64,000 bases of DNA from a virus. The first letter of the stretch is position 1. The number at the start of each line of letters is the position of its first letter. Shown piece by piece: positions 1-64,000 of the stretch. The stretch lies in UHGV virus genome UHGV-0141727; one strand, written 5' to 3'. Both the position numbers and the translations under genes were made by a program. The notes under the pieces are model-generated. The model had not been told where the DNA came from. It did not search any database and worked only from the letters and a program-made list of their open reading frames with translations.

Positions 1-90
1 TAAATCCGCCTTAAGCGGTACGGTTTGAGAGGGTATGGAGTGTGTTAATTTCGCAGAATCACACCCCGAAGGTTCTTACTCAAAAGGGGA

Positions 91-588
91 TCATGGTTGA
101 ACCTGGATAACATCACCGTTCTTAACGGTAATGATTTTGTTCAGAAGAACGATTTGCGGGAAATTTCCAGCATACCAACTGAACGAACCAATCACTTCAT
201 ACTGGCCTGGTGGTACGTTTTCGAACTCAAATTTGCCTTGAGCATCTGTCAGGACAGTTCTGTCATATTCCGCAACCCTGCCGTCGATTATTTCTAAGGT
301 CTGAGTGTCGTAATCAATTTTGGGGGTATTTTTGATATATGAAGTATACGGACGCAGTATGATATTGGAGCCAGCACCAATCTTCACATCCCCTCCGCGA
401 GTTACTCCAAATAATTCCCCCTTAACCTTACCTGTGCCTTTTTTCGGCAATGCCTGATATTCCTCGACAGGGAATGCCGGGCGTTTAACAAACTGTTTTA
501 CTTGCTGAGGCTTGTTGTATGTCTGAACCGGAGCACATCCTGATAATGCAAATGCACAAACAATAGTCGCTAATATTGCTTTTTTCAT
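91..588 (-). CDS. lipoprotein with CarboxypepD_reg-like region
   Basis: ORF 91..624; internal ATG at 588 gives MKKAILATIVCAFALSGC signal peptide with lipobox; GQYEV-type motif. Confidence 0.5.
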   Translation of the reverse strand: MKKAILATIVCAFALSGCAPVQTYNKPQQVKQFVKRPAFPVEEYQALPKKGTGKVKGELFGVTRGGDVKIGAGSNIILRPYTSYIKNTPKIDYDTQTLEIIDGRVAEYDRTVLTDAQGKFEFENVPPGQYEVIGSFSWYAGNFPQIVLLNKIITVKNGDVIQVQP

Positions 589-781
589 AACTTTCTCTTT
601 TCTCAAATAAATAACGCAAACCAATAATAACTAGTGTTATCATTAACTTAGCGCAACTTAACTTTTCTGTTAGATAATACATTGAATAAAGTTAAAGATG
701 AATGCCGTTTAATAATGTTTGGTGTAATAGAAATCACATTCTCAACATAGTTATTGCTCTTTTTTCATTCGGAGCATGATT

Positions 782-1267
782 ATGATCAATAATGAACCTC
801 GCTGGCTTATTGAAGCCCGTAAAAATATTGGAGTCACCGAAATAAAAGGAGCGAAACACAATCCTGAGATCGTCCAGTTCTGGCGGGATATTAAGCGCAG
901 CGGAATTAAAGACGACGAAACGCCGTGGTGCGCTGCATTTGTTGGTGCAATGCTGGAACGTGTAGGTATCCGCTCAACAAGATTTGAGTCGGCAAAATCC
1001 TATCTGGATTGGGGCGAGAAATTAGATACACCGGCATACGGATGTATCGTTGTATTTACTCGCGCAGGCGGTGGGCATGTAGGCTTTGTTGTCGGACGCC
1101 GCGCCAATGGCGATCTGCTTGTCTTGGGTGGGAACCAGGGGGATGCTGTTAATATTCGCGCATTCCCAACATCAAGAGTGTCTGGCTATCGCTGGCCTGC
1201 TGGCGAACCACGCAATACAGCTCTGTTACCAGTCGGAGACGCAGCAACCTCAACTAATGAGGCATAA
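782..1267 (+). CDS. cell-wall peptidase (CHAP/NlpC-P60-like Cys-His), probable endolysin-type hydrolase
   Basis: ORF 776..1267; WCAAFVG Cys and GGHVGFVV His motifs; GGAG 7 nt upstream of ATG 782. Confidence 0.5.
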   Translation: MINNEPRWLIEARKNIGVTEIKGAKHNPEIVQFWRDIKRSGIKDDETPWCAAFVGAMLERVGIRSTRFESAKSYLDWGEKLDTPAYGCIVVFTRAGGGHVGFVVGRRANGDLLVLGGNQGDAVNIRAFPTSRVSGYRWPAGEPRNTALLPVGDAATSTNEA

Positions 1268-1290
1268 AAAAGCCCCGGCCAGGCCGGGGC
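1265..1290 (-). terminator. GC-rich hairpin GCCCCGG/CCGGGGC followed by T-run on minus strand, downstream of ant fragment
   Basis: inverted repeat 1272-1290 with A6 on plus (T6 on minus). Confidence 0.5.
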
Positions 1291-1298
1291 ATCACACT

Positions 1299-2203
1299 TC
1301 AAGTTACGATCCAATCATTACCGACTGCATCCGCCGTCGATAAATCGACTTCCCGGATCTGGTATCCATTAATACAAAACCATCCAGTGGTAGAGCTATT
1401 ATCAGGCCAGACCCATACACCAACACTCCATGCTTTACGGCGGCACACTTCAGCCTGTCCTTCCCTGATTTTTTTTACCGCCTGCATGATGTCCATCACT
1501 CGCCTCCCCAACCGATTACCTGGAATTGCCCCATCCTTGGGTGATACCAGCGTTTTCCTCGGTGTTCAGCCTCCGACATCATCAGGGTAAAGGCATTCAT
1601 GAAGGGAGATAAGGCCACAATAGTACGACGCGACAATACCCCCTCTGGCGTCAAAAACTCATGCGTATCTGTGGGGATCCGGTAAGCGTTGACCAAGTTA
1701 CGGCATTTGGCTTCAGTCAGGCCGCATTTCGCCGCTAACTGGCGATAGCCAATGTAACCTTCCGGCATGTTGCCCTTCTTGATCTGCTCGACGGTTTCAG
1801 CGACCTGGCTAACCTTTGACTCAACAGCATGAAGCCGCTTTTGCTGCTGAACTGCATTCGCAGCCATTGCAGCGATCATCTCTATTTCGGTCAACGGCTG
1901 GCGTACTTGTTCTTCCAGTTCGCGCCAGCGGTCCACCAGCCGGGCGGTAAATTCGGGAGAAAGCTGCGCAACGACAATGATACTGTCACGCTTGCCTTGC
2001 TCGCCTTCGAAGAAATAGGCTTTTGTGTATTTATTAGGGCTAAGTGATTGATTATTCTCAACTGTAGCCAATGGCGTATGTTGGATAACTCCTTTAGCAA
2101 CAAGTCTTTCGATGCTGCGTTTAACATCAGAGTGACGACTTCCCACCAGTTCCGCGATCTCAATGCTGGTCATTGATGGCTTTTCGAGAATGCAGATATC
2201 CAT
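1299..2203 (-). pseudogene. Rha-family antirepressor (Ant-like) disrupted by frameshift
   Basis: ORFs 1496..2203 (Rha N-terminal domain, IAELVGSRH motif) and 1299..1511 overlap in different frames; together they align to the intact paralog 51286..52227. Confidence 0.55.
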
Positions 2204-2427
2204 CAGTGAGCCTCCGCAATGCCGGGATTGGTAATATTGCGATACCAGGGATTAGTGTTTGGTTGTGGGGAAGTAGAGAAACGACCAGTGAGAACGCCAT
2301 ACTGATCAGGGATCAGAGAACGGGCTTCTTTTTCAGTTGCGGCAATTGCGAAGTGATCACAATGTTTTTGCAGGGAGTGGAAACGCCAGATGAATTCTGG
2401 ACGTGAGCAAGGATTGGCATTAACCAT
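2203..2427 (-). CDS. icd: Icd-like host cell division inhibitor
   Basis: C-terminal part of ORF 2203..2751; internal ATG at 2427 with GAGG upstream; EFIWRFHSLQKH motif shared with paralog 52227..52442; directly precedes ant-like gene. Confidence 0.55.
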   Translation of the reverse strand: MVNANPCSRPEFIWRFHSLQKHCDHFAIAATEKEARSLIPDQYGVLTGRFSTSPQPNTNPWYRNITNPGIAEAH

Positions 2428-2583
2428 AGTTACGGCCTCATGTACAGGTTTAACAACCTGCAACCCGCTGCTAAACGGGTGGCAGGACGTGACGGGGTTA
2501 GCAGACTGGCGTACATGAAACCAGCAGGCCGAAGCCTCCCCATCACGCCCCACCATAATTTGGGCGTAACGTGGTTTACGGAC

Positions 2584-2614
2584 ACAAAAATACCGCAATA
2601 TCGGATATCTGCGG
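2584..2614 (-). terminator. hairpin plus T-tract on minus strand about 160 nt upstream of icd start
   Basis: CCGCA...TGCGG stem followed by TATTTTTGTG on minus strand; analogous element in copy 2 at 52625-52651. Confidence 0.3.
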
Positions 2615-2754
2615 TTGTCCGCATGTACATTCAGGCTGCTAAACCCGGTCGCAGAATTTGCTACGACGGCATGAATATAAGCCTGAACATTAGAAAGATC
2701 AACAGAATTTTTATCAGATGCTGTTTTTTTGTGACGATGTAAATCATACATTCC

Positions 2755-2787
2755 TGATTAGAAACATCAATTTAATTTTCTAACACA
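2755..2787. promoter_or_regulatory. operator-like inverted repeat ATTAGAAA-N12-TTTCTAAC upstream of immunity-like module 1
   Basis: member of recurring TGTTAGAAAA/TTTTCTAACA motif family seen at 7 sites. Confidence 0.4.
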
Positions 2788-2842
2788 CAATTACGAGCGA
2801 TGATTTTTCCGCCGCACGGTTATTGTACAGTCAATCGCAACA

Positions 2843-3802
2843 TCATCCCCGAAAGCCCTCCGGAATTGACCAGTCTTCCCGGTCAAATTCAGACCGATAG
2901 CCACGCTGTTTCATCTGGTCAAATGCTTCATTGATGGTTGCACATCCCTGGGAACCAGAATAATCCATAGAGAAATCCAGGGCGCTGGATCGTTTGGGCT
3001 TATTCACCGTGGTAGCACTACGTATCCATGCAAATTTTTTTGCCAGTTTTTCAGCGGTACGATACAGAGCCTGCCGTTTTGCGTACCCCTCGTCTGAACG
3101 ACGCTTTGCAGCTCTCGCTTTTGCCGCCGCCAAACAGTGGTTGGTATGTTCTTCCCTGATTACTGTTTTTTTATCCAGCAAGCCATTATCCGCTTGAGAA
3201 CTATCTGCTGGTGAAGCCTTTGGCTGAACCGCGCATGATCTTTCTCTTCTTTTGGCTATAGAGTGACTCTTATTTTCTATTGGCTGTTCATTTTGAACAT
3301 GGGGGGACTTGTTCAATTTGAACAGGGGGTGCCCAGTTTCAAAAAAATAACGAACCTTTGAAATCAACTGCTTAACCAGTTTTGTGGCGTTGGCAAATTT
3401 GATGCCCTGCTTACTCCCTATCTCCATTGCTACATGAATGAAGTGGAGAAATTGTGTTGTAAACCGGTACACGTTACACACCTGAGCATTGTTATTCGCT
3501 ACCTGATGCTGCTTAACAAGCATTCCGCACTTCGTCGCTTCGGTAAATGCCCGGCGCACAGTAGAAATACTGCGTCCTGTAATCTCGGACATATCAGCAT
3601 ATGAGCGACGGATCATGTATTCATCGGTAGCTCCTGCCAGGTTGGCGAACTCGGCAATAATGGCGCTATGTGAAGGGGAAAGAAAACCGCTATGACGAGC
3701 AAAAAAACTCAACTGATGACCTTTGATTTTTTTGTGGTATTCAGTGTTGTTTTTATACTCAGAAGTGTTGAAAGTTACTGGAACTGAATTTAAAATACTC
3801 AT
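2843..3802 (-). CDS. winged-HTH DNA-binding protein (possible replication or regulatory protein)
   Basis: ORF; HTH-like segment SEITGRSISTVRRAFTEATKCGMLV; 9-bp inverted repeat GTATAAATC/GATTTATAC in its promoter region 3828-3856. Confidence 0.35.
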   Translation of the reverse strand: MSILNSVPVTFNTSEYKNNTEYHKKIKGHQLSFFARHSGFLSPSHSAIIAEFANLAGATDEYMIRRSYADMSEITGRSISTVRRAFTEATKCGMLVKQHQVANNNAQVCNVYRFTTQFLHFIHVAMEIGSKQGIKFANATKLVKQLISKVRYFFETGHPLFKLNKSPHVQNEQPIENKSHSIAKRRERSCAVQPKASPADSSQADNGLLDKKTVIREEHTNHCLAAAKARAAKRRSDEGYAKRQALYRTAEKLAKKFAWIRSATTVNKPKRSSALDFSMDYSGSQGCATINEAFDQMKQRGYRSEFDREDWSIPEGFRG

Positions 3803-3864
3803 CAGATAGTTCCGTGAAAAATCTATCTACCGTATAAATCTATGCCAGTGGATTTATACACCCA

Positions 3865-3896
3865 AAAGCCGCTACTCAGCGGCTTTTGCTTTTTTG
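3865..3896 (+). terminator. intrinsic terminator-like hairpin AAAGCCGCT/AGCGGCTTT with T-tract on plus strand
   Basis: stem-loop followed by TTGCTTTTTTGG; no annotated plus-strand gene upstream. Confidence 0.35.
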
Positions 3897-4000
3897 GCAG
3901 TCGCTACCGGAGCAGTGACCGCGATCCTACTCGATCACGTGCCGTCGGATCAACAGTGTATAAAAACACACTGTGTTAGAAAATTAAGCTAGCTTTTAGC

Positions 4001-4999
4001 TCACATCCTCTTAGACACAAAGATCAGCGGAGTCACCGTCTTGTTCTCTTTCACCGGTATTTCTTGTTGTTTATTGGCTGATATTGGCAGACCATAAGTG
4101 GCATTAGCCCCTAGGGATTCAAGCATCGCTGCGACAATGCGTGCATCATCCTCTGACTGCATACGGCAGAGCGCCCGGCGCTGTTCTGCGCTGATAAAAA
4201 CAGGCATTTCCTGGATAGCATCACGCAAAATACGGCGGCATTTCTTCGCGTTCTCCCCCTGGCTTTCCATCATCGCGGCCTGGTCGCGTAGTTTGTCGCG
4301 AAGCTGCATATTTTCCACTTCAAGATGTATCAGTTCCGATTCCAGAGCTTCACGCTGTGCTGATTCAATCATTGCTTGTTGACTTTGCATTTGTGCAAAG
4401 TGATGAACAATATCTGTAGCCTGATTGTCAGTGAAACCTTGATCCATCAGCGACGTGTGCATAACAGCTTCACGCTCTTCAACGGACTCCATCATCGGTA
4501 TCTGTTTATCGAGGCTGATATAGTTCGGCACGGTAACGTAATCAAATCCATGAAAGGAGTTTACTATTGACACGAAAGAATCAGGTCCAATAGTCGCCCA
4601 TGACCAACCGCCAGCATTTGAGTTGATCAATCCTTGAACAATATGCCCTGTATATGAATCAAGAATTTCTTGGGTGTGCGTAATGACACCATTATCGTCA
4701 ATAGAAATATCAACTGTTCTGTTAGATGGCACATTTTCCAGAAGAAGAGGCTTACCATCCATCATAACAACGCAAACCTCTGGCAAATCTAGTGATTTAG
4801 TTTTGTTGTAATACATCGAGCGGCGACCATGACCGTAATATCCAAATAGCTCACCAAGAGCCATGCGCTCTTTAACTAGCGGTGATGTTATGGTTTTTCG
4901 CACAGCCTCAATAATGTATTTTCGGTTGTTCTGCGGTGTATGTTTGCGGATTTTCTCTACCAGGGAGAAGCGATCCGTAACGGTATTCAGTGATTGCAT
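4001..4999 (-). CDS. head morphogenesis protein (prohead protease/scaffold-like by size and position)
   Basis: ORF 332 aa immediately downstream of portal-size gene; coiled-coil C-terminal half. Confidence 0.3.
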   Translation of the reverse strand: MQSLNTVTDRFSLVEKIRKHTPQNNRKYIIEAVRKTITSPLVKERMALGELFGYYGHGRRSMYYNKTKSLDLPEVCVVMMDGKPLLLENVPSNRTVDISIDDNGVITHTQEILDSYTGHIVQGLINSNAGGWSWATIGPDSFVSIVNSFHGFDYVTVPNYISLDKQIPMMESVEEREAVMHTSLMDQGFTDNQATDIVHHFAQMQSQQAMIESAQREALESELIHLEVENMQLRDKLRDQAAMMESQGENAKKCRRILRDAIQEMPVFISAEQRRALCRMQSEDDARIVAAMLESLGANATYGLPISANKQQEIPVKENKTVTPLIFVSKRM

Positions 5000-5012
5000 T
5001 ATTTCCCTCCGG

Positions 5013-6698
5013 TTAATTATTGCTCATCACAAATTTTGCAAAGTTGATTAATTGTTCTTGCGTCCAGTTTTCCGGATCGTCACCGGACGACAACGGCGCG
5101 GATTCGTACATACCATGCTCGTTGTTTTGCTCTGATTCATTCGCCTTAAACTCTTTGATCATTACGTTGAGAGTGTCATCGTCGATACGAAGCTGTTCGG
5201 TGAACAGATAGCGCATAAACGCGTCGCTACCCGCCAGTTTCGGGTTGTTCTGGATCTGGTCCATTATTTGCGAGATGACAGCTACGAAGTTGGCGCGCGC
5301 ATCCAGCTCTCGGTTTTCCTCTTCCTGGATAGCTGTGTTCATTGAGTTGAATTGCACGTCATAAGGACGGTTTTTTTCGGTGTAAACCTTCCCGTATTTA
5401 TAAGCGAGGTGAATGTCATGAAGCCGATAAATAGTCCGCTGGGCGGCCTGTCTGATCCAGTTCGCGCGTAATGCGGCCTGGATAGCTGTTTGCTGCCAAC
5501 CGCCTTCTCCAAGCCCCCCACTCATCTGATCAGCCCAGCCAAGCATTGTTGCGTCAATGCCGAGGCTTGCCGCGAGCTGTCGGAGATGAAACATAACGTC
5601 TTCGATACCACTGATATCTGCGGGTATAGATTGCGTATCAATGGTGATCCCGTTCTTCCCATCCCCCATGACAGGTATCAGATGGTTAAGTACAGATGGG
5701 AGAGCATTAGAATTAATTGACCGTTGCGCTACGAGGTCGCTATGGCGCTTCAGTGCCTGGCTGACCCCGCGCGTATAATTCGCCGCGTTTACCGGATCTA
5801 TCGTGTTCGTTGTGAGTGCAATCAGGCGATCAATTTTTGCAGCGTTGTTTCGCGTTGCTTTCAGCGCAGCAAGCGCGGCACATAAATTCAGGTAGGGTTC
5901 ATAACTGTATTCAAGAAACGACGTACCGTAGTTCTGTGTCTCCATTAACGGCTTGTCCTGCTGTTCACTAAGCAAGGAATAGCCTGTAGTGCCGTAAGTT
6001 ACTGGCATTACTTTATGCTGAGGCGTCCAGTACGGGTTTTTCATGGAAACCAGATTCCACGGCTCGGTTATAACTCTGCGCAAAGTATGCGTGTCCAGAA
6101 TGTAATCACCGCTGAATCCGACAAGTTGGCTACCGCGATAAAACTCCTGAACGAAATGAGGGAGCGTGTAATAGCTCGACTCAATTCCAGTTATCCCCTT
6201 CCCTTGCTCTGCATATGGACGGATATACGACACACCGAAAATAGCCATGATCATGGCCCACGATGGAAGGCCATCATTAATCATTGAGCTTAAATCAGCG
6301 GTCAATTCCTCACATCGACTTACAGCCTCCTTATCCGCCCCATTTTTCGGAGCGAGAATAAATGCGAGGCCTGTTTTTTTTGATGGAGCCAGAGAATGCG
6401 CAATGTGAATGTTTAATGCTGTGGAGATAGTCGGACTTTTCGCCATCGTCTCCAGTATGTTGTATTTTTGCAGGCGGTCACTCGGTAATTCTGCCGATAT
6501 AGATACTGTATCCGCCGCGCTTGTCATTCCATCGCTATTGCTCCCCAGGATGCCTGGACGCAAGGCGGACAGGCCAGAACGAGCAACGACGCTATGCCCG
6601 CTCGCAAATACGACCGGATCGGCAGGCGTAACATCACCACCGCTGAAGGCTTTCTTCAATGCCGACAGAAAGCCCTTGTTTTTGTCTTTCGTTGCCAT
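5013..6698 (-). CDS. portal-like virion protein
   Basis: ORF 561 aa, portal-sized, first gene of head operon; assignment by size and synteny only. Confidence 0.35.
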   Translation of the reverse strand: MATKDKNKGFLSALKKAFSGGDVTPADPVVFASGHSVVARSGLSALRPGILGSNSDGMTSAADTVSISAELPSDRLQKYNILETMAKSPTISTALNIHIAHSLAPSKKTGLAFILAPKNGADKEAVSRCEELTADLSSMINDGLPSWAMIMAIFGVSYIRPYAEQGKGITGIESSYYTLPHFVQEFYRGSQLVGFSGDYILDTHTLRRVITEPWNLVSMKNPYWTPQHKVMPVTYGTTGYSLLSEQQDKPLMETQNYGTSFLEYSYEPYLNLCAALAALKATRNNAAKIDRLIALTTNTIDPVNAANYTRGVSQALKRHSDLVAQRSINSNALPSVLNHLIPVMGDGKNGITIDTQSIPADISGIEDVMFHLRQLAASLGIDATMLGWADQMSGGLGEGGWQQTAIQAALRANWIRQAAQRTIYRLHDIHLAYKYGKVYTEKNRPYDVQFNSMNTAIQEEENRELDARANFVAVISQIMDQIQNNPKLAGSDAFMRYLFTEQLRIDDDTLNVMIKEFKANESEQNNEHGMYESAPLSSGDDPENWTQEQLINFAKFVMSNN

Positions 6699-6930
6699 GA
6701 TTCACCGCAAAAGGTTTCCGATTTCGTGGCAGCTTATCCAGTGTGTGATTTCATCAGTAATTTTTCGTTGTTTTCACTATATGCTGATGTTTTTTCATAT
6801 GCGGAAATGCTTTTCCAAAAACGCAACCGCCAAACAAAGAAGTTATGTTTATAAACATTTTTGTTGTGTTTTATATCTTTTGTGTTATTATTCTTGTCGC
6901 CCATGATGGATAAATTGCATAAGGAAACTT

Positions 6931-7113
6931 GTGAAGTATTCAGAGTTCAAACGCTGGTTAATCCAGCAAGGGGCAGAGTTCAGGAAAGCGCCAGGTGGCG
7001 GCAGTCATCAGAAAGTGAACCTGAACGGAAAGCGGTCGGTTTTCCCGGACCACGGTTCAAAGGAAATGCCTGAACCGCTACGCAAGAAAATAATGAAGGA
7101 CCTGGGGCTTTAA
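6931..7113 (+). CDS. hicA: HicA toxin (mRNA interferase)
   Basis: 60-aa ORF MKYSEFKRWL...GGGSHQK; GTG start with AAGGA RBS; followed by hicB. Confidence 0.8.
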   Translation: MKYSEFKRWLIQQGAEFRKAPGGGSHQKVNLNGKRSVFPDHGSKEMPEPLRKKIMKDLGL

Positions 7114-7143
7114 GCCCCAGCCTTTTTCACTAGGAGCTTCTCT

Positions 7144-7575
7144 ATGTTTAACTATCCGGTAAAACTGGAGCGCGACGACAATACCGGCGCGTATGTCGTA
7201 TCATGCCGCGACCTACCATTGTTTAATTCCGTGGGTGACTCAGTTGAAGAAGCGTTGCTTGAGGCTGGTTATGGATTGGTCGCAGCGGTTGCGATTGAGA
7301 TTGAAGAACGCCGACCTGTTCCCACTGGTAGCGAGCCAAAAGAAGGTGAGTACGTTGTCTCTTTGCCAGTGCTACCAGCAATGAAGGCTGCACTCCACAA
7401 CGCGATGATAGAAACCGGCACACGCAAAGCAGAGTTGGCGCGCAAACTCGGAAAAAATGGAACACAGATTGATCGGCTTCTCGACGTCGAACATTCATCG
7501 AAAGTTGAAACTGTCGAGTTGGCACTGCATCAACTGAATAAAAATATCGCCGTATCTGTCACACCAATGCGGTGA
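7144..7575 (+). CDS. hicB: HicB antitoxin with C-terminal DNA-binding region
   Basis: 143-aa ORF immediately downstream of hicA. Confidence 0.8.
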   Translation: MFNYPVKLERDDNTGAYVVSCRDLPLFNSVGDSVEEALLEAGYGLVAAVAIEIEERRPVPTGSEPKEGEYVVSLPVLPAMKAALHNAMIETGTRKAELARKLGKNGTQIDRLLDVEHSSKVETVELALHQLNKNIAVSVTPMR

Positions 7576-7687
7576 CTGCTCCCCGCCCTGGCTGGGCGAG
7601 GATTTACGGGGTATTTGTTAAAAACGCTCTATTCAAAGAAGAAATACCGAATCCCCCGGAGGTTATCCGGGGTGTCCGGTCGCCAGG

Positions 7688-9073
7688 TCAGGTTTCCAGC
7701 CCAAAATCGCTTTGTTCTGTTTTGGCTTCGAACATCGTGAAGTTAAGCCCTTTCCCCTCTCCATGTTCCAGTTCAATCTCATTAGAAACAGCGGTCAAAA
7801 TACTACGTAGATCGACATCTCCACCGCCGAACATATCGCCCAACGCCTGCTGTTTATGAATCAGTTCGTCGTTGATTTTTTGTGCCATTTTTTTGAATGC
7901 AGCCCCCATGCGCTTCGCGCTTCGATTATTTGCCACGATGAATAGCGCCAACGCCTCAGCTTCCGGCGTGCTATCACCGAAGAGTCCGCGCTGGGCTATC
8001 ACCTCTTCCACTGCCTGACCGTTGTCTTTGGCTTCACGAACAAGGTTAATCGCGTCCTGGAGTGCTGCTATAGCCTGTTTATCCAGACCGTTCACCTGCT
8101 CTATACCATCAACCAGACCAGTTACAGCATCATGATGTGCATCGCCAGAAATCGACTGCATTTGCGCAAAGTCACTGGCTGCTGTATTAAGCGCGGTCAG
8201 GATATTGCGCATTTCCGGATCCGGTTCTTCCGCCACAAGCCGAACAAGTCGCTCATCCTTATAGGCTTTGGCAAAAATCGCATTCTGAATGCGATCGATA
8301 AGCTGTTTCGTTGGACGTCCATCGGCTGTAAGCAAACCTGCCGTCGCGGTATCGCCTATTTCGTGCAAAAACGCACGAATAAACGCATCATTGGACCGCG
8401 CCAGTAGATTGCCATCATCTGAAGGATTAAATAGCGCCATGACGCTCTCAGTGAGAAATTGCGCATCCGCATACGCTTTCTCACTTGCAGCCATCTCTTG
8501 CAGATCGCTGATGTTTGAGTCGCGTGCAAATTGAGCACGATCAACGTCAGTGAGGCGCTCGCGAACCAGTACAGGCATCACCATTGCCCTGACGTCTTCG
8601 GGATTAAGGCCAAACTCTTTAGCGTGATCGATAAGATATTGTCGGTAATCTTCAGCCTGCCCTTGTTCATAAGCACGCCAGATTCCCATGCTTCGACCAT
8701 TACCAGACTCAACGACATTATCCGGACCAACAATCGGGGAACCATGACTACTCATACCCGAATCAGTGAGTTGTGCCGGGCGTAAATTGGCGGCGATACG
8801 GTTAACCTGGAGCTTACTTGACAGTCGGGTGCGATCGCGAGGCTGGAGTTCCTCCGGAAATGACGGATTTATACTTCCGTCCAGGTTGTTAGAAATGATG
8901 AGCTTTTTGGCATCAATAACCTTGAACGCTGTTTTAACTTCGTCGCCTTTGCTGGTGACGACATAGCTGCTACGCCCCAACTTCGTCTCTTGCTTTTCAA
9001 GAGATGACACCACAGCGATAACCCCCTCAATGTTCGCTGCGGCTAGAAGTGCTGATGTTACGTTTTGAGTCAC
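7688..9073 (-). CDS. hypothetical virion-associated protein (last gene of Dar-like cluster)
   Basis: ORF 461 aa; position after DarA/DdrA-like genes. Confidence 0.3.
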   Translation of the reverse strand: MTQNVTSALLAAANIEGVIAVVSSLEKQETKLGRSSYVVTSKGDEVKTAFKVIDAKKLIISNNLDGSINPSFPEELQPRDRTRLSSKLQVNRIAANLRPAQLTDSGMSSHGSPIVGPDNVVESGNGRSMGIWRAYEQGQAEDYRQYLIDHAKEFGLNPEDVRAMVMPVLVRERLTDVDRAQFARDSNISDLQEMAASEKAYADAQFLTESVMALFNPSDDGNLLARSNDAFIRAFLHEIGDTATAGLLTADGRPTKQLIDRIQNAIFAKAYKDERLVRLVAEEPDPEMRNILTALNTAASDFAQMQSISGDAHHDAVTGLVDGIEQVNGLDKQAIAALQDAINLVREAKDNGQAVEEVIAQRGLFGDSTPEAEALALFIVANNRSAKRMGAAFKKMAQKINDELIHKQQALGDMFGGGDVDLRSILTAVSNEIELEHGEGKGLNFTMFEAKTEQSDFGLET

Positions 9074-9142
9074 AATTAACCACCTTTCTGTAAAAAAGGC
9101 AGTGTAAAAAGTGTGTTATTTCGCTGACTATTTTAAGAAGAA

Positions 9143-9168
9143 AGGGGCATTCTGCCCCTCTCTTTTAC
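9143..9168. terminator. hairpin AGGGGCA/TGCCCCT with flanking T-rich tracts
   Basis: stem-loop between 9165..9536 gene end and 7688..9073 gene start. Confidence 0.3.
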
Positions 9169-9536
9169 GCTGCATACCCGTTAGCTGAAACCCAGTTTAC
9201 GGTCTGTTCTTTGGCCTGGTCGAGTGTCAAAAATTCACCAATATATTGAGATATGCCTCTCAAAGCATCGATGAACTCCATTTGTGATGATTTAGTAAAT
9301 GCACCACTAAGGAAGTCAACAACAATTTTAGGCGTTTCTTGTGCCGCCGGTTGCACTTCCTCTTCTTGCTGTTGCGCTGGATTATTCGATGAACCAAGCC
9401 CCAGCTTCATCATCACTTCAACTATCCGCACGCCAATAGTGACACGTTGTACCGCAGTCGCGCTTTTTTGCGCTGACATCAGCTCAGACAGTTCTTTGCC
9501 TAAGCTAAGGCGCTCCGTTACTGATATTTTCACCAC
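9165..9536 (-). CDS. small protein, P1 DdrA-like position
   Basis: ORF 123 aa downstream of DarA-sized gene. Confidence 0.3.
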   Translation of the reverse strand: MVKISVTERLSLGKELSELMSAQKSATAVQRVTIGVRIVEVMMKLGLGSSNNPAQQQEEEVQPAAQETPKIVVDFLSGAFTKSSQMEFIDALRGISQYIGEFLTLDQAKEQTVNWVSANGYAA

Positions 9537-11482
9537 ACGCCCCCTTGTTGTATCTCTGCCAAAATGTTGATCAGGTGATCGGCTGCCGCACCAACAAGTG
9601 ACTCGTTCTCATCATATCGACCTGCGTTGATAAGAACATTAGCTGCCTCCTGAATGCGATCAAACTCCGCTCTAATCACCGTCAAATCACGGGACGTAAA
9701 CTGCAACGGCACGGATTTCAGATATTCCAGCGCACTGTCCGCCTCCTGATCAGCCTCACTAACGACTGGCCCATCTGAACCTGTATCAGACTCTTGGGGG
9801 GATTCAGGTTCAGACTCAGGTACTGGTACTGGTACTGCTTCCGGTGCCTGATCTAATGTCTGTTCAGCTTCGACTACTTCTGATTGATTCTGAAGCGCGT
9901 CATAGATATCCATTATAAAAAGGTTCTCCCCATCTCCAAGTGGATAAGCGACGTTAGGAAATGCTTTGCGGAAGAGGATTTTTATCTGCGCCTTAAAGGT
10001 TTTCAAGTCGCTTCCAAACAGATCAACATAGCCATCAATATGGTTCGACATACTGGACGCAACCAATTCGCCTGCAATCTCTTTCAATTCATCGTCACCA
10101 GGGAGATATAGCAACTCGTACTGACTGACTTCTTCGTCTGTCAGTTTGCGGTCATACGTAATGATTCCGTGACGAGCATATTCGTAATACGGATCAGCCT
10201 GATCAGGACGGTCAAGTACAGCTTTATTTCCTTCAGGAACCGCACCAACACCCGCCGGGCGAGATTGGAGCGCATAGCGATATTTACCAACCTCCAGGGG
10301 ATCAGGATGTGATTCTGGTTGTGGCTCCTGTTCAGGCTGCGGCTGATCAGTTGGCTCAGGCTGGCCCGGCAACACATCCACTTTGTATTGATCAGCATTA
10401 TGTTCACGATAGGCTTTAAGTAATTTGGTTGCAGCGTCCGCTGAACTCCCACCTTTAACAGCACTGACATCAATACTGAAATTGCCTTCTGGTGCCTCAA
10501 TCGTGACAAAGCTATCACTGCCTGACGTGACATACTTAACTACAGCACCATTATCCAGCGTTGTTTGGCCTTCTGTAGCAAGATTATGTTTTATGTGTCG
10601 CAGTTGATCATTGAAGGCACGCTCTTTAGTTCCTTGGCTCTTAGCTGACAATAAATTATCGCGTTTAGCCTGCAATTCCGCGTTAAGGGCTTTTTGTGCG
10701 TCTAATTTATTCTGCATATCATTGAGTGTTGAGCGTTTCTCTGCCAGCCCCCGCTGTGCGTCTTCAACCTGCTCAATCAGCACAGAACGTTCTTCTGCCA
10801 GCTTGTCGGCTTCATTGAGATACCCCTCAATATCAGCCTTCATTTTGTCTTGGCGCTCCTTTGCTTTTTTGAATTTTGCACTATTACGCTCAATGAGGTT
10901 AGAAAGCGCCTGGCATACCTGGCTCAGAGATACATCACGCCCACCGATTGGCGCAACAACATGCGTAACGTTTCTTTTGTTAAGAAGAAACTGAAACGCA
11001 ACCAGCTCGTCATCCCCTTTAATTCTTGTGCCGTCTGCGGTTGGAGAATGGAAAATTATGCTTGTCGTTTGCCCATCGGTTAGAGGTATTTGTGCTGTTA
11101 CAACAGGGATATTAGCAACCCGGCGCACGCGCCCAATGATTGCCCCACCGATACTATTACGTCCGTCTTCATATTCACCTGCCTCATCCGTACCCGCAGC
11201 AATGTCAGTGCCATTCAGGCCGCGATTAAGCGCCCGGACAAATGCTCGCATTGTTTGCGCTAACCGCAATTTTGTTGTGGTTATAGCTTCGAACATTGCC
11301 TCATTGGTAGTTACCAAAATTTCGTTGCCCATATAGGCCAGCTCGATATCTTCCAGCGTCGCAGGCTCGATAAGTAAATCATCCTCGGTGATATCTTCCG
11401 CCACCCAACGATTAGGCGTATATCCAGTGAGCGTATCTGCAAAAGTGGACTGGATATTTATTCGAATAGGTTTCTTTATCAT
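9530..11482 (-). CDS. large internal head/antirestriction-type protein, P1 DarA-like by size and synteny
   Basis: ORF 650 aa with central coiled coil and acidic Pro/Glu-rich linkers; follows LydA/LydB/Hdf-like genes as in the P1 darA operon. Confidence 0.35.
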   Translation of the reverse strand: MIKKPIRINIQSTFADTLTGYTPNRWVAEDITEDDLLIEPATLEDIELAYMGNEILVTTNEAMFEAITTTKLRLAQTMRAFVRALNRGLNGTDIAAGTDEAGEYEDGRNSIGGAIIGRVRRVANIPVVTAQIPLTDGQTTSIIFHSPTADGTRIKGDDELVAFQFLLNKRNVTHVVAPIGGRDVSLSQVCQALSNLIERNSAKFKKAKERQDKMKADIEGYLNEADKLAEERSVLIEQVEDAQRGLAEKRSTLNDMQNKLDAQKALNAELQAKRDNLLSAKSQGTKERAFNDQLRHIKHNLATEGQTTLDNGAVVKYVTSGSDSFVTIEAPEGNFSIDVSAVKGGSSADAATKLLKAYREHNADQYKVDVLPGQPEPTDQPQPEQEPQPESHPDPLEVGKYRYALQSRPAGVGAVPEGNKAVLDRPDQADPYYEYARHGIITYDRKLTDEEVSQYELLYLPGDDELKEIAGELVASSMSNHIDGYVDLFGSDLKTFKAQIKILFRKAFPNVAYPLGDGENLFIMDIYDALQNQSEVVEAEQTLDQAPEAVPVPVPESEPESPQESDTGSDGPVVSEADQEADSALEYLKSVPLQFTSRDLTVIRAEFDRIQEAANVLINAGRYDENESLVGAAADHLINILAEIQQGGVW

Positions 11483-12096
11483 GCATCTTCCTCCAGGCGC
11501 GCTATTTCTTCTTTCAATACGCGAGTTTTCGCCAGTTCCTGCGCCATCTCGGTTCTAATGATTTCAGTTTCTCTTGTTGCGCGGTCTGAATTACCTTGCA
11601 CCTGATTTAATTTTTCTTTGGCCCTTTCAATATCCTCGCGGATCGCATCGCGAGATTCCTTTGCCTCTGCTAGTTTCTGCGCATTGGACTTAACGCCTTT
11701 TATTTTCTTATTCCCATCATCAATATCTTTCGCCGCACGAGCTAACTTACGCGCCAATGATTTCTGAAATGATGATGCGCCTTTATTAAATAAAGCAGCC
11801 AGTGATTGCCCTAAAGCCGTCAGCGTTTTAACAGGCTTGAAAGGAACAATTTTTCCGTTCAGTTTTACACCAGAAATATCACCAGTATCATTAACCTGAA
11901 CGTCCATCGTCTGCTCATCGATTCCGATAAGGGTAAACGTGCGCGTCATGATCCCGTCTTTCTTCCTGCCATTACTGGCGGGGATCACCCTCGCTATCTT
12001 GTAGCCTCCTTTACCGATTTCTTTGACGAGTTTTGCCAGCCCCTTTTCGTTTAACTCATCATAATTAAGAAGAACATAATTAGACTTATTTGACAT
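11479..12096 (-). CDS. P1 Hdf-like protein
   Basis: ORF 11479..12120; ATG at 12096 with AAGGAG RBS; coiled-coil C-terminus. Confidence 0.3.
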   Translation of the reverse strand: MSNKSNYVLLNYDELNEKGLAKLVKEIGKGGYKIARVIPASNGRKKDGIMTRTFTLIGIDEQTMDVQVNDTGDISGVKLNGKIVPFKPVKTLTALGQSLAALFNKGASSFQKSLARKLARAAKDIDDGNKKIKGVKSNAQKLAEAKESRDAIREDIERAKEKLNQVQGNSDRATRETEIIRTEMAQELAKTRVLKEEIARLEEDA

Positions 12097-12532
12097 TCCA
12101 GTCTCCTTCACACTTTTCAATCATAAACTGGCGTTCTATGCAGTCATTGATAGGGAAAATGCGATAAAGCGGATTCAGGCGGCAATTACCGTTAGTCAAT
12201 GTGACCTTTAGATCCCACTTCGCTGGCTCAAGATATTTCGTGTCGATGAGCAAATATTCTTCTCTCTCACCGCGTTTTGATGCGTCAACTGGTCTTGTTT
12301 TCCCCGAAATAACCACAGATGGATTTTTCAAGTCCTGCAACCAATATTCGATTTGTGCATTGCTTACCCAGCTTCGCTTAACGCGAAGCGACACAGGAAA
12401 CGCTATAGCAGACTCTTTCACTACAGCTTCGCCAATGCTCAAAATATCAACACTCTTGCGACGAAATAAGAAACGGTCAATAACGGCAACAAATGCCATG
12501 ATAAAAATGAAATAATTTCCAAAGTCACCCAT
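12086..12532 (-). CDS. LydB-like antiholin
   Basis: ORF 148 aa with one N-terminal TM segment; same size as P1 LydB (147 aa) and same position after holin-like gene. Confidence 0.4.
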   Translation of the reverse strand: MGDFGNYFIFIMAFVAVIDRFLFRRKSVDILSIGEAVVKESAIAFPVSLRVKRSWVSNAQIEYWLQDLKNPSVVISGKTRPVDASKRGEREEYLLIDTKYLEPAKWDLKVTLTNGNCRLNPLYRIFPINDCIERQFMIEKCEGDWNVK

Positions 12533-12858
12533 TACTTCTCTCCACCTTTTCCCCCACTCGCTATTACGCTTAAGAGATTCAAGACGTTACTAGCTCTGGA
12601 CTTCAAGCCCTGTAAAATTTCACTTCCGTTGTTACTGGCAATCAGAACAACGCAGTAAATGATGCCTTCCGGCCATTCATAGCTATCAGCCACCCAAAAT
12701 CCCGCAAGCCCAGCAGTTACCGCAGTAAACAATTCACTCGCGAGGTTGAGCAGTGACGCAGAAATGCGCCCGTCTCTAACTCCGAGAAGGAATACGCCGG
12801 TTCCACTCAGCAGGGATGTTATGACTGCTACAGCCAGATTTTCATAATCTGCAAACAT
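12532..12858 (-). CDS. LydA-like holin
   Basis: ORF 108 aa, multi-TM small membrane protein; same size as P1 LydA. Confidence 0.45.
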   Translation of the reverse strand: MFADYENLAVAVITSLLSGTGVFLLGVRDGRISASLLNLASELFTAVTAGLAGFWVADSYEWPEGIIYCVVLIASNNGSEILQGLKSRASNVLNLLSVIASGGKGGEK

Positions 12859-12940
12859 ACCCCTCCAGAAATGACGTTTAACGCGGCTTCAACTTATCCA
12901 GTTTGTTATTTCCCGACTAAATGCCATTCACACAAAATGG

Positions 12941-13156
12941 ATGCATATGATGGCCCGGTGGTCCGTAAACCTCGTCACTCAGAGCGTGGAGGATGCCAAA
13001 TTCGCGTATCAACAAAATGGTCCAAACACGGCTTTAAAGAGAAATACGCTTGAATGCGCAAGATGTGAGCTGATTCTTGAGGACAAAATGATGACATGTG
13101 AGTCTTCACAAGCGTCATTCAGTGAATATAATACCGACTCTCTCAGATACTACTAA
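12941..13156 (+). CDS. small hypothetical protein
   Basis: ORF followed by strong terminator 13172-13207. Confidence 0.2.
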   Translation: MHMMARWSVNLVTQSVEDAKFAYQQNGPNTALKRNTLECARCELILEDKMMTCESSQASFSEYNTDSLRYY

Positions 13157-13171
13157 CTGGGTGTTCATTAT

Positions 13172-13207
13172 GCCCGCCGTCATTGACTAGACGGCGGGCT
13201 TTTTTTG
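13172..13207 (+). terminator. rho-independent terminator
   Basis: 9-bp stem GCCCGCCGT/ACGGCGGGC followed by TTTTTTTG. Confidence 0.6.
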
Positions 13208-13322
13208 TGCCGAAGGATAGCGTTGCTCAAAAAAAACACAAAACCGCACGCTAATGAAGCCCTCAACAAAAGAGGGCTTGAAATATCAAAAAAAATAGTG
13301 CTGATTGGATTGTTATGATTGT

Positions 13323-13745
13323 TTATGCAGGCATCTCAGGCCATGAGATATCTGCATCAACAGAAGTGTCAACTCTATTAAGAAGAACTCTATACCTCTT
13401 TAACTTTGTCAACATTTCTATTTCCTCATCAGTGGCAATATCCATATCAACAGCATCCTGAAGCGTTGATATTTTTATGCTCACATCATTCATAAGACTA
13501 CTTTTGGTGTTTTCAGCAATGCTGACTCTCTCCTCTAAGCTCATAGGTTGTGGGTCAGATAACATTGGATAACCATCGCCATTTGCAATTATTATTTTCC
13601 CATTGCCATACCCTGATAACAGTTCATCATATAAGTCATCAGGTATATGTACAGCATCGGACGGCCATGAACCGTTTTTATCGTAATCTTCTTTTAGTCT
13701 ATCGTCGTAGAAACCACCAGTCTCTTTGCTGTAATACTTTGCCAT
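13323..13745 (-). CDS. tail fibre assembly chaperone
   Basis: 140-aa ORF directly downstream of tail fibre gene; typical Tfa size and N-terminal region. Confidence 0.6.
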   Translation of the reverse strand: MAKYYSKETGGFYDDRLKEDYDKNGSWPSDAVHIPDDLYDELLSGYGNGKIIIANGDGYPMLSDPQPMSLEERVSIAENTKSSLMNDVSIKISTLQDAVDMDIATDEEIEMLTKLKRYRVLLNRVDTSVDADISWPEMPA

Positions 13746-13776
13746 TTAAAAACCTTCATTCTAATTAGCTATATTT

Positions 13777-16700
13777 TTAATACCCATAAGCAACATACTG
13801 TGCATATATTTTATCAGTGGAGCTACTTTTTACTGTAAAACCAGTGGCAGAGTTGTTGTATGTATAAAGAATTGCATTAACAGCATTCCCGCTATGAGGT
13901 GAAATCACAACTGCCGCACACGACTCAGGAAAAGAAGTCGGAAATTTAACTACGCTTCCTGGAGTAACAGCCGCTATAGTCCCCCACTGCATCATCACCT
14001 TAGTTGATGTATCCTTATGCCATCCATGAATGTTGGCATATGCAGTATTTTTAGCCTGATATTTCGTGTTGAAATTACTATAGTTACCAGGGGTAATCTG
14101 ACCAGCGGCAGATAAATTCCCCATAACCCTTACATGACCATCAGCACGTCCTAATTCTACGCGACCATCACCGCCATCTATCTTTAATGGAGTGTAAACG
14201 ACATCACCATTAACATTTTGCCCAGTGGTTGATATCTGGAAACTATATCCAGTATTAGTTATTAGGAATCCATAGTTATTATTATAAGTTAGGCGTATAG
14301 CATTTTGGCTGCTGGATATAATTTCACCGGTAACAGTACCACCTGTTGTTGGTAACGCACCAACATGACTTGCCGTTAATGTGATATCTGCAGAACCATC
14401 AAAAGCCACGCCACTTATTTTTCTGGCAGTTTTTAACTTTGTAGCTGTAGCTGCATTGCCACTTGTATTTTGATTCCCGGCAATATTAACGCCCGGAAGA
14501 TTGATGTTTGCTGAACCATCAAACGAAACCCCGCCTATTGTGCGTGCTGTTTGCAGTTTTGTGGCAGTTGCAGCATTGCCGGTAGTGCTCTGATTGCCTG
14601 TTTTATTCACGCCCGGCAGGTCGATGTTTGCGGTGCCATTAAATGAAACACCACCAATAGTTCTTGCCGTTTGTAATTTCGTTGCAGACGCCGCGTTTCC
14701 GGTTGTGTTCTGGTTGCCCGTGGTATTTACACCAGGGATGGAATCTTTCGATGTGTAGACCTGCGCCCACTCAGACCAACTAGCTGTATCAGTATCTCGT
14801 CGCGAACGTACATGTACAGGCGCATGAGCACCACTTGTACCGCTCCAACCTATGAACAACTCGCCTTCACCAGCGGCTGTTGCGCCCTTAAGATGAAGCA
14901 CATTCCCGTAAGCAGAAGGATAGCCGTTGTTGTACGCCTCATACATCTGCAATCCAGTGGTAGCACCTTGCGTTGTACTGGTGAGCGCAGTAACACGCCC
15001 TCTGGACGTAATTGTTGGTATCGAAATGTTCGCAGAACCATCAAACTTAACACCGTTGATTGTGCGGGCTGTTTGCAGTTTTGTAGCGGTTGCCGCATTA
15101 CCTGTTGTGTTCTGGTTACCGGCAATGTTCACACCCGGCAGGTTGATATTGGCGCTGCCATCAAATGCCACCCCGCCGATTGTGCGGGCCGTCTGAAGTT
15201 TCGTTGCGGTTGCCGCATTACCGGTTGTGCTCTGATTACCCGTTTTATTCACGCCAGGCAGGTCGATATTAGCACTGCCATCAAATGACACTCCACCGAT
15301 CGTTCGAGCTGTCTTGAGCTTTGTGGCAGTATCGGCGTTCCCGGTCAGCGTACCAGTAATCCCACCGCCAACTTTTACGCCGTTACCGATGGACACCAAC
15401 CCAGTTCTTAAGTTTATAGAAAATGGTCTTAATGGCCCGATGTCACCATTTTCACCCTCCCCTTCATTTGTCGGGATAAGATGAAGATATTCCTCGGATC
15501 TCCTGAAGATAAGGCCAAAGGCCTGGTTAAATATTCGAAGGGCATTTATTGTGCCAATTTTTAGCTGCCCCCCCATTGTGTCGCCAGAACGCTGAACGGC
15601 GTTACCAGCTTGAGAAGCAATATCCGTTAAGCCAAGATCTTCAGGGGTCAGAGTAATATCTGCCGAACCGTCAAATGCCACACCGTTAATCTTTCTGGCT
15701 GTTTTTAATTTCGTCGCAGTATCGGCGTTCCCGGTCAGCGTACCAGTGATCCCCGCGCTGAAAGTCTGGCGTGCACTCCATGTGTTAGCCGTGCTCAACA
15801 GGGGGATTTTTTCACCGCTGGTACCGAGTTCTCTTAAACCAAGGTATTGGATAACAGCCAGAGTGCTTGTTTTAGCCAGAATATCGCGACCGACTGACGT
15901 TAAATCAGTCTGGGCTACAGTGTCTGTTCCGGTAAAGTACGGTAATTTATTTGCCCCCGTCGCCAGGCCAGCGAGCGCGGTTAAGGTTGCGTCGAGAGGC
16001 TGCTTACCTGCAAGGGCATTTGTCATTGTAGTCGCAAAGTTCGGGTCATTGCCCAGTGCTGCGGCAAGCTCATTCAGGGTATCAAGAGCTTCTGGTGATG
16101 AGCCGACCAATGCAGAAATAGCGGCACGAACATAAGCGGTTGTTGCAATCTGAGTGTTGTTCGTACCTTGTGACGCCGTAGGAGCTGTTGGAACCCCCGT
16201 AAATGCCGGGCTTAATAACGGCGCTTTAAGAGCTAACGCATCATTAATCGTCTGGCTAAACTGGGGATCATTGTTTATTGCATCTGCAATTTTTTTCAGC
16301 GTATCCAACGCTGAAGGAGAACCATCAATAAGGGCGGTTATTGCGGCCTGAACAAAGGCAGTGTTTGCGATTTGTGTACTGTTTGTACCTTGTTCCGGAG
16401 TTGGAGATTTAGGTATACCAATAAACTCCGGGCTATCAACCGGAGCTTTTAGTTTGTTTAACGTGCTGATAGCAAGAGGTGTTGCGGCTTTATATTCTTC
16501 GTCACTATCCAAAGCACTGGAAAACTCAACACCAACAGCACGATTAGCACGATATTCAGTGCTAATCATATCTGCGGTAACGGCTTGAGCATTGTCAGGC
16601 ACGATCACGCGGCATAGCTCAATCTGGTTAGATGCTATTTCCTCATCAACGAGAGCAATAATTCTCGCTGCGCTAATATCCGATGAACTATCTACCTGGC

Positions 16701-17046
16701 TGGTTTTCACTCCATGTTCGTAATTAGCTTCAAGAACGATGATTGTCGTTACACCAGCTTCTACAGGAACAAGAACATCACTGACTTGCTGCACGGATAT
16801 CTGACATTTACCCACGTCAATTGAAGCCGCCCCTTTTCCCTCTGTTTTCTCGGATGTAATCCGCACAAACAGACCATCCCCTGGCACCGGGTCAAACCCA
16901 CAGTACACTCCGGGCAGAACGATATTTTTCATCTTCCTGTTTAGAGCTTCGGTGCTATACAGCTCAAAGTATTGCATGTCTGCAATTAGTGGAGCGGAAA
17001 TGTCCGAAGATAAGGTGACAATATTCTTTACTTTATCTGCGCACAT
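13777..17046 (-). CDS. tail fibre protein
   Basis: 1089-aa ORF with SPxFTGxPTAPT motifs and repeated GNxxTTGNAATATKLQTARTIGGVxFDGSANI units. Confidence 0.75.
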   Translation of the reverse strand: MCADKVKNIVTLSSDISAPLIADMQYFELYSTEALNRKMKNIVLPGVYCGFDPVPGDGLFVRITSEKTEGKGAASIDVGKCQISVQQVSDVLVPVEAGVTTIIVLEANYEHGVKTSQVDSSSDISAARIIALVDEEIASNQIELCRVIVPDNAQAVTADMISTEYRANRAVGVEFSSALDSDEEYKAATPLAISTLNKLKAPVDSPEFIGIPKSPTPEQGTNSTQIANTAFVQAAITALIDGSPSALDTLKKIADAINNDPQFSQTINDALALKAPLLSPAFTGVPTAPTASQGTNNTQIATTAYVRAAISALVGSSPEALDTLNELAAALGNDPNFATTMTNALAGKQPLDATLTALAGLATGANKLPYFTGTDTVAQTDLTSVGRDILAKTSTLAVIQYLGLRELGTSGEKIPLLSTANTWSARQTFSAGITGTLTGNADTATKLKTARKINGVAFDGSADITLTPEDLGLTDIASQAGNAVQRSGDTMGGQLKIGTINALRIFNQAFGLIFRRSEEYLHLIPTNEGEGENGDIGPLRPFSINLRTGLVSIGNGVKVGGGITGTLTGNADTATKLKTARTIGGVSFDGSANIDLPGVNKTGNQSTTGNAATATKLQTARTIGGVAFDGSANINLPGVNIAGNQNTTGNAATATKLQTARTINGVKFDGSANISIPTITSRGRVTALTSTTQGATTGLQMYEAYNNGYPSAYGNVLHLKGATAAGEGELFIGWSGTSGAHAPVHVRSRRDTDTASWSEWAQVYTSKDSIPGVNTTGNQNTTGNAASATKLQTARTIGGVSFNGTANIDLPGVNKTGNQSTTGNAATATKLQTARTIGGVSFDGSANINLPGVNIAGNQNTSGNAATATKLKTARKISGVAFDGSADITLTASHVGALPTTGGTVTGEIISSSQNAIRLTYNNNYGFLITNTGYSFQISTTGQNVNGDVVYTPLKIDGGDGRVELGRADGHVRVMGNLSAAGQITPGNYSNFNTKYQAKNTAYANIHGWHKDTSTKVMMQWGTIAAVTPGSVVKFPTSFPESCAAVVISPHSGNAVNAILYTYNNSATGFTVKSSSTDKIYAQYVAYGY
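14400..14740. repeat. tandem ~87-bp coding repeats within tail fibre gene (block 2)
   Basis: repeated DNA and peptide units; similar to block 15000-15370. Confidence 0.5.
15000..15370. repeat. tandem ~87-bp coding repeats within tail fibre gene (block 1)
   Basis: repeated DNA and peptide units. Confidence 0.5.
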
Positions 17047-17048
17047 AA

Positions 17049-17495
17049 TTATCCCTCGACCTGTTCAATGGTCATGAGCAAGCTGTATCGCTTACCTTTG
17101 AATAAGGTGTCCTGTTGAGTGCAAACAACCCCAAAAGCCTGATCCTCTGCATCTACGAGAACCAGCGTATTGAAATCGTAAGGTGTATCGTCCGGCATCG
17201 TTTCTTGTGGAAAAGCGGCATTAATCGTAATGACACCATCGAGGCTGGAAAGAATGAGATTGGATTCAGCAAAATGCTGTGCATCACTTAACTTGAAGTC
17301 GAGCGGAATATCAGAAATAGTCCAGCCACCAGCACTATTTACCGTCACAAGATCTGACTTGCACCAATAAGCCTTTGTCATAACAAAACGCTCACCCCTG
17401 CCGATTGCAGACTCTGCACGGCGAGAGTAGTAGTAAGAAAGGAGTTGCGCCTTGTAAATACTTGAATCGCTTTGAGATTTTAAAGTTTCAGCCAT
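17049..17495 (-). CDS. tail fibre/baseplate-associated protein
   Basis: ORF 148 aa immediately upstream of tail fibre gene. Confidence 0.3.
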   Translation of the reverse strand: MAETLKSQSDSSIYKAQLLSYYYSRRAESAIGRGERFVMTKAYWCKSDLVTVNSAGGWTISDIPLDFKLSDAQHFAESNLILSSLDGVITINAAFPQETMPDDTPYDFNTLVLVDAEDQAFGVVCTQQDTLFKGKRYSLLMTIEQVEG

Positions 17496-17611
17496 AAGAA
17501 CATAGCCCCTTTAACAAGCAATAAATCGAAGGGCAGTATGTTCAGTTTGTGATTTCCGGTGGTCTTCTGTTTTAAGAAATGGCCCCACCCAGTTTGGCGG
17601 GGCCTGGTTTG

Positions 17612-18454
17612 CTAAGGTGCAAAATTATAATCCAGCGCCCAGGCGTCGAGCGGGAGTTCATCGAGATGAAGCACTCTTTCCGTCGTCCGGTCTGGCCTTC
17701 CTGCGAACTGGATGCCGTCTAATTGAATGATCGTATCGCTAATAGATAGTTCATCGACCATCTCTTGCGTCGTGTACACCCCCTCAATAAAGGACACTTC
17801 CGCAGATAAGCAATTCAGGATCTCCGCCATTTCCGGCAATGTTGCGCTCAACTGGAAAGAAACACCATCAAACACGATATGCAATGGCAATAGCGGCGCT
17901 ATAACCGTATCAAAATCAGCAAGTAGCTTCTGTACAGCAACGTCTCGGTCATCGCTATCATAAGCTCGATACAGCTTATTTTGGTTGACGACAACCAGCC
18001 CTCTGGATGTCAGGAAAAACTCACCATATTGTGCCTGAGCGGTCGGTATTTCATTTGCGGTCGCGAAGAATGAACCATAGGGATGTTTTTCTGTATCGAC
18101 AGGCGCATACAAAGGTTCCCATGAGACGGGGATTGTGCCAAATTCACGCCAGAACGTTTGCTCTATCGGCCTTACTGTTCCTTTGAAGTGCACCTCATCC
18201 AGTCGTTGAGCTAATAGCATTGGCCTGCGTGTTTTGTCCGTTTCTGTGATAACAAAGAAACGACCATATTCAGCAATGCGAGTGTCCATATCCTCGCTTG
18301 CCATTGTGAAAAACGATTTACGGTTGCTTATTCGCGTGAGAATAGGTTCAACCGATTCATTCCACACGTCCTGAATCGTATCAACAAAGGCGGCCCACAA
18401 TTTAGAATCCTGTTTAAATTGCGTCAGACGCTCTTTTAGCCAGTTATTCTGCAT
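17612..18454 (-). CDS. baseplate protein (gpI-like position)
   Basis: ORF 280 aa between J-like and fibre genes. Confidence 0.35.
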   Translation of the reverse strand: MQNNWLKERLTQFKQDSKLWAAFVDTIQDVWNESVEPILTRISNRKSFFTMASEDMDTRIAEYGRFFVITETDKTRRPMLLAQRLDEVHFKGTVRPIEQTFWREFGTIPVSWEPLYAPVDTEKHPYGSFFATANEIPTAQAQYGEFFLTSRGLVVVNQNKLYRAYDSDDRDVAVQKLLADFDTVIAPLLPLHIVFDGVSFQLSATLPEMAEILNCLSAEVSFIEGVYTTQEMVDELSISDTIIQLDGIQFAGRPDRTTERVLHLDELPLDAWALDYNFAP

Positions 18455-18463
18455 TGTGACCTC

Positions 18464-19894
18464 TTACGGATAGGTTATGCTGAACGTTGATGATTCCACG
18501 TCCAGATAAACAAAATCATTAAAGTACACAGCTTCTTTCATGTTCTGCGTAGCCACGTCATAAGACAGGAACATATCCAGCGATTCGATTACTCGCCAGA
18601 TATCTTTTACTTTGACCTGTGCATAACATTGCTGTGAGTCGTCATCACTCTGCAATAGCTGGCTAAATGACATGGAGTCTTTACCGAAGTTCTCCTCCAG
18701 TGCCGCTTTAATTGCAGTTAGCGCGTCATCCACCAGCACACTCTTTTTTACGATACCGGTAAATTTGATGTTGAACGGCTGTTCATTGGTGGCGACGTAT
18801 TCGAACTTCTTATTCAGCTCATTAGGGATACTCTCAAGGGCTGATAATATCTCTGTTTTCAGAGCTTCCTGTGTTACGCCGGGCTTATGCCCACAAAAGA
18901 AAATTTTGTTGATATTACGCACATCAAAGCCCGTTATTTTCTCCTGTAGCGCCTCCCCCCACACGTTAAGCCATGACGTGCCACTGACCACGTTCTGAAT
19001 GAACTGGCGGTAATCACCGCCCCAAACAACCTGCTCATCGTAGGCCACATAATACTGCGCCCTGTTTCGGGTTTCCTCGGTAGTTTCCATGCCACCACCG
19101 CCAGAAATGATCGAATCGGTTTTTACTTCCAGTGATTCGACATACCCGGAGATGTTCCCTGCTGGTTCAAGTTTCTGGCCTTCAGCCAGCGTGTAATCAC
19201 CGAGGCTTGCCATAATATCAATGCGTACCTGACTCCCTGCCGCTGGCATCATCCCCATTGATCCATCACCGAAGCGCACGCCGATCTGTTCTGTCGGCTT
19301 ATAAACCAACACATAATGTTTACTGTTATCCCTGGACATGCGGAATAGGGGGTTATGTGTCCATTTTTCCTCGACACCATTAGTTATCACGACAACTTCC
19401 AGGCTGGCGACTTCTGCTGTTAACTCACGGGAAAGTAACAACGTCAGGAATGGTGTTTCTTGCACCACGTCGAACGTTATGCTGACTGCTTCATGCTGTT
19501 TTACTTCTATGCCGGATACTGTTTCACCAGCAGGGATAACAACACTACTGCTTGTTGCAATTGGTGTCTGGTCGCTTGTCAGTAATTCAGCCCCTCCGGG
19601 TAGCGTAATATCCCTGTCGGTTTTGTTGGTGATGGAAACAGTGCCGTATGACGCATCGACCAAACGACCGACATAGCCACGGTCTTCCGCTGCCGCGAGA
19701 ATACTTGCTCTGCGCGTCGCGGTGGAAATGAATCCTTCTGTAAGTGCACGGCTTGCAAATGTACGCGCAATATAAACAATCTGCGCGCCCAAAACGGACT
19801 GCATTTGAATAAACTGGCTGTTTACAAATCGCGCCCACCAGGGGTTTTCGTTCAGCTTGGCATTAAACTTGTCCAGTAATTCGGTAATACTCAC
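18464..19894 (-). CDS. baseplate J-like protein
   Basis: ORF 476 aa following W/gp25-like gene. Confidence 0.45.
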   Translation of the reverse strand: MSITELLDKFNAKLNENPWWARFVNSQFIQMQSVLGAQIVYIARTFASRALTEGFISTATRRASILAAAEDRGYVGRLVDASYGTVSITNKTDRDITLPGGAELLTSDQTPIATSSSVVIPAGETVSGIEVKQHEAVSITFDVVQETPFLTLLLSRELTAEVASLEVVVITNGVEEKWTHNPLFRMSRDNSKHYVLVYKPTEQIGVRFGDGSMGMMPAAGSQVRIDIMASLGDYTLAEGQKLEPAGNISGYVESLEVKTDSIISGGGGMETTEETRNRAQYYVAYDEQVVWGGDYRQFIQNVVSGTSWLNVWGEALQEKITGFDVRNINKIFFCGHKPGVTQEALKTEILSALESIPNELNKKFEYVATNEQPFNIKFTGIVKKSVLVDDALTAIKAALEENFGKDSMSFSQLLQSDDDSQQCYAQVKVKDIWRVIESLDMFLSYDVATQNMKEAVYFNDFVYLDVESSTFSITYP

Positions 19895-20265
19895 GCTGTA
19901 TCTCCGCTATCTTTCTGCATAACAACATTCACGGTGCCTCCTTTTGCCTGGAAGCTAATTAGTAACTGGTCTTCAGAGACAGTCGCGCAGCGGATCGCCT
20001 GGAGTCCAAGCCCTGGTAAGTCCTGCTGTAGCTTCGTCATCATTCGCGCTTCAATCGCCACTTCAACAATGTGTGACGTATCAGAACCGAAGGGTTCGTG
20101 TTTGAACTCCTCCATCGGATTCCCCCATGACGGCAATCCGTAAACGCTGCCATTTGGTGTCCGTAGCCATTCATCGAGTCGGGCTATCCAGGCGTTTGTG
20201 TCGCCTTCAGCGATCACCACCCCGCTCTCGTTTGTCTGAAGGCGGGCATCAATCTCATAAAGCAT
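19891..20265 (-). CDS. baseplate wedge protein (gpW/gp25-like)
   Basis: ORF 124 aa directly after the tape-measure-like gene. Confidence 0.45.
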   Translation of the reverse strand: MLYEIDARLQTNESGVVIAEGDTNAWIARLDEWLRTPNGSVYGLPSWGNPMEEFKHEPFGSDTSHIVEVAIEARMMTKLQQDLPGLGLQAIRCATVSEDQLLISFQAKGGTVNVVMQKDSGDTA

Positions 20266-20270
20266 CGGTC

Positions 20271-23200
20271 TTAATCCTCCAGTAATTTGTCAAGAGATGG
20301 GTCATTGATAGTCGTGCTGGCACGCTGACGAGGTTGTGGTTGTGATGTGTTCACAACTTTGTCCTGATCGCCTTTGCGGTTGTCTTTGCTTACGCCAAGA
20401 ATCTCTTTGAGAACGGAATAAACGTTCTCCAGTGCTTTCAACATAGCCGGATCGTTATTTGCGGTATCTGTTGTTAGCATCTGCCTTATTCCGCTTCGAG
20501 CGAGGTCCGTGACGGTTGGTAGCTGAGGAGGCATTGCAAGGAACGGTTCTTTAGCAGCCACGCCCGAAGCAAACAGGCTTTGATTGATTGCGCCAGTCGT
20601 GTCCCTGATCGTATCCGCCGTTTTCTGTATGCCACCATTCAGCCAGCCGCCAACACTTCTTGTTAACGGACTAATAGCGCGAGCAACATCGGTATTCTGT
20701 CCAGAGGACTGCAATACAAAGTCATTTAACATTCCGGTGCTATCGATACCGCCAACAAGTCGCGAGAGGTTATCTCCAACGGCGGGGAGGACGGCGGAGC
20801 CTACCTGTTTAAGCCCTGACACCGTTGAATCAAATAGCGAGCCAAAGAAGCCCCTGTCCTCACCTTCAACCACCTTGTAGCCGTTGTCGTAAATCTGCAC
20901 ACCCGCCGGTGTCGATGTGGCACGCTTCCCGCTGATGGTTGCCGGACTCTCCGGAAGCAGGTCAATGGTTTCTGTATCGCGGTTAACGTTGCGCTTTTGC
21001 TGTATAGCCGTAGTGATATCGGCGATCTGTTCCGCCTTCTGGAAACTAAAGTTTTTGCCCGTTGCTCTGGATATTTTTTCAACAAGGAACTTATCCAATT
21101 GCTTGGCTTTTGCTGCTAACGAGGACATCTCTTCCGGAGAACTGACAGGGCCGAGATTTAGCCCCATATTGGGATCTCCCCCAACTATCCCGGCGATGAC
21201 GCCCCCAACACCGTCTGCACTCATTAACCGATCCGTCAATCCGGCTGCGGCGGAAGAGTTGCCACTAGCTTTCGCGTGGCTGATCGCCTGGGCATTTTCC
21301 TGTTGAGCCGCCTTCGGTTTTTTAGCTGCCTGTGCGTGTTGAACCACATCAGTAGGGGTAGGCATTACAGCCTGGGCTACGCTTGACGCAGGAATAGCAG
21401 AAGATGAGCCATTGGCGTATTTGACTTTGCTACCGACACTATATTGGGAGTTGCGAGCGATTAGAGGACCGCCCTTTTCCTTCTGGATTTTATTAATGTG
21501 TTCCAGCGTTTCATCATTGAATTGCCCTTCCCAACGCCCAGTTTTAGCGTTGAATGAACCAAGAGCTGTTTTGATGAAATTGTTGTTAACCGCCGGGTTC
21601 CCCCCCTCCTTCGTCGCAATAGCGCGAACAAGGTGCGTCATAACTTCAGGGTTACTAACGTCTATTTTATCGTTGGGGGATACCCCTAGATATTTGCTGA
21701 CGTTTTCAATGTACTGATTGGTGTTGTTCTCTGTTGGTGGTGCCCATTTTGAAATGATGCTGGATACTGTTTGCAGCTTCTGATACCCGGCGGCAGCACT
21801 TGTACCGTTGTAATAACTCGATACCTGGTTTGCCAATGCCCGAATCCCTTCTTCGGGCGTATTAAACCGCGCAAAACGCTGTTCGCCTTTCGCGTTCGGC
21901 GCTTCCAGTACCGCCCCCTCCTGATTTGCAAAAACCAGGTTCCCCAGGTTGTTATTCCGGTAATTCCTGTTCTTGGCGTTGCTTCCGCCTATATTCAGAT
22001 CAGCCGTTATTGTATTTTTTTCAGGCGCTTTAAATTCGTCTGGCGATTTGTAGCCGTGTTCACCCACGCCATCCTCACCTCTGCGCCCGCCCTGTAGCTG
22101 TCGGGCCAGATCATTAATTGCGGCTACCGTTTGCTTGGTGCCATCTTCAACGGCTTTCTTAACCTGCGCAGTGCCTTCGCTGCTTGATGAGAACGATTCT
22201 TTTAGGCTGCTGAATGCGTTCTTCGACGCGTCGATAGAACTATTTATGCCGCGAGCGATATTGCTGGTATCAAGACTCTGAAGTTTTTGTCCGACACCTT
22301 CAAAGCCTAGCGCGGACATCCCCTCGCCAATGAGGTTAGCCGCTCCCGTCACCAGACCGCCCATATCCAGGACGTTAGCAGCGGCGTAGGCGCTCTTTTG
22401 CTGTGTTGTAACGTCCTGCCCTTCCTTCAGGTTATAAGTCGCCCTCTGCGCTTCTGTGTCGCTGTAGCCGTCTACGGCATCATAACCAACCATAGCCACC
22501 TGGCCGATGACTGGAATCGCCCTGAATCCGGCCCTTGCGGCAACACCTCCGGCAGCTTTGAGAGCCACTTTTCCAGCTTCTTTTTTCGCGATGTTTTCAC
22601 CAGTGGCAACGGCAACCTTACCCGCCTCTTTCCTGGTAAGGCTTTCCCCAGCGGAAGTTGCCGCTTTACCAGCGTCTTTCCCTGCCGCTCCACCAGCCGC
22701 CGTTTTGGCTACGCTTTCTTCAGTGACCTTACCTGCTCTGGTTTTAACTGAAGATTTATCACCCGATGATTTTGGTGAGGTACTACCCTCGTTCCCACCA
22801 GCATTTTTTGTCCGATTTTTTTCCTCGCCCGCACTGTTGTTTTTGCCTGGCTGATTTTTTTTCCCCTCTTTGCCTTCCTGACTCCTGCCCGTCTCAGTAG
22901 GTTTGCTGGTGTTTTTTCCCTTCTTGCCCTTGTTTTCTTTACTGTCTCCAGTGCGGCCCGTGTTGCCACCACGTGCACTGCTACGACCGCGTGTAGGGGA
23001 TATTTTGGAACGTAATCTGCCACCGCCGAGGAGGTCGCTCAGTTTTAGCCCACTCTCCTGCGACTTTCGTAGTTTCCGGATCTCTTCGGATACAGTTTCC
23101 AGCTCATCAATTATCTGGCTGTCGTTGCGTTGAAGAACTTTCGTTTGTTCTTCGATCGCACGTACAGATTTTTCTTTAACGGCTTCAGTAAATGCCTTTG

Positions 23201-24134
23201 CTGAACCGGGCGCGTTATCTGGAGTCTTCCTTTCATTGTCAGGTGCCGGGTAAGTAATGGCGGGGGCTTTTGCGACCACCGGTGCGCCAGCCGCCTTGTC
23301 GTTGCCATTATCTATCCATTCTTTCAATGATTTAGCCTTACCAGTAATCTCGCGGCTGATATCAAATACGCCCCGTGCTGCCATCCATAGTGGACCACCA
23401 GCCCCTACCCCGGCAGCATCGGTTACAGCTCCATCGTCGGCTTTCCCTGAACCATCAACCCCCATAATGGAACCGAGTTTTCGCAGGAACCCAACCTGTA
23501 GTTTTGCCTGTGCGCGTAGCTCATTCTGGCGTGCGAGATCCTCGTTTTTTTTCTGAGAGGCAAATCGTCCGTTGCTATCCCGTAACGGTGCACCAGAGGT
23601 GCTCTGGCTTTCTCTAACTGGTTGTTCTTGCCTTGCAGGCTGAATGTCAGGAGTGAGCAACTGAATGCGCTCTGGCGATGACTTCGTGGCTTTGCCTTCA
23701 GCCAGTGGTGCTGTTTTTGATTCCGAATGAGCGGTGCGGTGATCTGCTGCTGCTTTTTGCGGATTATCTATCTCGCTAGTGTTGTTTATACGTAATCTCT
23801 GTTTCCTGGTAGGGAGCCGGTCTTTATACGGCCCCTGTGTGAAACTGTTGCGTTGCGCCCCTGCTTTCCCTGTTCGGGCCAAGCGACGACTTACGCGTCC
23901 TTGTGGTGCGTCGCTGGTATCAGGATTGCGTCCGTAAGACTCAAGTGCTTTTTTTATTTCTGAAAGCGCAGCTAGCTCTTTCGCGTTTGCCGTTTGTATT
24001 GCGTCGATTATCGCTATTCGGTCTTTTTTATCGTTCAAAATAACCTCACTTACATCGGCGGTGATCACCCTGTTTTTTTGGCGTGGGCTTTGTATTTCTC
24101 TTCCAGTGCTTTTTCCATATGGAGTGCCCGCCAC
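20271..24134 (-). CDS. tape-measure/Sit-like tail protein
   Basis: 1287-aa ORF with Gly/Ser/Lys-rich low-complexity segments, upstream of baseplate genes. Confidence 0.55.
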   Translation of the reverse strand: MAGTPYGKSTGREIQSPRQKNRVITADVSEVILNDKKDRIAIIDAIQTANAKELAALSEIKKALESYGRNPDTSDAPQGRVSRRLARTGKAGAQRNSFTQGPYKDRLPTRKQRLRINNTSEIDNPQKAAADHRTAHSESKTAPLAEGKATKSSPERIQLLTPDIQPARQEQPVRESQSTSGAPLRDSNGRFASQKKNEDLARQNELRAQAKLQVGFLRKLGSIMGVDGSGKADDGAVTDAAGVGAGGPLWMAARGVFDISREITGKAKSLKEWIDNGNDKAAGAPVVAKAPAITYPAPDNERKTPDNAPGSAKAFTEAVKEKSVRAIEEQTKVLQRNDSQIIDELETVSEEIRKLRKSQESGLKLSDLLGGGRLRSKISPTRGRSSARGGNTGRTGDSKENKGKKGKNTSKPTETGRSQEGKEGKKNQPGKNNSAGEEKNRTKNAGGNEGSTSPKSSGDKSSVKTRAGKVTEESVAKTAAGGAAGKDAGKAATSAGESLTRKEAGKVAVATGENIAKKEAGKVALKAAGGVAARAGFRAIPVIGQVAMVGYDAVDGYSDTEAQRATYNLKEGQDVTTQQKSAYAAANVLDMGGLVTGAANLIGEGMSALGFEGVGQKLQSLDTSNIARGINSSIDASKNAFSSLKESFSSSSEGTAQVKKAVEDGTKQTVAAINDLARQLQGGRRGEDGVGEHGYKSPDEFKAPEKNTITADLNIGGSNAKNRNYRNNNLGNLVFANQEGAVLEAPNAKGEQRFARFNTPEEGIRALANQVSSYYNGTSAAAGYQKLQTVSSIISKWAPPTENNTNQYIENVSKYLGVSPNDKIDVSNPEVMTHLVRAIATKEGGNPAVNNNFIKTALGSFNAKTGRWEGQFNDETLEHINKIQKEKGGPLIARNSQYSVGSKVKYANGSSSAIPASSVAQAVMPTPTDVVQHAQAAKKPKAAQQENAQAISHAKASGNSSAAAGLTDRLMSADGVGGVIAGIVGGDPNMGLNLGPVSSPEEMSSLAAKAKQLDKFLVEKISRATGKNFSFQKAEQIADITTAIQQKRNVNRDTETIDLLPESPATISGKRATSTPAGVQIYDNGYKVVEGEDRGFFGSLFDSTVSGLKQVGSAVLPAVGDNLSRLVGGIDSTGMLNDFVLQSSGQNTDVARAISPLTRSVGGWLNGGIQKTADTIRDTTGAINQSLFASGVAAKEPFLAMPPQLPTVTDLARSGIRQMLTTDTANNDPAMLKALENVYSVLKEILGVSKDNRKGDQDKVVNTSQPQPRQRASTTINDPSLDKLLED

Positions 24135-24188
24135 TGCGGTAATTGTTCAACGTCACTAACTGGCTGGTAGCCGTATAACGTCAGGTTA

Positions 24189-24869
24189 TTAATAATGGTT
24201 AGCCATCCATTCAGATCTAATTGATGGGATAAACTCTCTATTGAGAAATGGGGCGTACAGCGTGGTAGTCACGTCTGCACCCTCCTTAGCGTTTTTGCAG
24301 CGTTGTGGCGGTAGGATCAGGCGGCTTGTGCCTCGTTCAATAGCCATTTTTAAGCCGTGGCGAAGGTCTTTCTGCATGAGCTGAATGCGAGCTACCAGAG
24401 GGGTAAACTCGGTTTCCAGTGCCATGTTTTCAATGATATCGAATCGTCTGTTTGCAGCTTGTGTGAAGTCTTCTGGATCGTCGTTCAGAGATGTACACAA
24501 GGCCAACTCAGCTATGCGGAGACGAGCAACCTCAGCACTGTACTCTGGAGTTTTCATATCAGGCAAAGTGGCGCGCATACGTTCAAGCAATTCAGCGCCT
24601 TTCCCTGTTAATGGTTTAAGCGTCCACTCGGTTGGTACTCCGTTTATAGGGACCATAGTTTTAATAAACGGCGGGACAGTCAGGATTTCTACCGTTTCGG
24701 CAAGGTCTGAAAGGTTAATATCTGCGTGATGAACGTTTCCACAGTGACCACACTCGTATGAGTAAGTCATTACGGCATCTGGTCTGGAATTGACAAAGAT
24801 CCACCAAAGCGCGGTTCTGCGATCCTGAACTGTCCAGTTTGAGCTGTCGTTAATTTCGCCGTCTTGCAT
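24189..24869 (-). CDS. hypothetical protein upstream of tape-measure gene (start uncertain)
   Basis: ORF 24189..25136 extends into the origin region; first ATG at 24869. Confidence 0.3.
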   Translation of the reverse strand: MQDGEINDSSNWTVQDRRTALWWIFVNSRPDAVMTYSYECGHCGNVHHADINLSDLAETVEILTVPPFIKTMVPINGVPTEWTLKPLTGKGAELLERMRATLPDMKTPEYSAEVARLRIAELALCTSLNDDPEDFTQAANRRFDIIENMALETEFTPLVARIQLMQKDLRHGLKMAIERGTSRLILPPQRCKNAKEGADVTTTLYAPFLNREFIPSIRSEWMANHY

Positions 24870-25081
24870 GGCGTTGAGGTATTCTGTTGTGGTTGCCTCG
24901 TCTTCTGCCGGATTGATGTCTGAATATTTCAGGGCATCTTTCACAGTAGGTGCATGAAACTGAATTTCTATTTCAGGCTGTGAAGGCAATGGGAATTTGG
25001 GAATGTTCAAGGATTCCTCCAGAAAAGTCGGTACTCGTTTGGCTGGAGGATAGGGAGTGTGTGATTTTGACTTTAACCTAT

Positions 25082-25190
25082 TTATCCACAGGGTAGATCC
25101 AATAAATAGATCCCAAAGAGAACCAGTAAGATCCAAAGAAGATCCCGGATCGCTGCGAGCCGCGCCATCACTGGCCTAAATGGAGATCAA
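25082..25190. promoter_or_regulatory. origin-proximal region: DnaA box TTATCCACA plus cluster of six GATC sites
   Basis: perfect DnaA box at 25082-25090; GATC sites within ~100 bp upstream of iterons. Confidence 0.55.
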
Positions 25191-25295
25191 CATTGACTAT
25201 GTGCGATTTAATGTTGACTATGTGCGATTTTATGTTGACTGTACGCGATTTAATGTTGACTATATGCGATATAAACATTGACTGTATGCGATAAT
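25191..25295. repeat. five direct ~19-bp iterons at ~21-bp spacing upstream of repA
   Basis: units (C/A)(A/T)TTGACT(A/G)T(G/A)(T/C)GCGAT repeated 5 times. Confidence 0.75.
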
Positions 25296-25372
25296 TCTCT
25301 CAGCCCTCAGACGGCTGTGGATAAGTATCTTTCATTTGGCTATAAAGCCCCGTCAATCAAGGAAATAACAGG

Positions 25373-26257
25373 ATGGTAGATGACAAAAAAGGCTTTCTGA
25401 ACGTTGAGGAAATATCAGGGAATACCGGAGAAATCCACAGCTTAAAGCCTAACAATAATAGCACTATTCAGCCGATAGCTTTGTTGCGGCTTGGGGTGTT
25501 TGTTCCCACATTGAAATCTACCAGTGTTGCTTTACGTCGCAAGAACGCCGGTTTAACTAACTCCACTGATGCGACAGAAGAACTGTCCAGCCTGAAGATT
25601 GTAGAGCAGGAAGGGTATCAGGGTATTGAGATTCATGGGCCACGTCTGGATATGGATACTGATTTTAAGGTGTGGATAGGCATTACATCTGCATTGTTTG
25701 ACTATAAACCAGATAATGATGGTGTGATCACCCTGACATTCTCTGAATTTGTGGATCGTTGCGGTTATCCAAGGAAGCGGCTGTCCAAGGCTTTTCGCAA
25801 GAGCATTGGCGACTCTCTAACGCGTATTCAGCAGACGTTGCTGAAGTTCAACTTGCCCACCAGCAAAGAACATGTTCGTTATATCCAGATGAATTTATTG
25901 GCATTTAGTGAACTTGATACTGAAAATGACATTATAAGAATCCAACCGCAGAAGCAGTTGTCTGAGTTGTATTACGTTGACTATAAGCGAATATTGAAGC
26001 TCAAAATGCTCGATAAACTTGGCAGGAAAGAGACAGCCAAGGTGCTTTATACGTTTTTCGAAGCGTTACCTTCAAACCCTGCGCCAGTGAGTATTGAGCG
26101 CCTTCGCGCCAGATTGAACCTCAAATCATCGGTTAGCGTTCAGAACAGTGTGATTCGTAAAGCCATGAAAGACTTGGAAGCTGTTGAATATCTTAAATTT
26201 TCAGAGATAAAGAATGGTCGGAAAATAGGTTTCCAGATCCATAAACGAAATCCATAA
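25373..26257 (+). CDS. repA: replication initiator RepA (P1 RepA-like)
   Basis: 294-aa ORF recalled to resemble P1 RepA in conserved blocks (VQPxAL(L/M)RLGVFVP, GPRLDMDTDFK, YTFxExLP) (recalled from memory, not searched); flanked by iterons. Confidence 0.8.
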   Translation: MVDDKKGFLNVEEISGNTGEIHSLKPNNNSTIQPIALLRLGVFVPTLKSTSVALRRKNAGLTNSTDATEELSSLKIVEQEGYQGIEIHGPRLDMDTDFKVWIGITSALFDYKPDNDGVITLTFSEFVDRCGYPRKRLSKAFRKSIGDSLTRIQQTLLKFNLPTSKEHVRYIQMNLLAFSELDTENDIIRIQPQKQLSELYYVDYKRILKLKMLDKLGRKETAKVLYTFFEALPSNPAPVSIERLRARLNLKSSVSVQNSVIRKAMKDLEAVEYLKFSEIKNGRKIGFQIHKRNP

Positions 26258-26487
26258 CATTGACTGTGTGCGATTCCAAGCGTTGACTATACGCGACAAA
26301 CATTGACGCTGGCGGATTTAGTTATTAACTTTTTCACATGATCAATGGATAAACCAGCTATTTCATTGAGTATTTGTCGCTTATAGTCAATCTTTCCTCA
26401 TTTCTTGTCGTGTGTAGTCAATGTTTTGTGATCGGGATCGAGTACAGTCAACATTAGTTGTAAGCCATTTCGCCTATAGTCAACATT
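26258..26487. repeat. downstream iteron array (three direct, four inverted copies)
   Basis: TTGACT/AGTCAA cores of the same iteron family in both orientations. Confidence 0.6.
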
Positions 26488-26504
26488 TCTCCATCAGCAG
26501 TCTT

Positions 26505-26795
26505 AAGGGCAATTTCTACACCTCTCTGTAGGTGTAGGATTTGCCCTTAAAGATGGGAGATTGAGGGCAATTCTTACACCATTAGTGAGTTGGTTGGAGC
26601 TTTAACGGCTAACATCATTTGTAATTTATTGATTAATAAGTAATGTGTAAAAATCACCCTCAGATAGCATCGTATGTTATAGCTATTTTTATAGCACACC
26701 TGTTAAGTGTTTTTTGAATGTAACTCATTGATTTTGTTGTGATGTGTAAAAAATGCCATCATTGACGTAAACAGCAGGTGTAGAAATTGCCCTCA
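26505..26795. repeat. four copies of a 16-bp motif GGGCAA(T/A)T(T/C)(C/T)TACACC in alternating orientation around an AT-rich spacer
   Basis: copies at 26505-26522, 26531-26548 (inverted), 26563-26580, 26778-26795 (inverted). Confidence 0.4.
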
Positions 26796-26837
26796 AGTTT
26801 GCCCCTTCCCCACCTTCTCGCACTTTAATATTGCATT

Positions 26838-27575
26838 TCAAAACTTGATCACGTTGCTGGCGGCGCTTTTAAGTGCGCTTGTTGCTAAACCAGCAGCTCC
26901 ATTGACTAATGCGGACAGGCCGGAACCAGCAGATGTGTATCGCTGGAACGTGATCGGATAGGACAAGAATTCGGACACCTGATCACGTGAGCGGCTGATC
27001 TCTCCTATCTGAGTAGGAAATACACGCATTTCCTCTTCCAGCTCTTTCCCGCCTTCCTGTGTAACGCGGTATAGCCTGATATTCATGAGATAATCTGGCG
27101 GCAGGTTTAGCGTACCATCGCTATTGGTTACACGGGCGCGGCGCTCCTTGAACCAATTCATTATTTTGCCGTCTTCTGTGTCTCTGACCGTCATTGTTAC
27201 CGGTCCGGCGGTTACGTGCGTTGGCTTATTGAACTCGACGCTACCAATGATTTTGCTTTCTGTTTCAATATTCCCGCTACTGTAAGTTATGTCCTTAACG
27301 AACATATCAAAGCCGCTTAATCCGTCTACATCTACCGTCCACTGCCAGCCCTGGGCATAGCGGATACGCATAGCCGTAGCAACTACGTTCTTTCCGTAAG
27401 CGATGTCATTGCCATAGCTCCCACTAACGCCACTGCCAGACACCGCTCTATCCAGAATGTCGCTGATAAGGTTGCTGGTGAATGATTTCGCGCTAAACGA
27501 TACCGCACTGGCTAGCGTTTGCGTTGCAGCACTAAAAATACTCACGTAGCCCTCCGTGTTAAAAAATGGTAGCAC
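26838..27575 (-). CDS. hypothetical virion protein
   Basis: ORF 245 aa in tail/head gene block. Confidence 0.3.
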   Translation of the reverse strand: MLPFFNTEGYVSIFSAATQTLASAVSFSAKSFTSNLISDILDRAVSGSGVSGSYGNDIAYGKNVVATAMRIRYAQGWQWTVDVDGLSGFDMFVKDITYSSGNIETESKIIGSVEFNKPTHVTAGPVTMTVRDTEDGKIMNWFKERRARVTNSDGTLNLPPDYLMNIRLYRVTQEGGKELEEEMRVFPTQIGEISRSRDQVSEFLSYPITFQRYTSAGSGLSALVNGAAGLATSALKSAASNVIKF

Positions 27576-28110
27576 CAGGGATAATGGCCCGGTTGGCTGC
27601 CATTTTTTCTTCTATCTCCTGAACACGCGCGTAGAGCGTCGCCTCATCAGGAAGATCGGAGTAATCAAACTTGCCATCAATTGACGCCCTTCGCTGGCGG
27701 GCAACGTTGCGGACATTGATAAGTGCTTCAAGATATTCCTCAAGCATTCCGATAATCGCAGGTGGCACTTGCCACTCATCCAGGTTGCGATCGCGGAGAT
27801 TTACAAGGTATTGCATCTTGAAAGGCCAGCGTTCAGAACCGGTAAGCTCAAGTTCGACAAAACCGGCAATCTCGTCGGCGTAAACCAGAAGTCCGTTGTG
27901 GTCAGTGACGTGGACCAGAGACAGATAATCATCCGGAACAGGGATCGCCGTACCGTCTGCTTTCTCCAGCTTTAATGCCTTCACTACTCCCGCTCTGTCC
28001 TGGTAAGTAGTCAATGCTTTGATCAGGAATGCTTTCAGTGTCTCCTCTTCCCGTACAAGAAGAGGATTGAATCGCGCTTTAACGCTTTCTAATAGTTCAG
28101 AAGGTGTCAT
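27559..28110 (-). CDS. hypothetical virion protein
   Basis: ORF 183 aa. Confidence 0.3.
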   Translation of the reverse strand: MTPSELLESVKARFNPLLVREEETLKAFLIKALTTYQDRAGVVKALKLEKADGTAIPVPDDYLSLVHVTDHNGLLVYADEIAGFVELELTGSERWPFKMQYLVNLRDRNLDEWQVPPAIIGMLEEYLEALINVRNVARQRRASIDGKFDYSDLPDEATLYARVQEIEEKMAANRAIIPGATIF

Positions 28111-28161
28111 AGATGCTCCGGACGGAGGGGGATAACCCCGCTCTTTTGAGCGGGATCGGTA

Positions 28162-28653
28162 TTACTCAACCCAGTTGTACACAATACGCAGGGTCGGTCT
28201 GACAACCGCCGTTACATCTTCTGATGAGAAATCAACGGCATCGGAATACACTTTGCAGTGTGAGTAAGTACGTGACAGACCTTTGCTGTCACCGCTGTTA
28301 GATTCAGCGGCAGCCTGGAAAGAGATATCCAGATATTTCTTCTCATAAACCATCTCTTTGACGGCAGCGAGTACAACACCTTCAATCGTCTCCGCACAGG
28401 TAACCTGAAATTCACCTGAGTTACGCAGCGGACCGTGTTGGTTGAACTTCATACCGCCTGGTGCGTAGTCTTCTACGTCTTCACGCGTCATTTCCGGTAA
28501 CTGCGCAGTGCGGATCAGCACTGACAGATTTTCGTATCCCTTAATGGTCATCCAGTATTCAGTGCCAATTAATTTTTCGCCTGCTGCCAGGTTCTTGTTG
28601 AATCTGGCTTTCAGGAAGGCGAGATCGGCTTTTGTGTTTGAAAAACCGGCCAT
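28162..28653 (-). CDS. tail tube-like protein
   Basis: ORF 163 aa; size and C-terminal YNWVE end reminiscent of myovirus tube proteins; low certainty. Confidence 0.3.
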   Translation of the reverse strand: MAGFSNTKADLAFLKARFNKNLAAGEKLIGTEYWMTIKGYENLSVLIRTAQLPEMTREDVEDYAPGGMKFNQHGPLRNSGEFQVTCAETIEGVVLAAVKEMVYEKKYLDISFQAAAESNSGDSKGLSRTYSHCKVYSDAVDFSSEDVTAVVRPTLRIVYNWVE

Positions 28654-28661
28654 AATTACTC

Positions 28662-29279
28662 CTAAACAAAAACAGATGAGATATTGCTGCGGTTAATAGA
28701 TGTGTTACCACTGCATTGCAGAGTGACCGTGTTGTGGGTGAAATAGCCTTCCGATGTGCGCGGGGCGTCAAGCTGATAGCTGACGCTTTTGATCACAACG
28801 TTCGTTAACATCACGTTTCTGCCGATATTTATCGTTACGGCTTCCGGGATTCGACCAAAAAGAGCAACGTCGTTTAGTTCTGGCGATGCCATTTTCAGCA
28901 ACGTCGTTATGGCGTCGTTTACCTCAGTTTTTGCGTTGGACATCGCTAAAAAATCCAGCACCAGGGTAAACTCCGGCGGCTGCTGCCCTTCCCACACAAG
29001 GGTGGAGTTGAGGCGGCTTTTGGTTGTGCGCCCGCTTATCACCTGTGCCACGCCAGTAAGAGCTGACGTCGCCTCGCTGATAGCGCCTAACACACTGCCC
29101 ATTGCCTTATCTTCGAACGGCGACTGCCACAGAGACGTTAATTCGGCAGAGGAACCTTCGCCGATATATCCGATGACCATATCCTCGCTTGATATGATGT
29201 ATGCTTTCATTAGCGGACTGATTCCGTCCGCAACGTTAGCGCCGCAAATCACTGCTATTTCTCCCAAACAGGCCACCAT
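28662..29279 (-). CDS. hypothetical virion protein
   Basis: ORF 205 aa. Confidence 0.3.
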   Translation of the reverse strand: MVACLGEIAVICGANVADGISPLMKAYIISSEDMVIGYIGEGSSAELTSLWQSPFEDKAMGSVLGAISEATSALTGVAQVISGRTTKSRLNSTLVWEGQQPPEFTLVLDFLAMSNAKTEVNDAITTLLKMASPELNDVALFGRIPEAVTINIGRNVMLTNVVIKSVSYQLDAPRTSEGYFTHNTVTLQCSGNTSINRSNISSVFV

Positions 29280-29297
29280 TACAGGTGGCTTACATCA

Positions 29298-30044
29298 TTA
29301 CAGACCGCGTTTTTTGCGAATGCGGATAGACTTACGGCGGCGAGTGTTAGCTATCGACGTATGTGCCTTACGGCGAGCTTTTTTCAGCGCCTGCTTTTGT
29401 AAGGACGTCATGCGACGCGGGCGCGGGCGTTTGCGGATGATAGTAACCTTGCCATCACGAACGACTTTTTTGCTGACAGCTTCGAGCATTGCGGCATTGC
29501 CACCAGCAACGGTGTAAATCGCAATGGCTTCTTCCATCATTTCACTATCGCTTTCTGACAGTGCGTCAAATACGCGTTCTGCTGCCGCGTCATCTTCGTC
29601 ATCGATCATCTCGGTGACGTCGTCCTGATCAGCGCCCAGGGCCACAGCCGCGTTAGCCAACGCCGCGAGTGCGTCGTTATATGCGTCAACCTGTTCGTCG
29701 GTCAGTTCCGTGTCTTCGTCAATGTCGGCCAGGCCAGCCATTGTGATTGCCAGCGCATCAAATGAATCCGCTTCAGGGTCGCCATCTTCTACCCAGCTCG
29801 CCAGCATTGAAGCTGCCAGACTGCGGATGTCACTTAGTGCACGGGATTCCACCGCTTCCATCATTGCGGCTTCGATATCCGCGCCATCGGTTCCATTCTT
29901 GGCACTTTCCAGGATGGCGTTATCGCCACTTTCAAAACAACCAGAATCTTTGGCGCTTTCCAGTATGGCTGTATCTGCGTTACCGGCTGTTTTGCCTGCA
30001 AATAGCGCGCGCATGAATGGATCAACAACAGAATAGTTTTTCAT
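29298..30044 (-). CDS. acidic Ala-rich protein with basic Arg/Lys C-terminal tail
   Basis: ORF 248 aa; acidic body, RKRPRPRR...RRRKSIRIRKKRGL tail. Confidence 0.3.
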   Translation of the reverse strand: MKNYSVVDPFMRALFAGKTAGNADTAILESAKDSGCFESGDNAILESAKNGTDGADIEAAMMEAVESRALSDIRSLAASMLASWVEDGDPEADSFDALAITMAGLADIDEDTELTDEQVDAYNDALAALANAAVALGADQDDVTEMIDDEDDAAAERVFDALSESDSEMMEEAIAIYTVAGGNAAMLEAVSKKVVRDGKVTIIRKRPRPRRMTSLQKQALKKARRKAHTSIANTRRRKSIRIRKKRGL

Positions 30045-30087
30045 TAGGAAACCTCATTCATCCCCGCGTTTCAGCGGGGAAGATAAA

Positions 30088-31743
30088 TCAACGCATCAGG
30101 ATTGGTTTGCCGAGGATTCGACGAGCAGTGCCTGTTGGACACACGGACCATTCCACTTCCCACAAGTCGATGTCTTTTTGAGTTACCTTGACCACATAAG
30201 GGTCAGAACCTTGAGATTCATCGCGTGGTGTAACCAGCGCACCAGCCGCATAAAAACGGTCCAGAAGATCTGTCAGTGCGTTAGTCAGACTTTCCTGCGT
30301 TACGCCATCAGGTTCATGCTTGATTGCCTGAGCAACTTCATAGAAATTGCGGGCAATTGCATTCATCAGTGATGAAACGTGCTGGAATCGCAGATAGTTA
30401 TTTTTGCTGTATGTCGTCAGGGAGTCGTCGATGTAGACAGAACCATCCGCTGCAACGCTTACTGGGTTAATACGAGCGGTCACATACGCTTCACGATCGA
30501 TTGTGCCAATCCCGGAGAGTCTGGTGATGTTCTGGCGATCAATGATTGCGCGAGACAGACCAGCCGGGGCGTAATGCCAGCCGCCTACATCAGACACAAG
30601 CGCAACGCCTTTAGCTTTTGCCACAAATGCGTCGCAACTGATTCCGTAAACCACATTCATACCGCTGAAAGTGTCACGGCATGAGTACGGGAAGTGATAA
30701 CGTGCAGCCTGGTGGGATTTGCCGAAACCATGTGATTTAGCTTCCGCGATAGCGTTATCACCAGTCTGAGCACATTTCAGGTCGTAGAACATATCCACGC
30801 GAACGTCTTCTGCCAGCGAATTAATTTTTGCCAGCACGGATGCGTCGTAGCAGCCCATAGAAAGCAGCGCGGTATAATTAACTTCTGACGCTTCGAGAAC
30901 CTCTAACGCTTTCAGATAATCATCAGTGTCAATTGAGGACAGATCGCCATCTGTACCGCCTTCAAACGCTACATCTTCGAAAGTCAGCAAGTGAGCGGAG
31001 TCTTCGGCACCATCAGCCAGTACAGCTCCAAGCCTGGTGGACTGACTTTCTAACAACGCAGGAATCCATGCTGGCTGGCCCATATCGTTCGTTGCATCCG
31101 GATCGAAAGAAACCTGGTAGCTTTCCAGCGTTTCTACAGAACCATCGGTCTGTGTCTCTTTCAGTTCCAGAGTGAACAGGTCATTTTCTTCGTCCTCACG
31201 GGTCAGTGATAACGTGCGGTTTGTCGAAGCATCACCGTCCTTTATGTAGAAAATAGCCAGTTCACTGCCGGAAATTTCAGGTGTTTCGCTTGCAGCGAAA
31301 GTTACCGGAGAAGTGGCTCCAGAAACGGCACGAACGGTCAGTGTATCGCCGATATTTACCGTTGCTTCGGTCGGAGCAATTTGCAGAGTTTTTGCTGACT
31401 TGGTGCTTTTCGACCTGGCCTGAACAGAAACGGCAATGCCCGGTACTTTCATGTCTTTTGCGCATACGCGAACCACATAACCGGTGCCGCCTTTTACTGC
31501 GCGTTCAACGTGGCGATATGGTTCAAATGCGGCCCCGGTGCGCGGGTGAAGAGGTGAACCTAACACGCTCTGATAGTTGGCTGCTGTAACCTGCAAAACC
31601 TTGCCTGGTGCCCCTCTGCGGGAAATAACCAACCCGGCAAAGACGGAAGCACCGCCAGATGTGTTGGACAGGGTAGCATCGGCATTTACGTCCGCTACCG
31701 CAACGCCCGCCGCCTGACCAACAGAAAAACCAATTTTATTCAT
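30088..31743 (-). CDS. major virion structural protein (sheath-size, P1 gp22-like position)
   Basis: ORF 551 aa adjacent to capsid-size gene; assignment by size and synteny. Confidence 0.35.
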   Translation of the reverse strand: MNKIGFSVGQAAGVAVADVNADATLSNTSGGASVFAGLVISRRGAPGKVLQVTAANYQSVLGSPLHPRTGAAFEPYRHVERAVKGGTGYVVRVCAKDMKVPGIAVSVQARSKSTKSAKTLQIAPTEATVNIGDTLTVRAVSGATSPVTFAASETPEISGSELAIFYIKDGDASTNRTLSLTREDEENDLFTLELKETQTDGSVETLESYQVSFDPDATNDMGQPAWIPALLESQSTRLGAVLADGAEDSAHLLTFEDVAFEGGTDGDLSSIDTDDYLKALEVLEASEVNYTALLSMGCYDASVLAKINSLAEDVRVDMFYDLKCAQTGDNAIAEAKSHGFGKSHQAARYHFPYSCRDTFSGMNVVYGISCDAFVAKAKGVALVSDVGGWHYAPAGLSRAIIDRQNITRLSGIGTIDREAYVTARINPVSVAADGSVYIDDSLTTYSKNNYLRFQHVSSLMNAIARNFYEVAQAIKHEPDGVTQESLTNALTDLLDRFYAAGALVTPRDESQGSDPYVVKVTQKDIDLWEVEWSVCPTGTARRILGKPILMR

Positions 31744-31778
31744 GCTGCTCTTTTCCTCTTTATCGAGCGGATTAGAGA

Positions 31779-31804
31779 AGTCTCCCCATTTGCATGGGGA
31801 GACT
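31779..31804. terminator. perfect 11-bp stem hairpin AGTCTCCCCAT/ATGGGGAGACT between Ig-like ORF and next gene
   Basis: stem-loop with TTTTATC on plus side. Confidence 0.35.
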
Positions 31805-31808
31805 TTTA

Positions 31809-32087
31809 TCAGGCTTCGCCGACCGTGAAGCTGTCACCTACCGTCACTTCTTTGGTTGACGGTTCAACGCTGACGGCGCTTACGCTCTTTGGGGCTTCAT
31901 TAACCGTTACGGTGCATGTTGCCGTTTTATTGCCATCGGTGGTTTTGATAGTGAGCACTGCCTGACCTGCTTTAAGTGCGGTACAGGTTTTGCCATCTAC
32001 GCTCACAATTTCCGGATGATCTGACTCGATAGTGAAAGATTTATCTGTCGCATCGGAAGGTGTAATAGTTACCTGAATATCAGCCAT
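31809..32087 (-). CDS. Ig-like (Big_2-type) domain protein fragment
   Basis: ORF 31809..32099; second ATG at 32087 has GGAGG RBS; contains the distal two-thirds of one Big_2-like domain and the start of a second. Confidence 0.45.
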   Translation of the reverse strand: MADIQVTITPSDATDKSFTIESDHPEIVSVDGKTCTALKAGQAVLTIKTTDGNKTATCTVTVNEAPKSVSAVSVEPSTKEVTVGDSFTVGEA

Positions 32088-32124
32088 TTTTTCCTCCATA
32101 TAGCCCCTTATTCAGGGGCTGGTC

Positions 32125-32240
32125 TTACTTCTTTTTGGGTGTTTTTCGTGTCTTTGAAGTGCTCGCGGCGATAGTTTCACCTTCGTTTACTTCAATTGCC
32201 GTTGGTGAAACTGACACGTTCGCCACTGCTACTTTTTTTC
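32125..32240 (-). other. candidate programmed -1 frameshift site (A AAA AAG at 32232-32238) and 35-codon extension carrying the start of an Ig-like domain
   Basis: slippery heptamer overlaps the stop codon of the 565-aa gene; 9-bp stem 32173-32181/32203-32211 downstream; -1 frame reads VAVANVSVSPTAIEVNEGET... Confidence 0.4.
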
Positions 32241-33926
32241 GTTGATTTGCCCGCTCAACATGTCAATCGCACCTTCTTTCGAACGTGTCAGGCGAAGGCG
32301 AGTGAAATAGTTCTCACCGTTGCGCGGATGCACATCGTTGATTGCTTTGCCCCAAAAAGTGGTGCGGTTCACTAGGGCTGGATTTGTTTCGTGGACATAC
32401 GGAATAGCAGGCACAGCATCACCTGCGACCAGGCCTGCTTTACCAATGCCTTCGCCACGACCATAGAAATAGATGTCGTCCAGGCCGAAGTCGTAGCCAT
32501 ATTTCTGGAATTGTTTGCAGATAGGCTTCGGCACTTCGTAGATACGAATGGAACCAAACAGGGTGCCGATGTATTGAATGTACGGCGACTGTACATAGCC
32601 CGGTGCCAACTGGAAGTGCTGCGGCGGTAAGGAACGCAGGAAGTTAGCAGCATCGCCACCAGCAAAGCCACCACGGATACCGGTGGTCAGGGTGCGGTCA
32701 GCCATCTCCTGTGACAGCGCGTTCACAACATGGCGAATTAAACCAACCCACGACTCGTAGTTCTGCGCTTCTGGCAGTGCCACATCAAATTCACGACCGT
32801 AAACGGTGTGGAATACCAGAGTGCGCAGGCGCATCATATCGATTTCGTGGGAAATCCAGTTGCGCATTGCAGAGAATTGCAATGCTGCCAGTTCGAGTCC
32901 GTGTTCACGGCTCAGGTCAGATGCAGCCATAACCGTATGTTCGGATGCGATCACGTACTCCGACGGGCGCAGGGCGTAATTGCGCATGGACTGGTTAATG
33001 ACTGGTATCAGGTTCGGATTGCGTTCAATGTTGATTTCAACCTGAACAGCGATTTCAGTGCCTTCTGCTGGTGCTTCATTAAAGGTGATATCGATAACGC
33101 CGGTATCGTATCGAACCTTTGCCGTCACAGAGAAAGAGTTGCCGTTGACGTCTTTGTCGTTGAAATACAGGTTGCCGTCACCATCATCTACTTTGGACGG
33201 TTTGCGGTTAATCAGCAGTTTGTTGTAGCCCTGGCGCAGCGGGCAGGCCTGGCCTTCGAAGTTCTGGATATCAAACTGGAAGGTGGTTTTTCTGCCATCG
33301 CCTTTTTCGGTCAGGATGTACAGGCGTTTCATCTGCGAATACACGCCAGCAGACTGCATGTTCAGTTCATCGCCCTGCTCGAATGTACCGAATTTTGTAC
33401 CAGCAACGTTGGTCAGCTCGTAAATATTGGTTTCATCACGATCACAAGGGATAAACGTACATGCGTCGCTGGTGGCTGCGCCGAGAGAAGCAGGCAGGAT
33501 CAGTGCGGCATATTGTGCAACCTTCATTACACCATCGGAGGTGCGCATGTCCTTGGCTACTGATTCAAACATGGCTTTGCCAGCGCCTTCATGCGTCTCT
33601 TTAGCGGACTCCATCATCAGGCGCTCAAGTGCCACATGGGCGTTGGCTAATACATCGCTTGCCGGATAATGCCCATACTGGCGTTTGTATTCATGAATAG
33701 ACATGGCCCAGCTACCAATGATCTGGCGAGCTGCTTCTGGTTCAACGCCTTCAAACATAGGCTCTTTCTGGATAGCTTTTTCCAGGTTAGCCATCATCAC
33801 TTCGTTGTCGGCAATCATGTTACCGGCAGCATCAGTGGTTGGATCGACGGTCATAGCCATGACGCTTGCCGCCCGATTCATAATCTCGCGCTCGCGCTTA
33901 CGAGCTGGCTCAATGTTCTTGTTCAC
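32229..33926 (-). CDS. major capsid-size structural protein (P1 gp23-like position)
   Basis: ORF 565 aa; ends GAA AAA AAG TAG; Ig-like domain sequence downstream. Confidence 0.4.
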   Translation of the reverse strand: MNKNIEPARKREREIMNRAASVMAMTVDPTTDAAGNMIADNEVMMANLEKAIQKEPMFEGVEPEAARQIIGSWAMSIHEYKRQYGHYPASDVLANAHVALERLMMESAKETHEGAGKAMFESVAKDMRTSDGVMKVAQYAALILPASLGAATSDACTFIPCDRDETNIYELTNVAGTKFGTFEQGDELNMQSAGVYSQMKRLYILTEKGDGRKTTFQFDIQNFEGQACPLRQGYNKLLINRKPSKVDDGDGNLYFNDKDVNGNSFSVTAKVRYDTGVIDITFNEAPAEGTEIAVQVEINIERNPNLIPVINQSMRNYALRPSEYVIASEHTVMAASDLSREHGLELAALQFSAMRNWISHEIDMMRLRTLVFHTVYGREFDVALPEAQNYESWVGLIRHVVNALSQEMADRTLTTGIRGGFAGGDAANFLRSLPPQHFQLAPGYVQSPYIQYIGTLFGSIRIYEVPKPICKQFQKYGYDFGLDDIYFYGRGEGIGKAGLVAGDAVPAIPYVHETNPALVNRTTFWGKAINDVHPRNGENYFTRLRLTRSKEGAIDMLSGQINEKK

Positions 33927-34036
33927 GGTTAAACCCTAAATTCGGGCGCGGCGTGAAGATTCTTTTGACGAGGTGACAATACTCACTTTGTTATTTAGTC
34001 AATAGCATTAGAAAAATAATTTTCGTTAACAATCTT

Positions 34037-34084
34037 GTGTTAGTATGGTTTAATCTTAATTTTCTAACATAAAACATTAGAACA
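34037..34084. promoter_or_regulatory. operator-like site with TGTTAG/TTTTCTAACA/CATTAGAACA half-sites
   Basis: recurring motif family, directly upstream of plus-strand gene 34085. Confidence 0.4.
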
Positions 34085-34477
34085 ATGGCGTACAAGATCT
34101 TCGTTTCATACAAAAATGGTGCTAAAAGCCATTCTCTGAACACAAGCAGCAGATGCCTTGTAGAAGCTCAACTGTCATCAATCCTTACTGAAAGAGACAT
34201 TCTTTCCTTGGCTGAACGAATCGTGATTCTCCATTCAGGTAAGGCTATTCTTAATGTTCCTGCGCTTACCCCGCCTTCTGACGTTTTGGCATCTGTTAAG
34301 TGGCCTCAAATCGGCACACCTGTAAGAGTGGAAGATCCTGTAACCACCACTCTTTATATGCCGAAGTCAGTAAGGGATTGGCTTGCTGCGGTTGGTAATG
34401 GGAAGGTCAGCGCGGGGCTTCGGAAGTTAGTGGAAATGGCTGATATTCCGGAGCTGAAAAATGCATGGAGACAGTGA
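34085..34477 (+). CDS. hypothetical protein with C-terminal ribbon-helix-helix-like segment
   Basis: ORF 130 aa on opposite strand to virion genes; C-terminus TTLYMPKSVRDWLAAVGNGKVSAGLRKLVEMA. Confidence 0.35.
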   Translation: MAYKIFVSYKNGAKSHSLNTSSRCLVEAQLSSILTERDILSLAERIVILHSGKAILNVPALTPPSDVLASVKWPQIGTPVRVEDPVTTTLYMPKSVRDWLAAVGNGKVSAGLRKLVEMADIPELKNAWRQ

Positions 34478-34488
34478 GCAGAGGACAC

Positions 34489-34947
34489 ATGAGTCACGCG
34501 AACCCATCGAAAACACAATATCGTTTAATGCTGGCTATCGCGTCAGCTATACCAACCAGCCTGAATCCACCCGCTGGCTATCCCGCTATTGTTGATGATT
34601 GTTTTCAGTATTACGGAGAAGACATCCTGAGCCAGTCCAAAGCGCTCAAGCAGTTATGTAAGGCAGGTATTCTTCACTGTATCGGAGATCCGGACGATTT
34701 TGTTGTTATGCTGGCGGATCGTGACTCTTTTCTGCTGTCATGGAAAGCCGGGGCGCGCGAAGCGCGTTTGGGCAATGGTATTGGCTACATCGACTATAGC
34801 GATTGTCCGCTGGCATTTGCTGGTGGATATATGCATTGGCATGAGCGAAATAGAGGCCGTCAGCGCCAGTATCGCTTGAGTGACTTTAACGTCTGTCACG
34901 GTTTCGAAGAAGCTGACAGCCAGGACATCTGGCTTCAGGAGCCTTAA
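34489..34947 (+). CDS. hypothetical protein
   Basis: ORF 34465..34947; ATG 34489 with AGAGGA RBS immediately after upstream stop. Confidence 0.35.
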   Translation: MSHANPSKTQYRLMLAIASAIPTSLNPPAGYPAIVDDCFQYYGEDILSQSKALKQLCKAGILHCIGDPDDFVVMLADRDSFLLSWKAGAREARLGNGIGYIDYSDCPLAFAGGYMHWHERNRGRQRQYRLSDFNVCHGFEEADSQDIWLQEP

Positions 34948-35267
34948 CCCCCCTTCCCTTCCCAAATCTCCCTATTCCTTTGGTTATTCAGTACGTTTCG
35001 TTGGTTGCATTCATCGATAGTGCTGAATAACTGTTCAGTGTATGCCGGATACTTGTTTAACAGCACAGGCGTGTCCTCTGGCACTATGCAAGGGGTATAA
35101 TCAATCAGATTTCCCTGCGGTTTGCTGGTGGCTTCTACGGTAATTTGCATTGGCACGCTGATTGATTTCTTTTGCCCGTTCCCGCTGCATCCTGATAACG
35201 TCATCAGGCACACGCACATCATTAACCCCAGCATTGCGTAAAGCAGTTTCAAGACGAGTAATTTCAT
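34944..35267 (-). CDS. outer-membrane spanin (o-spanin, lipoprotein)
   Basis: 107-aa ORF with lipobox LSGC; overlaps the i-spanin gene in another frame. Confidence 0.55.
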   Translation of the reverse strand: MKLLVLKLLYAMLGLMMCVCLMTLSGCSGNGQKKSISVPMQITVEATSKPQGNLIDYTPCIVPEDTPVLLNKYPAYTEQLFSTIDECNQRNVLNNQRNREIWEGKGG

Positions 35268-35559
35268 TCTGGCTTTCCTCCCGTTGTTTGATCAGGCTGG
35301 TATTCAGTTCTGCTGTTTTGCGCTGGTACTCCTTCTCCAGTGTTTTAATTCTTTCGTTTTCAGCCATCATGGCAGATCGCGATTTTTCACTTAACTGCAA
35401 TGCGGTAGAAAGCGTGTTGTTCTCGCTTTCAAGTTGTGATTTTGAGTCTTCCAGGGAACGGATATACCTGATGTGATCGATAACTGCCGCCGTAGTACGG
35501 TAAATTCCATAAATGGCTAAAAGCGCAACTACTATCAAAATTATCTTTTTCAAAACCAT
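35101..35559 (-). CDS. inner-membrane spanin (i-spanin, Rz-like)
   Basis: 152-aa ORF with N-terminal TM segment and coiled-coil periplasmic domain. Confidence 0.55.
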   Translation of the reverse strand: MVLKKIILIVVALLAIYGIYRTTAAVIDHIRYIRSLEDSKSQLESENNTLSTALQLSEKSRSAMMAENERIKTLEKEYQRKTAELNTSLIKQREESQNEITRLETALRNAGVNDVRVPDDVIRMQRERAKEINQRANANYRRSHQQTAGKSD

Positions 35560-35629
35560 CCTCTTCAGATTTTTTGTTGGTGTGATATGTGTACCAATTT
35601 GTAACCATTTATGGGCTTAAATGGTGTGG

Positions 35630-36424
35630 TTATGGTTCCTTTTTAGTGTTGCTTTGGAGCGCATCGATTACACCTTGTGGCATGATCAAACTGATTGCCG
35701 GACTCATTACTTCATCGCCCAGTAGAGAACCGGTTAACGTAATAGCTACAGCATTTTCCAGTCCCTGTTTGGCTTTTCCGGTAGAGTCCTTAACTTGCTG
35801 TGCAAGTGTTGAGAGACTACTGCTCGTGTTGTTTATTGCATTTATTTGTTCTGTTGCTGCTTCCACAGCGTCTTTTAGTGCTTTGATCTCTTCTTCTGTT
35901 AGTGCTGGTTGCTGTGTTGTTCCGGTGGAACTTCCGTTGCCTGAAGCCTCCTCGCTTGACGCCTGAACTTTTGCATTTATAGCGGTCATAGCTGAAGTGA
36001 TTGGCACCAGTTCAAATGCTGCCAACGCGTCAATAAGCGATTGCGGATGCAGGGTATCTCCCATAACTGTTACGAGAGCAAATTCTGGCGCAGGAGATAA
36101 CTCATTACCTTTGACGTAACATTCCCAGCCAATTTTCATCTGAAGTAATTCAGTTGGCGAAGTATACGGAGACAGCGAGTCGGCTAAATGGGTTGCTTCT
36201 GCACTGACAGTTTTCAGTTGTTCTGAAAAGACAGAAAGCTGATTGACCCATGAAACCACCGACGCCGGGTATGCTTTATCCTTCAGGATAAGAGCCTGGA
36301 TATTCTCTTCCAGAGAACTGGCATTGGATGACGCTGTTTTACTTAGCGTGATAGATGCAGGCGTAGTTGTGCCTGATGCATTTAGAATTTTGAATGCGTT
36401 AACTTCAGCGATTGAATCAAGCAT
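35630..36424 (-). CDS. Ala/Ser/Thr-rich hypothetical protein downstream of PAAR gene
   Basis: ORF 264 aa. Confidence 0.3.
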   Translation of the reverse strand: MLDSIAEVNAFKILNASGTTTPASITLSKTASSNASSLEENIQALILKDKAYPASVVSWVNQLSVFSEQLKTVSAEATHLADSLSPYTSPTELLQMKIGWECYVKGNELSPAPEFALVTVMGDTLHPQSLIDALAAFELVPITSAMTAINAKVQASSEEASGNGSSTGTTQQPALTEEEIKALKDAVEAATEQINAINNTSSSLSTLAQQVKDSTGKAKQGLENAVAITLTGSLLGDEVMSPAISLIMPQGVIDALQSNTKKEP

Positions 36425-36708
36425 TATGACACCTGAAAAATTGCCTCACCATTAGCGATGACTGAGCCACAAGAAAGGGGATCTCCCACACAAACAACTC
36501 CTTTCCCGCCTATTACAAACCATGAGCGCGTCGATACGGCTGATCCGGGGTGCGCGCTATTTCCGTCTGTATGGCTGGGGAACGCTCCCCCATCTACAAC
36601 CACTGGCTTTCCATTTACGGTAAACCAGGAAACTGTTTCTGCTACAGGTCGCGGAGGGAATCCTCCATGACCAGAACAAACTGTGTCACTGGTCGCAATT
36701 GCACTCAT
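36424..36708 (-). CDS. PAAR-domain spike-tip protein
   Basis: 94-aa ORF with CSGHGG, VNGKPVVVDG and CVGDPLSCG motifs. Confidence 0.55.
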   Translation of the reverse strand: MSAIATSDTVCSGHGGFPPRPVAETVSWFTVNGKPVVVDGGAFPSHTDGNSAHPGSAVSTRSWFVIGGKGVVCVGDPLSCGSVIANGEAIFQVS

Positions 36709-36777
36709 CTAACACCTCCTTTTTCTTAAATCTTCTCCACTTTGTGATTTTCACTCTTCAGATTTCTTACTTCTCAT

Positions 36778-36957
36778 ATTTGTCTCTGATTTGTCTCAAA
36801 AGGGTATCATTGGTACATCATGTATCATCTAAGTCTCTTTTGTGTCTCTTTTGTGTCTCTAGTTTGATGCTTTTTACGCTATCTAACTTCTGGTCTTATT
36901 TTGTTTTCTCATATAAAATTCAATTCTTTCTCAAATGTGTCTCAGAAGTGGAGCAAT
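36778..36957. repeat. parC-like centromere/promoter repeats (TTTGTCTC and TTTTGTGTCTC units)
   Basis: at least five copies of TGTCTC-containing unit upstream of parM. Confidence 0.5.
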
Positions 36958-37917
36958 ATGATGCGCATTTTTATCGACGATGGTTCTACCAATATCAAAA
37001 TGCTGTGGGAACAAGACGGGGAAACTCGAACCCATATCTGTCCGAACAGTTTTAAACGTGGATGGTCCGCCACATTTGGCGCAGGAAAGCCGTTTAACTA
37101 CATCATTGATGACGAAAAATATTCATATGACTTGATCTCGCCGGATGTGCTGCCGACGAATAACGTTGAATGGCAATACAGCCCGCTTAATGTGCTTGCT
37201 GTTCATCATGCCCTGCTTACAAGTGGCATTGAGCCTCAAGAAGTGGAAATAGTTGTCACGTTGCCACTGGCAGAGTTTTATGACGACGACGCACAATACA
37301 ACATGAAAAATATTGAGCGGAAAAAGGCCAGCCTGATGCGACCAGTCACCCTTAACAAAGGTCAGGTTTTTACTATCAAAAAAGTGACTGTGCGCCCGGA
37401 GTCAATACCCGCAGGGATCGGTCTGTGCGACAGCCTTGTGCCAGCGCATTCTGTGCTTATTGTTGATCTTGGTGGGACTACTCTGGATGTGTCGATGGTC
37501 GCCGGGCAAATGACCGCCGTTTCTCGCGTATTTGGCGATTCTAATCTCGGCGTTTCGCTGGTAACTAAAGAGGTCAGACAGGCACTTGCAAAAGCGAATA
37601 CCGAAACCTCTAATTATAATGTCGATCAATTAATCATTAATCGTGATGATGAGGATTATTTGACCGACAATATTAACGATCCGTCTGCTATTGATGATGT
37701 TAAGAAAGCCATTTCGTCAAGCATAGAACGACTCCGTACACGCGTACTGGATGTGATCAGTGATTTCAAAGGATACACGCATGTTATGGTCATTGGTGGC
37801 GGCGCGCCGCTTGTTGCTGATGCTATCCGTGAGCAGGTAAACATTCGTGACGATAGGTTTTTCGTTGCTGATGATCCACAACTTGCTCTTGTCTATGGTC
37901 TAAAATCTATCGGTTGA
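36958..37917 (+). CDS. parM: actin-like plasmid segregation ATPase ParM (StbA)
   Basis: ORF 36901..37917; ATG 36958 with GGAG RBS; recalled resemblance to R1 ParM in N-terminal blocks (FIDDGSTNIK, ICPNSFKR, VIGGGA) (recalled from memory, not searched). Confidence 0.8.
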   Translation: MMRIFIDDGSTNIKMLWEQDGETRTHICPNSFKRGWSATFGAGKPFNYIIDDEKYSYDLISPDVLPTNNVEWQYSPLNVLAVHHALLTSGIEPQEVEIVVTLPLAEFYDDDAQYNMKNIERKKASLMRPVTLNKGQVFTIKKVTVRPESIPAGIGLCDSLVPAHSVLIVDLGGTTLDVSMVAGQMTAVSRVFGDSNLGVSLVTKEVRQALAKANTETSNYNVDQLIINRDDEDYLTDNINDPSAIDDVKKAISSSIERLRTRVLDVISDFKGYTHVMVIGGGAPLVADAIREQVNIRDDRFFVADDPQLALVYGLKSIG

Positions 37918-37927
37918 TGAGGTTGCC

Positions 37928-38293
37928 ATGTCTCAGGAACGTCGAAAAGTATTGTTTTATCTTCGTCCTGGTCTTAACGCCAGTGAGCAATATGCTGATG
38001 CAAAACTTGAGGGCCATCCATTAAGAGATCGCAATGATATGGCGCGCACAGCGATGCTTGCAGGTATCGCTCTTGGCGAGGTTGATAGCAGATTACCTCC
38101 CATGTTGGCATCGCTTTTATCCGGTGATAATAGCCCTGAAGTGATCAGAAAAATGCTGGTTTCATTTCTTGAAATTTCGCCTGAAGTTCGGGAAGCCTCT
38201 GAAGGAAACACCTCTGTCTCAGAGGATGTAAAAAAACCAGGCGTTCCGAAAAGCCGCTCTGCACAGAATTTGGCAAACTCACTCCCTGATTAA
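37928..38293 (+). CDS. parR: ParR (StbB)-like centromere-binding adaptor
   Basis: 121-aa ORF immediately downstream of parM. Confidence 0.55.
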   Translation: MSQERRKVLFYLRPGLNASEQYADAKLEGHPLRDRNDMARTAMLAGIALGEVDSRLPPMLASLLSGDNSPEVIRKMLVSFLEISPEVREASEGNTSVSEDVKKPGVPKSRSAQNLANSLPD

Positions 38294-38329
38294 CCAATCT
38301 ACATCTTCAAAGGCTGCAATTTGCAGCCT

Positions 38330-38578
38330 TTTTTATACCGTTATGGTTCTGGTTTGGTGCTCTTTTAGTACCAAAACGGTGTTGTTATGGTGCTGCTTTG
38401 TATCTGGTTCCACTTTGGGGCTGATTTCGTGTTAAACAGGATGCAACAGAGGGCAAATTTAGAGTGTTTAGTGTTATACTTTTGCAAAGCATAGTGACTC
38501 CACTATAGAGCCAAAACCGCATCAATAAGGCTTCTGTTTGGAACCAGTTTGATACCAAAATAACACCGAGGAACGGAT
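38330..38578. repeat. centromere-like repeats (ACGGTGTT(A/G)TT units) upstream of parA
   Basis: multiple direct and inverted copies of AACGGTG/GGTGTT motif. Confidence 0.45.
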
Positions 38579-39220
38579 ATGATTATATTGGTAGTCAGCC
38601 AAAAAGGTGGCTGTGGAAAATCAACCACAAGCGTAAACATCTGTGCGGAGCTTGCCCGCGAAAATAAGGATGTAGTGTTACTAGATGCAGACAAGCAAGG
38701 AACAGCTGCCCGCTGGGCAGCTGACCGTAACACGGCAGAGGTTTCTCCTGTAATTCATTGTGTCCAGAAGTTTGGTAATATTCGAGAAACACTTCTCGAT
38801 CTGGATAAGCGTTATGAATTTGTAGTTGTTGATACAGCCGGGCGCGATAGCAAAGAGATGCGTACAGGCATAACCGCTGCAGATATTGTGTTGGTCCCAT
38901 TCAGACCATCTCAACCAGATTTAGACACGCTGGCACACTTTGTTGAAGTGTTTGAAGAGGCTTTGGACCTGATGCCTAATCCTAGCATTAAGGCGTTCGC
39001 AGTCTTAACAATGGCCCCATCCAATCCGGTTGTGAATGAAACCAATGAGGCCAAAGAGTACCTAGCTGAATATCCGCAACTGAAGTTGCTGAAAACCATC
39101 ATTCGTGATCGTAAGGTTTACCGCGATTGCATGGCTGAAGGGAAGGGCGTTGTTGAGATGGACAACGGGAAAGCTAAAGGTGAAATCCAGATGTTGGTTA
39201 AGGAGTTATTAAGTGATTAA
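38579..39220 (+). CDS. parA: small Walker-type partition ATPase ParA (type Ib)
   Basis: 213-aa ORF with deviant Walker A KGGCGKST. Confidence 0.7.
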   Translation: MIILVVSQKGGCGKSTTSVNICAELARENKDVVLLDADKQGTAARWAADRNTAEVSPVIHCVQKFGNIRETLLDLDKRYEFVVVDTAGRDSKEMRTGITAADIVLVPFRPSQPDLDTLAHFVEVFEEALDLMPNPSIKAFAVLTMAPSNPVVNETNEAKEYLAEYPQLKLLKTIIRDRKVYRDCMAEGKGVVEMDNGKAKGEIQMLVKELLSD

Positions 39221-39500
39221 GCCTCGTAAATCGGTAAAAGCCCCCGAAGTAAAAGACCCCGATCTTGAACGCCGAATTGAGGATTTTGCCAGTAAGGCTG
39301 ATTTGGTGCCGGGTGAGCAACCAGAAGACAACAAAGTGCTCGATAAGGACGCCCCACGTGATTTTAAATCCATTCGTGTTGGCTTCAATGAATACGAGTA
39401 CCAGGTACTTGATGCGTTAAGCAAAAAGCATAATCGCAGCAAATTGAATATGATCCGCCATGCTATTCTCATGCTTGCAGAGTCTGAGGATACAAAATGA
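39213..39500 (+). CDS. ParG-like RHH centromere-binding protein
   Basis: 95-aa ORF overlapping parA stop; C-terminal RHH-like segment. Confidence 0.45.
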   Translation: MIKPRKSVKAPEVKDPDLERRIEDFASKADLVPGEQPEDNKVLDKDAPRDFKSIRVGFNEYEYQVLDALSKKHNRSKLNMIRHAILMLAESEDTK

Positions 39501-39506
39501 CGCCGG

Positions 39507-39610
39507 AATAACACCGTTTTGGTTCCATGTGTTATTTTGAAGCTATTTTGATGCCTTTTTAGTACCAGAATGGTGTTATTAGTGTACCGTAACGGTGCTT
39601 GTTTGATGTT
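39507..39610. repeat. centromere-like repeats downstream of partition operon
   Basis: AATAACACCGTTTTGG, AATGGTGTTATTAG and AACGGTG copies related to the upstream set. Confidence 0.4.
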
Positions 39611-39635
39611 ATAAAAGCCCCATATGGGGCTTTTC

Positions 39636-40478
39636 TTAATTAAGCGTGGCTATAATGTCGTTAGCTATCATTCGCGTTGATGCTTTACAGGATACAGAGC
39701 GACGGGATGGCATAGGATACACCTTGAAGCCATTGCCAACGTAAAGTTCGCGAATGTTAGGCGCTCCACTGTTTGTTATCACAATTTTCGCCCCGCGTCT
39801 GTGAGCATCTACCAGCAGCGACACCAGCCGTTGTTGATCTTCAAACCTAAAGCTATGCCCTGAGTAATTTGTAAATCCGGTAGTGTCGGGCAATGGTTCA
39901 TAGGGGGGATCGCAGAAAATCACATCATCATTCCCGGCAGCCTCAATTACACCAGCAAAATCGCCGGACACAAATTCCGAATACTTTGAAATATCGTCAG
40001 CCAGGAACGCCTCCATTTCCGCGAGAGGGAAGTGGGGTGATTTCTGCTTTCCATATCCGACGTTGAACTCTCCTTTACGGTTATAGCGAGTGACGCCATT
40101 AAAACAATGACGATTGAGATACAGGAACGCCGCTGCATGGTGAAGGGAATCATAAGCACCATTGTTGAATGCATTGCGAACATTCAAAAATGCATCAGCA
40201 GAGTTGTAATCCTGAAAAAAACGATATGCCAGTGTGATAAGAGAATGCCCTTCACGCTGCAATGTCTGATAGAAGTTAATCAGGTCATTATTGATATCGT
40301 TCAGCAGGTTGCTTTTAAATCCGGCATTAGTGAAAACAGCGCCACCTCCAACGAAAGGTTCTATCAACCGTTTTCCGTGGGGCAGGTGTTCGAAGATAAT
40401 GGGCAGTGCAGAAAATTTGCCGCCGACCCACTTAAAGACTGGGCGATCAAATTCGTCCTCCGAGCGAATACGTCGCAT
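39636..40478 (-). CDS. dam: Dam-like DNA adenine (N6) methyltransferase
   Basis: ORF 39636..40670; FKWVGGK, FLYLNR...RYNRKGEFNV and DPPY motifs; ATG 40478 places motif I near the N-terminus. Confidence 0.75.
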   Translation of the reverse strand: MRRIRSEDEFDRPVFKWVGGKFSALPIIFEHLPHGKRLIEPFVGGGAVFTNAGFKSNLLNDINNDLINFYQTLQREGHSLITLAYRFFQDYNSADAFLNVRNAFNNGAYDSLHHAAAFLYLNRHCFNGVTRYNRKGEFNVGYGKQKSPHFPLAEMEAFLADDISKYSEFVSGDFAGVIEAAGNDDVIFCDPPYEPLPDTTGFTNYSGHSFRFEDQQRLVSLLVDAHRRGAKIVITNSGAPNIRELYVGNGFKVYPMPSRRSVSCKASTRMIANDIIATLN

Positions 40479-40545
40479 ATGGCTGATAGTGGCTTCCGCC
40501 GCAGGACGATGATTGTCGCTATAAGAAATAAATTTAGCACCAATA

Positions 40546-41226
40546 TCAGCCACGGATTCCCTCCTTATTTGCTTCAAATACAGCTCTTGCAAAACCGTAA
40601 GGTGTCGCGCTACGAAAATTCGCTCTTTCAGGTCCTGGCGGTGCCTTGTGTATTCGGTTATCTGGATCACCTAACGACTCGTCGATTCGCGGAGTTGGCA
40701 TGATGAATCCTTGTCCGCTCCACAGGCATGTTTTTTTGGTGTAATTGTCTTCCTTGCAATATGCAGTGAAGTGATAAGGATGGAATATGTGGTCAGGTTT
40801 ACGCCAGAATGTCGATATTTGGCTGACCGGGTTTTCAATCATGTACGGGCAACCAATCATCTTTGCAATGTCGTAACACTGCCAGACAACCTGCATTGCT
40901 TTGAACTGGAAAACCGGATCTTTTTTCGCTTTATCTGCGAACCAGCGTGCGCCAGATACAGCCAGGTCAGTACATGGAGGGAAACCGGCTAAAAATACAA
41001 CTCTGTGCAAATTTTTCCGAAGGAAATTGTAGACCTCATCACTGTCAATAATTGCGCTGATACGTGTGAGTACAGCACCTGACTCCATCAATTGGCTGCC
41101 GGACTCCTGGTGTTGCGGATCGACAATGACTGCATCAATGCCGTGTTCCAGCCAGGGGGAAACCATATTCCCTGTATAATCACAAAGACTCACCGCCAGC
41201 GGTCGGTTATTAATGCTCTGCTTCAC
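40546..41226 (-). CDS. short C5-cytosine methyltransferase-like protein (motifs I, IV, VI present; no obvious target-recognition domain)
   Basis: ORF 40546..41352; GFPPC and ENP motifs; GTG 41226 with GGAGG RBS overlapping rdgC end. Confidence 0.4.
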   Translation of the reverse strand: MKQSINNRPLAVSLCDYTGNMVSPWLEHGIDAVIVDPQHQESGSQLMESGAVLTRISAIIDSDEVYNFLRKNLHRVVFLAGFPPCTDLAVSGARWFADKAKKDPVFQFKAMQVVWQCYDIAKMIGCPYMIENPVSQISTFWRKPDHIFHPYHFTAYCKEDNYTKKTCLWSGQGFIMPTPRIDESLGDPDNRIHKAPPGPERANFRSATPYGFARAVFEANKEGIRG

Positions 41227-42115
41227 CGCCAATGGCCTCCACCAGCGAGCTAAACATCGCGGATAATTCGCTTGTGAACAGAATGAAGTCAGCATCAAAT
41301 CGCTGGGCAACATCTTCACGGTCGATGTCATCGTTCTGGTCATAGAGATCATCGCAAAACGTCAGTGCTTTGATGCTCATGTCATCGTTTAACCTGAAGG
41401 TCGCGCGGTCCTGCCAGTTGATTGCAACTGTTGTTGCAACTTTTCCGGCTTCAATATGAGTCATTATTTCCTCTGACTGTAGGTCTACTTTCTTGCAACG
41501 AACTGCGCCGCCGTCATCGAACAGAGATTTCAATATGGCTTCTTCGCCTGCTTTAAAGCCTTGAGGAAATGTTGACTTGAACCATTCGGTCATAGTCATT
41601 TCGAGCGGTTCTATCGGCGTGAATGGAATCACCGGAAGGCTGCCAAGTGATTTACGTAAGAGCGCCAGCATTTCTTCTGCTTTTCTGGCGCTGGAAGCTT
41701 CTACGAAGACCAGATAGTTGTCGCGATCAATAAGGATTCGCGACAATGATTTGCGAGTGAATGCGCGAGGCAACAAAGAGTGGAGAACTTCATCCTTCAG
41801 GGTGTTTTTTTCCGACTTCTTCAGCTTACGGGATTGCTCATTTTCGAGCTTTTCCACTTTTTTCTGCACTTCCTCCTTAATGACATGAGAGGGCAGGAGC
41901 TTAATTTCTCGCTGTTGCTGGAGAAGTAGAAAACCGTGGTATTCATGGATCAGGTTGTCAGCCAGAACCGGCACCCATCCGACTTTTGCCATTTCTTGTG
42001 ATGCGCATGGAGTGAATGTGAATTGGCTTAAGGCATCACTAACGGTGGTTGAGTCCAGTTTAATTTCGCGGGCAAGGCGATAGACGTATATGTTTTTAAA
42101 TGCGACCAATCTCAT
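41210..42115 (-). CDS. rdgC: recombination-associated protein RdgC (P1 HrdC-like)
   Basis: 301-aa ORF recalled to resemble E. coli RdgC along its length (recalled from memory, not searched). Confidence 0.8.
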   Translation of the reverse strand: MRLVAFKNIYVYRLAREIKLDSTTVSDALSQFTFTPCASQEMAKVGWVPVLADNLIHEYHGFLLLQQQREIKLLPSHVIKEEVQKKVEKLENEQSRKLKKSEKNTLKDEVLHSLLPRAFTRKSLSRILIDRDNYLVFVEASSARKAEEMLALLRKSLGSLPVIPFTPIEPLEMTMTEWFKSTFPQGFKAGEEAILKSLFDDGGAVRCKKVDLQSEEIMTHIEAGKVATTVAINWQDRATFRLNDDMSIKALTFCDDLYDQNDDIDREDVAQRFDADFILFTSELSAMFSSLVEAIGGEAEH

Positions 42116-42123
42116 ATTTCGTA

Positions 42124-42165
42124 AAACTGTGTTAGAAAATAAAACTCAATTATCTAACACAGTTT
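42124..42165. promoter_or_regulatory. perfect 13-bp inverted repeat AAACTGTGTTAGA/TCTAACACAGTTT operator-like site upstream of rdgC operon
   Basis: member of TGTTAGAA motif family. Confidence 0.45.
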
Positions 42166-42174
42166 TGTATTTTT

Positions 42175-42852
42175 CTATCCCTTCACAAAGGAGAAATTGC
42201 TCGCTGTTGCTTTTAGCGCGCCACCAGCGTTCAGGGCTATATCACCATCAGCGGCGACGGTTACATTGCTGCCTTTTACATTAACGTCTCCATCGGAGGA
42301 TACATTGGTTTTGCTGCTTGATTTGACGTTAACCTCACCTCCAGCATTAAGCACTATATTCGCCGGGCCGATTATGTAAATCTGGCCGGATTCGTTCATC
42401 CCTATCCTTGATCCTGCGGCGGTGTTTGCTATTTCATAGCCACCGCCAGCCGTTCTGACCTCAAGGATATTGTTTCGGTGAATAACAAAATCTTCAGTCG
42501 CCGAAAACTGGGGGCGGGCAGGAGCACCATCAACTTCTTCTGGCGACCATCCGTTTCCTTGTCCGGAGGCTTCCGGAGGCACATTTGGTACGCCTCCTGG
42601 GGCATCCTGCGCCGCGCCAACGATTAAAGGTCGGCGCGTGTCTATCCTGCCTTTAGCATCCAGATAAGGAAATTCGACCCAGACTAAATCGCCGCTGACT
42701 GTAGGTGTAAAGGCGTTACCGATAGGCATTTGATACTCTGCCCATGGGAGGTCTTCATCCGGTACACCGTTCCAGTCAGGCAGTATGCGGACCTGCGCTC
42801 GCATAAGTCCGGCAGGGTGTTTGGTCCCTACGATTTGCGCTCTGCGTTTCAC
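42175..42852 (-). CDS. baseplate central spike protein (gpV/gp5-like)
   Basis: 225-aa ORF with Gly-rich beta-helix-like C-terminus. Confidence 0.5.
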   Translation of the reverse strand: MKRRAQIVGTKHPAGLMRAQVRILPDWNGVPDEDLPWAEYQMPIGNAFTPTVSGDLVWVEFPYLDAKGRIDTRRPLIVGAAQDAPGGVPNVPPEASGQGNGWSPEEVDGAPARPQFSATEDFVIHRNNILEVRTAGGGYEIANTAAGSRIGMNESGQIYIIGPANIVLNAGGEVNVKSSSKTNVSSDGDVNVKGSNVTVAADGDIALNAGGALKATASNFSFVKG

Positions 42853-43829
42853 TGGTTGGGTACTCCTAATATCATTCGTGTTGTATAGCCGATCCGGTCT
42901 TCAAAATGGGCTACGTTTTTCACCAGCAGCTTACGAGGCAACGATTCGTCCAGCTTATTTTCCTGGTCGTAACGATACACGAGGATCTCAATAACCATTC
43001 CCGGCGTGATGTCGGGATTACCCGCGACCTCAATATCCATTTTGGGTACGAGCGACAATTGCATATTGCGCAGAGTTTCCATATCCGGATCGGATATATA
43101 GCGTATTGGAAGTGAGCTATCGCCATATTCGACATAGCCTTCAGTCATTGAATAGCCGGTAAATCGATACTGAGTATTTGCCGTAACGGCATACTCTTGC
43201 TGTATAAGCCTCATTTTTGAAATCGTGTATTCCGCCCTGGGGTTGTTCCCTTCATAGGTGAATGATGGTTTGGCTTTCATAAGGTCAGCTAATGTATAAA
43301 AGTTAAACTGACCACGGCAGGCCCAGCATAAAGCGCCTTTGTCGCGGGCCATTTCAGATAGCATTTTGGAGGGTTTTTCCCCGGCGGAAAGATGGTACGT
43401 ACAGCTTCGTTTCAATGCGCTGGAGGCGATTTTCAGTGTACCGGTATACGTCTTGAAGATGGTATCAGGCGTTTTATTTGTATGCAGGTTAGCCCGTAGA
43501 GCGGGGATCTTAAATATCCGAACGTCTTCACTGACTGCAATGACCGTAATGACATCACCAGCCAGCACCGCAGATGTTACGAAAAAAGTTGTTTTAAACG
43601 TACCTGAATTGCCTTGTGGATCACCCATCTCTGCAACCAGTGCTGCGCCGTATTTTGTTTTCCAGTCATCAATTATGGTGCCGGTAATGTCGTGAATTTC
43701 CAGTTTCAGCAATGGTGCTCGCAGGTTTGCCTTTTCCACATATACGGCAGTGAATATCCACTCCCTGGGCACTTTGTTTCCGTTGATGGTAATGGACTGT
43801 AGAAAGTATTGCTGTAGCTCCTGGGACAT
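42849..43829 (-). CDS. baseplate hub-like protein
   Basis: 326-aa ORF immediately upstream of spike gene. Confidence 0.3.
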   Translation of the reverse strand: MSQELQQYFLQSITINGNKVPREWIFTAVYVEKANLRAPLLKLEIHDITGTIIDDWKTKYGAALVAEMGDPQGNSGTFKTTFFVTSAVLAGDVITVIAVSEDVRIFKIPALRANLHTNKTPDTIFKTYTGTLKIASSALKRSCTYHLSAGEKPSKMLSEMARDKGALCWACRGQFNFYTLADLMKAKPSFTYEGNNPRAEYTISKMRLIQQEYAVTANTQYRFTGYSMTEGYVEYGDSSLPIRYISDPDMETLRNMQLSLVPKMDIEVAGNPDITPGMVIEILVYRYDQENKLDESLPRKLLVKNVAHFEDRIGYTTRMILGVPNQ

Positions 43830-43832
43830 GGC

Positions 43833-44600
43833 TTACCCCATTCTCAGAGAGGTTTCAGTAATAATTCGTTTCGCGTCCAGCTCCCAGGCGGTGATCACGT
43901 CTGCTATAACACTAATTGCCGTTTGTGCAGCATAAATACGCTCTTCCCCAATTGGGGCTGAAACATCAGTAAAACTGATGTCTTTAGCATCCTGAATCGC
44001 GCAAATTAGCGGGACGGGTACTCGTACCAGCGGGGTTGTTGCTTCAAACTGCGTTCCTGCCATCAAGCGAAGACGTGCTCCTAGCGAATTACACATCAGA
44101 CTCATGGTCGCCTTATCCGTCGCCATTAACGTAACGTCATACGTCAGATTTGCCTGGGTGTATTCCAGGGCTACTAAAGGCATACCGCTGCCAGGTTCGC
44201 AGAAGTGATCACAGCTTTTGCGGTCTATCTGCTGGTCATTGTTGATATAGCTGATATCCATTGAGCGCGAGATATTAATCAGAGGGAGCGCATCGCGATT
44301 AATGTTCGGATTCTCTGGCTTTCTCCCTTGCCCTGCATTAGCACGGCGAACCGCTTTAAGGAACTCGACCGCGTTATCAAAACGGGCAACATAAACACGC
44401 TCCGCTGGTGGGCGACTCAGGAATGATGCAAAGCGCCTTTCTTCTTTTGCTGGTTCCACCAGCGTTACGTCAGAAAAAATGTCGCTGATTAGCGTAGCAA
44501 AAGCGTTATCCACTCTTTCCAGACCAGTTGTCTGGAATTTTCCAGTACGCGTTGTCTGCCACTCGCCAATGCGGGACAGTAGAGTTTTGTTAGGTGTCAT
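43833..44600 (-). CDS. hypothetical virion protein
   Basis: ORF 255 aa. Confidence 0.3.
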   Translation of the reverse strand: MTPNKTLLSRIGEWQTTRTGKFQTTGLERVDNAFATLISDIFSDVTLVEPAKEERRFASFLSRPPAERVYVARFDNAVEFLKAVRRANAGQGRKPENPNINRDALPLINISRSMDISYINNDQQIDRKSCDHFCEPGSGMPLVALEYTQANLTYDVTLMATDKATMSLMCNSLGARLRLMAGTQFEATTPLVRVPVPLICAIQDAKDISFTDVSAPIGEERIYAAQTAISVIADVITAWELDAKRIITETSLRMG

Positions 44601-45403
44601 TCGATCACTCCGTTTTGAGTGGTATCAAAGTTCCTGGCCGGGATGCAGTAATAAAGGGAACCAACGTGTTGTGTTCCGTAGCTGAAGATTCGATGCACGT
44701 ACCACCAGCGGCGGGCGAGGCCATTCGCCATTTCTTCGTTCCATTCCAGGATTGAACCAACAGGTACGTTGTTTGCAGCAATACGCAGGATTAGCACTTC
44801 ATCAGCAAGACCATCCTGTTCTCCATCGGCATCAATGGCATGAAACGAATCCCTTCCGTCCGGGTTATCTAGGACGTATACGATTTCCGGTTCCAGATAG
44901 GTAAGCTCACGCTGGTTGTTGTCCAGTTGCGTGAAAGACTCTTCACCTGTTTCATCGTTTACGACGCCATAGGTGCCATCAGCCGGGCGATATAAAAGCG
45001 CCTCGAATGCGTCAGGGCTTGATTCAATAATAAGCATCCAATCGGCGCGGATCTGGTCGTTGAACGCTTTGTGTCCGTTATATCGGGTTTTAAGCTGCTG
45101 GTTTGGTTCTCTGTTTGCGAGCGATGCCGGTAGGGGAGCGATGTCAGGTTCAATCACTTCCGTAACAGAGTCACCAGCATTATCAGGCCAATTATCATGG
45201 CGGCTATCTGCTTCGGTGGCAGCGCGTTCTTCCAGAATACTGAATGGCCCTGTACTGACCTTCCCATTTTCCGTTGTGCTTCCTTCATTCGCTTCAACCG
45301 TCGTTGTCTCTTCTCTCTGCGTGCTGTCATGTTCTGTTCCCTTTCTCATCAGGCTTGCATCATCAGCAAGCCATTCATCAAAACGGCCCATAAGCGTCCT
45401 CAA
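44597..45403 (-). CDS. hypothetical acidic protein
   Basis: ORF 268 aa. Confidence 0.3.
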   Translation of the reverse strand: MRTLMGRFDEWLADDASLMRKGTEHDSTQREETTTVEANEGSTTENGKVSTGPFSILEERAATEADSRHDNWPDNAGDSVTEVIEPDIAPLPASLANREPNQQLKTRYNGHKAFNDQIRADWMLIIESSPDAFEALLYRPADGTYGVVNDETGEESFTQLDNNQRELTYLEPEIVYVLDNPDGRDSFHAIDADGEQDGLADEVLILRIAANNVPVGSILEWNEEMANGLARRWWYVHRIFSYGTQHVGSLYYCIPARNFDTTQNGVIE

Positions 45404-45540
45404 AGGTCGATTTATCAGGTATAGAGGGGAATTGTCTGGAGATTGTGATTTGTTTGTCGCCAGGTAATTTCTTTAGATTGATGAGGCGAAATCTATCGGA
45501 GGTGCGGTATCATTGTTCGGTCAGAACTTAAGGAGAAACA

Positions 45541-46080
45541 GTGAGTCAGGAAGTTGAAAAGTGGCGAGCATTTGAACACCCTGATGGTGTTATTCGTGAT
45601 TTGTCATTTCTTGACGCTCATCAGGCTGTGTTTGTTCAGCAACAAGAAGGAAAGCAACCGATAGAGTATCGCTTTTGGGTTACGTACTCTTTTCACTGCT
45701 TCACAAAAGACTATGCACACCAGACTGAGGAAGAGAAACTGGCGTTAATGTACCACGCCCCTAAAGAGTCTCGTCCATTTTGTGAGCGTCGCTATAATCT
45801 TGCCAAACTTCACTTAAAAGAGGCAATTCTGTCATTGTCGGAAGGTAAGGTGATCCATGCCGGATACGGAAGCTATGCCGTTATTGAGGTAAATATTGGG
45901 GAGGGTAACAAGGAGTATTATTTTGTTGCGTTTAAGGCTTTCAGGGAAAAGAAAAAGTTGCGGTTACACATCACTAGCGCCTACCCGGTATCAGAAAAAC
46001 CAAATGGCAGGTCAGTGAAGTTTTTCGCAATCGCATACAATCTGTTAAGGAACAAACCGCTTCCTAAGCCACCAAAATAA
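45541..46080 (+). CDS. orphan opposite-strand protein of unknown function
   Basis: 179-aa ORF, GTG start with AAGGAG RBS, own terminator. Confidence 0.4.
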   Translation: MSQEVEKWRAFEHPDGVIRDLSFLDAHQAVFVQQQEGKQPIEYRFWVTYSFHCFTKDYAHQTEEEKLALMYHAPKESRPFCERRYNLAKLHLKEAILSLSEGKVIHAGYGSYAVIEVNIGEGNKEYYFVAFKAFREKKKLRLHITSAYPVSEKPNGRSVKFFAIAYNLLRNKPLPKPPK

Positions 46081-46082
46081 CA

Positions 46083-46104
46083 AAGCCCACCTTAAGGTGG
46101 GCTT
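46083..46104. terminator. hairpin AAGCCCACC/GGTGGGCTT directly after 45541..46080
   Basis: 9-bp stem; T-tract on minus side. Confidence 0.45.
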
Positions 46105-46305
46105 CGCCAGAAATTATTTTCTGGTATTCAGAACGCCATTACCGGACTTTGCCTTGACCAAGTATCACAACTGGTTTGACCTGTTATGATAGCTGGTTGC
46201 GGGATGTCTGAATTTCTTCAGTCTGCTGCATCCTCGAAGGTTTGGTTCAACATGTACCATTCCTTCACCGTCATAATAGTGTACTATTCACGTCCTTGCA
46301 AACAC

Positions 46306-47511
46306 TTATACATTTTTTACGTTGTTCTTCACATACGCCATGAACATCTTTTCGGCTTGTGCTGGTGGTGTTCCTGCCATAACAAGCGCATCAATGAACG
46401 CCTGCTTCTTCAGTGCGAACTGATCAGCAAGGCGTTGCTGAAGTTCCTTGTTTTTCTGCTTCTCCCGTTGCAAAGCTGCTTCTTTTGCCGCTGCCCGTTT
46501 TTTCTGTGCGTCGGATAACTTTCTGGCCCTGGTCAGTTGGTCACGCAGCTTGTCGATCTTACCGTTGTCCTTTGCCAGTTTTGAGCTTAAAGCGGCCTGG
46601 CGTTTCTGATAGAGCTTCCATTCACGTTTAGCTGCCTCAACATTCGTTTTGCTGCTACGGTTTCGATTGAACGCCTTCTCGTCTTCTTTTGTGAAGTGTT
46701 TTGTCGTGCGGCGGCGATCGTCACCAAAGGCAACTTGCTTTGCAGCTTTTTGCAGGGCGCGAGCAATACTCATCTGCCAACTGGCAGACTGTAGTCGTGT
46801 CATTGAGTGGATCACATGTTTACAGGCGACGCCTTGCAGCTTAGGGTTGCGAACTTTTGGATAGGCGTATTCTTTTGGCGGGGCCAGGGCAAAGTTACCC
46901 GCAGTGGCGATGTAGCGATACCAGTATTGATGGCGACCGCAGTCACAGTCGAAAGACACTCGCCCGGCACACAGTGATTTTGTGACTTTCAGGGCTGATT
47001 TATCGTCTTCTGCGATGTCATCGACCATCTGATCCCATTCTTCAAAACGTACCCGGACAATGTGGTGCTGGTGAACGGATATATCGGACGCTTCCACGCG
47101 GATATTAATCACATTGTGACGAAGAGATACGGGCGTAGCTCTTTTGATACCAGAACCGTCGTCTACGGCGTTATTTGCTCGCTTAATATCGATAGCCTGG
47201 CTGGACGCTACCAGTTGTGCGTATGTGATGCCAGCCGTCTTGCTGTCATATTTTTCGCGTGCTTTGCTTCGCAGCTTTTCGAAGCCTTTCAGATCGTCAC
47301 GCGTAAAGAACGTGCCGCCTTTCTTTTTCCCCAGCTTAAGAATGTCTTCGGCTGATTTATTCCTAAGCCTGCCCGGCGTGAGTGTCCTGTGCGCCTGGCG
47401 GCGTTTGCGGTTTTGCTCTTTCCTGATGAGTTCAAATACGCGTGTGAAATCCTTAGAGGACAGACCGTTAGTGATATATCGCCCGTCCTGATTTTTCAGG
47501 AAGTCAGGCAT
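46306..47511 (-). CDS. SWIM-type zinc-finger protein with basic coiled-coil C-terminus
   Basis: 401-aa ORF; CxC...CxH pattern in FDCDCGRHQYW...ACKHV. Confidence 0.35.
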   Translation of the reverse strand: MPDFLKNQDGRYITNGLSSKDFTRVFELIRKEQNRKRRQAHRTLTPGRLRNKSAEDILKLGKKKGGTFFTRDDLKGFEKLRSKAREKYDSKTAGITYAQLVASSQAIDIKRANNAVDDGSGIKRATPVSLRHNVINIRVEASDISVHQHHIVRVRFEEWDQMVDDIAEDDKSALKVTKSLCAGRVSFDCDCGRHQYWYRYIATAGNFALAPPKEYAYPKVRNPKLQGVACKHVIHSMTRLQSASWQMSIARALQKAAKQVAFGDDRRRTTKHFTKEDEKAFNRNRSSKTNVEAAKREWKLYQKRQAALSSKLAKDNGKIDKLRDQLTRARKLSDAQKKRAAAKEAALQREKQKNKELQQRLADQFALKKQAFIDALVMAGTPPAQAEKMFMAYVKNNVKNV

Positions 47512-47833
47512 TTTCTATCTCCGGTGCCGAGCCAGCGTAATCGCGAATCTTGTTTCTTAGCCATGCTGCGTCAGGAAGAGTTAACGTTGTCCCTACCGGC
47601 ATTTCTTCCATTTCTGACTCATGGCCCACCAGCACGCGAAATACCCAGCGCAAATCAGCATTGCCATAGGCGCGATAGGCCGCCAGGTCTGAGCGATAAA
47701 CCTCATCAATTTTTATCGTGTACTGGAAATTATCGGAGTGATACTCCGATACCCGCTTGATCATCTCCTGATGGAATAGTGCGCGCAGCACATCGTCTTC
47801 AATGCATCGATCGTCGAGCCTGCTGTAACTCAT
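47504..47833 (-). CDS. hypothetical protein
   Basis: ORF 109 aa. Confidence 0.3.
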   Translation of the reverse strand: MSYSRLDDRCIEDDVLRALFHQEMIKRVSEYHSDNFQYTIKIDEVYRSDLAAYRAYGNADLRWVFRVLVGHESEMEEMPVGTTLTLPDAAWLRNKIRDYAGSAPEIENA

Positions 47834-47890
47834 AACAGTTCCTCACAGTCATAACCTGTGGGGAACTGTATGCAGGGTGTGAAATGCGGG

Positions 47891-47913
47891 AAAGCAGCGT
47901 CACCTGGCCTGGT
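47891..47913 (-). terminator. hairpin GCGTCACC/GGTGACGC downstream of higA-like gene
   Basis: 8-bp inverted repeat. Confidence 0.3.
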
Positions 47914-47925
47914 GACGCTGTAAAA

Positions 47926-48207
47926 TTATGCGTGGGAAAATAATGGACGGATGTTTGGGCGAGCGGTTTGCGAAGCAACCCAAAGCTCATACTGGGATTG
48001 CATACCGGTCCACATTTCGGCACTGGTTCCAAGAGCGGACTCCAGACGAAGTGCCATATCAGCAGAAATACCTGTTTTTTCGTTCAGAATTCGGGAAAGT
48101 GCCGTGCGAGTAATGCCTAATGCAGCAGCTGCGTCTGTGACTGACATGTCTCCCAAATATTCACGAAGAACCGCGCCTGGATGCGCGGGATTATGCATAC
48201 GACTCAT
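47926..48207 (-). CDS. HigA/VapI-like HTH antitoxin
   Basis: 93-aa [14 protein letters not shown]...DMALRL. Confidence 0.55.
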
Positions 48208-48503
48208 ATGTGGAAAGCAACCCGTTTACCGGTTGGCAATTCAACGTCCAGACTCAACTTTCCACCCATAGCCTCAACGTAACGTTTAAGCGTTGCTACT
48301 TTCAAGTCATTGCCTCGTTGTTCAAGTTTTGTGATGGCTGGTTGACTAATTCCCATCGCATCGGCAACTGTTTTTTGTGATAACTGAAGCTCCTCTCTCA
48401 ACATCTGCAATCCGACTTCCAGAATCATTTCATCAGCCTGCTCTTTGATACGAGCTTGGCTTTCAGGGGATTGCGCAGCAATAACTTCTCTTAGAGTTCT
48501 CAT
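48204..48503 (-). CDS. XRE-type HTH antitoxin-like protein
   Basis: 99-aa ORF with HTH, immediately downstream of RelE/HigB-like gene. Confidence 0.5.
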
Positions 48504-48850
48504 TATTTTTTCTCAAGTTCTGCAAGATGGTTGGAAAATTCGTCGTCTGCAATCCGTATCATTCTTTCGTAGAACTTTTTATCGTTACTCTTATCTCCGG
48601 CGCACAGGATTATGGCTTGCCTTACCGGATCAAATGCGAAGAATGCTCTGATAGGGCGACCAGCGTACTGAATCCGTAACTCCTTCATGTTTTTATGGCG
48701 TGAGCCTTTAACTGTGTCGGCATATGGCCTTGATAATGAAGGGCCATATGTTTCCAGATTGATCAGGTCAACCAGGATTTTTTCTTTTAATGCAGGTTCC
48801 TGTTCCTGGAACCATTCATCAAAAATTTTTCCAAAATAAATTTGCCACAT
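48503..48850 (-). CDS. RelE/HigB-like addiction-module toxin
   Basis: 115-aa ORF; ELRI...GDKS motif pattern; precedes two HTH genes. Confidence 0.5.
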   Translation of the reverse strand: MWQIYFGKIFDEWFQEQEPALKEKILVDLINLETYGPSLSRPYADTVKGSRHKNMKELRIQYAGRPIRAFFAFDPVRQAIILCAGDKSNDKKFYERMIRIADDEFSNHLAELEKK

Positions 48851-48885
48851 AGTTATTCAAAATCCTTTTTAATAAACTACATGTT

Positions 48886-48922
48886 ATAAACTACAGGTTA
48901 TATCATATAACCTGTAGTTTAT
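48886..48922. promoter_or_regulatory. 37-bp perfect palindrome in promoter region of toxin-antitoxin operon (candidate operator)
   Basis: ATAAACTACAGGTTATAT C ATATAACCTGTAGTTTAT. Confidence 0.5.
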
Positions 48923-48955
48923 ATTTTCAAGGCCATTTTTTATTCGATTTAGCAT

Positions 48956-49609
48956 TTAAAGTATCACGGTATCCTCATCAACTTCTTTCCCTGCCAGTGA
49001 CTTTGGCTGGGAGGCTGCTGCTTTAACCTTCTCATGCCCAATAATGGACAGGAACGAGGCCATTATCCCTGCTTTGTTTTCTTTCTCTACCGCTCCTGTC
49101 ATTTGTTTCAGGTAATCCGCGCTGGCAACATTGTGGTATACCGTTGCATAGCAGCACAGAATCATCAGGATGTGCTCTGGTCGGATATCTTGCCAGTTAA
49201 CTCGATAAACCTCTTCACCGTTGCCGTTGTATTCGGTATCGACGATAGAGTCGGGGATCTCAAATGCCCCTTTGTTCTTGTCAGGCAGGGATAGCAGCCT
49301 TTGTAGTTTCAGCTCCCGGTATCTTTCCATGCCGACAATGATCGCCGCTCTGCCGTCGGCGTGCCGTGTTTTTAATGTTACCTGACTGGCACCTGTACCG
49401 GCTGAAATGGTTGGCGTGATTTCGTCAACCAGCACCTTAAATTCACTTTTACGCAGCTCGGCAATTGCTGGTGGAATTTTTCGTTTTTGTTCAATAGCAG
49501 ATGCAGGGAGCGGCTTTACTTTGTCAATTACAAGCGCGCCGTCTTTCAGGACTGCCGTAGCCATCAGCGGCTTGTTAGTCGAAAGGCTGAATATTGCGAT
49601 CTTTTGCAT
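48956..49609 (-). CDS. hypothetical protein
   Basis: ORF 217 aa. Confidence 0.3.
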   Translation of the reverse strand: MQKIAIFSLSTNKPLMATAVLKDGALVIDKVKPLPASAIEQKRKIPPAIAELRKSEFKVLVDEITPTISAGTGASQVTLKTRHADGRAAIIVGMERYRELKLQRLLSLPDKNKGAFEIPDSIVDTEYNGNGEEVYRVNWQDIRPEHILMILCCYATVYHNVASADYLKQMTGAVEKENKAGIMASFLSIIGHEKVKAAASQPKSLAGKEVDEDTVIL

Positions 49610-49635
49610 GGCTTTTACTCCACGATAGCAGGCAC

Positions 49636-49659
49636 AAAAAAAGGCCGCACATGGCGGCC
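49636..49659 (-). terminator. hairpin GGCCGC/GCGGCC followed by T7 on minus strand
   Basis: stem-loop plus T-tract about 30 nt upstream of the 48956..49609 start. Confidence 0.4.
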
Positions 49660-49889
49660 TGCTTTGGCGTTATGACTCCCTACCGCGCATCGGCTGAAAG
49701 TTAGTCGTCAAAAGAACCTTCAACGGGAGCCGTTTGCGTAATGGATTTTGTCCAGATTGTGATTTCCAGAATAGTGTCAACAATTTTTTTGAATTTTTTA
49801 TTCGCTCTGAATTTGGCCTAGGTCATTTTGGCGTAGATGTTTGCTTTTGTAACATAAAGCTTCAGTTTGTTTACATGAAGGATGGTTTT

Positions 49890-50498
49890 GTGAAGTTAAG
49901 GGTTTTGGGAGCAGTGCTCGCGGTTATATTGGGGGGAGTTTCTCTTAATGCTGCCTATGCAGGCGCGTTACCTGCAAAGTATGAGGCTGGGCTGAAGGTG
50001 TTACGAAACGCCAAAACAAACTATACGCCTGATGAAGTTTCAAACTATTGCCAGAAAGAAAATATCCCACTGAAACCTGTAGAGCCATTCTTTAAAAGCA
50101 ACATAGAGTTCTGTGTATTTGCGTATGCAGCAGATGAAACAGGAAAGGCCATACAAAAGACAGGGTATTCCACCAAAGACACAATGTCAGTGTTAAGTAA
50201 CGGCGTGTTGCAGTTTGAGCTTTATCGTCAGCAAGGAATGGGAGATCTATTGCAGCCTTTGTATGGTCTAGCATTGGTGCCGGAAGGTCAGCAGTTTCTG
50301 ATCAAAAAAGGCCTCATGAGGCAGGAAGATGTAGCTGGTTTCGATGCCATCGTTGCCTATGAAAAACAACTCAAGGAACAGCGCAATAAAAAACCATCTG
50401 CCTCATGCGTGCAAAGCAAAACAGCAGAATACAGCGCAGTGGCTGGGCCTTTAGCCCCACAAATGGCAGAGCAATGGTGTAAACAATACGGGCAATAA
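49890..50498 (+). CDS. secreted protein of unknown function
   Basis: ORF 49734..50498; GTG 49890 with AAGGA RBS yields signal peptide MKLRVLGAVLAVILGGVSLNAAYA. Confidence 0.4.
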   Translation: MKLRVLGAVLAVILGGVSLNAAYAGALPAKYEAGLKVLRNAKTNYTPDEVSNYCQKENIPLKPVEPFFKSNIEFCVFAYAADETGKAIQKTGYSTKDTMSVLSNGVLQFELYRQQGMGDLLQPLYGLALVPEGQQFLIKKGLMRQEDVAGFDAIVAYEKQLKEQRNKKPSASCVQSKTAEYSAVAGPLAPQMAEQWCKQYGQ

Positions 50499-50518
50499 GT
50501 TACGCAGCGGAGGCAGAA

Positions 50519-50911
50519 TTGAAAAGATTAGCTATTGCTTTATTGGCAGCTTTCCCTTTGATCGCTCACGCCGGGAATTTACAAGTGAAGTGCGGTAGGT
50601 TTGATATAAAAATCTATCCGAACGCCATATTTCTGAATGGGAATAAGGTCGATAACGCGCACCGGAAAACTGAATCTGACGTAATGAGCTATGTGTTCCA
50701 GGAGTATGCCGAGATGGGGGGAACTTACACGTTGTACTCGCTGGATGTTCCATCTCGCGGTGATATGACGTTATCTCATCAATGGCAGAACGCCGATGGC
50801 GAAGCTCTGCGCGAGGTTAAAACAGAAAAATGTGGCACTTTCCATTCTTTTAAAGGGAAAGCGCCCAATGTTAAATCTACGCTTGAAAAACAGCGTGCTG
50901 GTGAGCTTTAA
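50519..50911 (+). CDS. secreted protein of unknown function
   Basis: 130-aa ORF with signal peptide MKRLAIALLAAFPLIAHA; GGAGG RBS. Confidence 0.4.
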   Translation: MKRLAIALLAAFPLIAHAGNLQVKCGRFDIKIYPNAIFLNGNKVDNAHRKTESDVMSYVFQEYAEMGGTYTLYSLDVPSRGDMTLSHQWQNADGEALREVKTEKCGTFHSFKGKAPNVKSTLEKQRAGEL

Positions 50912-51246
50912 ACCCCTTTAATCACGGAGATTTCGTTTCCCGCACGATAGCGGCGGGGAACGGAACTCTCCATCAGGTCACGAATTACTCCCGCTTCACG
51001 CAGTTCCTCTGTCTCCCAGTATCTGTTTGTCACCAGGTCAAGGCTGGCAATGACTTTATGCCGGTCATTCGGCATTGCTTCTTTTTCAGCCATTATCATC
51101 AGTGAGAACTCTTCATCCAGTAGAATTTGATACCAGACTTTTGACAGTTCCAACTCTCTAATGAGGGTGAAGCGCCGCTCAATTGTGGCAGCAGAATAAG
51201 TGAAATCTATTTTTTTGGTGGCATACATTTTGCTGTGTCCGGTCAC
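50908..51246 (-). CDS. hypothetical protein
   Basis: ORF 112 aa. Confidence 0.3.
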   Translation of the reverse strand: MTGHSKMYATKKIDFTYSAATIERRFTLIRELELSKVWYQILLDEEFSLMIMAEKEAMPNDRHKVIASLDLVTNRYWETEELREAGVIRDLMESSVPRRYRAGNEISVIKGV

Positions 51247-51258
51247 TTAGTAGTTAAA

Positions 51259-51277
51259 GCCCCGGCATGACCGGGGC
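51259..51277. terminator. hairpin GCCCCGG/CCGGGGC downstream of ant copy 2 (same stem as at 1272-1290)
   Basis: inverted repeat. Confidence 0.35.
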
Positions 51278-51285
51278 AAAAGCTA

Positions 51286-52227
51286 TTAACTAATAATCCA
51301 GTCGGTTGCTGCTACATCTTCTGGCTGCAAATCAATCGCACAGATCTTACCGTCGCGAATGGTGCGCCAGTTTTTCCGTGAGCCTCTTTCGGGCCATACC
51401 CAGACACTTTCAGGCCAGGATGCTCGACGGCATACGGTTGCATACCCTGTTTTAATCTTCTCTCTGGCGGTATGCAACGACAGGTTTGCCTTTGGACTTT
51501 CAGGCACAGGATGGTGAATGGCCTGAAATAGCCCCATCTTGGGATGATACCAGCGTTTGTTACGTGGTTCTGCCTCCGACATAACCTGCTTAAAGGCTTT
51601 CCGGAAGGGGGCCAGGGCCACAATGGAACGTCGCGCAAGCAAACCGTCGGGAGTTAAAAACTCATGCGTATCAGTGGGTATCCGGTAAGCGTTGACCAGG
51701 TTACGGCATTTGGCTTCAGTCAGGCCACATTTCGCCGCCAACTGGCGGTAGCCAATGTAGCCTTCCGGAATATTGCCTTTCTTGATCTGCTCGACGGTTT
51801 CAGCGACTTTGGACACTTGTGCCGATACTTCGGCTACCTGGGCATTAACGGCGTTGATCCGGCGTTCATGCTCAAGATGCATTTGCGCCATTTCAGCCAG
51901 AATTTCGGCTTTTGATTTTAACTGTGCCCGGGCATTCTCCAGTTCGCGCCAGCGGTCCACCAGCCGGGCGGTGAATTCGGGAGAGAGCTGCGCGACGACA
52001 ATAATGCTGTCTCGTTTGCCTTGCTCGCCTTCAAAGACATAGACCGGATCTTTGACAACCTTCCCTAAGTTATTGATTCTTTCGACGAACTCATTTTGAG
52101 TTTCTCGGATGACACCGCTCGCCATCATATTGCGAATGGTACGTAAAACGTTGCCATGACGACTACCAACTAACTCTGCAATATCCAGGCTATTCATTGT
52201 AGCTTTTTGGGTGATAGACAGATTCAT
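51286..52227 (-). CDS. Rha-family antirepressor (Ant-like), intact copy
   Basis: 313-aa ORF with Rha N-terminal motif; paralog of frameshifted 1299..2203. Confidence 0.65.
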   Translation of the reverse strand: MNLSITQKATMNSLDIAELVGSRHGNVLRTIRNMMASGVIRETQNEFVERINNLGKVVKDPVYVFEGEQGKRDSIIVVAQLSPEFTARLVDRWRELENARAQLKSKAEILAEMAQMHLEHERRINAVNAQVAEVSAQVSKVAETVEQIKKGNIPEGYIGYRQLAAKCGLTEAKCRNLVNAYRIPTDTHEFLTPDGLLARRSIVALAPFRKAFKQVMSEAEPRNKRWYHPKMGLFQAIHHPVPESPKANLSLHTAREKIKTGYATVCRRASWPESVWVWPERGSRKNWRTIRDGKICAIDLQPEDVAATDWIIS

Positions 52228-52442
52228 CAGTGCACCTCCACGCAGTTCATTGGTAGATTCCAGTAATTGAGGATCTCCATCGCATCAAGAGTGAAGCGTG
52301 CGGCAAAAATGCAGGGTTCTTCGGGAAGGTATGAGCGCGCCTCTGCTTCGGTAGCAGCCATTACGCAGATATAGAGGTGTTTTTGGCAGGAATAGAAACG
52401 CCAGATAAATTCAGAATGAGTTGGGGTAGGGATAGTAGCCAT
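52227..52442 (-). CDS. icd: Icd-like host cell division inhibitor
   Basis: 71-aa ORF, AAGGAGG RBS, EFIWRFYSCQKH motif; precedes ant. Confidence 0.6.
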   Translation of the reverse strand: MATIPTPTHSEFIWRFYSCQKHLYICVMAATEAEARSYLPEEPCIFAARFTLDAMEILNYWNLPMNCVEVH

Positions 52443-52459
52443 ATTGGCAGCCTCCTTTG

Positions 52460-52620
52460 ACTAAGTTAAGGAGCTACCGCGTGAGGTTCCAATCTCAATG
52501 GCGGTAGCACTGACTGGGTTGGAACTACCGGCGTCAAAGGGAACCGGCCTGCCTTTCGGCAGCCCAGCCAGCACTACCATTGATCTCTGAGCTAAACGCT
52601 ACGTATGGCTGTGCGATGGC
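52460..52620 (-). ncRNA. candidate c4-like antisense/leader RNA region upstream of icd (inference only)
   Basis: ORF-free structured region between a terminator and icd; position analogous to P1 c4. Confidence 0.2.
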
Positions 52621-52624
52621 ATGA

Positions 52625-52651
52625 CACAAAAAAAGACGCTTTCGGCGTCTG
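52625..52651 (-). terminator. intrinsic terminator AGACGC/GCGTCT plus T7 on minus strand
   Basis: hairpin immediately followed by TTTTTTTGTG. Confidence 0.55.
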
Positions 52652-52755
52652 TGTCGCCTTTGACATTATCCGGGGTTCCAATCCCGGCACCCGTTTTTCT
52701 AAGGTGCCGTAGAAATATACCCCACGATAATGCCAGGGCGCAACTGTGTGTTTTC

Positions 52756-52923
52756 TTATGCTTTTCTTTTCTTCTTTTGGGCTTGCTTGCAAGCGTAGGC
52801 CATTGCTTTAGCTTTCACTTCATCCAGCTTCCCGGTGATCACTTCTTTTCCAAGAGTGACAAACCAATCATAGCAACCGCCAGTGATGTTCTGGATTTGA
52901 AAGTTGAGGTAGCGAACGGTCAT
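52756..52923 (-). CDS. small basic protein (55 aa), not in supplied ORF track
   Basis: manual translation MTVRYLNFQIQNITGGCYDWFVTLGKEV...KKKRKA. Confidence 0.25.
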   Translation of the reverse strand: MTVRYLNFQIQNITGGCYDWFVTLGKEVITGKLDEVKAKAMAYACKQAQKKKRKA

Positions 52924-53254
52924 TTTGACACCCCCAGCGCGAGTAAAGAATGCAGATTATCGCGTGAGTGGCGGACAACGAGTGATGGGAAAAGACAGTA
53001 GCTGTTCATAGTGTAGTGACTCCTTGCTTTTGGAGCCGCCATCGACTGTTCCACGGTCTGGTGGCGGCGCAATAAAGGTTGGAACACCGTGAGTCAACGG
53101 GGGCTTTTCAGCCACCTATATTGCACCGCCATTGGTATGGCGGCGGCAATCATACGAAAAACCAAACGGTTTGTCTCAAAAAGTTGACCGGTGTACCAAT
53201 CGGTTGTGAATGTACAACGGTGAATTTCACAATTCAACTTAAAATGTTAGAAAA

Positions 53255-53830
53255 CTAATTTATTAATTCAGTCACCATCTGATACAACGTCATTTCATCG
53301 GCATTGTGCCGCCTGAAATCTGCTTTGCCGCCTATTTTTCCATCAGCATGAACAGGGACCAACCAGGGGTATTGCTCGCGTATCTCTGCTGGCGCTGCGT
53401 GTTGATGGTGCCATTTACACAAAGGGAGAACGTATTTATGCGCGTTCTCTGCCGTTCTCCCGAAGATGTGGTGCAGGGATACCACAGGGCTATGCTGTCC
53501 GTGCATATGGCAGGCAATGCAGGGGAGAGCACCGATGGCAGTTTGTATCCGGCGCTCATCTGCTGTGAGCGTTCTGCCTTTCAGGCCACGTGACGTGCGC
53601 GTTTTTTTGACTGGAGCAGAAGCGGCCTTCTCTTTTCTTCGCTGTTCATATTGCTTCGCTTTTTCAATTTTCTTTTGCCGATATTCAGGCGATGCAGCCT
53701 TTTCTCGCGCACGCTGCTGCTGGCGTTGAGCTTGCTGAAGACGCTTTGCCCTTTGTTCCTCCCGCCATTTCGGATCAGCCAGTTTTTTCAGGGCTTTTTG
53801 CGTCTGTTTCTCCCAATAGCTTTGCTTCAT
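53255..53830 (-). CDS. Ref-like HNH-type nuclease (P1 recombination enhancement function-like)
   Basis: ORF 53255..53872; Lys/Arg/Gln-rich N-terminus, C-terminal Cys/His cluster CIACHMHG...HHIFG...PLCKWHH. Confidence 0.45.
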   Translation of the reverse strand: MKQSYWEKQTQKALKKLADPKWREEQRAKRLQQAQRQQQRAREKAASPEYRQKKIEKAKQYEQRRKEKAASAPVKKTRTSRGLKGRTLTADERRIQTAIGALPCIACHMHGQHSPVVSLHHIFGRTAENAHKYVLPLCKWHHQHAAPAEIREQYPWLVPVHADGKIGGKADFRRHNADEMTLYQMVTELIN

Positions 53831-53872
53831 AGAAATACCCGGTTTGTCTACATCGCCGCTATGGTTGATCAA

Positions 53873-53911
53873 ATGTGTTAGAAAATCAAAATTGATTTTC
53901 TAACACAAAAT
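53873..53911. promoter_or_regulatory. near-perfect 34-bp palindrome TGTGTTAGAAAATCAA AA TTGATTTTCTAACACA in divergent promoter region
   Basis: strongest member of the recurring operator-like motif family. Confidence 0.5.
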
Positions 53912-53946
53912 GAAGATACTTTTTTCGGACGCTATATCAGGAGGTC

Positions 53947-54102
53947 ATGATGCTTGTCGCAATAAGTGCAATCCACCAGCAATCCGGTACAGAAATTGGG
54001 TTGCTATATGCCCTGTTTTTCACTGTCCTGGCGTTGTTTGAGCTGGGTATTGAACTCTTTGCTCTCATTAACTTTTGCGTAACGTTCCTGGGGAAACTTT
54101 GA
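53947..54102 (+). CDS. small hydrophobic peptide (51 aa), not in supplied ORF track
   Basis: AGGAGG RBS; MMLVAISAIHQQSGTEIGLLYALFFTVLALFELGIELFALINFCVTFLGKL; stop overlaps next start (TGATG). Confidence 0.35.
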   Translation: MMLVAISAIHQQSGTEIGLLYALFFTVLALFELGIELFALINFCVTFLGKL

Positions 54103-54713
54103 TGGCTATACGCATTATGAAAATTTACATCGCGGGTCCGATGACTGGTTATCCCGACTACAACCGCACAGCGTTTTTTTCGAAAGCAAAAGAGCTGATG
54201 GAGGAAGGGCATATTGTTCTGAATCCGGCGCTGTTACCTGCTGGCCTCTGCCAGAGCGAATACATGGATATTTGCCTTGCTATGGTGCGTTCGGCTAATG
54301 CGGTCTATTTGCTCAAGGGGTGGGAGGAATCAGTTGGCGCTCGTGCAGAGCACGAGCTGGCTCAAAAGCTGGGGCTGAATGTAATTTATGAGTCACCAAC
54401 CAACATTGAATGCCAGGTTGCTCCGCATATTTACCGGGAACTGGTCAATGCACTGCGTGATATCGCTGCTGTATATCACGGCACAGAACAGCTTCGTGAG
54501 CGTTTAGCCCATACCATTTCCTATTACCTGTCTGCATCTCATGAGCACAAGCTCCGTCAGAAGGTAATGATCAAATTTATCATGAGGTTATCGAAATCCC
54601 TGGCAAACGCCGATCCAAAGAATCCATTACCGAAAGTGGCAATGAATTACCTGAAGTCCTGCAACATTGTTTCTGAAGATGGCGTTCTTTTGGTTAGAAG
54701 GAGTTCTGCGTGA
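54102..54713 (+). CDS. DUF4406-like (nucleoside 2-deoxyribosyltransferase-like fold) protein with extra C-terminal region
   Basis: ORF 54075..54713; MKIYIAGPMTGYPDYN N-terminal signature. Confidence 0.5.
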   Translation: MAIRIMKIYIAGPMTGYPDYNRTAFFSKAKELMEEGHIVLNPALLPAGLCQSEYMDICLAMVRSANAVYLLKGWEESVGARAEHELAQKLGLNVIYESPTNIECQVAPHIYRELVNALRDIAAVYHGTEQLRERLAHTISYYLSASHEHKLRQKVMIKFIMRLSKSLANADPKNPLPKVAMNYLKSCNIVSEDGVLLVRRSSA

Positions 54714-55027
54714 GCTGGCGGGGATGGGGAAGGGCAGAAATCATGATACTCCGCCAGTGCGCCGGGACTATGACAGTCGAGGGTATTGGGAGACTGATCG
54801 GGCGTACCGGTGGTGCTGTCAGGACTAAAGCGCGGCAATTGCGGATCAGCATGATTCTGAAAGGTGACTTTCACCAGTCAGCCAAATACCGGCAGAGCGA
54901 TATAGAGCTGGCGCGGCAGCTTCATCAGTGTGGCGTTCCCCGCCGTGAGATCGCAGAAAAACTCGAAATGCCCTTGGGCATGATTAATCAGTACGTTTAT
55001 TTCGAAAGGAGAGTGCATGAAGTCTGA
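54710..55027 (+). CDS. putative HTH regulator
   Basis: 105-aa ORF, GTG start with AAGGAG RBS; HTH-like ELARQLHQCGVPRREIAEKL. Confidence 0.35.
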   Translation: MSWRGWGRAEIMILRQCAGTMTVEGIGRLIGRTGGAVRTKARQLRISMILKGDFHQSAKYRQSDIELARQLHQCGVPRREIAEKLEMPLGMINQYVYFERRVHEV

Positions 55028-55520
55028 AGGTTTAACGCCCGCACAACTGGCAGAGCGTAACGCTGAGTATGTAACGGAAATTTCCCGACTTGAGAAAGAG
55101 CGCGCGGCGCTGGCGGCGGAGAATGCACTTGCTCGTAAAGCTGTTCAGGCATTCTGTGATGTTGTTGGCGACAACACTGAGATTATCTCCGAGTTGGTTG
55201 GGCGAGATGGCGTTCTGGTTATTTTGGAGGCCATGAAAGTAACAGGAAATATGCCAGCCACCGACGCTTTCCTGGCTGAAATACGTGCGGAGGCACGCAA
55301 CGAGGGGATTAACTACACCGCAAGCCGCCTTGCTGCCGCTTTCAACCACGGATTTATCAATAAGTCTTTACGTGAAGTTTTCGACGTTACACGCATGATT
55401 CTGTCAGCGAAAGAAGAGTTGGCTAATGAACCGCACCCAATTGATGGCCTGTCCGGTGAATATGCGGAGAAATCCCTTGAAGAATGGGCGGAACAGATTC
55501 GCAAAGGAGTTCAGTCATGA
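55017..55520 (+). CDS. Ea22-like protein
   Basis: [12 protein letters not shown] motif shared with 56701..57411. Confidence 0.5.
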   Translation: MKSEGLTPAQLAERNAEYVTEISRLEKERAALAAENALARKAVQAFCDVVGDNTEIISELVGRDGVLVILEAMKVTGNMPATDAFLAEIRAEARNEGINYTASRLAAAFNHGFINKSLREVFDVTRMILSAKEELANEPHPIDGLSGEYAEKSLEEWAEQIRKGVQS

Positions 55521-55750
55521 GCATCCGAACTGAACATGGATTTGGTCCGTCAACGGTCGAAGTCGAATGGCTTGATGATTGCCCTAAGTGCCAGCACGGC
55601 AAAGCCAAGGTAACAGGATGGTCGGTAACCAAAGATTCTTTGTGGGCGGGTGATGAGGCCGTCTGTTCCAAATGCGGTCACAAAGGCGAAATCGATGCTG
55701 ATGGAGAGAATGCCTGGGTGGAATGGGACGAAATCGAGGAGGCACAATGA
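55517..55750 (+). CDS. small zinc-ribbon protein
   Basis: ORF 55484..55750; ATG 55517 with AAGGAG RBS; CPKCQHG...CSKCGH. Confidence 0.4.
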   Translation: MSIRTEHGFGPSTVEVEWLDDCPKCQHGKAKVTGWSVTKDSLWAGDEAVCSKCGHKGEIDADGENAWVEWDEIEEAQ

Positions 55751-56379
55751 GCAATATCGACACACTGGCGCTGCGTGAGGCGGCAGAACGTGCAATTCCG
55801 GCAATGGAACGCCTGTTAATGTTGCCAGTTGATGATGATCTGATAAGTGAACAGGAACTTAAAGATTACGGTGTGGATATTGATGCGCTCAACGCCTTCA
55901 AATTTCTGGCCGGACCAGAAACCGTGCTGGCACTACTGGATGAACGGGAAAGAAACCAGCAATACATCAAACGCCGTGACCAGGAGAACGAGGATATTGC
56001 GCTAACGGTAGGGAAGCTGCGTGTTGAGCTTGAGGAAGCAAAATCAAAACTCAACGAGCAACGCGAGTATTACGAAGGTGTTATCTCGGATGGGAGTAAG
56101 CGTATTGCAGAACTGGAAGCACGGGAAATAAAACCAGCCAAAGGTGAAGTTCTTGTCGTTGTTTCTGGTTTTACTGGTTGCGGAAAAAGCGCCATTGCCG
56201 GGGAAATAGAAATCGCGATGAAGGCTATTGGTGTACCGGTTCAGTGGACTAATGGCGATGCGGAAAAGCGCATGACAGGAGCTGACTGGCTGACAGCAAT
56301 TGAGATGTACAAACCAACTGTGCGCATCGTGGAAGTTAATGTGCCACGCGCCCCTGGCATTCGCATCAAAGGAGAGTGA
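55747..56379 (+). CDS. Ea22-like protein with Walker A-like C-terminal region
   Basis: N-terminal [10 protein letters not shown]...KDYGVDID module shared with 60980..61732; GFTGCGKS motif. Confidence 0.5.
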
Positions 56380-56380
56380 G

Positions 56381-56704
56381 ATGACCACATCGCATTCTGC
56401 AATCACCCAGGAAAAAGTATTTCGCTTGCTCGAACGTCTGGAGGCGCTCGCCACGGAGGAGGATATATCCCCGGAGATGCTGGTCGAGTGCAGCCGTGTG
56501 ATATTGCGTCGCAAGAACGACATCGCGCGGCTGACATCCGGCGCACCATCCGTATCAGCCAGTCCAACGCTTTATTGCAGCTTCTGCAACAAATCCCAGC
56601 ACACCGTTAAAAAGTTAATTGCCGGTGACAACGTTTTCATCTGCAACGAGTGCGTGAAAGATTGCAACAACATTATCCAGGAAGAGCAAAGGGAATCAGC
56701 ATGA
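56381..56704 (+). CDS. protein with ClpX-type C4 zinc-finger domain
   Basis: ORF 56300..56704; ATG 56381 with GGAG RBS; [36 protein letters not shown] matches the ClpX N-terminal zinc-binding domain as recalled from memory. Confidence 0.55.
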
Positions 56705-57411
56705 AATTTTCCAAATTTTCTGAGTTGGTGAATCGTATTTTGTCCAACAACCACAGCCATCGTCGCGATATGGATGTAACAATCGTTATTCATTCGCCTG
56801 GCAGCATTGGTTCAACACCTTCAGTTGAGGTTCAGTCAATTCACGCTGGTTTTGATTGGGATTCCGGGAAAGTGCTGATTTTCCCAGCACAGCCACTGAC
56901 CGCGCTAACACCAGAACAGATTACTGATATCACGGATAGTGTGCGCAAAGGTCAGTCTTGGCACGCATATCAGGAATACAAGAAGCATAAAGAGCAGTTG
57001 GAAAAATTGTCGATTGAACTTGATGCTGCAAGACGGCGCATTACAGAACTGGAGAGCGAACGCGCGGTGCTGGCGGCGGAGAATGCGGATCTGAAGTCTG
57101 TGCACCCTCAACCATTCGGAGCTGAGATGATGAAGGCTCTTGATGCGTATGAGAAGCATCAGGATGAAGTGCCAGAGACTGGAATGCTCAATGCATTTTT
57201 CATCTTGCGCGACAGTATCCGTGTTGACACCCCAGCCACCGATGCTTTCCTGGCTGAAGTACGTGCGCAGGGCGTGGATATGGCTCGTAACGCGATGATT
57301 GATTTTGTCGATGGTGAAGTTGGTCCAAACAAGAATGTTCCGGGGCTGATTAGAGGCGCAGAGATATGCGTAAGTATTGCTGAACAGCTTCGCAAAGGAG
57401 GCAGCCAGTGA
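56701..57411 (+). CDS. Ea22-like protein
   Basis: ORF 56650..57411; ATG 56701; [12 protein letters not shown] motif. Confidence 0.5.
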
Positions 57412-57683
57412 ATATCGACACGACAATAACGATCGATACGCTCCTAAATTCCGGTCTGGCACTTCTCGGTTGGCTTTACATCATGTCCCGTACATGGCGA
57501 TGGCTGGGTTCCATTTTCCTGAAACAGTGGAAAAAACGGCGCAAACATGAACTACGCCAGAAGGCATTAGAAGCGTTCTATGACGCATTTGAACTTGGCA
57601 GCATTGAACCAGGCACAACAGCGAGGATAGCGACAAAAGGCGACCTGATGATAGTGATGTTCAGACAGGAGAAAACAAAATGA
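57408..57683 (+). CDS. small membrane protein
   Basis: GTG start with AAAGGAGG RBS; one TM segment. Confidence 0.35.
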   Translation: MNIDTTITIDTLLNSGLALLGWLYIMSRTWRWLGSIFLKQWKKRRKHELRQKALEAFYDAFELGSIEPGTTARIATKGDLMIVMFRQEKTK

Positions 57684-57904
57684 CAGAACAGACGATGACA
57701 AATCGCGAACTTGTTGATGCCGCGATTGAACTTGCTGGCGATTTTTATTCCATGATGGGTTACGAACATCGTCCTGGTTTTAAGTATTGGGAGTCACCGC
57801 ATCCGCAAGAACAACAGGTGTTTGAAATGGCCTGCCGTGCTTTTGAGGTTATTCGCGGTTCTGATGTGATGGAGGCCGTTGCCGACTTGGAGGATGAAGA
57901 GTGA
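57680..57904 (+). CDS. hypothetical protein
   Basis: ORF 74 aa. Confidence 0.3.
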   Translation: MTEQTMTNRELVDAAIELAGDFYSMMGYEHRPGFKYWESPHPQEQQVFEMACRAFEVIRGSDVMEAVADLEDEE

Positions 57905-58212
57905 GCATCATTGTAGAAATGCCGGTAGAACGTGATGAATATGGCTGCTGGACACATCCGGAGTATGAAAAGTTTTGCGCAGGTCGTGAATATATATCCA
58001 CTGAGGAATTTGACGCCTGGATGAAGGAAAATAATCTTCAGTGGACTATTCGCAGTATGGATGAAGATGATTTTAATCTGGACGCAGATGGCCCCGATAT
58101 TGCCGCCTGGGAACCAGAGCGACCAGAGGGCGAAGGCTGGTTTGTTGGCTCTATTCATGACACTGAAGATGGTCCGGTTTGTATCTGGCTGCGGGAGAAG
58201 GTTGCCGCATGA
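57901..58212 (+). CDS. hypothetical acidic protein
   Basis: ORF 103 aa. Confidence 0.3.
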
Positions 58213-58895
58213 CCCAGGTGCTGCATGAAGTGAATTTATATAGCCGTATTGATGGTTCAGGCTACAGAAACATATGGGTTGTTGGTGATTTGCACGGTTG
58301 CTACACCCTACTTATGAATGAACTCCATCGTGTGGATTTTGACCCTACACAGGATTTACTGATATCGGTTGGCGACCTTATCGATCGCGGCACCGAAAAT
58401 GTTGAATGCCTGGAGCTATTGCAGATGCCCTGGTTTCGGTCGGTTATGGGAAACCACGAGCGATTAATGATCGATGCGTTAAGTCCCGCAGGCAACGTGA
58501 ATAACTGGCTAATGAATGGTGGTCAATGGTTCTTCATGCTGGACGCTGATCGGGAAATATTAGCCAGGGCGCTGGTGGAGCTGGTAAGACGTTTGCCCTA
58601 TATCATTGAGCTGAACACCGGGCATGAAACTATCGTTATAGCCCATGCCGACTATCCTGATAACGAATACCAGTTTGGTAAACCTGTTAGCGATCTCAAT
58701 GTTACCTAGCGGCGTGAGCGATTTTATGACGCGGTTGATGGTGTTGGTGGAATAATCACTGGTGCAGATAGCTTTATTTTCGGGCATACGCCAGTAAGCA
58801 GCCCGAAATCTTTCTGGAACCAGCACTACATAGACACTGGTGCGGTTTTTTGCGGAAATCTGACGCTAAAGCAGGTGAAGGTAGGGCAGTCGTAA
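58209..58895 (+). pseudogene. lambda-type Ser/Thr protein phosphatase interrupted by in-frame amber codon at 58707-58709
   Basis: GDLHG, GDLIDRG, GNHE motifs before the TAG; GHTP and IDTGAVF motifs continue in frame after it. Confidence 0.6.
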
Positions 58896-58925
58896 TCCTG
58901 AACACATCGTTTATGCACTCAAAAT

Positions 58926-58960
58926 GATGTTAGAATATTGATTTTAATTTTCTAACAGAT
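58926..58960. promoter_or_regulatory. operator-like inverted repeat TGTTAGAA-N14-TTCTAACA upstream of 59000 gene
   Basis: member of recurring motif family. Confidence 0.4.
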
Positions 58961-58999
58961 TATTTTACCGCTCGGAACAAAACAGAGTCGGTATACATT

Positions 59000-59995
59000 A
59001 TGAGTGCAATAATCACACCTCATTTCGTAAACGGAGCTGGTGTGGCTGTCTTTCCGGTAGACAAGCCCACCAGTAACTACATTGGCGCAGGTCGCCGTTT
59101 CATTATCTCTCCACTTCCGCGTGAACAGGCTGAAAACACGCCAGATGGCGTAGTGGATCTGAATTATTCGCTGGTTGCCAACCAGTCTCTGAAACCGTTT
59201 TTTCAAAGCGAGCGCGTATTTAACGCGTTGGGCGGTGAAGATTCGCTTGTTCATTGGGTAAGTTCCAATATCCACGATTGCCAGGCGCACGATAAGCGCG
59301 ATTGCAGCCACCAGCTAACCACTCATTTCTATAACGGCTCTGCCGTTCGCCTGTGCTGGAAGCATGATGCGGAATACATGATGAAGGGGTACAGCAAGCT
59401 GGACGACCAGTTATCCCTGAATCGTGCCAACTGGGTTATGAACTGGGCTGCGAGCGAGTTAAAACTACCGCCAGAACGCGATCTGAGCATGGTTGAACTC
59501 ACTTTTTGGGCCATTCGCCGAAATCTTAAAGACGAGCTGCCAGATGAAGCCGGTCGCATTGCATTTTGTCAGCCAAAACAGGAAATCCCTACCGGCACAC
59601 TGAAAGAATCGGATATCACCTGGGAGCACAGCACCCGTGAGCTGGTGGACATAACCGCAGAGCAGATCGTCAACCTGTCTGTAGATGAGGATTCCGGCCT
59701 GCTGTATATGCGCCGACCAAAAGCGGTTCTCGGTAAAAGCCCGACTTATCTCCGGTTTGTGATTTCTCGTCCGTGCATCGGATGCGGTGGCAAAGTTAAT
59801 CACCCGTTCATGTACCGCGCCCGCTCGTTAAACGAACACGATCGCTGGGCCGTTCCTCTTTGCGATGAATGCGCCAGAAGCGCAGAAAACGATGTCCGTG
59901 CATGGGAAAAAGCACATGGCATACGCCTTTACGTAGCCGCTAACCAGCTTTTCGACTTCGCCATCGAGCGCGGAGTGATCACGTTCAATAACTGA
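59000..59995 (+). CDS. hypothetical protein with C-terminal Ref-like Cys/His cluster
   Basis: 331-aa ORF; PCIGCGG...H...VPLCDEC resembles the C-terminus of 53255..53830. Confidence 0.35.
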   Translation: MSAIITPHFVNGAGVAVFPVDKPTSNYIGAGRRFIISPLPREQAENTPDGVVDLNYSLVANQSLKPFFQSERVFNALGGEDSLVHWVSSNIHDCQAHDKRDCSHQLTTHFYNGSAVRLCWKHDAEYMMKGYSKLDDQLSLNRANWVMNWAASELKLPPERDLSMVELTFWAIRRNLKDELPDEAGRIAFCQPKQEIPTGTLKESDITWEHSTRELVDITAEQIVNLSVDEDSGLLYMRRPKAVLGKSPTYLRFVISRPCIGCGGKVNHPFMYRARSLNEHDRWAVPLCDECARSAENDVRAWEKAHGIRLYVAANQLFDFAIERGVITFNN

Positions 59996-60011
59996 TGGAG
60001 TGGATCAAAAA

Positions 60012-60734
60012 ATGAAAGAACGCGGGATGATTTTTAACGATGAAATGGTCCGGGCCATCCTCGAAGGAAGAAAAACGCAGACTCGCCGACCTGTAAAAAA
60101 TGTCAGGGCCGATAACTGCCTAGTTATCCGTAAACCGACAAAGAAACGCAATGGTGTCTATACCCACGTTATGGATGCACCTGAACATGGTTTATGCCCG
60201 TTCGGTAACGTTGGTGATCGCATATGGGTCCGTGAAGCGTGGGCGATATTAGGCAATGAGGATGGTTGCAGTGTGGACTGGAACGACAACCTTTGTCGTG
60301 GCGATGAGAAGAACGCAGCAAGGATTTATCGGGCCAGTTGCGAGCAAAAGCCTGGTGATTACGGCTTATGGTCGATACCCGATGATGCCGACTGGAAACC
60401 TCACACTGTGAATGAAAAGTTTGATGGCGGGTGGTGTCCATCAATTCACATGCCGCGATGGGCATCACGCATTCTGTTGGAGATTACCAACGTGCGCGTT
60501 GAGCGGTTGAACGATATCAGCGAATGCGATGCAGGGGCTGAGGGCGTTCCGCCTGCTGGAAGTTTGCTTCCTGATTACCCGGAAACATTCCTTACTCCCA
60601 AGGGGGATTTCGCAATGGCCAAGGTTGCGTTCCAGCGTCTGTGGGAATCCATCTATGGTGAAGAAAGCTGGAACACTAATCCCTGGGTATGGGTAATCGA
60701 GTTTAAGCGTATTCAGGGGGCAACCTGTGAGTGA
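60012..60734 (+). CDS. hypothetical prophage early-region protein
   Basis: ORF 60000..60734; ATG 60012; MIFNDEMVRAILEGRKTQTRR N-terminus. Confidence 0.35.
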   Translation: MKERGMIFNDEMVRAILEGRKTQTRRPVKNVRADNCLVIRKPTKKRNGVYTHVMDAPEHGLCPFGNVGDRIWVREAWAILGNEDGCSVDWNDNLCRGDEKNAARIYRASCEQKPGDYGLWSIPDDADWKPHTVNEKFDGGWCPSIHMPRWASRILLEITNVRVERLNDISECDAGAEGVPPAGSLLPDYPETFLTPKGDFAMAKVAFQRLWESIYGEESWNTNPWVWVIEFKRIQGATCE

Positions 60735-60993
60735 GTCAAAATGCCAAATTAATGGCAACAAGATAGAACCGTGCGCGGCGTTGGCACAATCCCTGGAGCA
60801 TGACGCTGAATACACGACGCGAAAAGGTCTGCTGAAATACAAAATCTATAACCATGCATTAATTCATTCACAAGACCTGATCATGCTGCGGTCAGGCGAG
60901 TTTTCTAAATCGCCTATTCGAGTTTCATTTTGCCCATTCTGTGGTGAAAGTCTGAAAACGTGGGAAGCGGAGGCAGCCAGTGAGCAAAATTAA
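60727..60993 (+). CDS. small Cys-containing protein
   Basis: ORF 88 aa; CPFCGE motif. Confidence 0.25.
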   Translation: MSESKCQINGNKIEPCAALAQSLEHDAEYTTRKGLLKYKIYNHALIHSQDLIMLRSGEFSKSPIRVSFCPFCGESLKTWEAEAASEQN

Positions 60994-61732
60994 CTATCAA
61001 GAACTGCGTGAGGCAGCAGAACGTGCAATTCCAGAAATGGAGCTACTGACGCTTCCATTTGATGCTTGGTTAAGCAAACAGGAGCTTAAAGACTACGGTG
61101 TGGATATTGATGTCATCAACACCTTCAGGCTTCTGGCTGGACCGGAAACCATGCTGGAACTGCTGGATGAAATTAAGCGCCAGGAAGACACAAATATTGA
61201 TGCCACGTGCCGAATTTCAGAGCTTGAGACTATTCTAGCGACGCTGGTGGCAGAGAACGCCGGGCTGAGACACGTAATGACCACCTCCATTGAGCATGAG
61301 AATGTGGAGATTGAGCAAACGGCAGGTTGCCCACGTTTTAAGCTGAAAGGCAAAGACAGACTGATTGCAGATCTTAGAAAGCAACGTGCCGAATGGATAC
61401 GGAAAGCATTGCGTTACTCTGAAGAACGCGCAGCATTGGCTAAACGAATCGAAGAGATGGAGCAGGCCAACACAAGACAGGACGCCAATATAAACCACCA
61501 GCAGGAGGGCGTGACCCAATCAGTCACCCGATACATATATCACTACAACGCAGTGAATGGTTCTGACTCTATGTCTGGAATTGCGCGGTTAAGTTTCATG
61601 ATCAAATCACAATCTGACCTTGAAGAACTTAAAAGCGCGCTTAGGAATATTGGTGGTTTCCGTGCGAAAGCAATTACATCTCTTTCATATCTTGGGCGTG
61701 AGGAAGAAGGGCAAAACGATGAAAAACCGTAA
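60980..61732 (+). CDS. Ea22-like protein
   Basis: GTG start with GGAGG RBS; N-terminal module shared with 55747..56379. Confidence 0.5.
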   Translation: MSKINYQELREAAERAIPEMELLTLPFDAWLSKQELKDYGVDIDVINTFRLLAGPETMLELLDEIKRQEDTNIDATCRISELETILATLVAENAGLRHVMTTSIEHENVEIEQTAGCPRFKLKGKDRLIADLRKQRAEWIRKALRYSEERAALAKRIEEMEQANTRQDANINHQQEGVTQSVTRYIYHYNAVNGSDSMSGIARLSFMIKSQSDLEELKSALRNIGGFRAKAITSLSYLGREEEGQNDEKP

Positions 61733-61895
61733 AGCAAAATTACTTCTTTTATCGCGTTCGACGGGGTACGAGAAGCTACCAATCAGCAATCACAAACGGG
61801 CGGTGATCGGCATGTTTGGTAGGGTGGTATTCGCATTTAACTATAAACCCACCGCGTCGCGGAACAGACGAGAGAAGGGGTACGCAGTGCGATGA
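61719..61895 (+). CDS. small basic protein (MKNRKAK family, copy 1)
   Basis: internal ATG of ORF 61620..61895; paralog of next ORF. Confidence 0.25.
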   Translation: MKNRKAKLLLLSRSTGYEKLPISNHKRAVIGMFGRVVFAFNYKPTASRNRREKGYAVR

Positions 61896-62083
61896 AAAAC
61901 CGTAAGGCAAAGATGCTGATAGCAAAGCCCGGGCAGCGTATCCGTATCTCAAATCGGCTTGTTATTTACTATAGATATCTGGGTTTTAGGGGGTGTTCCT
62001 CTATTCGTTTTTACGGTGTCTGGCGGAGCAGAAGCGCGGCGCAAAACCGCTGGAAAAACCACTTGCGCACTAAAGGAGAGTGA
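61892..62083 (+). CDS. small basic protein (MKNRKAK family, copy 2)
   Basis: ORF 63 aa; overlapping ATGA junction. Confidence 0.25.
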   Translation: MKNRKAKMLIAKPGQRIRISNRLVIYYRYLGFRGCSSIRFYGVWRSRSAAQNRWKNHLRTKGE

Positions 62084-62303
62084 GGTGCCTACACTATTCA
62101 GGAAAAACTATCCGCGAAAGAGTAGAGCAATAGAATTGCTGTTTATCATTCTGTTTTTCGTGTTGCTGATACCAATAGCCTCAATATTAGTGACTGTTCT
62201 AATGGGGAGAGTATTTGAACCGTTAGTTGAACTGTATATCGATATAGTGTGGACCCCATTCAGGAAGCTACACAATAAAATTAACCCACATAAGGAAACA
62301 GAT

Positions 62304-62540
62304 ATGGCAACTTTGACAAAAGAAGATCGTTTTACCAAAAAACAAATCGCCGAGGCAAAAATCCTCGATAACAACGGAACCTACTTCATCAACGGTTCCA
62401 TTCTTCCTGTTTATATCAATGAAGATGGAGACACTTACCTTATTGAAGAGTACGAAAAAGGCGAGCCGAGCGAACACCTCATTAAAGATTTGTTCGCGGA
62501 TGGCGTTATTGTTGCTGTTAATCCGATTGGCTACAACTAA
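62304..62540 (+). CDS. small hypothetical protein
   Basis: C-terminal part of ORF 61959..62540; ATG 62304 with AAGGAAA RBS; in-frame GTG at 62085 would add a TM segment. Confidence 0.3.
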   Translation: MATLTKEDRFTKKQIAEAKILDNNGTYFINGSILPVYINEDGDTYLIEEYEKGEPSEHLIKDLFADGVIVAVNPIGYN

Positions 62541-62550
62541 AGCATAAATT

Positions 62551-63063
62551 ATGACCAGTATTACCAGAGAACAGGCCAAGAAAATTATTGAAGCTGCCGA
62601 TGAGGTTATTAGTGCGCTTGCCGGAACTAACGAGGATGTTCACCCTGGTAGCGATAACATGCTACGTCTGTGGGATGACCTGAATGACCGTTACGCGCCG
62701 CCGGAAGTTGTGCGTGAGCTGGCGCGTATCGTGCTGGCATCGCTGGAAGCGGAGCCTGTAGCGTGGCGATATCGCTACGTGAAAAAAAGCGTTACGGACT
62801 CTCAGGGGGAGCCGTGGGTTGGTGACTGGAAATATGTACCGACAAAAGAGGATTGCAACGACAGGCCGAGCTATGAGATTCAGGCCTTATTCACTGCCCC
62901 GCCAGTCCCGGTGACATCAGAAGGACTGGTTAAAGCCGTGCGTTTCTATGAACAAGTTAAGCGTGAAAATCCGCCAGTCGAAACCGGAGCATGGAAAGAC
63001 GCGGTTGACTGGGTGCTCAAAGAGGCCTGCCAGGTTGTAAACACTGGCATCAAAGGAGACTGA
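62551..63063 (+). CDS. hypothetical prophage early-region protein
   Basis: ORF 170 aa; ASLEAEPVAW motif shared with next-but-one ORF. Confidence 0.35.
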   Translation: MTSITREQAKKIIEAADEVISALAGTNEDVHPGSDNMLRLWDDLNDRYAPPEVVRELARIVLASLEAEPVAWRYRYVKKSVTDSQGEPWVGDWKYVPTKEDCNDRPSYEIQALFTAPPVPVTSEGLVKAVRFYEQVKRENPPVETGAWKDAVDWVLKEACQVVNTGIKGD

Positions 63064-63064
63064 T

Positions 63065-63274
63065 ATGGCTATTGCCGCAAGTTACACCATGCATCTCTAT
63101 TGTGATTGCCTCCAGTGTACAGATGGCAAATATAAGTCGCCAGACTTCGGTGAGTATATCGGTACGTCATGGGCTGGCTGTGCAAAAGAGGCGCGCAAGG
63201 ATGGCTGGCGAATAAGCAAAGACAAAACACGTGCTTTTGCGCCCGGGCATAAAGTTTTGAGGATTAACAAATGA
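63065..63274 (+). CDS. small Cys-rich protein
   Basis: ORF 69 aa. Confidence 0.3.
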   Translation: MAIAASYTMHLYCDCLQCTDGKYKSPDFGEYIGTSWAGCAKEARKDGWRISKDKTRAFAPGHKVLRINK

Positions 63275-64000
63275 CCACTGTAACCGACAAAGAACTGATT
63301 AAAGAAATCAAAGAGCGCATAGGCAGCCTGGACGTGCGAGACAATATTGAGCGCCGGGCTTATGAAATAGCGTTAGCCTCGCTGGAAGCTGAACCGGTGG
63401 CATGGCAGGTCACAATCACAAAAGACGGTCAGGACTCAGCCTCTATTATTTACCGTGACTGTGCAGAGAAAGACACATGGGTTCGGATACATGAGACACT
63501 TGGTTCTGTCGTACATGTCACTCCGCTTTACATGGCACCGCCAGCGCCGGTAACACAGGCTGATGTCGCGCAAGCAATTGAAAATCTCAGGCAGAAGTTA
63601 GTGGAATGCAATCGCTATAACTACTGCGCAGATGCAGTTAAGGGCGTAGAGGATGCCTGCCACGCTACCATGCTTCAGGGTAGCCAACCTGTAAGCCAAA
63701 CTTACAACTTGCCAGAATTAATCGAAGGGATGGAAGTTTCCATTGATGTAAGCACTTGTGATGCTGATTTAGGTAATCGCTATTTCGGCACCGTCACCGA
63801 GGCGTTAGAACTTGATACAGCCAAGAATGGTTACATCCTCCTGGTTCAGGACGCAGAGCCAAACTTCGATGTAAATGGCAACTCTCCGGGAACTCCGGAT
63901 AGTTGGATAAGCTGTAGTGAGCGAATGCCAGATGATGGTCAGCACGTAATTATTTTATGTGATGGCGCATTCGTTCTTTATGCGCAATATCGAGACGGAG
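63271..64000 (+). CDS. DUF551-like protein (3' partial, runs off window)
   Basis: ATG 63271; open to end of window; SWISCSERMPDDGQHVII motif. Confidence 0.4.
   Translation, partial: MTTVTDKELIKEIKERIGSLDVRDNIERRAYEIALASLEAEPVAWQVTITKDGQDSASIIYRDCAEKDTWVRIHETLGSVVHVTPLYMAPPAPVTQADVAQAIENLRQKLVECNRYNYCADAVKGVEDACHATMLQGSQPVSQTYNLPELIEGMEVSIDVSTCDADLGNRYFGTVTEALELDTAKNGYILLVQDAEPNFDVNGNSPGTPDSWISCSERMPDDGQHVIILCDGAFVLYAQYRDG

Follow-up and report, generated by a model that had tools for sequence, protein, structure and literature searches.

A 64-kb stretch of viral DNA is probably part of a D6-like phage-plasmid with a P1-type replication cassette

The window, which is the whole 64-kb stretch of DNA analysed here, had been described in an earlier note as one P1-like phage-plasmid segment of mosaic composition. 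This description raises the question of which branch of the P1 family the element belongs to and which of its modules are truly foreign.

Results

Gene order and gene content follow phage D6

Whole-sequence comparison revealed synteny to the P1-group phage D6 (NC_050154 / MF356679; Gilcrease and Casjens 2018), with the gene order of the window equal to that of Escherichia phage D6 19,282-83,605 (19.3-83.6 kb). The aligned DNA amounted to 48.6 of 64 kb for D6 (76%, at ~81% nucleotide identity) and to 5.9 kb (9%) for P1 (NC_005856). Homologues of 64 of the 80 window ORFs were found in D6 (mean protein identity 83.5%) and of 36 in P1 (49.5%), and D6 was the only phage record to match the central 24 kb. 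The gene-repertoire scores of 0.67 to D6 and 0.22 to P1 lie near the values published for P1-g1 and P1-g2 within (~0.75) and between (0.23) subfamilies, which indicates that D6, not P1, is the closest reference. The earlier description was sound as to contiguity and P1-family membership but took P1 rather than D6 as its reference. Taken together, we conclude with a probability of about 0.92 that the window is a single uninterrupted part (~70%) of a ~90-kb circular plasmid-prophage of the D6-like subfamily P1-g2 within the P1 phage-plasmid family.

The earlier note implied instead a plasmid-prophage of P1 proper (Punavirus, P1-g1) that had gained ParMR, ParA, toxin-antitoxin pairs and lambdoid genes piecemeal. 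The element does share with P1 its lifestyle and module logic, its homologous morphogenesis, Dar, Lyd, RepL, Ref, Mat, HrdC(RdgC)-Dmt and C4-Icd-Ant functions, structural blocks in P1's order, and a P1-type RepA within an oriR/incA architecture, and short stretches in S, icd/c4, ppp and pmgT reach 82-87% identity. However, its proteins are just 30-60% identical to those of P1, the order of immI/repL, prt/pro and ref/mat is rearranged, ParAB/parS, res/mod, ban and sim genes are missing, a second Ant module is present, and the supposedly foreign modules occupy the same positions in D6. The operator and late-promoter sequences also differ, as described below. A P1-proper identity is contradicted by the DNA alignment, the missing P1 operator consensus and the repertoire score, which sits at the between-subfamily level, and we regard it as very improbable.

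D6 also has ParM/ParR, a small ParA, two C4-Icd-Ant modules, RdgC plus methylases, Ref and an early operon with Ea22/DUF4406/DUF968. Because ParMR, the small ParA, the second Icd-Ant module and the Ea22 early genes hold the same positions in the D6 annotation, they are lineage backbone; ParMR, ParA, Ea22 and DUF551 are present as had been noted, but the partition genes and Ea22 are not departures, and DUF551 was confirmed just in close relatives of the window. The claim of mosaicism itself holds, and the real mosaic sites are the replicon cassette, the cin/fibre-segment deletion, the exchanged toxin-antitoxin cassettes, a captured yjaZ/sroH segment and the absence of glnS. Furthermore, the simB region is replaced, and Sit diverges from D6 in its central part, the fibre in its distal part. 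The glnS gene is reported in all D6-like genomes; it was not found in the window, with none between 39514 and 39636, and the element most likely falls in a glnS-less Escherichia subclade not represented by any isolated phage. As the D6 branch has already been described, the element adds one more typical member to a known group, and its swapped replication cassette is its sole mildly notable trait.

A P1-type cassette occupies the replicon site

The clearest foreign piece is a 1.4-kb P1-type oriR-repA-incA cassette, which has taken the place of the D6-type replicon; iterons of the D6 type remain beside it as orphans.

25068-26486, plus: P1-type plasmid replicon cassette
25082-25090 and 25316-25324: two perfect DnaA boxes
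25096-25151: five GATC sites within 56 bp
25193-25292: five upstream iterons, 21-bp-spaced
25373-26257, plus: repA, 41% identical to P1 RepA (E 2e-70)
26260-26483: ~7 downstream control iterons, both orientations
26487-26795: displaced D6-type replicon remains

The remains consist of the 3'-terminal 16 nt of a D6-type repA with the stop codon and of orphan iterons GGTGTAAGATTTGCCCTCA (4 strong, 2 weak). The RepA, iterons, DnaA boxes and GATC cluster that had been counted as P1 hallmarks are all there, but they are not ordinary P1 heritage, since D6 and the close relatives encode an initiator unrelated to the window RepA at this locus. Within PLSDB, the cassette occurs only in NZ_CP085065.1 and CP042620.1 (97-99%). 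Replication in the lysogen would start from this P1-type origin, whose DnaA boxes, Dam-site cluster, iterons, RepA and control iterons are seen in the sequence.

Operator-like sites and two antirepressor modules mark the lytic switch

Two Icd-Ant modules were found, each with a C4 antisense RNA matched in Rfam. Ref and the operon of RdgC and methylase were likewise confirmed.

1496-2787, minus: immunity-I module 1
1496-2203, minus: Ant (Rha family)
2203-2427, minus: Icd
2475-2560, minus: C4 antisense RNA
2628-2680: a1b1 target
2843-3987, minus: RepL lytic replication protein with operator (95% to D6, 28% to P1)
39636-42161, minus: RdgC-methylase operon
39636-40670, minus: D12-class adenine methylase (2e-53)
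41210-42115, minus: RdgC (1e-100), with an ORF between it and the methylase
51286-52707, minus: immunity-I module 2
51286-52227, minus: Ant (Rha)
52227-52442, minus: Icd
52497-52584, minus: C4 RNA
52629-52707, minus: isrK-family RNA
53255-53872, minus: Ref RecA-dependent nuclease (6e-36), in block 53255-53907

The operator-like motif TTAATTTTCTAACACA, which had been reported at both ends, occurs at nine sites (<=3 mismatches) from 2772 to 58944, compared with 0.87 expected; no shuffle reached nine.

2772-2787: immunity-I module 1
3972-3987: upstream of repL
34056-34071: just outside the tail/head block
42128-42143 / 42146-42161: bivalent, RdgC-methylase operon
53243-53258: weaker site near ref
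53874-53889 / 53892-53907: bivalent, ref
58944-58959: before pdcB

In D6 the motif has 17 sites, including homologous ones and some upstream of c1, lpa and cre, and five operator loci in the window correspond to the P1 positions of Oc4, OrepL, Odmt, Oref and Omat. No sequence in the window matches the P1 C1 operator consensus at <=3 mismatches. The motif is of the D6-lineage type, and its position, enrichment and conservation point to a role as operator. A C1-type repressor encoded beyond the window would silence the lytic genes by binding the 16-bp motif at the c4-icd-ant, repL, rdgC-dam, ref and pdcB promoters. Antirepressor synthesis would be gated by the two C4/Icd/Ant modules, and derepression would lead to lytic replication driven by RepL.

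The early accessory operon reads toward the end of the window.

53947-64000, plus: early accessory operon
54075-54713, plus: DUF4406
55723-56379, plus: first Ea22
56300-56704, plus: ClpX-zinc-finger protein
57408-57683, plus: DUF4752
58179-58709, plus: Ppp phosphoesterase, shorter than in relatives
59000-59995, plus: PdcB/DUF968
60000-60734, plus: PmgT-like protein
60980-61732, plus: second Ea22
61959-62540, plus: DUF4014
62551-63063, plus: protein without assigned family
From 63271, beyond window end, plus: DUF551 gene

Late genes in the window are full length, and the fibre switch is lost

All minus-strand genes that the earlier note had listed (LydA/LydB, Hdf/DarA/DdrA, fibre, baseplate and a 1287-aa Sit-like protein) were located.

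91-624, minus: carboxypeptidase-regulatory-like protein, 177 aa
776-1267, plus: CHAP/TIGR02594-type cell-wall hydrolase (96% protein identity to D6 orf16)
4001-4999, minus: Pro (head processing), in block 4001-6751
5013-6698, minus: portal Prt
7688-12911, minus: antirestriction and lysis operon
7688-9073, minus: DdrB
9165-9536, minus: DdrA
9530-11482, minus: DarA (Pfam DarA_N, DarA_C)
11479-12120, minus: Hdf
12086-12532, minus: LydB (Pfam LydB 1.5e-24)
12532-12858, minus: LydA
13000-13086, plus: cin 5' remnant, 87 bp
13323-17555, minus: tail-fibre genes
13323-13745, minus: U-like assembly protein
13777-17046, minus: S fibre, 1089 aa
15832-15851: orphan cixR site
17049-17495, minus: R
17612-25136, minus: baseplate and injection block (gp16, BplA, PmgA, Sit homologue, PmgB)
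17612-20265, minus: gp16, BplA, PmgA
20271-24134, minus: Sit homologue, 1287 aa, no detectable Pfam domain
26838-33996, minus: tail and head block (Tub, PmgC, BplB, PmgG, gp21, sheath gp22, Ig-like protein, gp23)
32229-33926, minus: major capsid protein gp23
35101-35559, minus: Rz-like spanin, in block 35101-36750
35630-36424, minus: UpfB
36424-36708, minus: UpfC, PAAR protein
42175-45451, minus: tail/baseplate genes 5, 6, 24, 7
46306-47833, minus: tail genes 25, 26
48956-49609, minus: Mat, in block 48956-51246
49734-50911, plus: phrog_12786 and phrog_13864 proteins, at the D6 simB position
50908-51246, minus: PmgF
6739-6751, 12899-12911, 17543-17555, 25055-25067, 33984-33996, 36738-36750, 45439-45451, 49753-49765: late-promoter-like boxes

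The box AAATCACAAACTG occurs 15 times in the window compared with 2.85 expected; the eight sites listed, each upstream of a late operon, are without exception conserved in D6. No enrichment of the P1 late-promoter box was observed in the window. Position, enrichment and conservation suggest that these are the D6-lineage counterpart of the Lpa-dependent late promoters of P1, and the late operons (head, tail, fibres, lysis, Dar antirestriction) would be read from promoters composed of AAATCACAAACTG and a -10 element.

The reported absence of a Cin invertase is correct for the gene, but the 87-bp remnant and one cixR site persist. The element has lost the remainder of cin along with cixL and the alternative S'/U' genes, so one fibre type is fixed. 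This deletion and the apparently shortened ppp indicate some decay, and would fit a defective, plasmid-only derivative that no longer makes infectious particles; D6-like defective variants are documented (e.g., pSO21_75, with a 15-kb deletion), and ~28 kb of the element lies outside the window. However, all window genes for head, tail, baseplate, lysis and Dar functions are full length compared with D6 (coverage ~1.0), neither immunity module is disrupted, repL and the late-promoter boxes are likewise intact, the loss of cin does no more than fix the fibre type, and the rest of the genome is present on near-identical contigs of 91-92 kb, all of which makes such a derivative unlikely.

Partition, toxin-antitoxin and cargo genes

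36780-39500, plus: partition region
About 36780-36870: parC-like 11-bp repeats
36901-37917, plus: ParM
37928-38293, plus: ParR
38579-39220, plus: small ParA-like ATPase (100% protein identity to D6)
39213-39500, plus: its 95-aa partner
6934-7113, plus: HicA, in toxin-antitoxin cassette 6934-7575
7144-7575, plus: HicB
47926-48207, minus: second HTH protein, in block 47926-48920
48204-48503, minus: HTH antitoxin
48503-48850, minus: Gp49 (RelE/HigB-like) toxin
48872-48920: palindromic 14-bp repeats upstream of the Gp49 toxin
45541-46080, plus: YjaZ equivalog, in host-like cargo segment 45541-46267
46082-46267, minus: sroH-family RNA, full-length match

By homology to P1 and D6, segregation would depend on the ParM/ParR actin-type system and the small ParA system, and the HicAB and Gp49/HTH pairs would act as addiction modules. 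The HicAB and HigB-like modules are present as noted, but D6 too has a toxin-antitoxin pair beside its tail genes. HicAB lies between prt and ddrB, where D6 is empty; the Gp49/HTH pair, between gene 26 and mat, takes the role of the D6 pair, which lies between genes 7 and 25, a site filled in the window by yjaZ/sroH, which is captured host-like cargo.

Relatives carry the element as a circular plasmid

Circular, non-mobilizable plasmids of 89-94 kb from E. coli and E. marmotae are 96-98% identical to the window where they match it, and public contigs match parts of it at 99.9-100%. One 92-kb contig shares window 52551-64000 at 100% identity and extends into hot, humD, phd/doc, dut and a cre-like gene, which places Phd/Doc of relatives just beyond the window end. 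As c1, lpa, terminase genes and cre/lox are absent from the 64-kb window, immunity, packaging and circularity rest on relatives such as pEC361_3, which carries c1, cre-like, pacAB, lpa, tRNA and darB genes.

A chromosomally integrated prophage would fit the exact window RepA found on one 381-kb contig. However, neither window end holds an integrase, att site or host gene, and no chromosomal flank was found; D6 order continues past both ends in relatives, the window carries a complete replicon of the plasmid type together with two partition systems, and of the 1444 matches that window 1-24000 gave in the set of complete E. coli genomes, 1413 are plasmid-borne. We therefore consider integration highly improbable and retain the plasmid-prophage reading.

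The closest records, pEC361_3 (NZ_AP027414.1), pRHBSTW-00605_3 (NZ_CP056699.1), NZ_CP069647.1, NZ_CP085065.1 and related 89-94 kb Escherichia plasmids, are 96-99% identical across most of the window, belong to the glnS-less subclade and carry yjaZ. Unlike the window, most have a D6-type 251-aa RepA. The portion of the element beyond the window comes to about 26-30 kb. Both relatives examined (pEC361_3 and the E. marmotae plasmid) retain cin together with the invertible segment; pEC361_3 has a HigA/RelE pair at the Gp49/HTH site, and in the E. marmotae plasmid a TnpB insertion adjoins hicA.

Affiliation with phage D6

The window carries about 90 genes at a GC content near 0.47, and its best phage record by megablast was Escherichia phage D6, which covered 57% of window 1-25000 with 82.6% identity. 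Among the phage records searched, D6 was also the sole match to the central 24 kb, and the matches of P1 and P7 were confined to the tail-fibre gene S and the icd/c4 region. Direct blastn against D6 returned a single ordered chain (window 793-62571 to D6 19,282-83,605) that comprises 48.6 kb at about 81% identity, and the gene order of D6 is kept ORF by ORF across the window. In contrast, P1 aligned by blastn over only 5.9 of 64 kb, which indicates that nucleotide-level similarity to P1 does not extend along the genome. The earlier note had described a P1-like segment; its assignment to the P1 family of phage-plasmids and the synteny that it expected both stand, but the nearest relative is D6 rather than P1.

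Comparison of gene repertoires led to the same placement. Among the 80 ORFs of at least 60 aa, D6 homologues were found for 64 (mean protein identity 83.5%) and P1 homologues for 36 (mean 49.5%), and a wGRR-like gene-repertoire score was 0.67 to D6 versus 0.22 to P1. Pfeifer et al. reported relatedness of about 0.75 within and 0.23 between subfamilies P1-g1 (P1) and P1-g2 (D6), and assignment to P1-g2 was accordingly judged by a score at the within-subfamily level of ~0.75 and clearly above the between-subfamily level of 0.23. The scores of 0.67 and 0.22 therefore place the window in P1-g2. Coverage of D6 homologues was ~1.0 for the morphogenesis and lysis set, which includes the portal, Pro, the major capsid protein (MCP), sheath, tube, baseplate genes, Sit, S/R/U, LydAB and Dar. 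ORFs without an assigned function all fell into existing PHROG families of unknown function. We regard the window as an unexceptional representative of an established phage-plasmid subfamily. The group is well catalogued and frequent in Escherichia and Salmonella, and as a routine case the window is mostly unimportant; its newness is limited to one more variant of a subclade rich in public data.

Backbone gene content

The gene classes named from sequence alone were all upheld by database searches. Identified among them were LydA, LydB, Hdf, DarA, DdrA, DdrB, the S/R/U fibre genes, gp16, BplA, PmgA and the Sit homologue, as well as ParM, ParR and a small ParA, two Ea22 genes and one DUF551 gene, and the predicted Ref-like protein and RdgC-plus-methylase operon, which proved to be Ref, RdgC and a D12 adenine methylase (cf. 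uhr-hrdC(RdgC)-dmt in P1 itself). The proposed Icd-Ant modules number two. Both have an Rfam C4 RNA, accompanied in one by an a1b1 target and in the other by an isrK-family RNA.

The earlier note had regarded ParMR, the small ParA and the lambdoid Ea22 genes as mosaic departures from P1, a view that the annotation of D6 contradicts. At the same positions as in the window, D6 carries a ParM(StbA)/ParR pair, a small ParA with a partner ORF, two icd-ant modules, hrdC with two methylases, ref, and a DUF4406/Ea22/ppp/pdcB early operon. Because these positions are shared, ParM/ParR, the small ParA, the icd-ant pair and the other shared genes are lineage backbone rather than mosaic additions. No window ORF had a tblastn match at the parA/parB locus of P1, and in place of the P1 ParA/ParB/parS system the window has ParM/ParR. 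Upstream of parM, 11-bp AGAGACACAAA-like repeats lie at 36780-36870, in an intergenic region shared with the late-promoter-like box of upfC, and are consistent with a candidate parC centromere.

Two backbone genes showed irregularities. In the Sit homologue (20271-24134), no Pfam domain was detected up to E 0.1, which leaves a transglycosylase domain without support here. Its central parts (20894-21395 and 22524-23994) gave no alignment to D6 DNA, and AT skew across the region is strongly negative (-0.33). The called lengths of Sit in relatives vary (1064, 1255 and 1265 aa) relative to the 1287-aa window product, and the 1265-aa version probably reflects a later start chosen by gene callers. 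The Ppp metallophosphoesterase ORF encodes 176 aa (166 aa as called in L013, a contig of 100% identity) versus 228 aa in relatives, and is followed by ~290 bp without a plus-strand gene within 58179-58999; from the short ORF and this gap, Ppp may be truncated.

A single element with circular relatives

The proposal that the window derives from a single element is supported by the D6-ordered chain, and no integrase, att site or host chromosomal flank was found within the 64 kb. The left window end lies 22 bp from the darB start of an E. marmotae plasmid and the right end interrupts a DUF551 gene, which indicates that both ends are internal to the element. Plasmids matching at 96-98% identity are circular, non-mobilizable, 89-94 kb in size and from E. 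coli and E. marmotae. Neither the E. coli complete-genome set nor PLSDB contained a sequence matching the window at 100%. One of them, the Escherichia plasmid pEC361_3 (NZ_AP027414.1; 90,284 bp, circular), carries parts that are absent from the window, namely a c1-like repressor, a cre-like gene, pacAB, an lpa-like gene, a tRNA cluster, pmgS and darB. A cre-like gene is present in the circular relatives, and the corresponding region lies beyond the window; likewise, the window contains no tRNA genes, and the tRNA cluster of the relatives sits outside the corresponding segment. A metagenomic scaffold of 92,420 bp is 100.00% identical to window 52551-64000 and continues beyond it with hot, humD, phd/doc, a Tad2-like gene, dut and a cre-like recombinase. 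Two NCBI contigs match window 3.8-27.0 kb at 99.98% and 99.92% identity.

Predicted operators and late promoters

The P1 C1 operator consensus ATTGCTCTAATAAATTT had no matches with up to 3 mismatches in either the window or D6, versus 17 in P1. De novo k-mer counting in the window yielded the motif TTAATTTTCTAACACA, which with up to 3 mismatches occurs at nine sites between 2772 and 58944, versus 0.87 expected, a count that was reached in 0 of 100 shuffles. The recurring operator-like motif noticed in the initial reading is thus borne out.

Sites of TTAATTTTCTAACACA in the window
2772, upstream of c4-icd-ant
3972, upstream of repL
34056, upstream, in the gp23 divergent region
42128/42146, upstream of rdgC-dam, bivalent
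53243, at the 3' end of ref
53874/53892, upstream of ref/DUF4406, bivalent
58944, upstream of pdcB

The equivalent positions of P1 (c4, repL, dmt, ref and mat) are occupied by C1 operators, and D6 contains 17 TTAATTTTCTAACACA sites, some of which lie upstream of c1, lpa and cre. From this distribution we infer that TTAATTTTCTAACACA is the putative C1 operator of the D6 lineage. The immunity components present in the window are the operator-like sites and the two C4 modules; c1 itself is not within the window and was observed in relatives alone.

The late-promoter pattern of P1, a AAGTGACTT-type box with a -10 element, was not enriched in the window (2 sites versus 1.4 expected). Inspection of upstream regions after this pattern had failed gave a D6-lineage box, AAATCACAAACTG followed by a -10-like hexamer, which occurs 15 times in the window versus 2.85 expected. 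Eight copies lie in the correct orientation upstream of prt, lydA, R, pmgB, gp23, upfC, gene 7 and mat, and all eight of these late-operon boxes are conserved in D6. Five of these positions (prt, lydA, R, gp23 and mat) carry a late promoter in P1, and we infer that the AAATCACAAACTG boxes are putative Lpa-type late promoters of the D6 lineage. As judged from motif positions, the D6 lineage would retain the regulatory layout of P1, with homologous operator and late-promoter sites but different recognition sequences, which could aid annotation.

A separate 14-bp unit, ATAAACTACAGGTT, is repeated, also in inverted orientation, at 48872-48920, just upstream of the Gp49-HTH operon, and looks like an autoregulatory operator for this toxin-antitoxin (TA) pair.

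Fibre switch, toxin-antitoxin cassettes and cargo

The mosaicism that had been proposed for the element was found at the replicon, the fibre switch, the TA cassettes, the yjaZ/sroH cargo, glnS and the simB region. The Cin invertase and the invertible fibre segment are missing; as the earlier note had observed, the window has no cin gene. What is left is an 87-bp piece of cin (13000-13086) and one cixR (15832-15851), an orphan site inside gene S that is identical to cixR of P1 and D6. The reduction of cin to 87 bp and the single cixR therefore leave the fibre type fixed. In its distal part, S is similar to the alternative S' of pEC361_3 in flipped orientation. The cin remnant overlaps the region that serves as the inversion enhancer in P1.

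Both predicted TA modules were recovered. HicAB is inserted between prt and ddrB, with HicB as predicted and HicA at 6934-7113; an ORF at 6861-7073 considered for HicA has no Pfam or NCBIfam match and an implausible translation, and the real HicA is in another frame. In the E. marmotae plasmid locus L009 (16022-17191), a TnpB (IS200/IS605-type) gene that is absent from the window lies immediately upstream of hicA. The HigB-like module consists of a Gp49/RelE-like toxin and two HTH proteins, whereas pEC361_3 has HigA/RelE in the place of Gp49/HTH.

The segment at 45541-46267 encodes an equivalog of the stationary-phase adaptation protein YjaZ and, convergent to it, a full-length sroH-family RNA (113 bits), and is about 81% identical to the chromosomal yjaZ locus of E. 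coli. D6 has a TA pair at this site, and within the E. coli complete-genome set only 5 plasmids carry the segment, which is captured cargo.

The glutaminyl-tRNA synthetase gene glnS has been reported in all D6-like genomes, a hallmark rather than a formal membership criterion. In the window there is no room and no ORF for it between 39514 and 39636. It is also missing from pEC361_3, a member of the subclade matching at 96-98%, and is kept in D6-like plasmids of ~80% identity, and one value of the window is to document this glnS-less D6-related subclade, which is without an isolated phage. In place of the simB region, the window has two PHROG families of unknown function.

A replication-cassette swap with leftover iterons

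The RepA with iterons, DnaA boxes and GATC cluster that had been recognized from sequence form a replicon cassette with the layout of P1, in which DnaA boxes, a Dam-site cluster and five origin iterons are likewise followed by RepA and control iterons.

Replicon features of the window
25068-26486, complete P1-style oriR-repA-incA cassette, with two DnaA boxes, five GATC sites in 56 bp, five iterons at 21-bp spacing, a 294-aa RepA and about seven more iterons in both orientations
26504-26795, orphan D6-type downstream iterons, four strong and two weak

Window RepA shares 41% identity with P1 RepA and 85% with that of the P1-like plasmid pSA186_4, in which repA neighbours parAB, again as in P1; similarity to D6 RepA was not detectable, and no solved structure was found for window RepA. 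In contrast, pEC361_3 has a D6-type origin and a 251-aa RepA at exactly the same place. The cassette junctions are sharp, and the right junction retains the last 16 nt and the stop codon of a D6-type repA, beyond which (26487-26795) the orphan iterons persist without a cognate initiator. Plasmid maintenance thus combines an iteron replicon with ParM/ParR and the small ParA, as in P1-g2, but with an initiator that is P1-type, not D6-type. A second value of the window is that it shows this swap cleanly and at base resolution, in a phage backbone that is conserved elsewhere and bears leftover iterons as the footprint; no other feature merits a short follow-up.

Among elements with an identical 1089-aa fibre protein S (loci L016-L020 in other genomes, at about 830-1713 in each), three initiator types occupy the site between pmgB and tub.

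Initiators at the pmgB-tub site
D6-type, 251 aa
Window-type, 294 aa
Third type, 294 aa, P1-RepA family

The third initiator is only 43% identical to window RepA. Direct comparison of two such backbones with the window gave an identity of at least 99% over shared sequence. The exact 294-aa window RepA is listed in 1186 index blocks, which indicates that this variant is common. In L017, an icd-like gene follows the third-type initiator in place of tub. A contig of 381,655 bp (L027; GCA_026231215.1, JAEGNL010000005.1) also carries the exact window RepA together with phage genes on its flanks, and this copy could be integrated or cointegrated, or an assembly artefact.

The orphan iterons might still exert incompatibility against relatives with D6-type replicons. 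A broader reading, which we consider improbable, is that pmgB-tub is a dedicated replicon-exchange hot spot at which the orphan iterons act as incA-like, destabilising competitors. The iterons would titrate or handcuff RepA of D6-type relatives and so destabilise these rivals, while the element itself would replicate through its P1-type initiator. If so, replicon switching would provide both escape from incompatibility and exclusion of rivals.

Between D6 (45841-46596) and pEC361_3 (15110-15865), the D6-type RepA is 98% identical, against a DNA identity of only about 80% for the backbones, a pattern which suggests that the D6-type replicon may also have moved recently between subclades.

Follow-up and report, generated by a model that had tools for sequence, protein, structure and literature searches.

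Does the immunity-like module at positions 1299-2787 of the virus genome UHGV-0141727 contain a broken antirepressor gene, or do its two overlapping reading frames represent two genes in their own right? In the window, i.e. the whole stretch of 64,000 nucleotides analysed here, the ORFs 1496..2203 and 1299..1511 are located on the minus strand in different frames and, as stated in the original prediction, overlap by 16 nt (1496-1511). In line with the same prediction, both products align to the paralog encoded at 51286..52227: the 235-aa product of the larger ORF matches residues 1-237 (63% identity, E 8e-108) and the product of the small ORF matches residues 249-313 (38% identity, E 1e-15). 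This arrangement had been ascribed to a frameshift splitting ant, either in a decaying module or due to a sequencing indel. Neither explanation held. The supposed frameshift is a conserved boundary between two apparently translationally coupled genes, and the module as a whole is probably an intact, functional secondary immunity operon of the P1 immI type, carried by a D6-like phage-plasmid.

The small gene, which we refer to as orf17 after its counterpart in phage D6, encodes 65 amino acids at 1299..1496 on the minus strand, with an ATG at 1496-1494 and a stop codon at 1301-1299; when started at the TTG at 1511, the ORF would yield 70 residues. The sequence GGAGG followed by 4 nt precedes a TGATG, in which the orf17 start overlaps the ant stop codon by 1 nt. 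This junction (GGGGAGGnGAGTGATGG) is identical in 24/24 loci and mirrors the junction between icd and ant (GGAGGCTCACTGATGG). Moreover, 17 of 24 relatives contain a TGA two codons upstream of the orf17 ATG, and the ATG at 1496, not the TTG at 1511, is apparently the general start of the gene. The gene possesses its own start signals (GGAGG and ATG) at the domain boundary, and every locus of this type that was examined shows the split. The operon is closed by a strong intrinsic terminator (1272..1290, minus strand), consisting of eight G-C pairs and the sequence TTTTTTAT, which is located 9 nt past the orf17 stop codon and hence follows orf17, not ant.

The same layout is annotated elsewhere. 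In phage D6 (MF356679, 19789-20917) the genes orf17, orf18 and orf19 show the same order, lengths of 198, 708 and 225 nt, respectively, and the same 1-nt overlaps, and RefSeq plasmids are annotated identically. As in D6, the three genes of the window are placed between an upstream repL gene and a downstream peptidoglycan hydrolase gene, and the core of the operator-like site is likewise shared. Phage D6 is 89.6% identical to positions 1250-2850 at the nucleotide level, with 98% of this region covered, and 109 plasmids match at least 80% of the query in a nucleotide search, with a top identity of 94.4%. Similarity to P1 and P7 is confined to the part comprising the leader, C4 and icd (87-89% DNA identity). 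At least 80% of the small ORF is covered in 121 of 122 matching plasmids, 110 of which show at least 80% amino-acid identity. Among the 21 IMG/VR loci of the window's type, orf17 stands alone as an intact ORF in 20; in one relative (L026) it has lost 1 nt.

These data bear directly on the notion that a sequencing or assembly indel near 1490-1515, for instance a homopolymer error, split a continuous ant gene. Besides the ORF overlap itself nothing speaks in its favour, as the A/T run at 1469-1476 lies inside orf17 and away from the junction, and the same junction with the same two ORFs is found in D6, in 20 IMG/VR contigs and in more than 100 plasmids that were assembled independently. We therefore regard such an error as exceedingly unlikely.

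The ant gene (1496..2203, minus strand; D6 orf18) is complete, not truncated: its length of 235 aa is found in 118 of the best 120 homologs listed. The product is a predicted Rha/Roi-type antirepressor, matching Pfam Phage_pRha (E 3.3e-8) and PHROG 63, "anti-repressor Ant" (E 1.5e-46). Consequently, ant should not be labelled a pseudogene here, and the small gene downstream of it should be retained in annotations of D6-like phage-plasmids. The pN/pS of ant ranges from 0.08 to 0.28, and the middle part of the gene is locally very divergent, with a nucleotide diversity of 0.35 at 2031-2130. The window's Ant is not of the P1 Ant1/Ant2 type, which is characterized by a KilAC/ANT domain and two in-frame starts. 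In contrast to P1, where Ant1/2 contain KilAC (PF03374; Ant1 E 1.2e-30), the window encodes an unrelated Rha/Roi-type Ant together with a separate 65-aa gene. Since this protein is not a P1-type Ant with a KilAC domain, its probable target and activity derive from family names only. A sequence search for relatives of Ant with solved structures retrieved none.

The two frames could also be joined during translation. Programmed ribosomal frameshifting at the ant/orf17 overlap would generate a fused Ant-Orf17 protein besides Ant, comparable to the two Ant forms of P1. A Shine-Dalgarno-like GGGGAGG is indeed located just upstream of the stop codon, a sequence of comparable kind is present at the prfB and dnaX frameshift sites, and the paralog indicates that a fused product is viable. 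However, the overlap contains no slippery heptamer, and orf17 lies in the -1 frame, whereas the prfB-type geometry gives +1. Moreover, the TGA in the orf17 frame two codons before the ATG leaves only about 4 nt for a shift in the 17 relatives mentioned above. Programmed frameshifting is thus very improbable and was rejected on sequence grounds.

The substitution pattern of orf17 lends some weight to yet another reading, namely that a frameshift arose long ago and went to fixation in the D6-like lineage, severing the C-terminal domain from Ant, and that orf17 is an untranslated or functionless remnant in which stop codons have not yet accumulated. The pN/pS of orf17 is 0.64, compared with 0.05-0.12 for icd, the 3' part of ant and the neighbouring hydrolase. 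Its 25 nonsynonymous and 12 synonymous events resemble random placement (permutation test, P = 0.32), and the variable sites are spread evenly across codon positions. With these values, a dN/dS proof of the coding status of orf17 was not obtained, and as its recent evolution shows no clear constraint on the amino-acid sequence, the gene may be silent or weakly selected. In addition, no stop codon interrupts the orf17 frame over 23 codons upstream in the window and in 6/23 relatives, so that a single indel could re-fuse the frames, and the broad Ant family PHROG 63 contains the orf17-like domain in fused form, suggesting that fusion is the older state.

Several observations argue against a remnant. 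The ATG is positioned at the first helix of the domain and, together with GGAGG and TGATG, copies the design of the icd/ant junction in every one of the 24 loci. Alignment of both copies shows that the linker differs by gaps of 10 and 6 nt (16 nt in total), not by one base. With a total divergence of about 0.04, orf17 is roughly threefold more conserved than flanking synonymous sites (pS 0.14-0.22), which fits neutral decay poorly. RNA structure as an explanation for this low synonymous divergence was not decisive (fold z -1.8, or -2.6 with the terminator). Furthermore, none of the 37 events creates a stop codon (P = 0.053), free-standing orf17 homologs exist elsewhere, and the terminator of the operon is placed after orf17. 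Taken together, we consider a remnant unlikely and favour the boundary between two coupled genes.

Orf17 is most likely a detachable subunit that would act together with Ant, since the paralogous Ant ends in this very domain. That one paralog has the domain as part of Ant and the other encodes it in a separate, coupled gene predicts a two-part antirepressor. P1 Ant was rejected as a relative of orf17, as the two show no similarity. The gene has its own PHROG with 65 positions, and 11/11 family-invariant residues are present in the window's Orf17. A word-indexed protein search with orf17 yielded 3 clusters only, and a full HMMER search, in which a profile built from 3 sequences was run against 1.84 billion representatives, only 7 matches; the subfamily is therefore small at the sequence level and allows no deep alignment. 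Two relatives that are likewise free-standing, P0005 with 96 aa and P0006 with 68 aa, are encoded on other contigs of about 90 kb with no adjoining ant gene.

Structure prediction suggests that Orf17 represents a minimal Tad2/DUF2829-like fold of 65 aa. The model follows the Tad2 pattern, comprising helix alpha1, an antiparallel sheet beta1-beta5 and a short helix before beta5, and this predicted topology is the same as in Tad2/DUF2829 proteins (PF11195; SPO1 gp34.65, ModTad2, AcrIIA7). These proteins also provide the best structural matches in the PDB: the best 10 Foldseek hits are all Tad2, the first with a probability of 0.96. A C-terminal D..DW motif and a W after strand 1 are common to both. 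A second AlphaFold run with 6 sequences brought no gain in confidence (pLDDT 72 vs 77). Five of 6 family members match the Pfam Tad2-like family (E up to 1, best E 6.2e-5), with scores below the gathering cut-off of 25 bits (orf17, 16.7 bits; best relative P0005, 23.9 bits). A profile search of PDB sequences retrieved no Tad2; the family link consists of the fold comparison and these sub-threshold Pfam matches only. In the literature searched, no link of the orf17 domain to the Tad2/DUF2829-like fold was found.

The likeness raises the question whether Orf17 is a Tad2-type anti-defence sponge for TIR-derived signalling nucleotides, co-expressed with Ant at an early stage of infection or induction and independent of antirepressor function. 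Besides the Foldseek and Pfam matches, a full-length hhalign alignment to SPO1 Tad2 (E 0.0011) is in line with a sponge, although its probability is only 20%. In this low-confidence alignment the Tad2 contact residues W25 and D79 correspond to W23 and D56 of Orf17, both family-invariant; however, N26 corresponds to S or P and W73 to V, I, Y or F, with S and V, respectively, in Orf17. W73 and N26 are thus apparently not conserved in Orf17, which at 65 aa compared with the 89 aa of Tad2 lacks the alpha2 insert: according to hhalign about 20 residues are absent, corresponding to the beta2-beta3 loop with helix alpha2, the dimer-building element of Tad2. A further difference from Tad2/DUF2829 is that relatives of the Orf17 domain are fused to an antirepressor, both in the paralog and in PHROG 63, which points to an antirepressor role. 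We therefore hold an independent sponge to be quite improbable. It is likewise rather doubtful that Orf17 and the C-terminal domain of the paralogous Ant constitute a working small-molecule-binding Tad2-like module, acting as sponge or sensor under control of the C4 antisense RNA described below. If true, the sponge variant would provide a minimal sink for TIR- or cGAS-type defence signals that is made with the antirepressor at infection or induction, and the sensor variant would couple defence signals to antirepressor activity and thereby to escape of the plasmid prophage. In either case, binding of a nucleotide signal by the domain would join prophage immunity control to host defence signalling.

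As predicted, ant is preceded by an Icd-like gene (2203..2427, minus strand), which encodes a putative 74-aa cell-division inhibitor (PHROG 1426, E 5.7e-39), is 45% identical to the icd product of copy 2, and carries the annotation icd in D6 as well as in plasmids. Its stop codon overlaps the ant start as TGATG at 2203, and its pN/pS is 0.05. According to the P1 annotation, icd is apparently needed for ant expression. The suspicion that the long ORF 2203..2751 (182 aa) represents leader plus icd and is spurious as one protein proved correct: C4 and the a1/b1 sites lie inside it, and in 17/24 relatives its frame is interrupted 11-14 codons before the icd ATG.

Upstream of icd we found the complete set of elements of a C4 system, all on the minus strand; a1, b1, c4, a2, b2 and both promoters were mapped by alignment to the annotated P1 region. 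The leader with the upstream C4 targets (2622..2680) matches the Rfam family c4-a1b1 (RF03163) with 53.9 bits at 2628-2680 (threshold 46.7) and contains a1 (TTAGCAG, 2642-2636) and b1 (TGTACATG, 2629-2622). The C4 antisense RNA (2475..2560), aligned to the annotated P1 c4, matches RF01695 over the full model 1-87 with 71.7 bits (gathering threshold 45) and exposes the recognition loops b' (CATGTAC(g), 2517-2510) and a' (CTGCTAA, 2504-2498). The downstream targets (2436..2474) are a2 (TTAGCAG, 2474-2468) and b2 (TGTACATG, 2446-2439), the latter overlapping the icd Shine-Dalgarno sequence GAGG (2439-2436). Each C4 loop thus has two exact 7-nt complements, one upstream (a1 or b1) and one downstream (a2 or b2). 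The order operator-like site, two promoter-like sites, a1, b1, c4, a2, b2, icd and the position of b2 over the icd ribosome-binding site are the same in P1/P7 immI. In P1, however, kilA-repL is located downstream of immI, whereas repL is upstream in the window.

Between b1 and C4 the leader is predicted to fold into a stem-loop (2577..2621, minus strand), which corresponds to the anticipated terminator-like hairpin at 2584-2614. The stem (2614-2593) is followed by a U-run (2592-2584), and an outer helix, GCGGACA/UGUCCGU, encloses the hairpin. The fold of the 94-nt leader has a z-score of -3.45, and the stem-loop sequence is near-identical in P1 and D6. A hairpin with a U-run is placed between a1/b1 and C4 in both copies of the window, and the stem-loop of copy 1 corresponds in position to the IsrK terminator of copy 2; its function we can only infer.

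The expected operator-like repeat at 2755-2787 was present as well. It forms a bipartite operator-like site (2757..2784, assigned to neither strand) with an exact minus-strand copy of the 13-mer GTTAGAAAATTAA at 2784-2772, to which 2757-2769 forms a degenerate inverted partner. Allowing up to 2 mismatches, the 13-mer occurs 12 times in the window compared with 1.85 expected, a number reached in 0/100 shuffles. The 15-nt offset of the inverted partner equals that of the paired sites 42131/42146, 53877/53892 and 58929/58944, and the operator core is kept in 24/24 related loci. The site is presumed to be bound by the C1-like repressor of the element; the ORF lists contain no obvious gene for such a repressor beside the paired sites at 42.1 kb and 58.9 kb. 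Two promoters are suggested by consensus matches, as the operator is by its motif. The upstream promoter-like site (2743..2770, minus strand; TTGATG, 16 nt, TATGAT; 9/12 consensus match) overlaps the operator-like site, with the 13-mer at its -35 side, and by geometry relative to the P1 annotation would be the counterpart of P51a/P2c4. The downstream promoter-like site (2674..2702, minus strand; TTGATC, 17 nt, TATATT) aligns with the annotated -35 and -10 elements of P1c4 (P51b/P1c4). The operator-like site has the same position relative to the promoter-like site as Op51 has to P51a in P1, but the P1 immI operator sequence differs from that of the window.

The original assumption of a second P1-immI-like module with C4 RNA, icd and antirepressor was thus borne out, whereas that of a decaying module was not: the regulatory parts are all intact and mutually matched, and the two-gene layout is widely conserved. 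The features themselves, their conservation, the gene layout and the loop-target complementarity are established by this analysis. From homology with P1, P7 and the IsrK system of Gifsy-1 we infer that C4 acts as a repressor, that translation of the genes is coupled and that Ant works as an antirepressor, as well as the role proposed for orf17. Transcription would start at the two tandem promoters, the upstream one being overlapped by the dispersed operator of the element. The resulting leader would carry a1/b1, the stem-loop with the U-run, and the C4 RNA, which would be excised from it. The loops a' and b' would then pair with a2 and b2 and block translation of icd, because b2 covers the icd ribosome-binding site, and also that of the genes behind icd, because these would be translationally coupled. 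When C4 is outcompeted, the three cistrons would be translated in a chain from icd via ant to orf17, each junction between cistrons consisting of GGAGG and TGATG with a short spacer between them.

Copy 2 (51286..52707, minus strand) served as comparator. It comprises an IsrK-type leader with a1/b1 (52707-52629, Rfam), a C4 RNA (52584-52497, Rfam), icd (52442-52227) and the gene for a 313-aa Ant to which the orf17-like domain is fused (52227-51286; ORF and alignment). Rfam places IsrK 45 nt upstream of C4, followed by icd-like and ant genes, an organization of the Gifsy-1 isrK-orf45-anrP type (IsrK sRNA, STnc1160); the leader of copy 1 differs from Gifsy-1 in being P1-type, not IsrK-type. In Gifsy-1, experiments have shown that the icd-like orf45 and the antirepressor AnrP are translationally coupled, and a short leader RNA is reported to act on the mRNA produced by read-through (PMC4825925). 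For D6-like plasmids, the presence of a second c4/icd region has been described before (PMC6799933).

The two copies differ in specificity. The window's copy 1 uses a = TTAGCAG and b = GTACATG, a combination unlike that of P1, P7, D6 (a = TTGACAG, b = ACTTACG) and copy 2 (a = TTGGAAC, b = GTCAAAGG); its a allele equals that of P7 and its b allele is found in neither P1 nor P7. In copy 2, too, each motif is present on either side of C4, and the C4 loops carry the complementary sequences. The calculated loop-target duplexes amount to -28.9 and -29.3 kcal/mol for the cognate pairs compared with -11.3 and -15.5 kcal/mol across copies; for copy 1, the cognate duplex of -28.9 kcal/mol compares with -11.3 kcal/mol for pairing with the copy-2 leader. 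D6-like elements harbour two C4 immunity modules that would not cross-react with each other. In each of the window, P1, P7 and D6, all four targets are exactly complementary to the C4 loops, the sequences being different in each; loops and targets co-vary, and C4 alleles may represent naturally occurring orthogonal antisense switches. The loop-target match is also found in 66/67 IMG/VR loci with full flanks, where the P1-type cassettes combine 2 a alleles with at least 10 b alleles, giving 15 combinations.

On the minus strand, the open reading frames 1496..2203 (235 aa) and 1299..1511 (70 aa when read from TTG) overlap by 16 nucleotides in different frames. In accord with the original prediction, both products align to the 313-aa Ant paralog encoded at 51286..52227 in copy 2 of the immunity module (residues 1-237 with 63% identity, E 8e-108, and residues 249-313 with 38% identity, E 1e-15, respectively). 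A DNA alignment of both copies yields linker gaps of 10 and 6 nucleotides rather than a one-base indel. At the junction, the stop codon of ant (1498-1496) and an overlapping ATG (1496-1494) form the sequence TGATG, with GGAGG located 4 nucleotides upstream (GGGGAGGCGAGTGATGG), and the icd/ant junction (GGAGGCTCACTGATGG) exhibits the same design. In 17 of 24 loci the orf17 frame contains a TGA two codons upstream of this ATG, indicating that the ATG rather than the TTG at 1511 represents the general start of orf17.

Likewise, three separate genes are annotated in phage D6 (orf19, 225 nt; orf18, 708 nt; orf17, 198 nt) and in the RefSeq records of E. coli and E. marmotae plasmids. The ant/orf17 junction is identical in all 24 aligned loci, and orf17 is intact and stand-alone in 20 of the 21 IMG/VR loci of the copy-1 type. 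Employing tblastn, at least 80% of orf17 was covered in 121 of 122 plasmid hits, 110 of these with at least 80% identity, and among the 120 best listed Ant homologs 118 comprise 235 aa. A strong terminator (1290-1272) is located downstream of orf17. The recurrence of the same separate genes and of the same junction in D6, plasmids and IMG/VR loci excludes a sequencing error at the overlap, which had been suspected originally, and a recent frameshift of ant is excluded as well. This leaves a stable fission of the gene at the domain linker, or a fusion from the viewpoint of the paralog, furnished with coupling signals. One IMG/VR locus, L026 (2537562191_000026), lacks one nucleotide of orf17 near codon 9, the frameshifted product being protein P0003; this deletion represents either a genuine loss or an error in sequencing.

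In a sample of 22 distinct loci, the pN/pS ratio amounted to 0.05 for icd (pS 0.139, pN 0.007), 0.08 for the 3′ part of ant (pS 0.220, pN 0.017), 0.12 for the hydrolase gene (pS 0.137, pN 0.017) and 0.64 for orf17 (pS 0.057, pN 0.036). In orf17 (1299-1496), 25 of 37 substitution events are nonsynonymous, which is not below random placement (P = 0.32), none of the 37 creates a stop codon (P = 0.053), and there is no codon-position bias; pS is unusually low compared to 0.14-0.22 in the flanking genes. Compared with flanking synonymous sites, conservation of the orf17 DNA is about 3-fold higher, but the constraint lacks codon specificity. This might reflect the small sample, a recent spread of the segment, RNA-level constraint or diversifying selection. 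Given this pattern, we retain the reading of orf17 as a functionless remnant, to which we grant only a small chance. The favoured role of orf17 is that of a part of the antirepressor, given the fusion to Ant in the paralog.

The AlphaFold model of orf17 comprises a helix, four strands, a short helix and a final strand (pLDDT 77 and 72), and the best ten Foldseek hits in the PDB were all Tad2 (top probability 0.96, E 0.1, TM ~0.5). Five of six family members match the Pfam Tad2-like entry below threshold (orf17, 16.7 bits; its homolog P0005, 23.9 bits; cut-off 25). The sequence of SPO1 Tad2 (gp34.65) was recovered from the phage record via published residue numbers; its hhalign alignment with the orf17 family runs end-to-end over 62 columns (E 0.0011, probability 20%) and pairs Tad2 residues W25 and D79 with the invariant W23 and D56 of the family, whereas W73 and N26 are not conserved. 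Moreover, about 20 residues are missing in orf17, including helix alpha2, which forms the Tad2 dimer. From this evidence we conclude that the fold of orf17 is probably Tad2-like, while a Tad2-like ligand binding is unproven and somewhat unlikely. None of the papers listed by a literature search on DUF2829 and antirepressors mentioned DUF2829, and no Tad2-like assignment was found in the papers searched.

Within PHROG 63 ('anti-repressor Ant', 431 positions), the 235-aa Ant covers positions 127-358 and the 313-aa paralog positions 124-431, and orf17 alone weakly matches the end (382-430, E 0.003), which indicates that the fused form is common in this family. A 65-position family, PHROG 7385, matches orf17 with an E value of 3.7e-47. 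Free-standing relatives, P0005 (96 aa) and P0006 (68 aa), are encoded on other contigs of ~90 kb, on which ParM/StbA or phage-like genes occur and no ant gene is adjacent. At L053 and L054 (contigs of 88 and 91 kb), free-standing orf17-like genes of 96 and 68 aa are accompanied by ParM/StbA genes for partition, a Big_2 protein and a DNA methylase; these plasmid-sized contigs probably represent another phage-plasmid group.

Two patches of ant (1656-1805 versus 51659-51808 and 1935-2024 versus 51959-52048) show 80-95% DNA identity against a background of 40-60%, and two 306-aa proteins, P0024 and P0027, combine the copy-1 N-terminal part with the copy-2 C-terminal part comprising the fused domain. 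Together, patches and chimeras suggest that the two immunity modules have undergone gene conversion or have recombined with each other. In D6-like loci, the stretch 2031-2130 of ant (residues ~25-58) is hypervariable, with a nucleotide diversity of 0.35 versus 0.01-0.08 nearby, and contains a compensated indel (2054 and 2035). In IMG/VR loci of the copy-2 type (L040-L044) the open frame with the fused domain spans just 122-181 codons; unlike in copy 1, ant appears to be genuinely interrupted there.

Aligning the copy-1 control region with P1 immI, whose annotation is complete, mapped all of its elements on the minus strand. These are two promoter-like sites, TTGATG-16-TATGAT upstream (2770-2743) and TTGATC-17-TATATT downstream (2702-2674), the targets a1 (TTAGCAG, 2642-2636) and b1 (TGTACATG, 2629-2622), the C4 loops b′ (CATGTAC(g), 2517-2510) and a′ (CTGCTAA, 2504-2498), the targets a2 (TTAGCAG, 2474-2468) and b2 (TGTACATG, 2446-2439), the icd Shine-Dalgarno sequence GAGG (2439-2436), which overlaps with b2, and the icd start codon ATG at 2427. 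Rfam matches correspond to the a1/b1 target motif (2628-2680; 53.9 bits, threshold 46.7) and the C4 antisense RNA (2475-2560; 71.7 bits, threshold 45). The icd product (2203..2427, 74 aa) is 45% identical to that of the small gene upstream of the copy-2 ant. The RNA part of copy 1 is complete and internally matched and nothing in copy 1 looks decayed, which contradicts the decaying module initially envisaged. As anticipated, the long ORF 2203..2751 is not one protein, since C4 and a1/b1 lie within it. Ahead of the icd ATG, this frame stays open over 110 codons in just two cases, the window and one relative; in 17 of 24 loci the open stretch amounts to 11-14 codons.

The C4 loops and their four targets co-vary, and each target is present exactly twice in P1 (a, TTGACAG; b, GTTAGTG), P7 (TTAGCAG; GATTGTG), D6 (TTGACAG; ACTTACG) and copy 1 (TTAGCAG; GTACATG). 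The P1-type C4 cassettes surveyed in 75 distinct IMG/VR loci comprise two a alleles and at least ten b alleles in 15 combinations, and all four targets match the C4 loops exactly in 66 of the 67 IMG/VR loci with full flanks. One IMG/VR locus, with b′ CCTTTTC, has targets that do not match. The combination of the window is rare, not unique, being found in six IMG/VR contigs, or four distinct loci after duplicate removal. P1-type C4 cassettes are shared in that they precede both P1-type and Rha-type antirepressors in IMG/VR loci. Copy 2 has a matched set of its own (a, TTGGAAC; b, GTCAAAGG). Cognate loop-target duplexes reach -28.9 and -29.3 kcal/mol, those across copies -11.3 and -15.5 kcal/mol; the two modules should not cross-react.

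The hairpin predicted in the leader (2614-2593) and its U-run are present and terminator-like, but an outer helix, GCGGACA/UGUCCGU, encloses both. Because the sequence is near-identical in P1 and D6, covariation offers no test of this hairpin. At the same place in copy 2, between a1/b1 and C4, lies an IsrK terminator; the Rfam match to IsrK spans 52707-52629 (62.7 bits) and precedes the C4 of this copy by 45 nt. As this match carries a1 (TTGGAAC, 52681) and b1 (GTCAAAGG, 52664) of copy 2, IsrK seems to serve as the a1/b1 leader in a module of the C4 type. In Gifsy-1, the short IsrK RNA terminates at that terminator and acts in trans on a read-through mRNA, resulting in translation of a small ORF and, via coupling, of the antirepressor AnrP (PMC4825925). 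By analogy, and as a hypothesis only, the copy-1 hairpin may give rise to a short a1/b1 RNA.

The expected operator-like repeat is likewise present (2757-2784). Allowing at most two mismatches, the window contains 12 matches to its 13-mer GTTAGAAAATTAA (2784-2772, minus), compared to 1.85 expected. A degenerate partner is located at 2757-2769 with an offset of 15 nt, as in the inverted pairs 42131/42146, 53877/53892 and 58929/58944. An exact copy is found upstream of repL (3975-3987), and further copies at 34007-34068, 42131-42158, 53246-53258, 53877-53904, 56606-56618 and 58929-58956. Three of the copies are situated around the sequence that precedes copy 2. This pattern is the same as that of the dispersed C1 operators of P1, and the site at 2757-2784 abuts the -35 element of the upstream promoter as does Op51 of P1, from which we infer that this putative operator may be bound by a repressor. 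No C1-like repressor gene was identified in the ORF lists around the paired sites at 42.1 kb and 58.9 kb.

The region 1250-2850 is 89.6% identical to Escherichia phage D6 across 98% of its length, and P1, P7 and their relatives match its leader-C4-icd part only (2316-2702, 87-89% identity). A search of the plasmid collection gave 577 matching records; in 109 of them the match extends over 80% or more of the query (best identity 94.4%). Judged by the matches to D6 and to this collection, the window is a D6-like phage-plasmid. As in D6, a repL-like lytic replication gene (2843..3802, minus) is located upstream of copy 1 and a CHAP/TIGR02594 peptidoglycan hydrolase gene (776..1267, opposite strand) downstream. 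By its gene content we class the module as a D6-type immI operon: the leader, C4 and icd type are common to P1, whereas the antirepressor differs, being of a non-P1 (Rha/Roi) type and accompanied by a coupled small gene. That D6-like plasmids contain a second c4/icd region has been published before (PMC6799933), and the existing D6 and RefSeq annotations list orf17 as a gene of its own; modestly new are this C4 specificity within a D6-like backbone, the survey of combinatorial a/b alleles and the Tad2-like fold assignment for orf17. Distant from the immunity modules, the window contains an Rfam match to sroH (46082-46267, minus; 113 bits, threshold 80).

Follow-up and report, generated by a model that had tools for sequence, protein, structure and literature searches.

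Dispersed half-sites in a D6-like phage-plasmid very probably form the operator set of a P1-family C1 repressor

Results

Motif sites and the genes beside them

The window analyzed here, a 64-kb stretch (64,000 nucleotides) of the virus genome UHGV-0141727, comes from a D6-like phage-plasmid of the P1 family. It shares ~80-87% nucleotide identity with Escherichia phage D6 (MF356679), the closest sequenced phage, which carries the same motif at orthologous loci, the window belonging to a separate sublineage; over a 20-kb segment it is 98.9% identical to the E. coli plasmid pEC361_3. The closest relatives of its element in the searched collections are 96-99% identical, and its own complete element is absent from those collections. 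Half-sites of the repeated motif were scored with a 20-nt PWM (consensus TTGTGTTAGAAAATTAATTT), using a threshold of >=14 bits and Markov simulations as background. These sites, their partner arms and the neighboring predicted features are as follows.

2475-2560, minus strand: C4 RNA of immunity-I-like module A
2628-2680, minus strand: c4-a1b1 targets of module A
2770-2765 and 2748-2743: predicted sigma-70-like promoter of module A (-35 TTGATG, -10 TATGAT)
2753-2772, plus strand: degenerate partner arm of the next site (PWM -2.5 bits)
2769-2788, minus strand: strong half-site GTGTGTTAGAAAATTAAATT upstream of module A (28.5 bits)
3953 and 3929: predicted repL promoter (-35 TTGATC, -10 TAGGAT), with three GATC sites at 3923, 3933 and 3948
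3971-3990, plus strand: single half-site in the pro/repL interval, ahead of repL (lytic replication; 25.6 bits)
34003-34022, plus strand: extra half-site TAGCATTAGAAAAATAATTT in the divergent major capsid gene/orf52 region (19.9 bits)
34026 and 34049: predicted orf52 promoter (-35 TTAACA, -10 TTTAAT; 10/12 matches)
34035-34054, plus strand: degenerate partner of the next site (4.3 bits, offset 18)
34053-34072, minus strand: strong half-site over the -10/start region of the predicted orf52 promoter (27.1 bits)
42127-42162: putative bivalent (inverted) operator, arms 42127-42146 (plus; 23.7 bits) and 42143-42162 (minus; 22.2 bits)
42177 and 42154: predicted rdgC/hrdC promoter (-35 TAGAAA, -10 GATAAT), the -10 inside the right operator arm
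49838-49857, minus strand: possible weak site in a mat/simB-like gap (11.2 bits here and in pEC361_3; uncertain)
52497-52584, minus strand: C4 RNA of immunity-I-like module B
52629-52707, minus strand: isrK-like RNA of module B
53242-53261, plus strand: single half-site overlapping the ref stop codon (26.2 bits)
53873-53908: perfect putative bivalent operator GTGTTAGAAAATCAAAATTGATTTTCTAACAC between ref and the divergent orf88-to-ppp operon (arms 26.9 and 28.2 bits)
53892 and 53915: predicted orf88 promoter (-35 TTGATT, -10 GATACT), the right operator arm covering the -35 and spacer
58925-58960: putative bivalent operator upstream of pdcB, arms 58925-58944 (plus; 18.8 bits) and 58941-58960 (minus; 25.4 bits)
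58938 and 58961: predicted pdcB promoter (-35 TTGATT, -10 TATTTT), its 17-bp spacer filled by the strong arm

Module A runs in the order promoter, c4-a1b1 targets, C4 RNA, icd and Rha/Roi antirepressor, and its site has an orthologue in D6 (21260-21279) and a P1 counterpart in Oc4/Op51. The repL half-site (D6 22464-22483; P1 counterpart OrepL/Op53) stands 18 bp upstream of the predicted repL -35, not over the promoter, and its relation to that promoter is uncertain. The extra half-site at 34003-34022, which the earlier sequence-only reading had missed, is identical in pEC361_3 (23362-23381) and reaches only 9.0 bits in D6. The strong arm at 34053-34072 is kept in D6 and in an Enterobacter plasmid, with diverged flanks. 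Upstream of rdgC/hrdC, a cytosine methylase gene and dmt, the pair at 42127-42162 fills a 59-bp gap; it is kept in D6 (64113/64129) and Enterobacter (16846), and in P1 it corresponds to Odmt/Op68, which precedes uhr-hrdC-dmt.

Module B lies downstream of the site at 53242-53261, with orf86, orf85, the isrK-like RNA, the second C4 RNA, icd and a second Rha antirepressor. D6 retains this site at 75977 and Enterobacter at 25847, where it again falls on the ref stop; P1 Omat/Op2b likewise overlaps the ref stop. The right arm of the 53873-53908 pair is invariant in D6 and Enterobacter, and 7 D6-like IMG/VR contigs carry the palindrome at this locus too; its P1 counterparts are Oref/Op2a and Oppp/Op83. 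At pdcB, a DUF968 gene starting at 59000, the layout of operator and promoter is the same in D6 and the Enterobacter plasmid. The weak candidate at 49838-49857 corresponds to a 16.0-bit site in D6 (72195-72214), 42 bp upstream of simB.

The motif is over-represented, intergenic and fixed in geometry

The repeated TGTTAGAAAA motif is genuine. The window holds 8 exact matches against 0.16 expected, a count reached in 0/100 shuffles; as TGTTAGAAAA/TTTTCTAACA they lie at 2776(-), 3974(+), 34060(-), 42130(+), 53245(+), 53876(+), 53896(-) and 58948(-). With one mismatch there are 17 matches against 5.4 expected, and the TGTTAGAAAA family tops over-representation among the 11-12-mers of the window. 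The PWM finds 11 half-sites of >=14 bits (0.23 expected) at 7 loci, all intergenic: 9 fall within the 9.8% of the window outside a crude ORF map, and the remaining 2 are intergenic by the D6-homology gene map. In fully annotated D6, 16 of the 17 half-sites lie in the 10.2% of non-coding DNA (binomial P = 2e-15). The frequency of the motif is above that expected from composition, and in D6 its intergenic enrichment extends over the full genome.

The operator unit is an asymmetric half-site of ~17-20 bp, T-R-TGTTAGAAAA-Y-Y-AA, that occurs either alone or in inverted pairs of constant spacing. Isolated single half-sites are conserved without partners; this behavior fits an asymmetric operator unit and upholds the earlier suggestion of half-site units like those of P1 C1 operators. 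The variable arm spacing of 2-16 bp, from which the sequence-only reading had argued for half-sites, does not hold: all three clean palindromes (42130/42150, 53876/53896 and 58928/58948) measure 20 bp start-to-start, leaving exactly 10 bp between 10-mers, and the same offset is found in 11/11 strong pairs across the window, D6 and pEC361_3. Inverted arms had been read at most of the sites. They stand at 42130, 53876 and 58928, whereas the partners at 2755 and 34038 are degenerate (shifted by 0-2 bp) and those at 3990-4005 and 53258-53277 score at PWM background, making the 3974 and 53245 sites single half-sites. Strong arms are invariant across three lineages, and their flanks and spacers have diverged.

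Five of the 7 window loci have a predicted sigma-70-like promoter that overlaps the motif; at two loci other than repL, the predicted promoters have only 8/12 matches. The site at 3974 serves repL rather than an immunity module. No motif site precedes the lysis, tail, baseplate, portal or sheath operons of the window, the exception being the shared capsid/orf52 gap.

Two other kinds of repeat were considered and rejected. P1 Lpa late promoters (a -22 inverted repeat plus a -10) also place a short repeated word before many operons of one element, but in P1 the late boxes (ACAAGTGACTT-like) stand ahead of the operons for morphogenesis and lysis; here no site lies before late operons, and the window shows no enrichment of the P1-type box. 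Plasmid replication iterons, by definition tandem direct repeats flanking a rep gene, belong to another word family (AATGTTGACTATRTGCGAT, 25190-26480), whereas the motif is dispersed and often inverted.

The sites correspond to P1 C1 operators

The motif sites in the window, D6 and pEC361_3 match P1 C1 operators gene by gene: Oref, Omat, Oc4, OrepL, Odmt, Oppp, OpmgR, Olpa and Oc1. Sharing gene neighborhoods with the annotated P1 operators, they bear out the earlier view of a dispersed operator network before early and accessory operons. Complete relatives carry further sites upstream of c1 itself, lpa and pmgS, giving 17 half-sites in D6 and about 20, at 14 loci, in pEC361_3; P1 has 22 operators (PMC8546580). 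The D6 GenBank record has no operator features annotated.

No C1 homologue is encoded in the 64-kb window. The sequence-only reading had likewise seen no cognate repressor there, presumably because c1 lies outside it: in D6 and pEC361_3 the gene is about 20 kb past the window's end. It adjoins a cre/lox-like site in relatives, is annotated 'prophage repressor' in D6, encodes 345 aa in the closest relatives and has a motif site 12-31 bp upstream of its start (D6 196-215; pEC361_3 58341-58360). D6 C1 is 21% identical to P1 C1 over 240 aa (E = 2e-8) and 80% identical to pEC361_3 C1, a proxy for the window's sublineage. C1 proteins are alignable across five lineages and match no Pfam domain and no recognizable HTH family. 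The long form (344-371 aa) has a C-terminal extension of ~60-90 aa that is absent from P1 C1. As to accessory immunity genes, D6 orf13 occupies the lxc position without BLASTP similarity to P1 Lxc, and in D6 the interval from the lox-like site to c1, the syntenic place for Coi, has no annotated ORF. D6-like phage-plasmids are frequent in E. coli, Salmonella and Shigella, and 153 plasmid records carry this C1 family.

The operator word changes with C1 lineage

The P1/P7 consensus ATTGCTCTAATAAATTT has 0 matches in the window with up to 3 mismatches, in keeping with the earlier remark that the motif is unlike the P1 operator. The D6-type and P1 operator models are not significantly similar (best register TGTGTTAGAAAATT vs TGCTCTAATAAATT, p ~0.08). 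Across P1-family genomes, the same gene positions carry different words: ATTGCTCTAATAAATTT in P1, GTTAGAAAAT in D6, the window and the Enterobacter plasmid, with the motif at orthologous loci in pEC361_3 as well, and CCTTAGAATT in Citrobacter and Pantoea plasmids, where it lies upstream of rdgC, ref, lpa, repL and c1 and where GTTAGAAAAT has no matches. The Enterobacter C1 is 40% identical and GTTAGAAAAT is kept at the same loci; Citrobacter/Pantoea C1 is ~30% identical to the query and 23% to Enterobacter C1. The word is thus constant at 40% C1 identity and changed at ~30%, so overall identity is no predictor of specificity. As judged from its sequence, the element has P1 architecture and is not of the P1/P7 immunity type. 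Since its operator sequence is unlike that of P1/P7, it should be heteroimmune to P1.

Discussion

The findings described above make it very probable that a C1-type prophage repressor of the element, equivalent to ImmC in P1-family phage-plasmids, uses the motif sites as its operators. Comparative evidence points to C1 as the binder; it would bind as one monomer per half-site and thereby repress. The repressor of the window's own element is presumed from its relatives. In the proposed mechanism, the C1 product, presumably encoded outside the window, would act in trans and, in the plasmid prophage state, would occupy sites overlapping or abutting sigma-70 -35/-10 elements. Genes silenced in this way would be repL, ref, pdcB, orf52, the two C4-icd-antirepressor modules and the rdgC-methylase and orf88-ppp operons, together with lpa, pmgS and c1 itself beyond the window.

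The sites might instead be operators of another element-encoded DNA-binding protein, be it a small XRE/HigA-like HTH protein, a Rha-family protein or an unrecognized regulator. The window does encode two HTH_3 proteins (47926-48207 and 48204-48503, both minus strand) and two Rha-family proteins with winged-helix matches. However, the Enterobacter plasmid keeps the site network and has no annotated Rha/Roi antirepressor gene beside icd, and D6 HigA is only ~30% identical to the window's XRE protein, yet the motif is the same. Conversely, the Enterobacter and Citrobacter plasmids, which differ in motif, have HigA proteins that are 55% identical and C1 proteins that are 23% identical. Positions that mirror mapped P1 C1 operators, including one directly upstream of c1, further argue against such a regulator, and we regard it as improbable.

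Somewhat less probable still is a promoter element or host-factor site, such as that of a nucleoid protein or global regulator. AT-rich sites in promoter regions, with TTGAT-like -35 sequences at the palindrome center, would fit this explanation, but conservation falls on the arm rather than on the -35-like center. Moreover, the word varies at the same gene positions (GTTAGAAAAT, CCTTAGAATT or the P1 operator) in closely related enterobacterial hosts, which is unexpected for a shared host factor, the late (morphogenesis) operons lack the motif, and the enriched word is not the P1-type Lpa box. A chance or non-functional repeat, whether a small mobile repeat remnant or an effect of composition, might be suspected for an A/T-heavy word in a moderately AT-rich region. 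It is contradicted by the observed and expected counts, by the solely intergenic placement and fixed inverted-pair geometry, and by orthologous sites kept across lineages despite diverged flanks, and we consider it very nearly negligible.

The proposed C1 operator set resembles the P1/P7 C1 network (ImmC; Op2, Op51, Op53, Op68, Op83, Op86, Op94, Op99 and others) in having ~20 dispersed asymmetric 17-20-bp sites in a ~90-kb phage-plasmid, before c1, lpa, repL, c4-icd-ant, ref, hrdC-dmt and pmgS and at the ref stop. Both mix single and inverted-pair sites that overlap sigma-70 promoters (predicted ones here), and in relatives of the window a homologous repressor gene lies beside a cre/lox-type site. 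As in the P1 immunity-I module (Oc4, c4 RNA, icd, ant), a putative operator site lies upstream of C4, icd and antirepressor in both window modules. The differences are the D6-type word, TGTGTTAGAAAATTAA against ATTGCTCTAATAAATTT in P1; inverted-pair arms ~10 bp further apart in the best register (start offset 16 for 20-mers vs 11 for P1 17-mers); two C4/antirepressor modules in the window against one in P1, with antirepressors of Rha/Roi type rather than P1 Ant1/2; and additional D6-type sites before orf52 and pdcB. In lambdoid phages the operators bind dimers symmetrically and are grouped in two clusters next to the repressor gene. The D6-type network would share with lambda-type CI/Cro (OL/OR) the occlusion of early promoters by a prophage repressor, but it consists of asymmetric units dispersed genome-wide.

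A more tentative extension, which we hold as possible but doubtful, is that C1/operator specificities in the P1 superfamily are mutually orthogonal and number three or more (P1 ATTGCTCTAATAAATTT, D6-type TGTTAGAAAAT and Citrobacter/Pantoea-type CCTTAGAATT), constituting immunity groups, with long-form C1 binding cooperatively to inverted pairs whose constant spacing exceeds that of P1 by one helical turn. If true, cooperative binding by long-form C1 would be a mode distinct from the monomeric P1 paradigm.

The operator model for D6-like phage-plasmids offers a means of annotating their early regulon and could predict mutual immunity among co-resident P1-family elements, and the C1/operator lineages could supply natural orthogonal repressor/operator pairs. 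The comparative evidence most likely describes an ordinary P1-style immunity circuit with a different operator sequence, not a new kind of system. The result is accordingly useful for annotation rather than surprising, and it leaves the understanding of P1-type immunity unchanged.

Distribution of the half-site motif in the window

Within the window, the 10-mer TGTTAGAAAA or its complement occurred 8 times, compared to 0.16 occurrences expected from dinucleotide shuffles, and when one mismatch was permitted the count was 17 compared to 5.4 expected. In an unbiased k-mer survey, for which the expectation was calculated with a third-order Markov model, the TGTTAGAAAA family ranked first among the 11- and 12-mers of the window. 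The second most enriched family, TTGACTATA, was rejected as a relative of the motif, being composed of unrelated replication iterons. These iterons (about 19-21 bp; AATGTTGACTATRTGCGAT and variants) form direct and inverted arrays at 25190-26480 that flank a RepA/RepB-family replication gene on both sides. Chi sites (GCTGGTGG) numbered 27 in 64 kb, compared to about 2 expected for a random 8-mer (minus strand, for example, at 17326, 18730, 22690, 22795 and 23395); enrichment of this word was likewise strong in the relatives from Enterobacter, Citrobacter and Pantoea (for example, 44 compared to 4 expected in 37.6 kb of Pantoea plasmid pEuc3).

Alignment of the occurrences in the window and two relatives yielded a conserved stretch longer than the 10-mer, with the consensus T-R-TGTTAGAAAA-Y-Y-A-A and another T about three bases further. 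Since conservation extends past the 10-mer, the unit is asymmetric and about 17-20 bp long. A 20-nt weight matrix (consensus TTGTGTTAGAAAATTAATTT; half-site cut-off of at least 14 bits) identified 11 half-sites at seven loci of the window, compared to 0.23 in simulated sequences, and all seven loci were intergenic. Likewise, in the fully annotated genome of Escherichia phage D6 (MF356679), 16 of 17 half-sites fell within the 10.2% of the DNA that is non-coding (P = 2e-15), while E. coli plasmid pEC361_3 contained about 20 half-sites at 14 loci.

Half-sites in the window and their neighbours
2769-2788, minus strand: half-site ahead of a predicted promoter, the c4-a1b1 target element, a C4 antisense RNA, icd and a Rha/Roi-type antirepressor
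3971-3990, plus strand: half-site ahead of repL
34003-34022 (plus) and 34053-34072 (minus): half-sites ahead of orf52, divergent from the capsid gene
42127-42146 (plus) and 42143-42162 (minus): inverted pair filling the 59-bp gap ahead of rdgC/hrdC, a cytosine methylase gene and dmt
53242-53261, plus strand: half-site over the ref stop codon, ahead of orf86, orf85 and the isrK-like RNA; farther downstream lie the second C4 RNA, icd and the second Rha antirepressor
53873-53892 (plus) and 53889-53908 (minus): inverted pair between ref and the divergent orf88-to-ppp operon
58925-58944 (plus) and 58941-58960 (minus): inverted pair ahead of pdcB (DUF968)

The sequence-only reading had placed its sites correctly, overlooking the half-site at 34003. 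Its claim that the spacing between arms varies from 2 to 16 bp did not hold: the 10-mers were exactly 10 bp apart in all three clean palindromes, and a single offset was common to 11/11 strong inverted pairs of the window, D6 and pEC361_3. Of the proposed partner arms, those at 2755 and 34038 were degenerate (-2.5 and 4.3 bits, respectively, compared to a background mean of -31), and none exists for the sites at 3971 and 53242. No motif site was present ahead of the lysis, portal, tail, sheath or baseplate operons of the window. Interpretation of the motif as a late promoter was rejected, as the P1-type -22 box was not enriched and the motif sites are not at late operons. Two IMG/VR matches to the palindrome pattern (L019 and L020) were unrelated sequences and were dropped.

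Conservation of the sites and their relation to predicted promoters

In orthologous intergenic alignments of the window, D6 and Enterobacter plasmid pJBIWA008_2, 10-12 consecutive positions over the strong arm were invariant; the flanks and spacers around it have diverged in these three lineages. Under strict criteria, promoters were predicted at no more than 2 of the 7 loci; a relaxed scan (at least 8/12 matches), which constitutes weak evidence, added others. Predicted promoter elements aimed at the downstream gene, which are consensus matches and not functional evidence, overlapped motif sites at five loci.

Predicted promoters overlapping motif sites
immI-A (first immunity module): -35 at 2770, -10 at 2748
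orf52: TTAACA, 17-bp spacer, TTTAAT
rdgC: -10 GATAAT within the arm
orf88: TTGATT, 17-bp spacer, GATACT
pdcB: TTGATT, 17-bp spacer, TATTTT

In each of the three lineages, the arm at pdcB occupies the spacer between -35 and -10. The relation of site to promoter is less clear for repL and for the second immunity module, immI-B. The predicted repL promoter (3923-3953) contains three GATC sites (3923, 3933 and 3948), resembling the cluster of Dam sites that is annotated for PkilA of P1, and a strong symmetric terminator-like hairpin with an 11-bp stem (3863-3888) lies between this promoter and the repL start.

The window contains two complete P1-immI-like modules, A and B, in each of which a C4 antisense RNA precedes icd and an antirepressor of the Rha family. 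Possession of two immunity-I modules with Rha-type antirepressors distinguishes the D6-like element from P1.

RNA elements of the two modules
2475-2560, minus strand: C4 RNA (Rfam RF01695), 71.7 bits
52497-52584, minus strand: C4 RNA (RF01695), 77.1 bits
2628-2680, minus strand: c4-a1b1 target element, module A
52629-52707, minus strand: isrK-like RNA (RF01394), module B

The c1 gene of the D6 group

The window belongs to the D6 group of P1-family phage-plasmids. Its nucleotide identity to D6 was 80-87% (D6 coordinates about 19.3-83.9 kb), and a 20-kb segment (30001-50000) was 98.9% identical to pEC361_3. Mapping of D6 proteins onto the window provided its gene map and revealed no C1 homologue, bearing out the earlier impression that the repressor is not visible there. 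Both c1 genes lie beyond the part of the element that the window covers: that of D6 ('prophage repressor') at 227-1264, and its pEC361_3 homologue (345 aa; 80% identical to D6 C1) at 58372-59409. A tblastn search with C1 recovered alleles from 153 plasmids, at 100, about 80, 66-68, 40 and about 30% identity. Two C1 proteins, those of pEC361_3 and P1, were tested against Pfam and neither had a match, and 15 residues were invariant in all six aligned C1 proteins (pEC361_3, D6, Enterobacter, Citrobacter, Pantoea and P1). A C-terminal extension of about 60-90 aa, lacking from P1 C1 (283 aa), is common to C1 of the D6-like, Citrobacter and Pantoea lineages (344-371 aa).

Similarity of the window to pEC361_3 ends at 12949, and the tail-fibre region is different. 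At 13016-13090 the Cin invertase gene is reduced to a remnant of about 25 aa (residues 11-35 of 190); C-segment inversion has probably been lost in this element. In an accessory island absent from D6, the sroH sRNA family is matched over its full length (RF00372; 113 bits; 46082-46267, minus strand), immediately downstream of a gene (45541-46080) for a 'stationary phase growth adaptation protein'.

Comparison with the C1 operators of P1

Experimentally defined C1 operators are annotated in the P1 GenBank record.

Annotated C1 operators of P1
Oref: upstream of ref
Omat: over the ref stop
Oc4: upstream of c4-icd-ant
OrepL: upstream of kilA-repL
Odmt: upstream of uhr-hrdC-dmt
Oc1a to Oc1e: around c1, coi and cre
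Further operators: Oppp; OpmgRa and OpmgRb; Olpa

The D6 lineage has a TGTTAGAAAA-type site at every one of these neighbourhoods, five of which are within the window; those outside it were read from the complete relatives.

Sites in D6
196-215: 22 bp ahead of the c1 start
4629-4648: ahead of lpa
10315-10334: ahead of pmgS
89945-89964: just beyond the cre stop, upstream of orf117

P1 has 22 operators with the asymmetric 17-bp consensus ATTGCTCTAATAAATTT (PMC8546580). The operator sequence of the D6 type differs from that of P1: ATTGCTCTAATAAATTT was absent from the window with up to 3 mismatches allowed, and the best register between the two operator models was plausible, albeit not significant (p about 0.08). 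Were this register accepted, the arms of the inverted pairs would be about 10 bp further apart than in P1 Obanab/Oc1ab; 'one extra helical turn' relative to P1 depends on this register. No BLASTP similarity to Lxc was found at the syntenic D6 ORF. The D6 GenBank record has no operator features annotated, and searches of the open literature turned up neither the operator word nor its relatives; the D6 genome paper may already list them.

Covariation of the putative operator word with C1

Plasmid pJBIWA008_2, whose C1 is 40% identical, retains Y-GTTAGAAAAT upstream of rdgC, ref, pdcB and lpa, at the ref stop and around pmgS. The C1 of Citrobacter plasmid NZ_CP099371 is about 30% identical (23% compared to the Enterobacter C1), and the D6-type matrix had no match in this plasmid. 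Its word CCTTAGAATT had 11 matches with up to one mismatch, 8 of them intergenic, and is present upstream of rdgC, at two places upstream of ref, near cre, and upstream of lpa and repL; the sites at C1-operator positions are 42745, 50513, 50584, 63000, 63180 and 76765 in NZ_CP099371 (L010/L011). In pEuc3 the same CCTTAGAAT word was present upstream of c1 and lpa. We consider CCTTAGAATT a putative third operator type, occupying C1-operator positions in P1-family plasmids whose C1 shares about 30% identity with that of the D6 type. NZ_CP099371 also contains a dispersed 12-mer family, ACTCATATACTC/TATACTCATATA, which occurred 5-6 times compared to about 0.004 expected and probably represents its iterons.

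With P1 included, three words at the same gene positions track the divergence of C1; such a change of word among enterobacterial hosts would not be expected if the binder were a host factor. The Rha proteins are excluded as binders, since the network is present in the Enterobacter plasmid, which has no annotated Rha/Roi antirepressor gene adjoining icd. HTH proteins of the HigA type are poor candidates: between the Enterobacter and Citrobacter plasmids their identity is 55%, yet the motifs differ, and between D6 and the window it is only about 30%, yet the motifs are the same.

Proposed mechanism

The statistics, positions, conservation and covariation of the sites are observed; the binder, its stoichiometry and repression are inferred. 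C1, encoded outside the window, would bind each asymmetric half-site and thereby occlude early promoters, allowing the element to stay a quiescent plasmid. The conserved single sites suggest that one half-site is a sufficient unit, as for the monomeric P1 C1. De-repression, as in P1 immunity I, would come from the two C4/icd/antirepressor modules, which also lie behind such sites. Systems of this kind are textbook knowledge, and the element would be a heteroimmune member.
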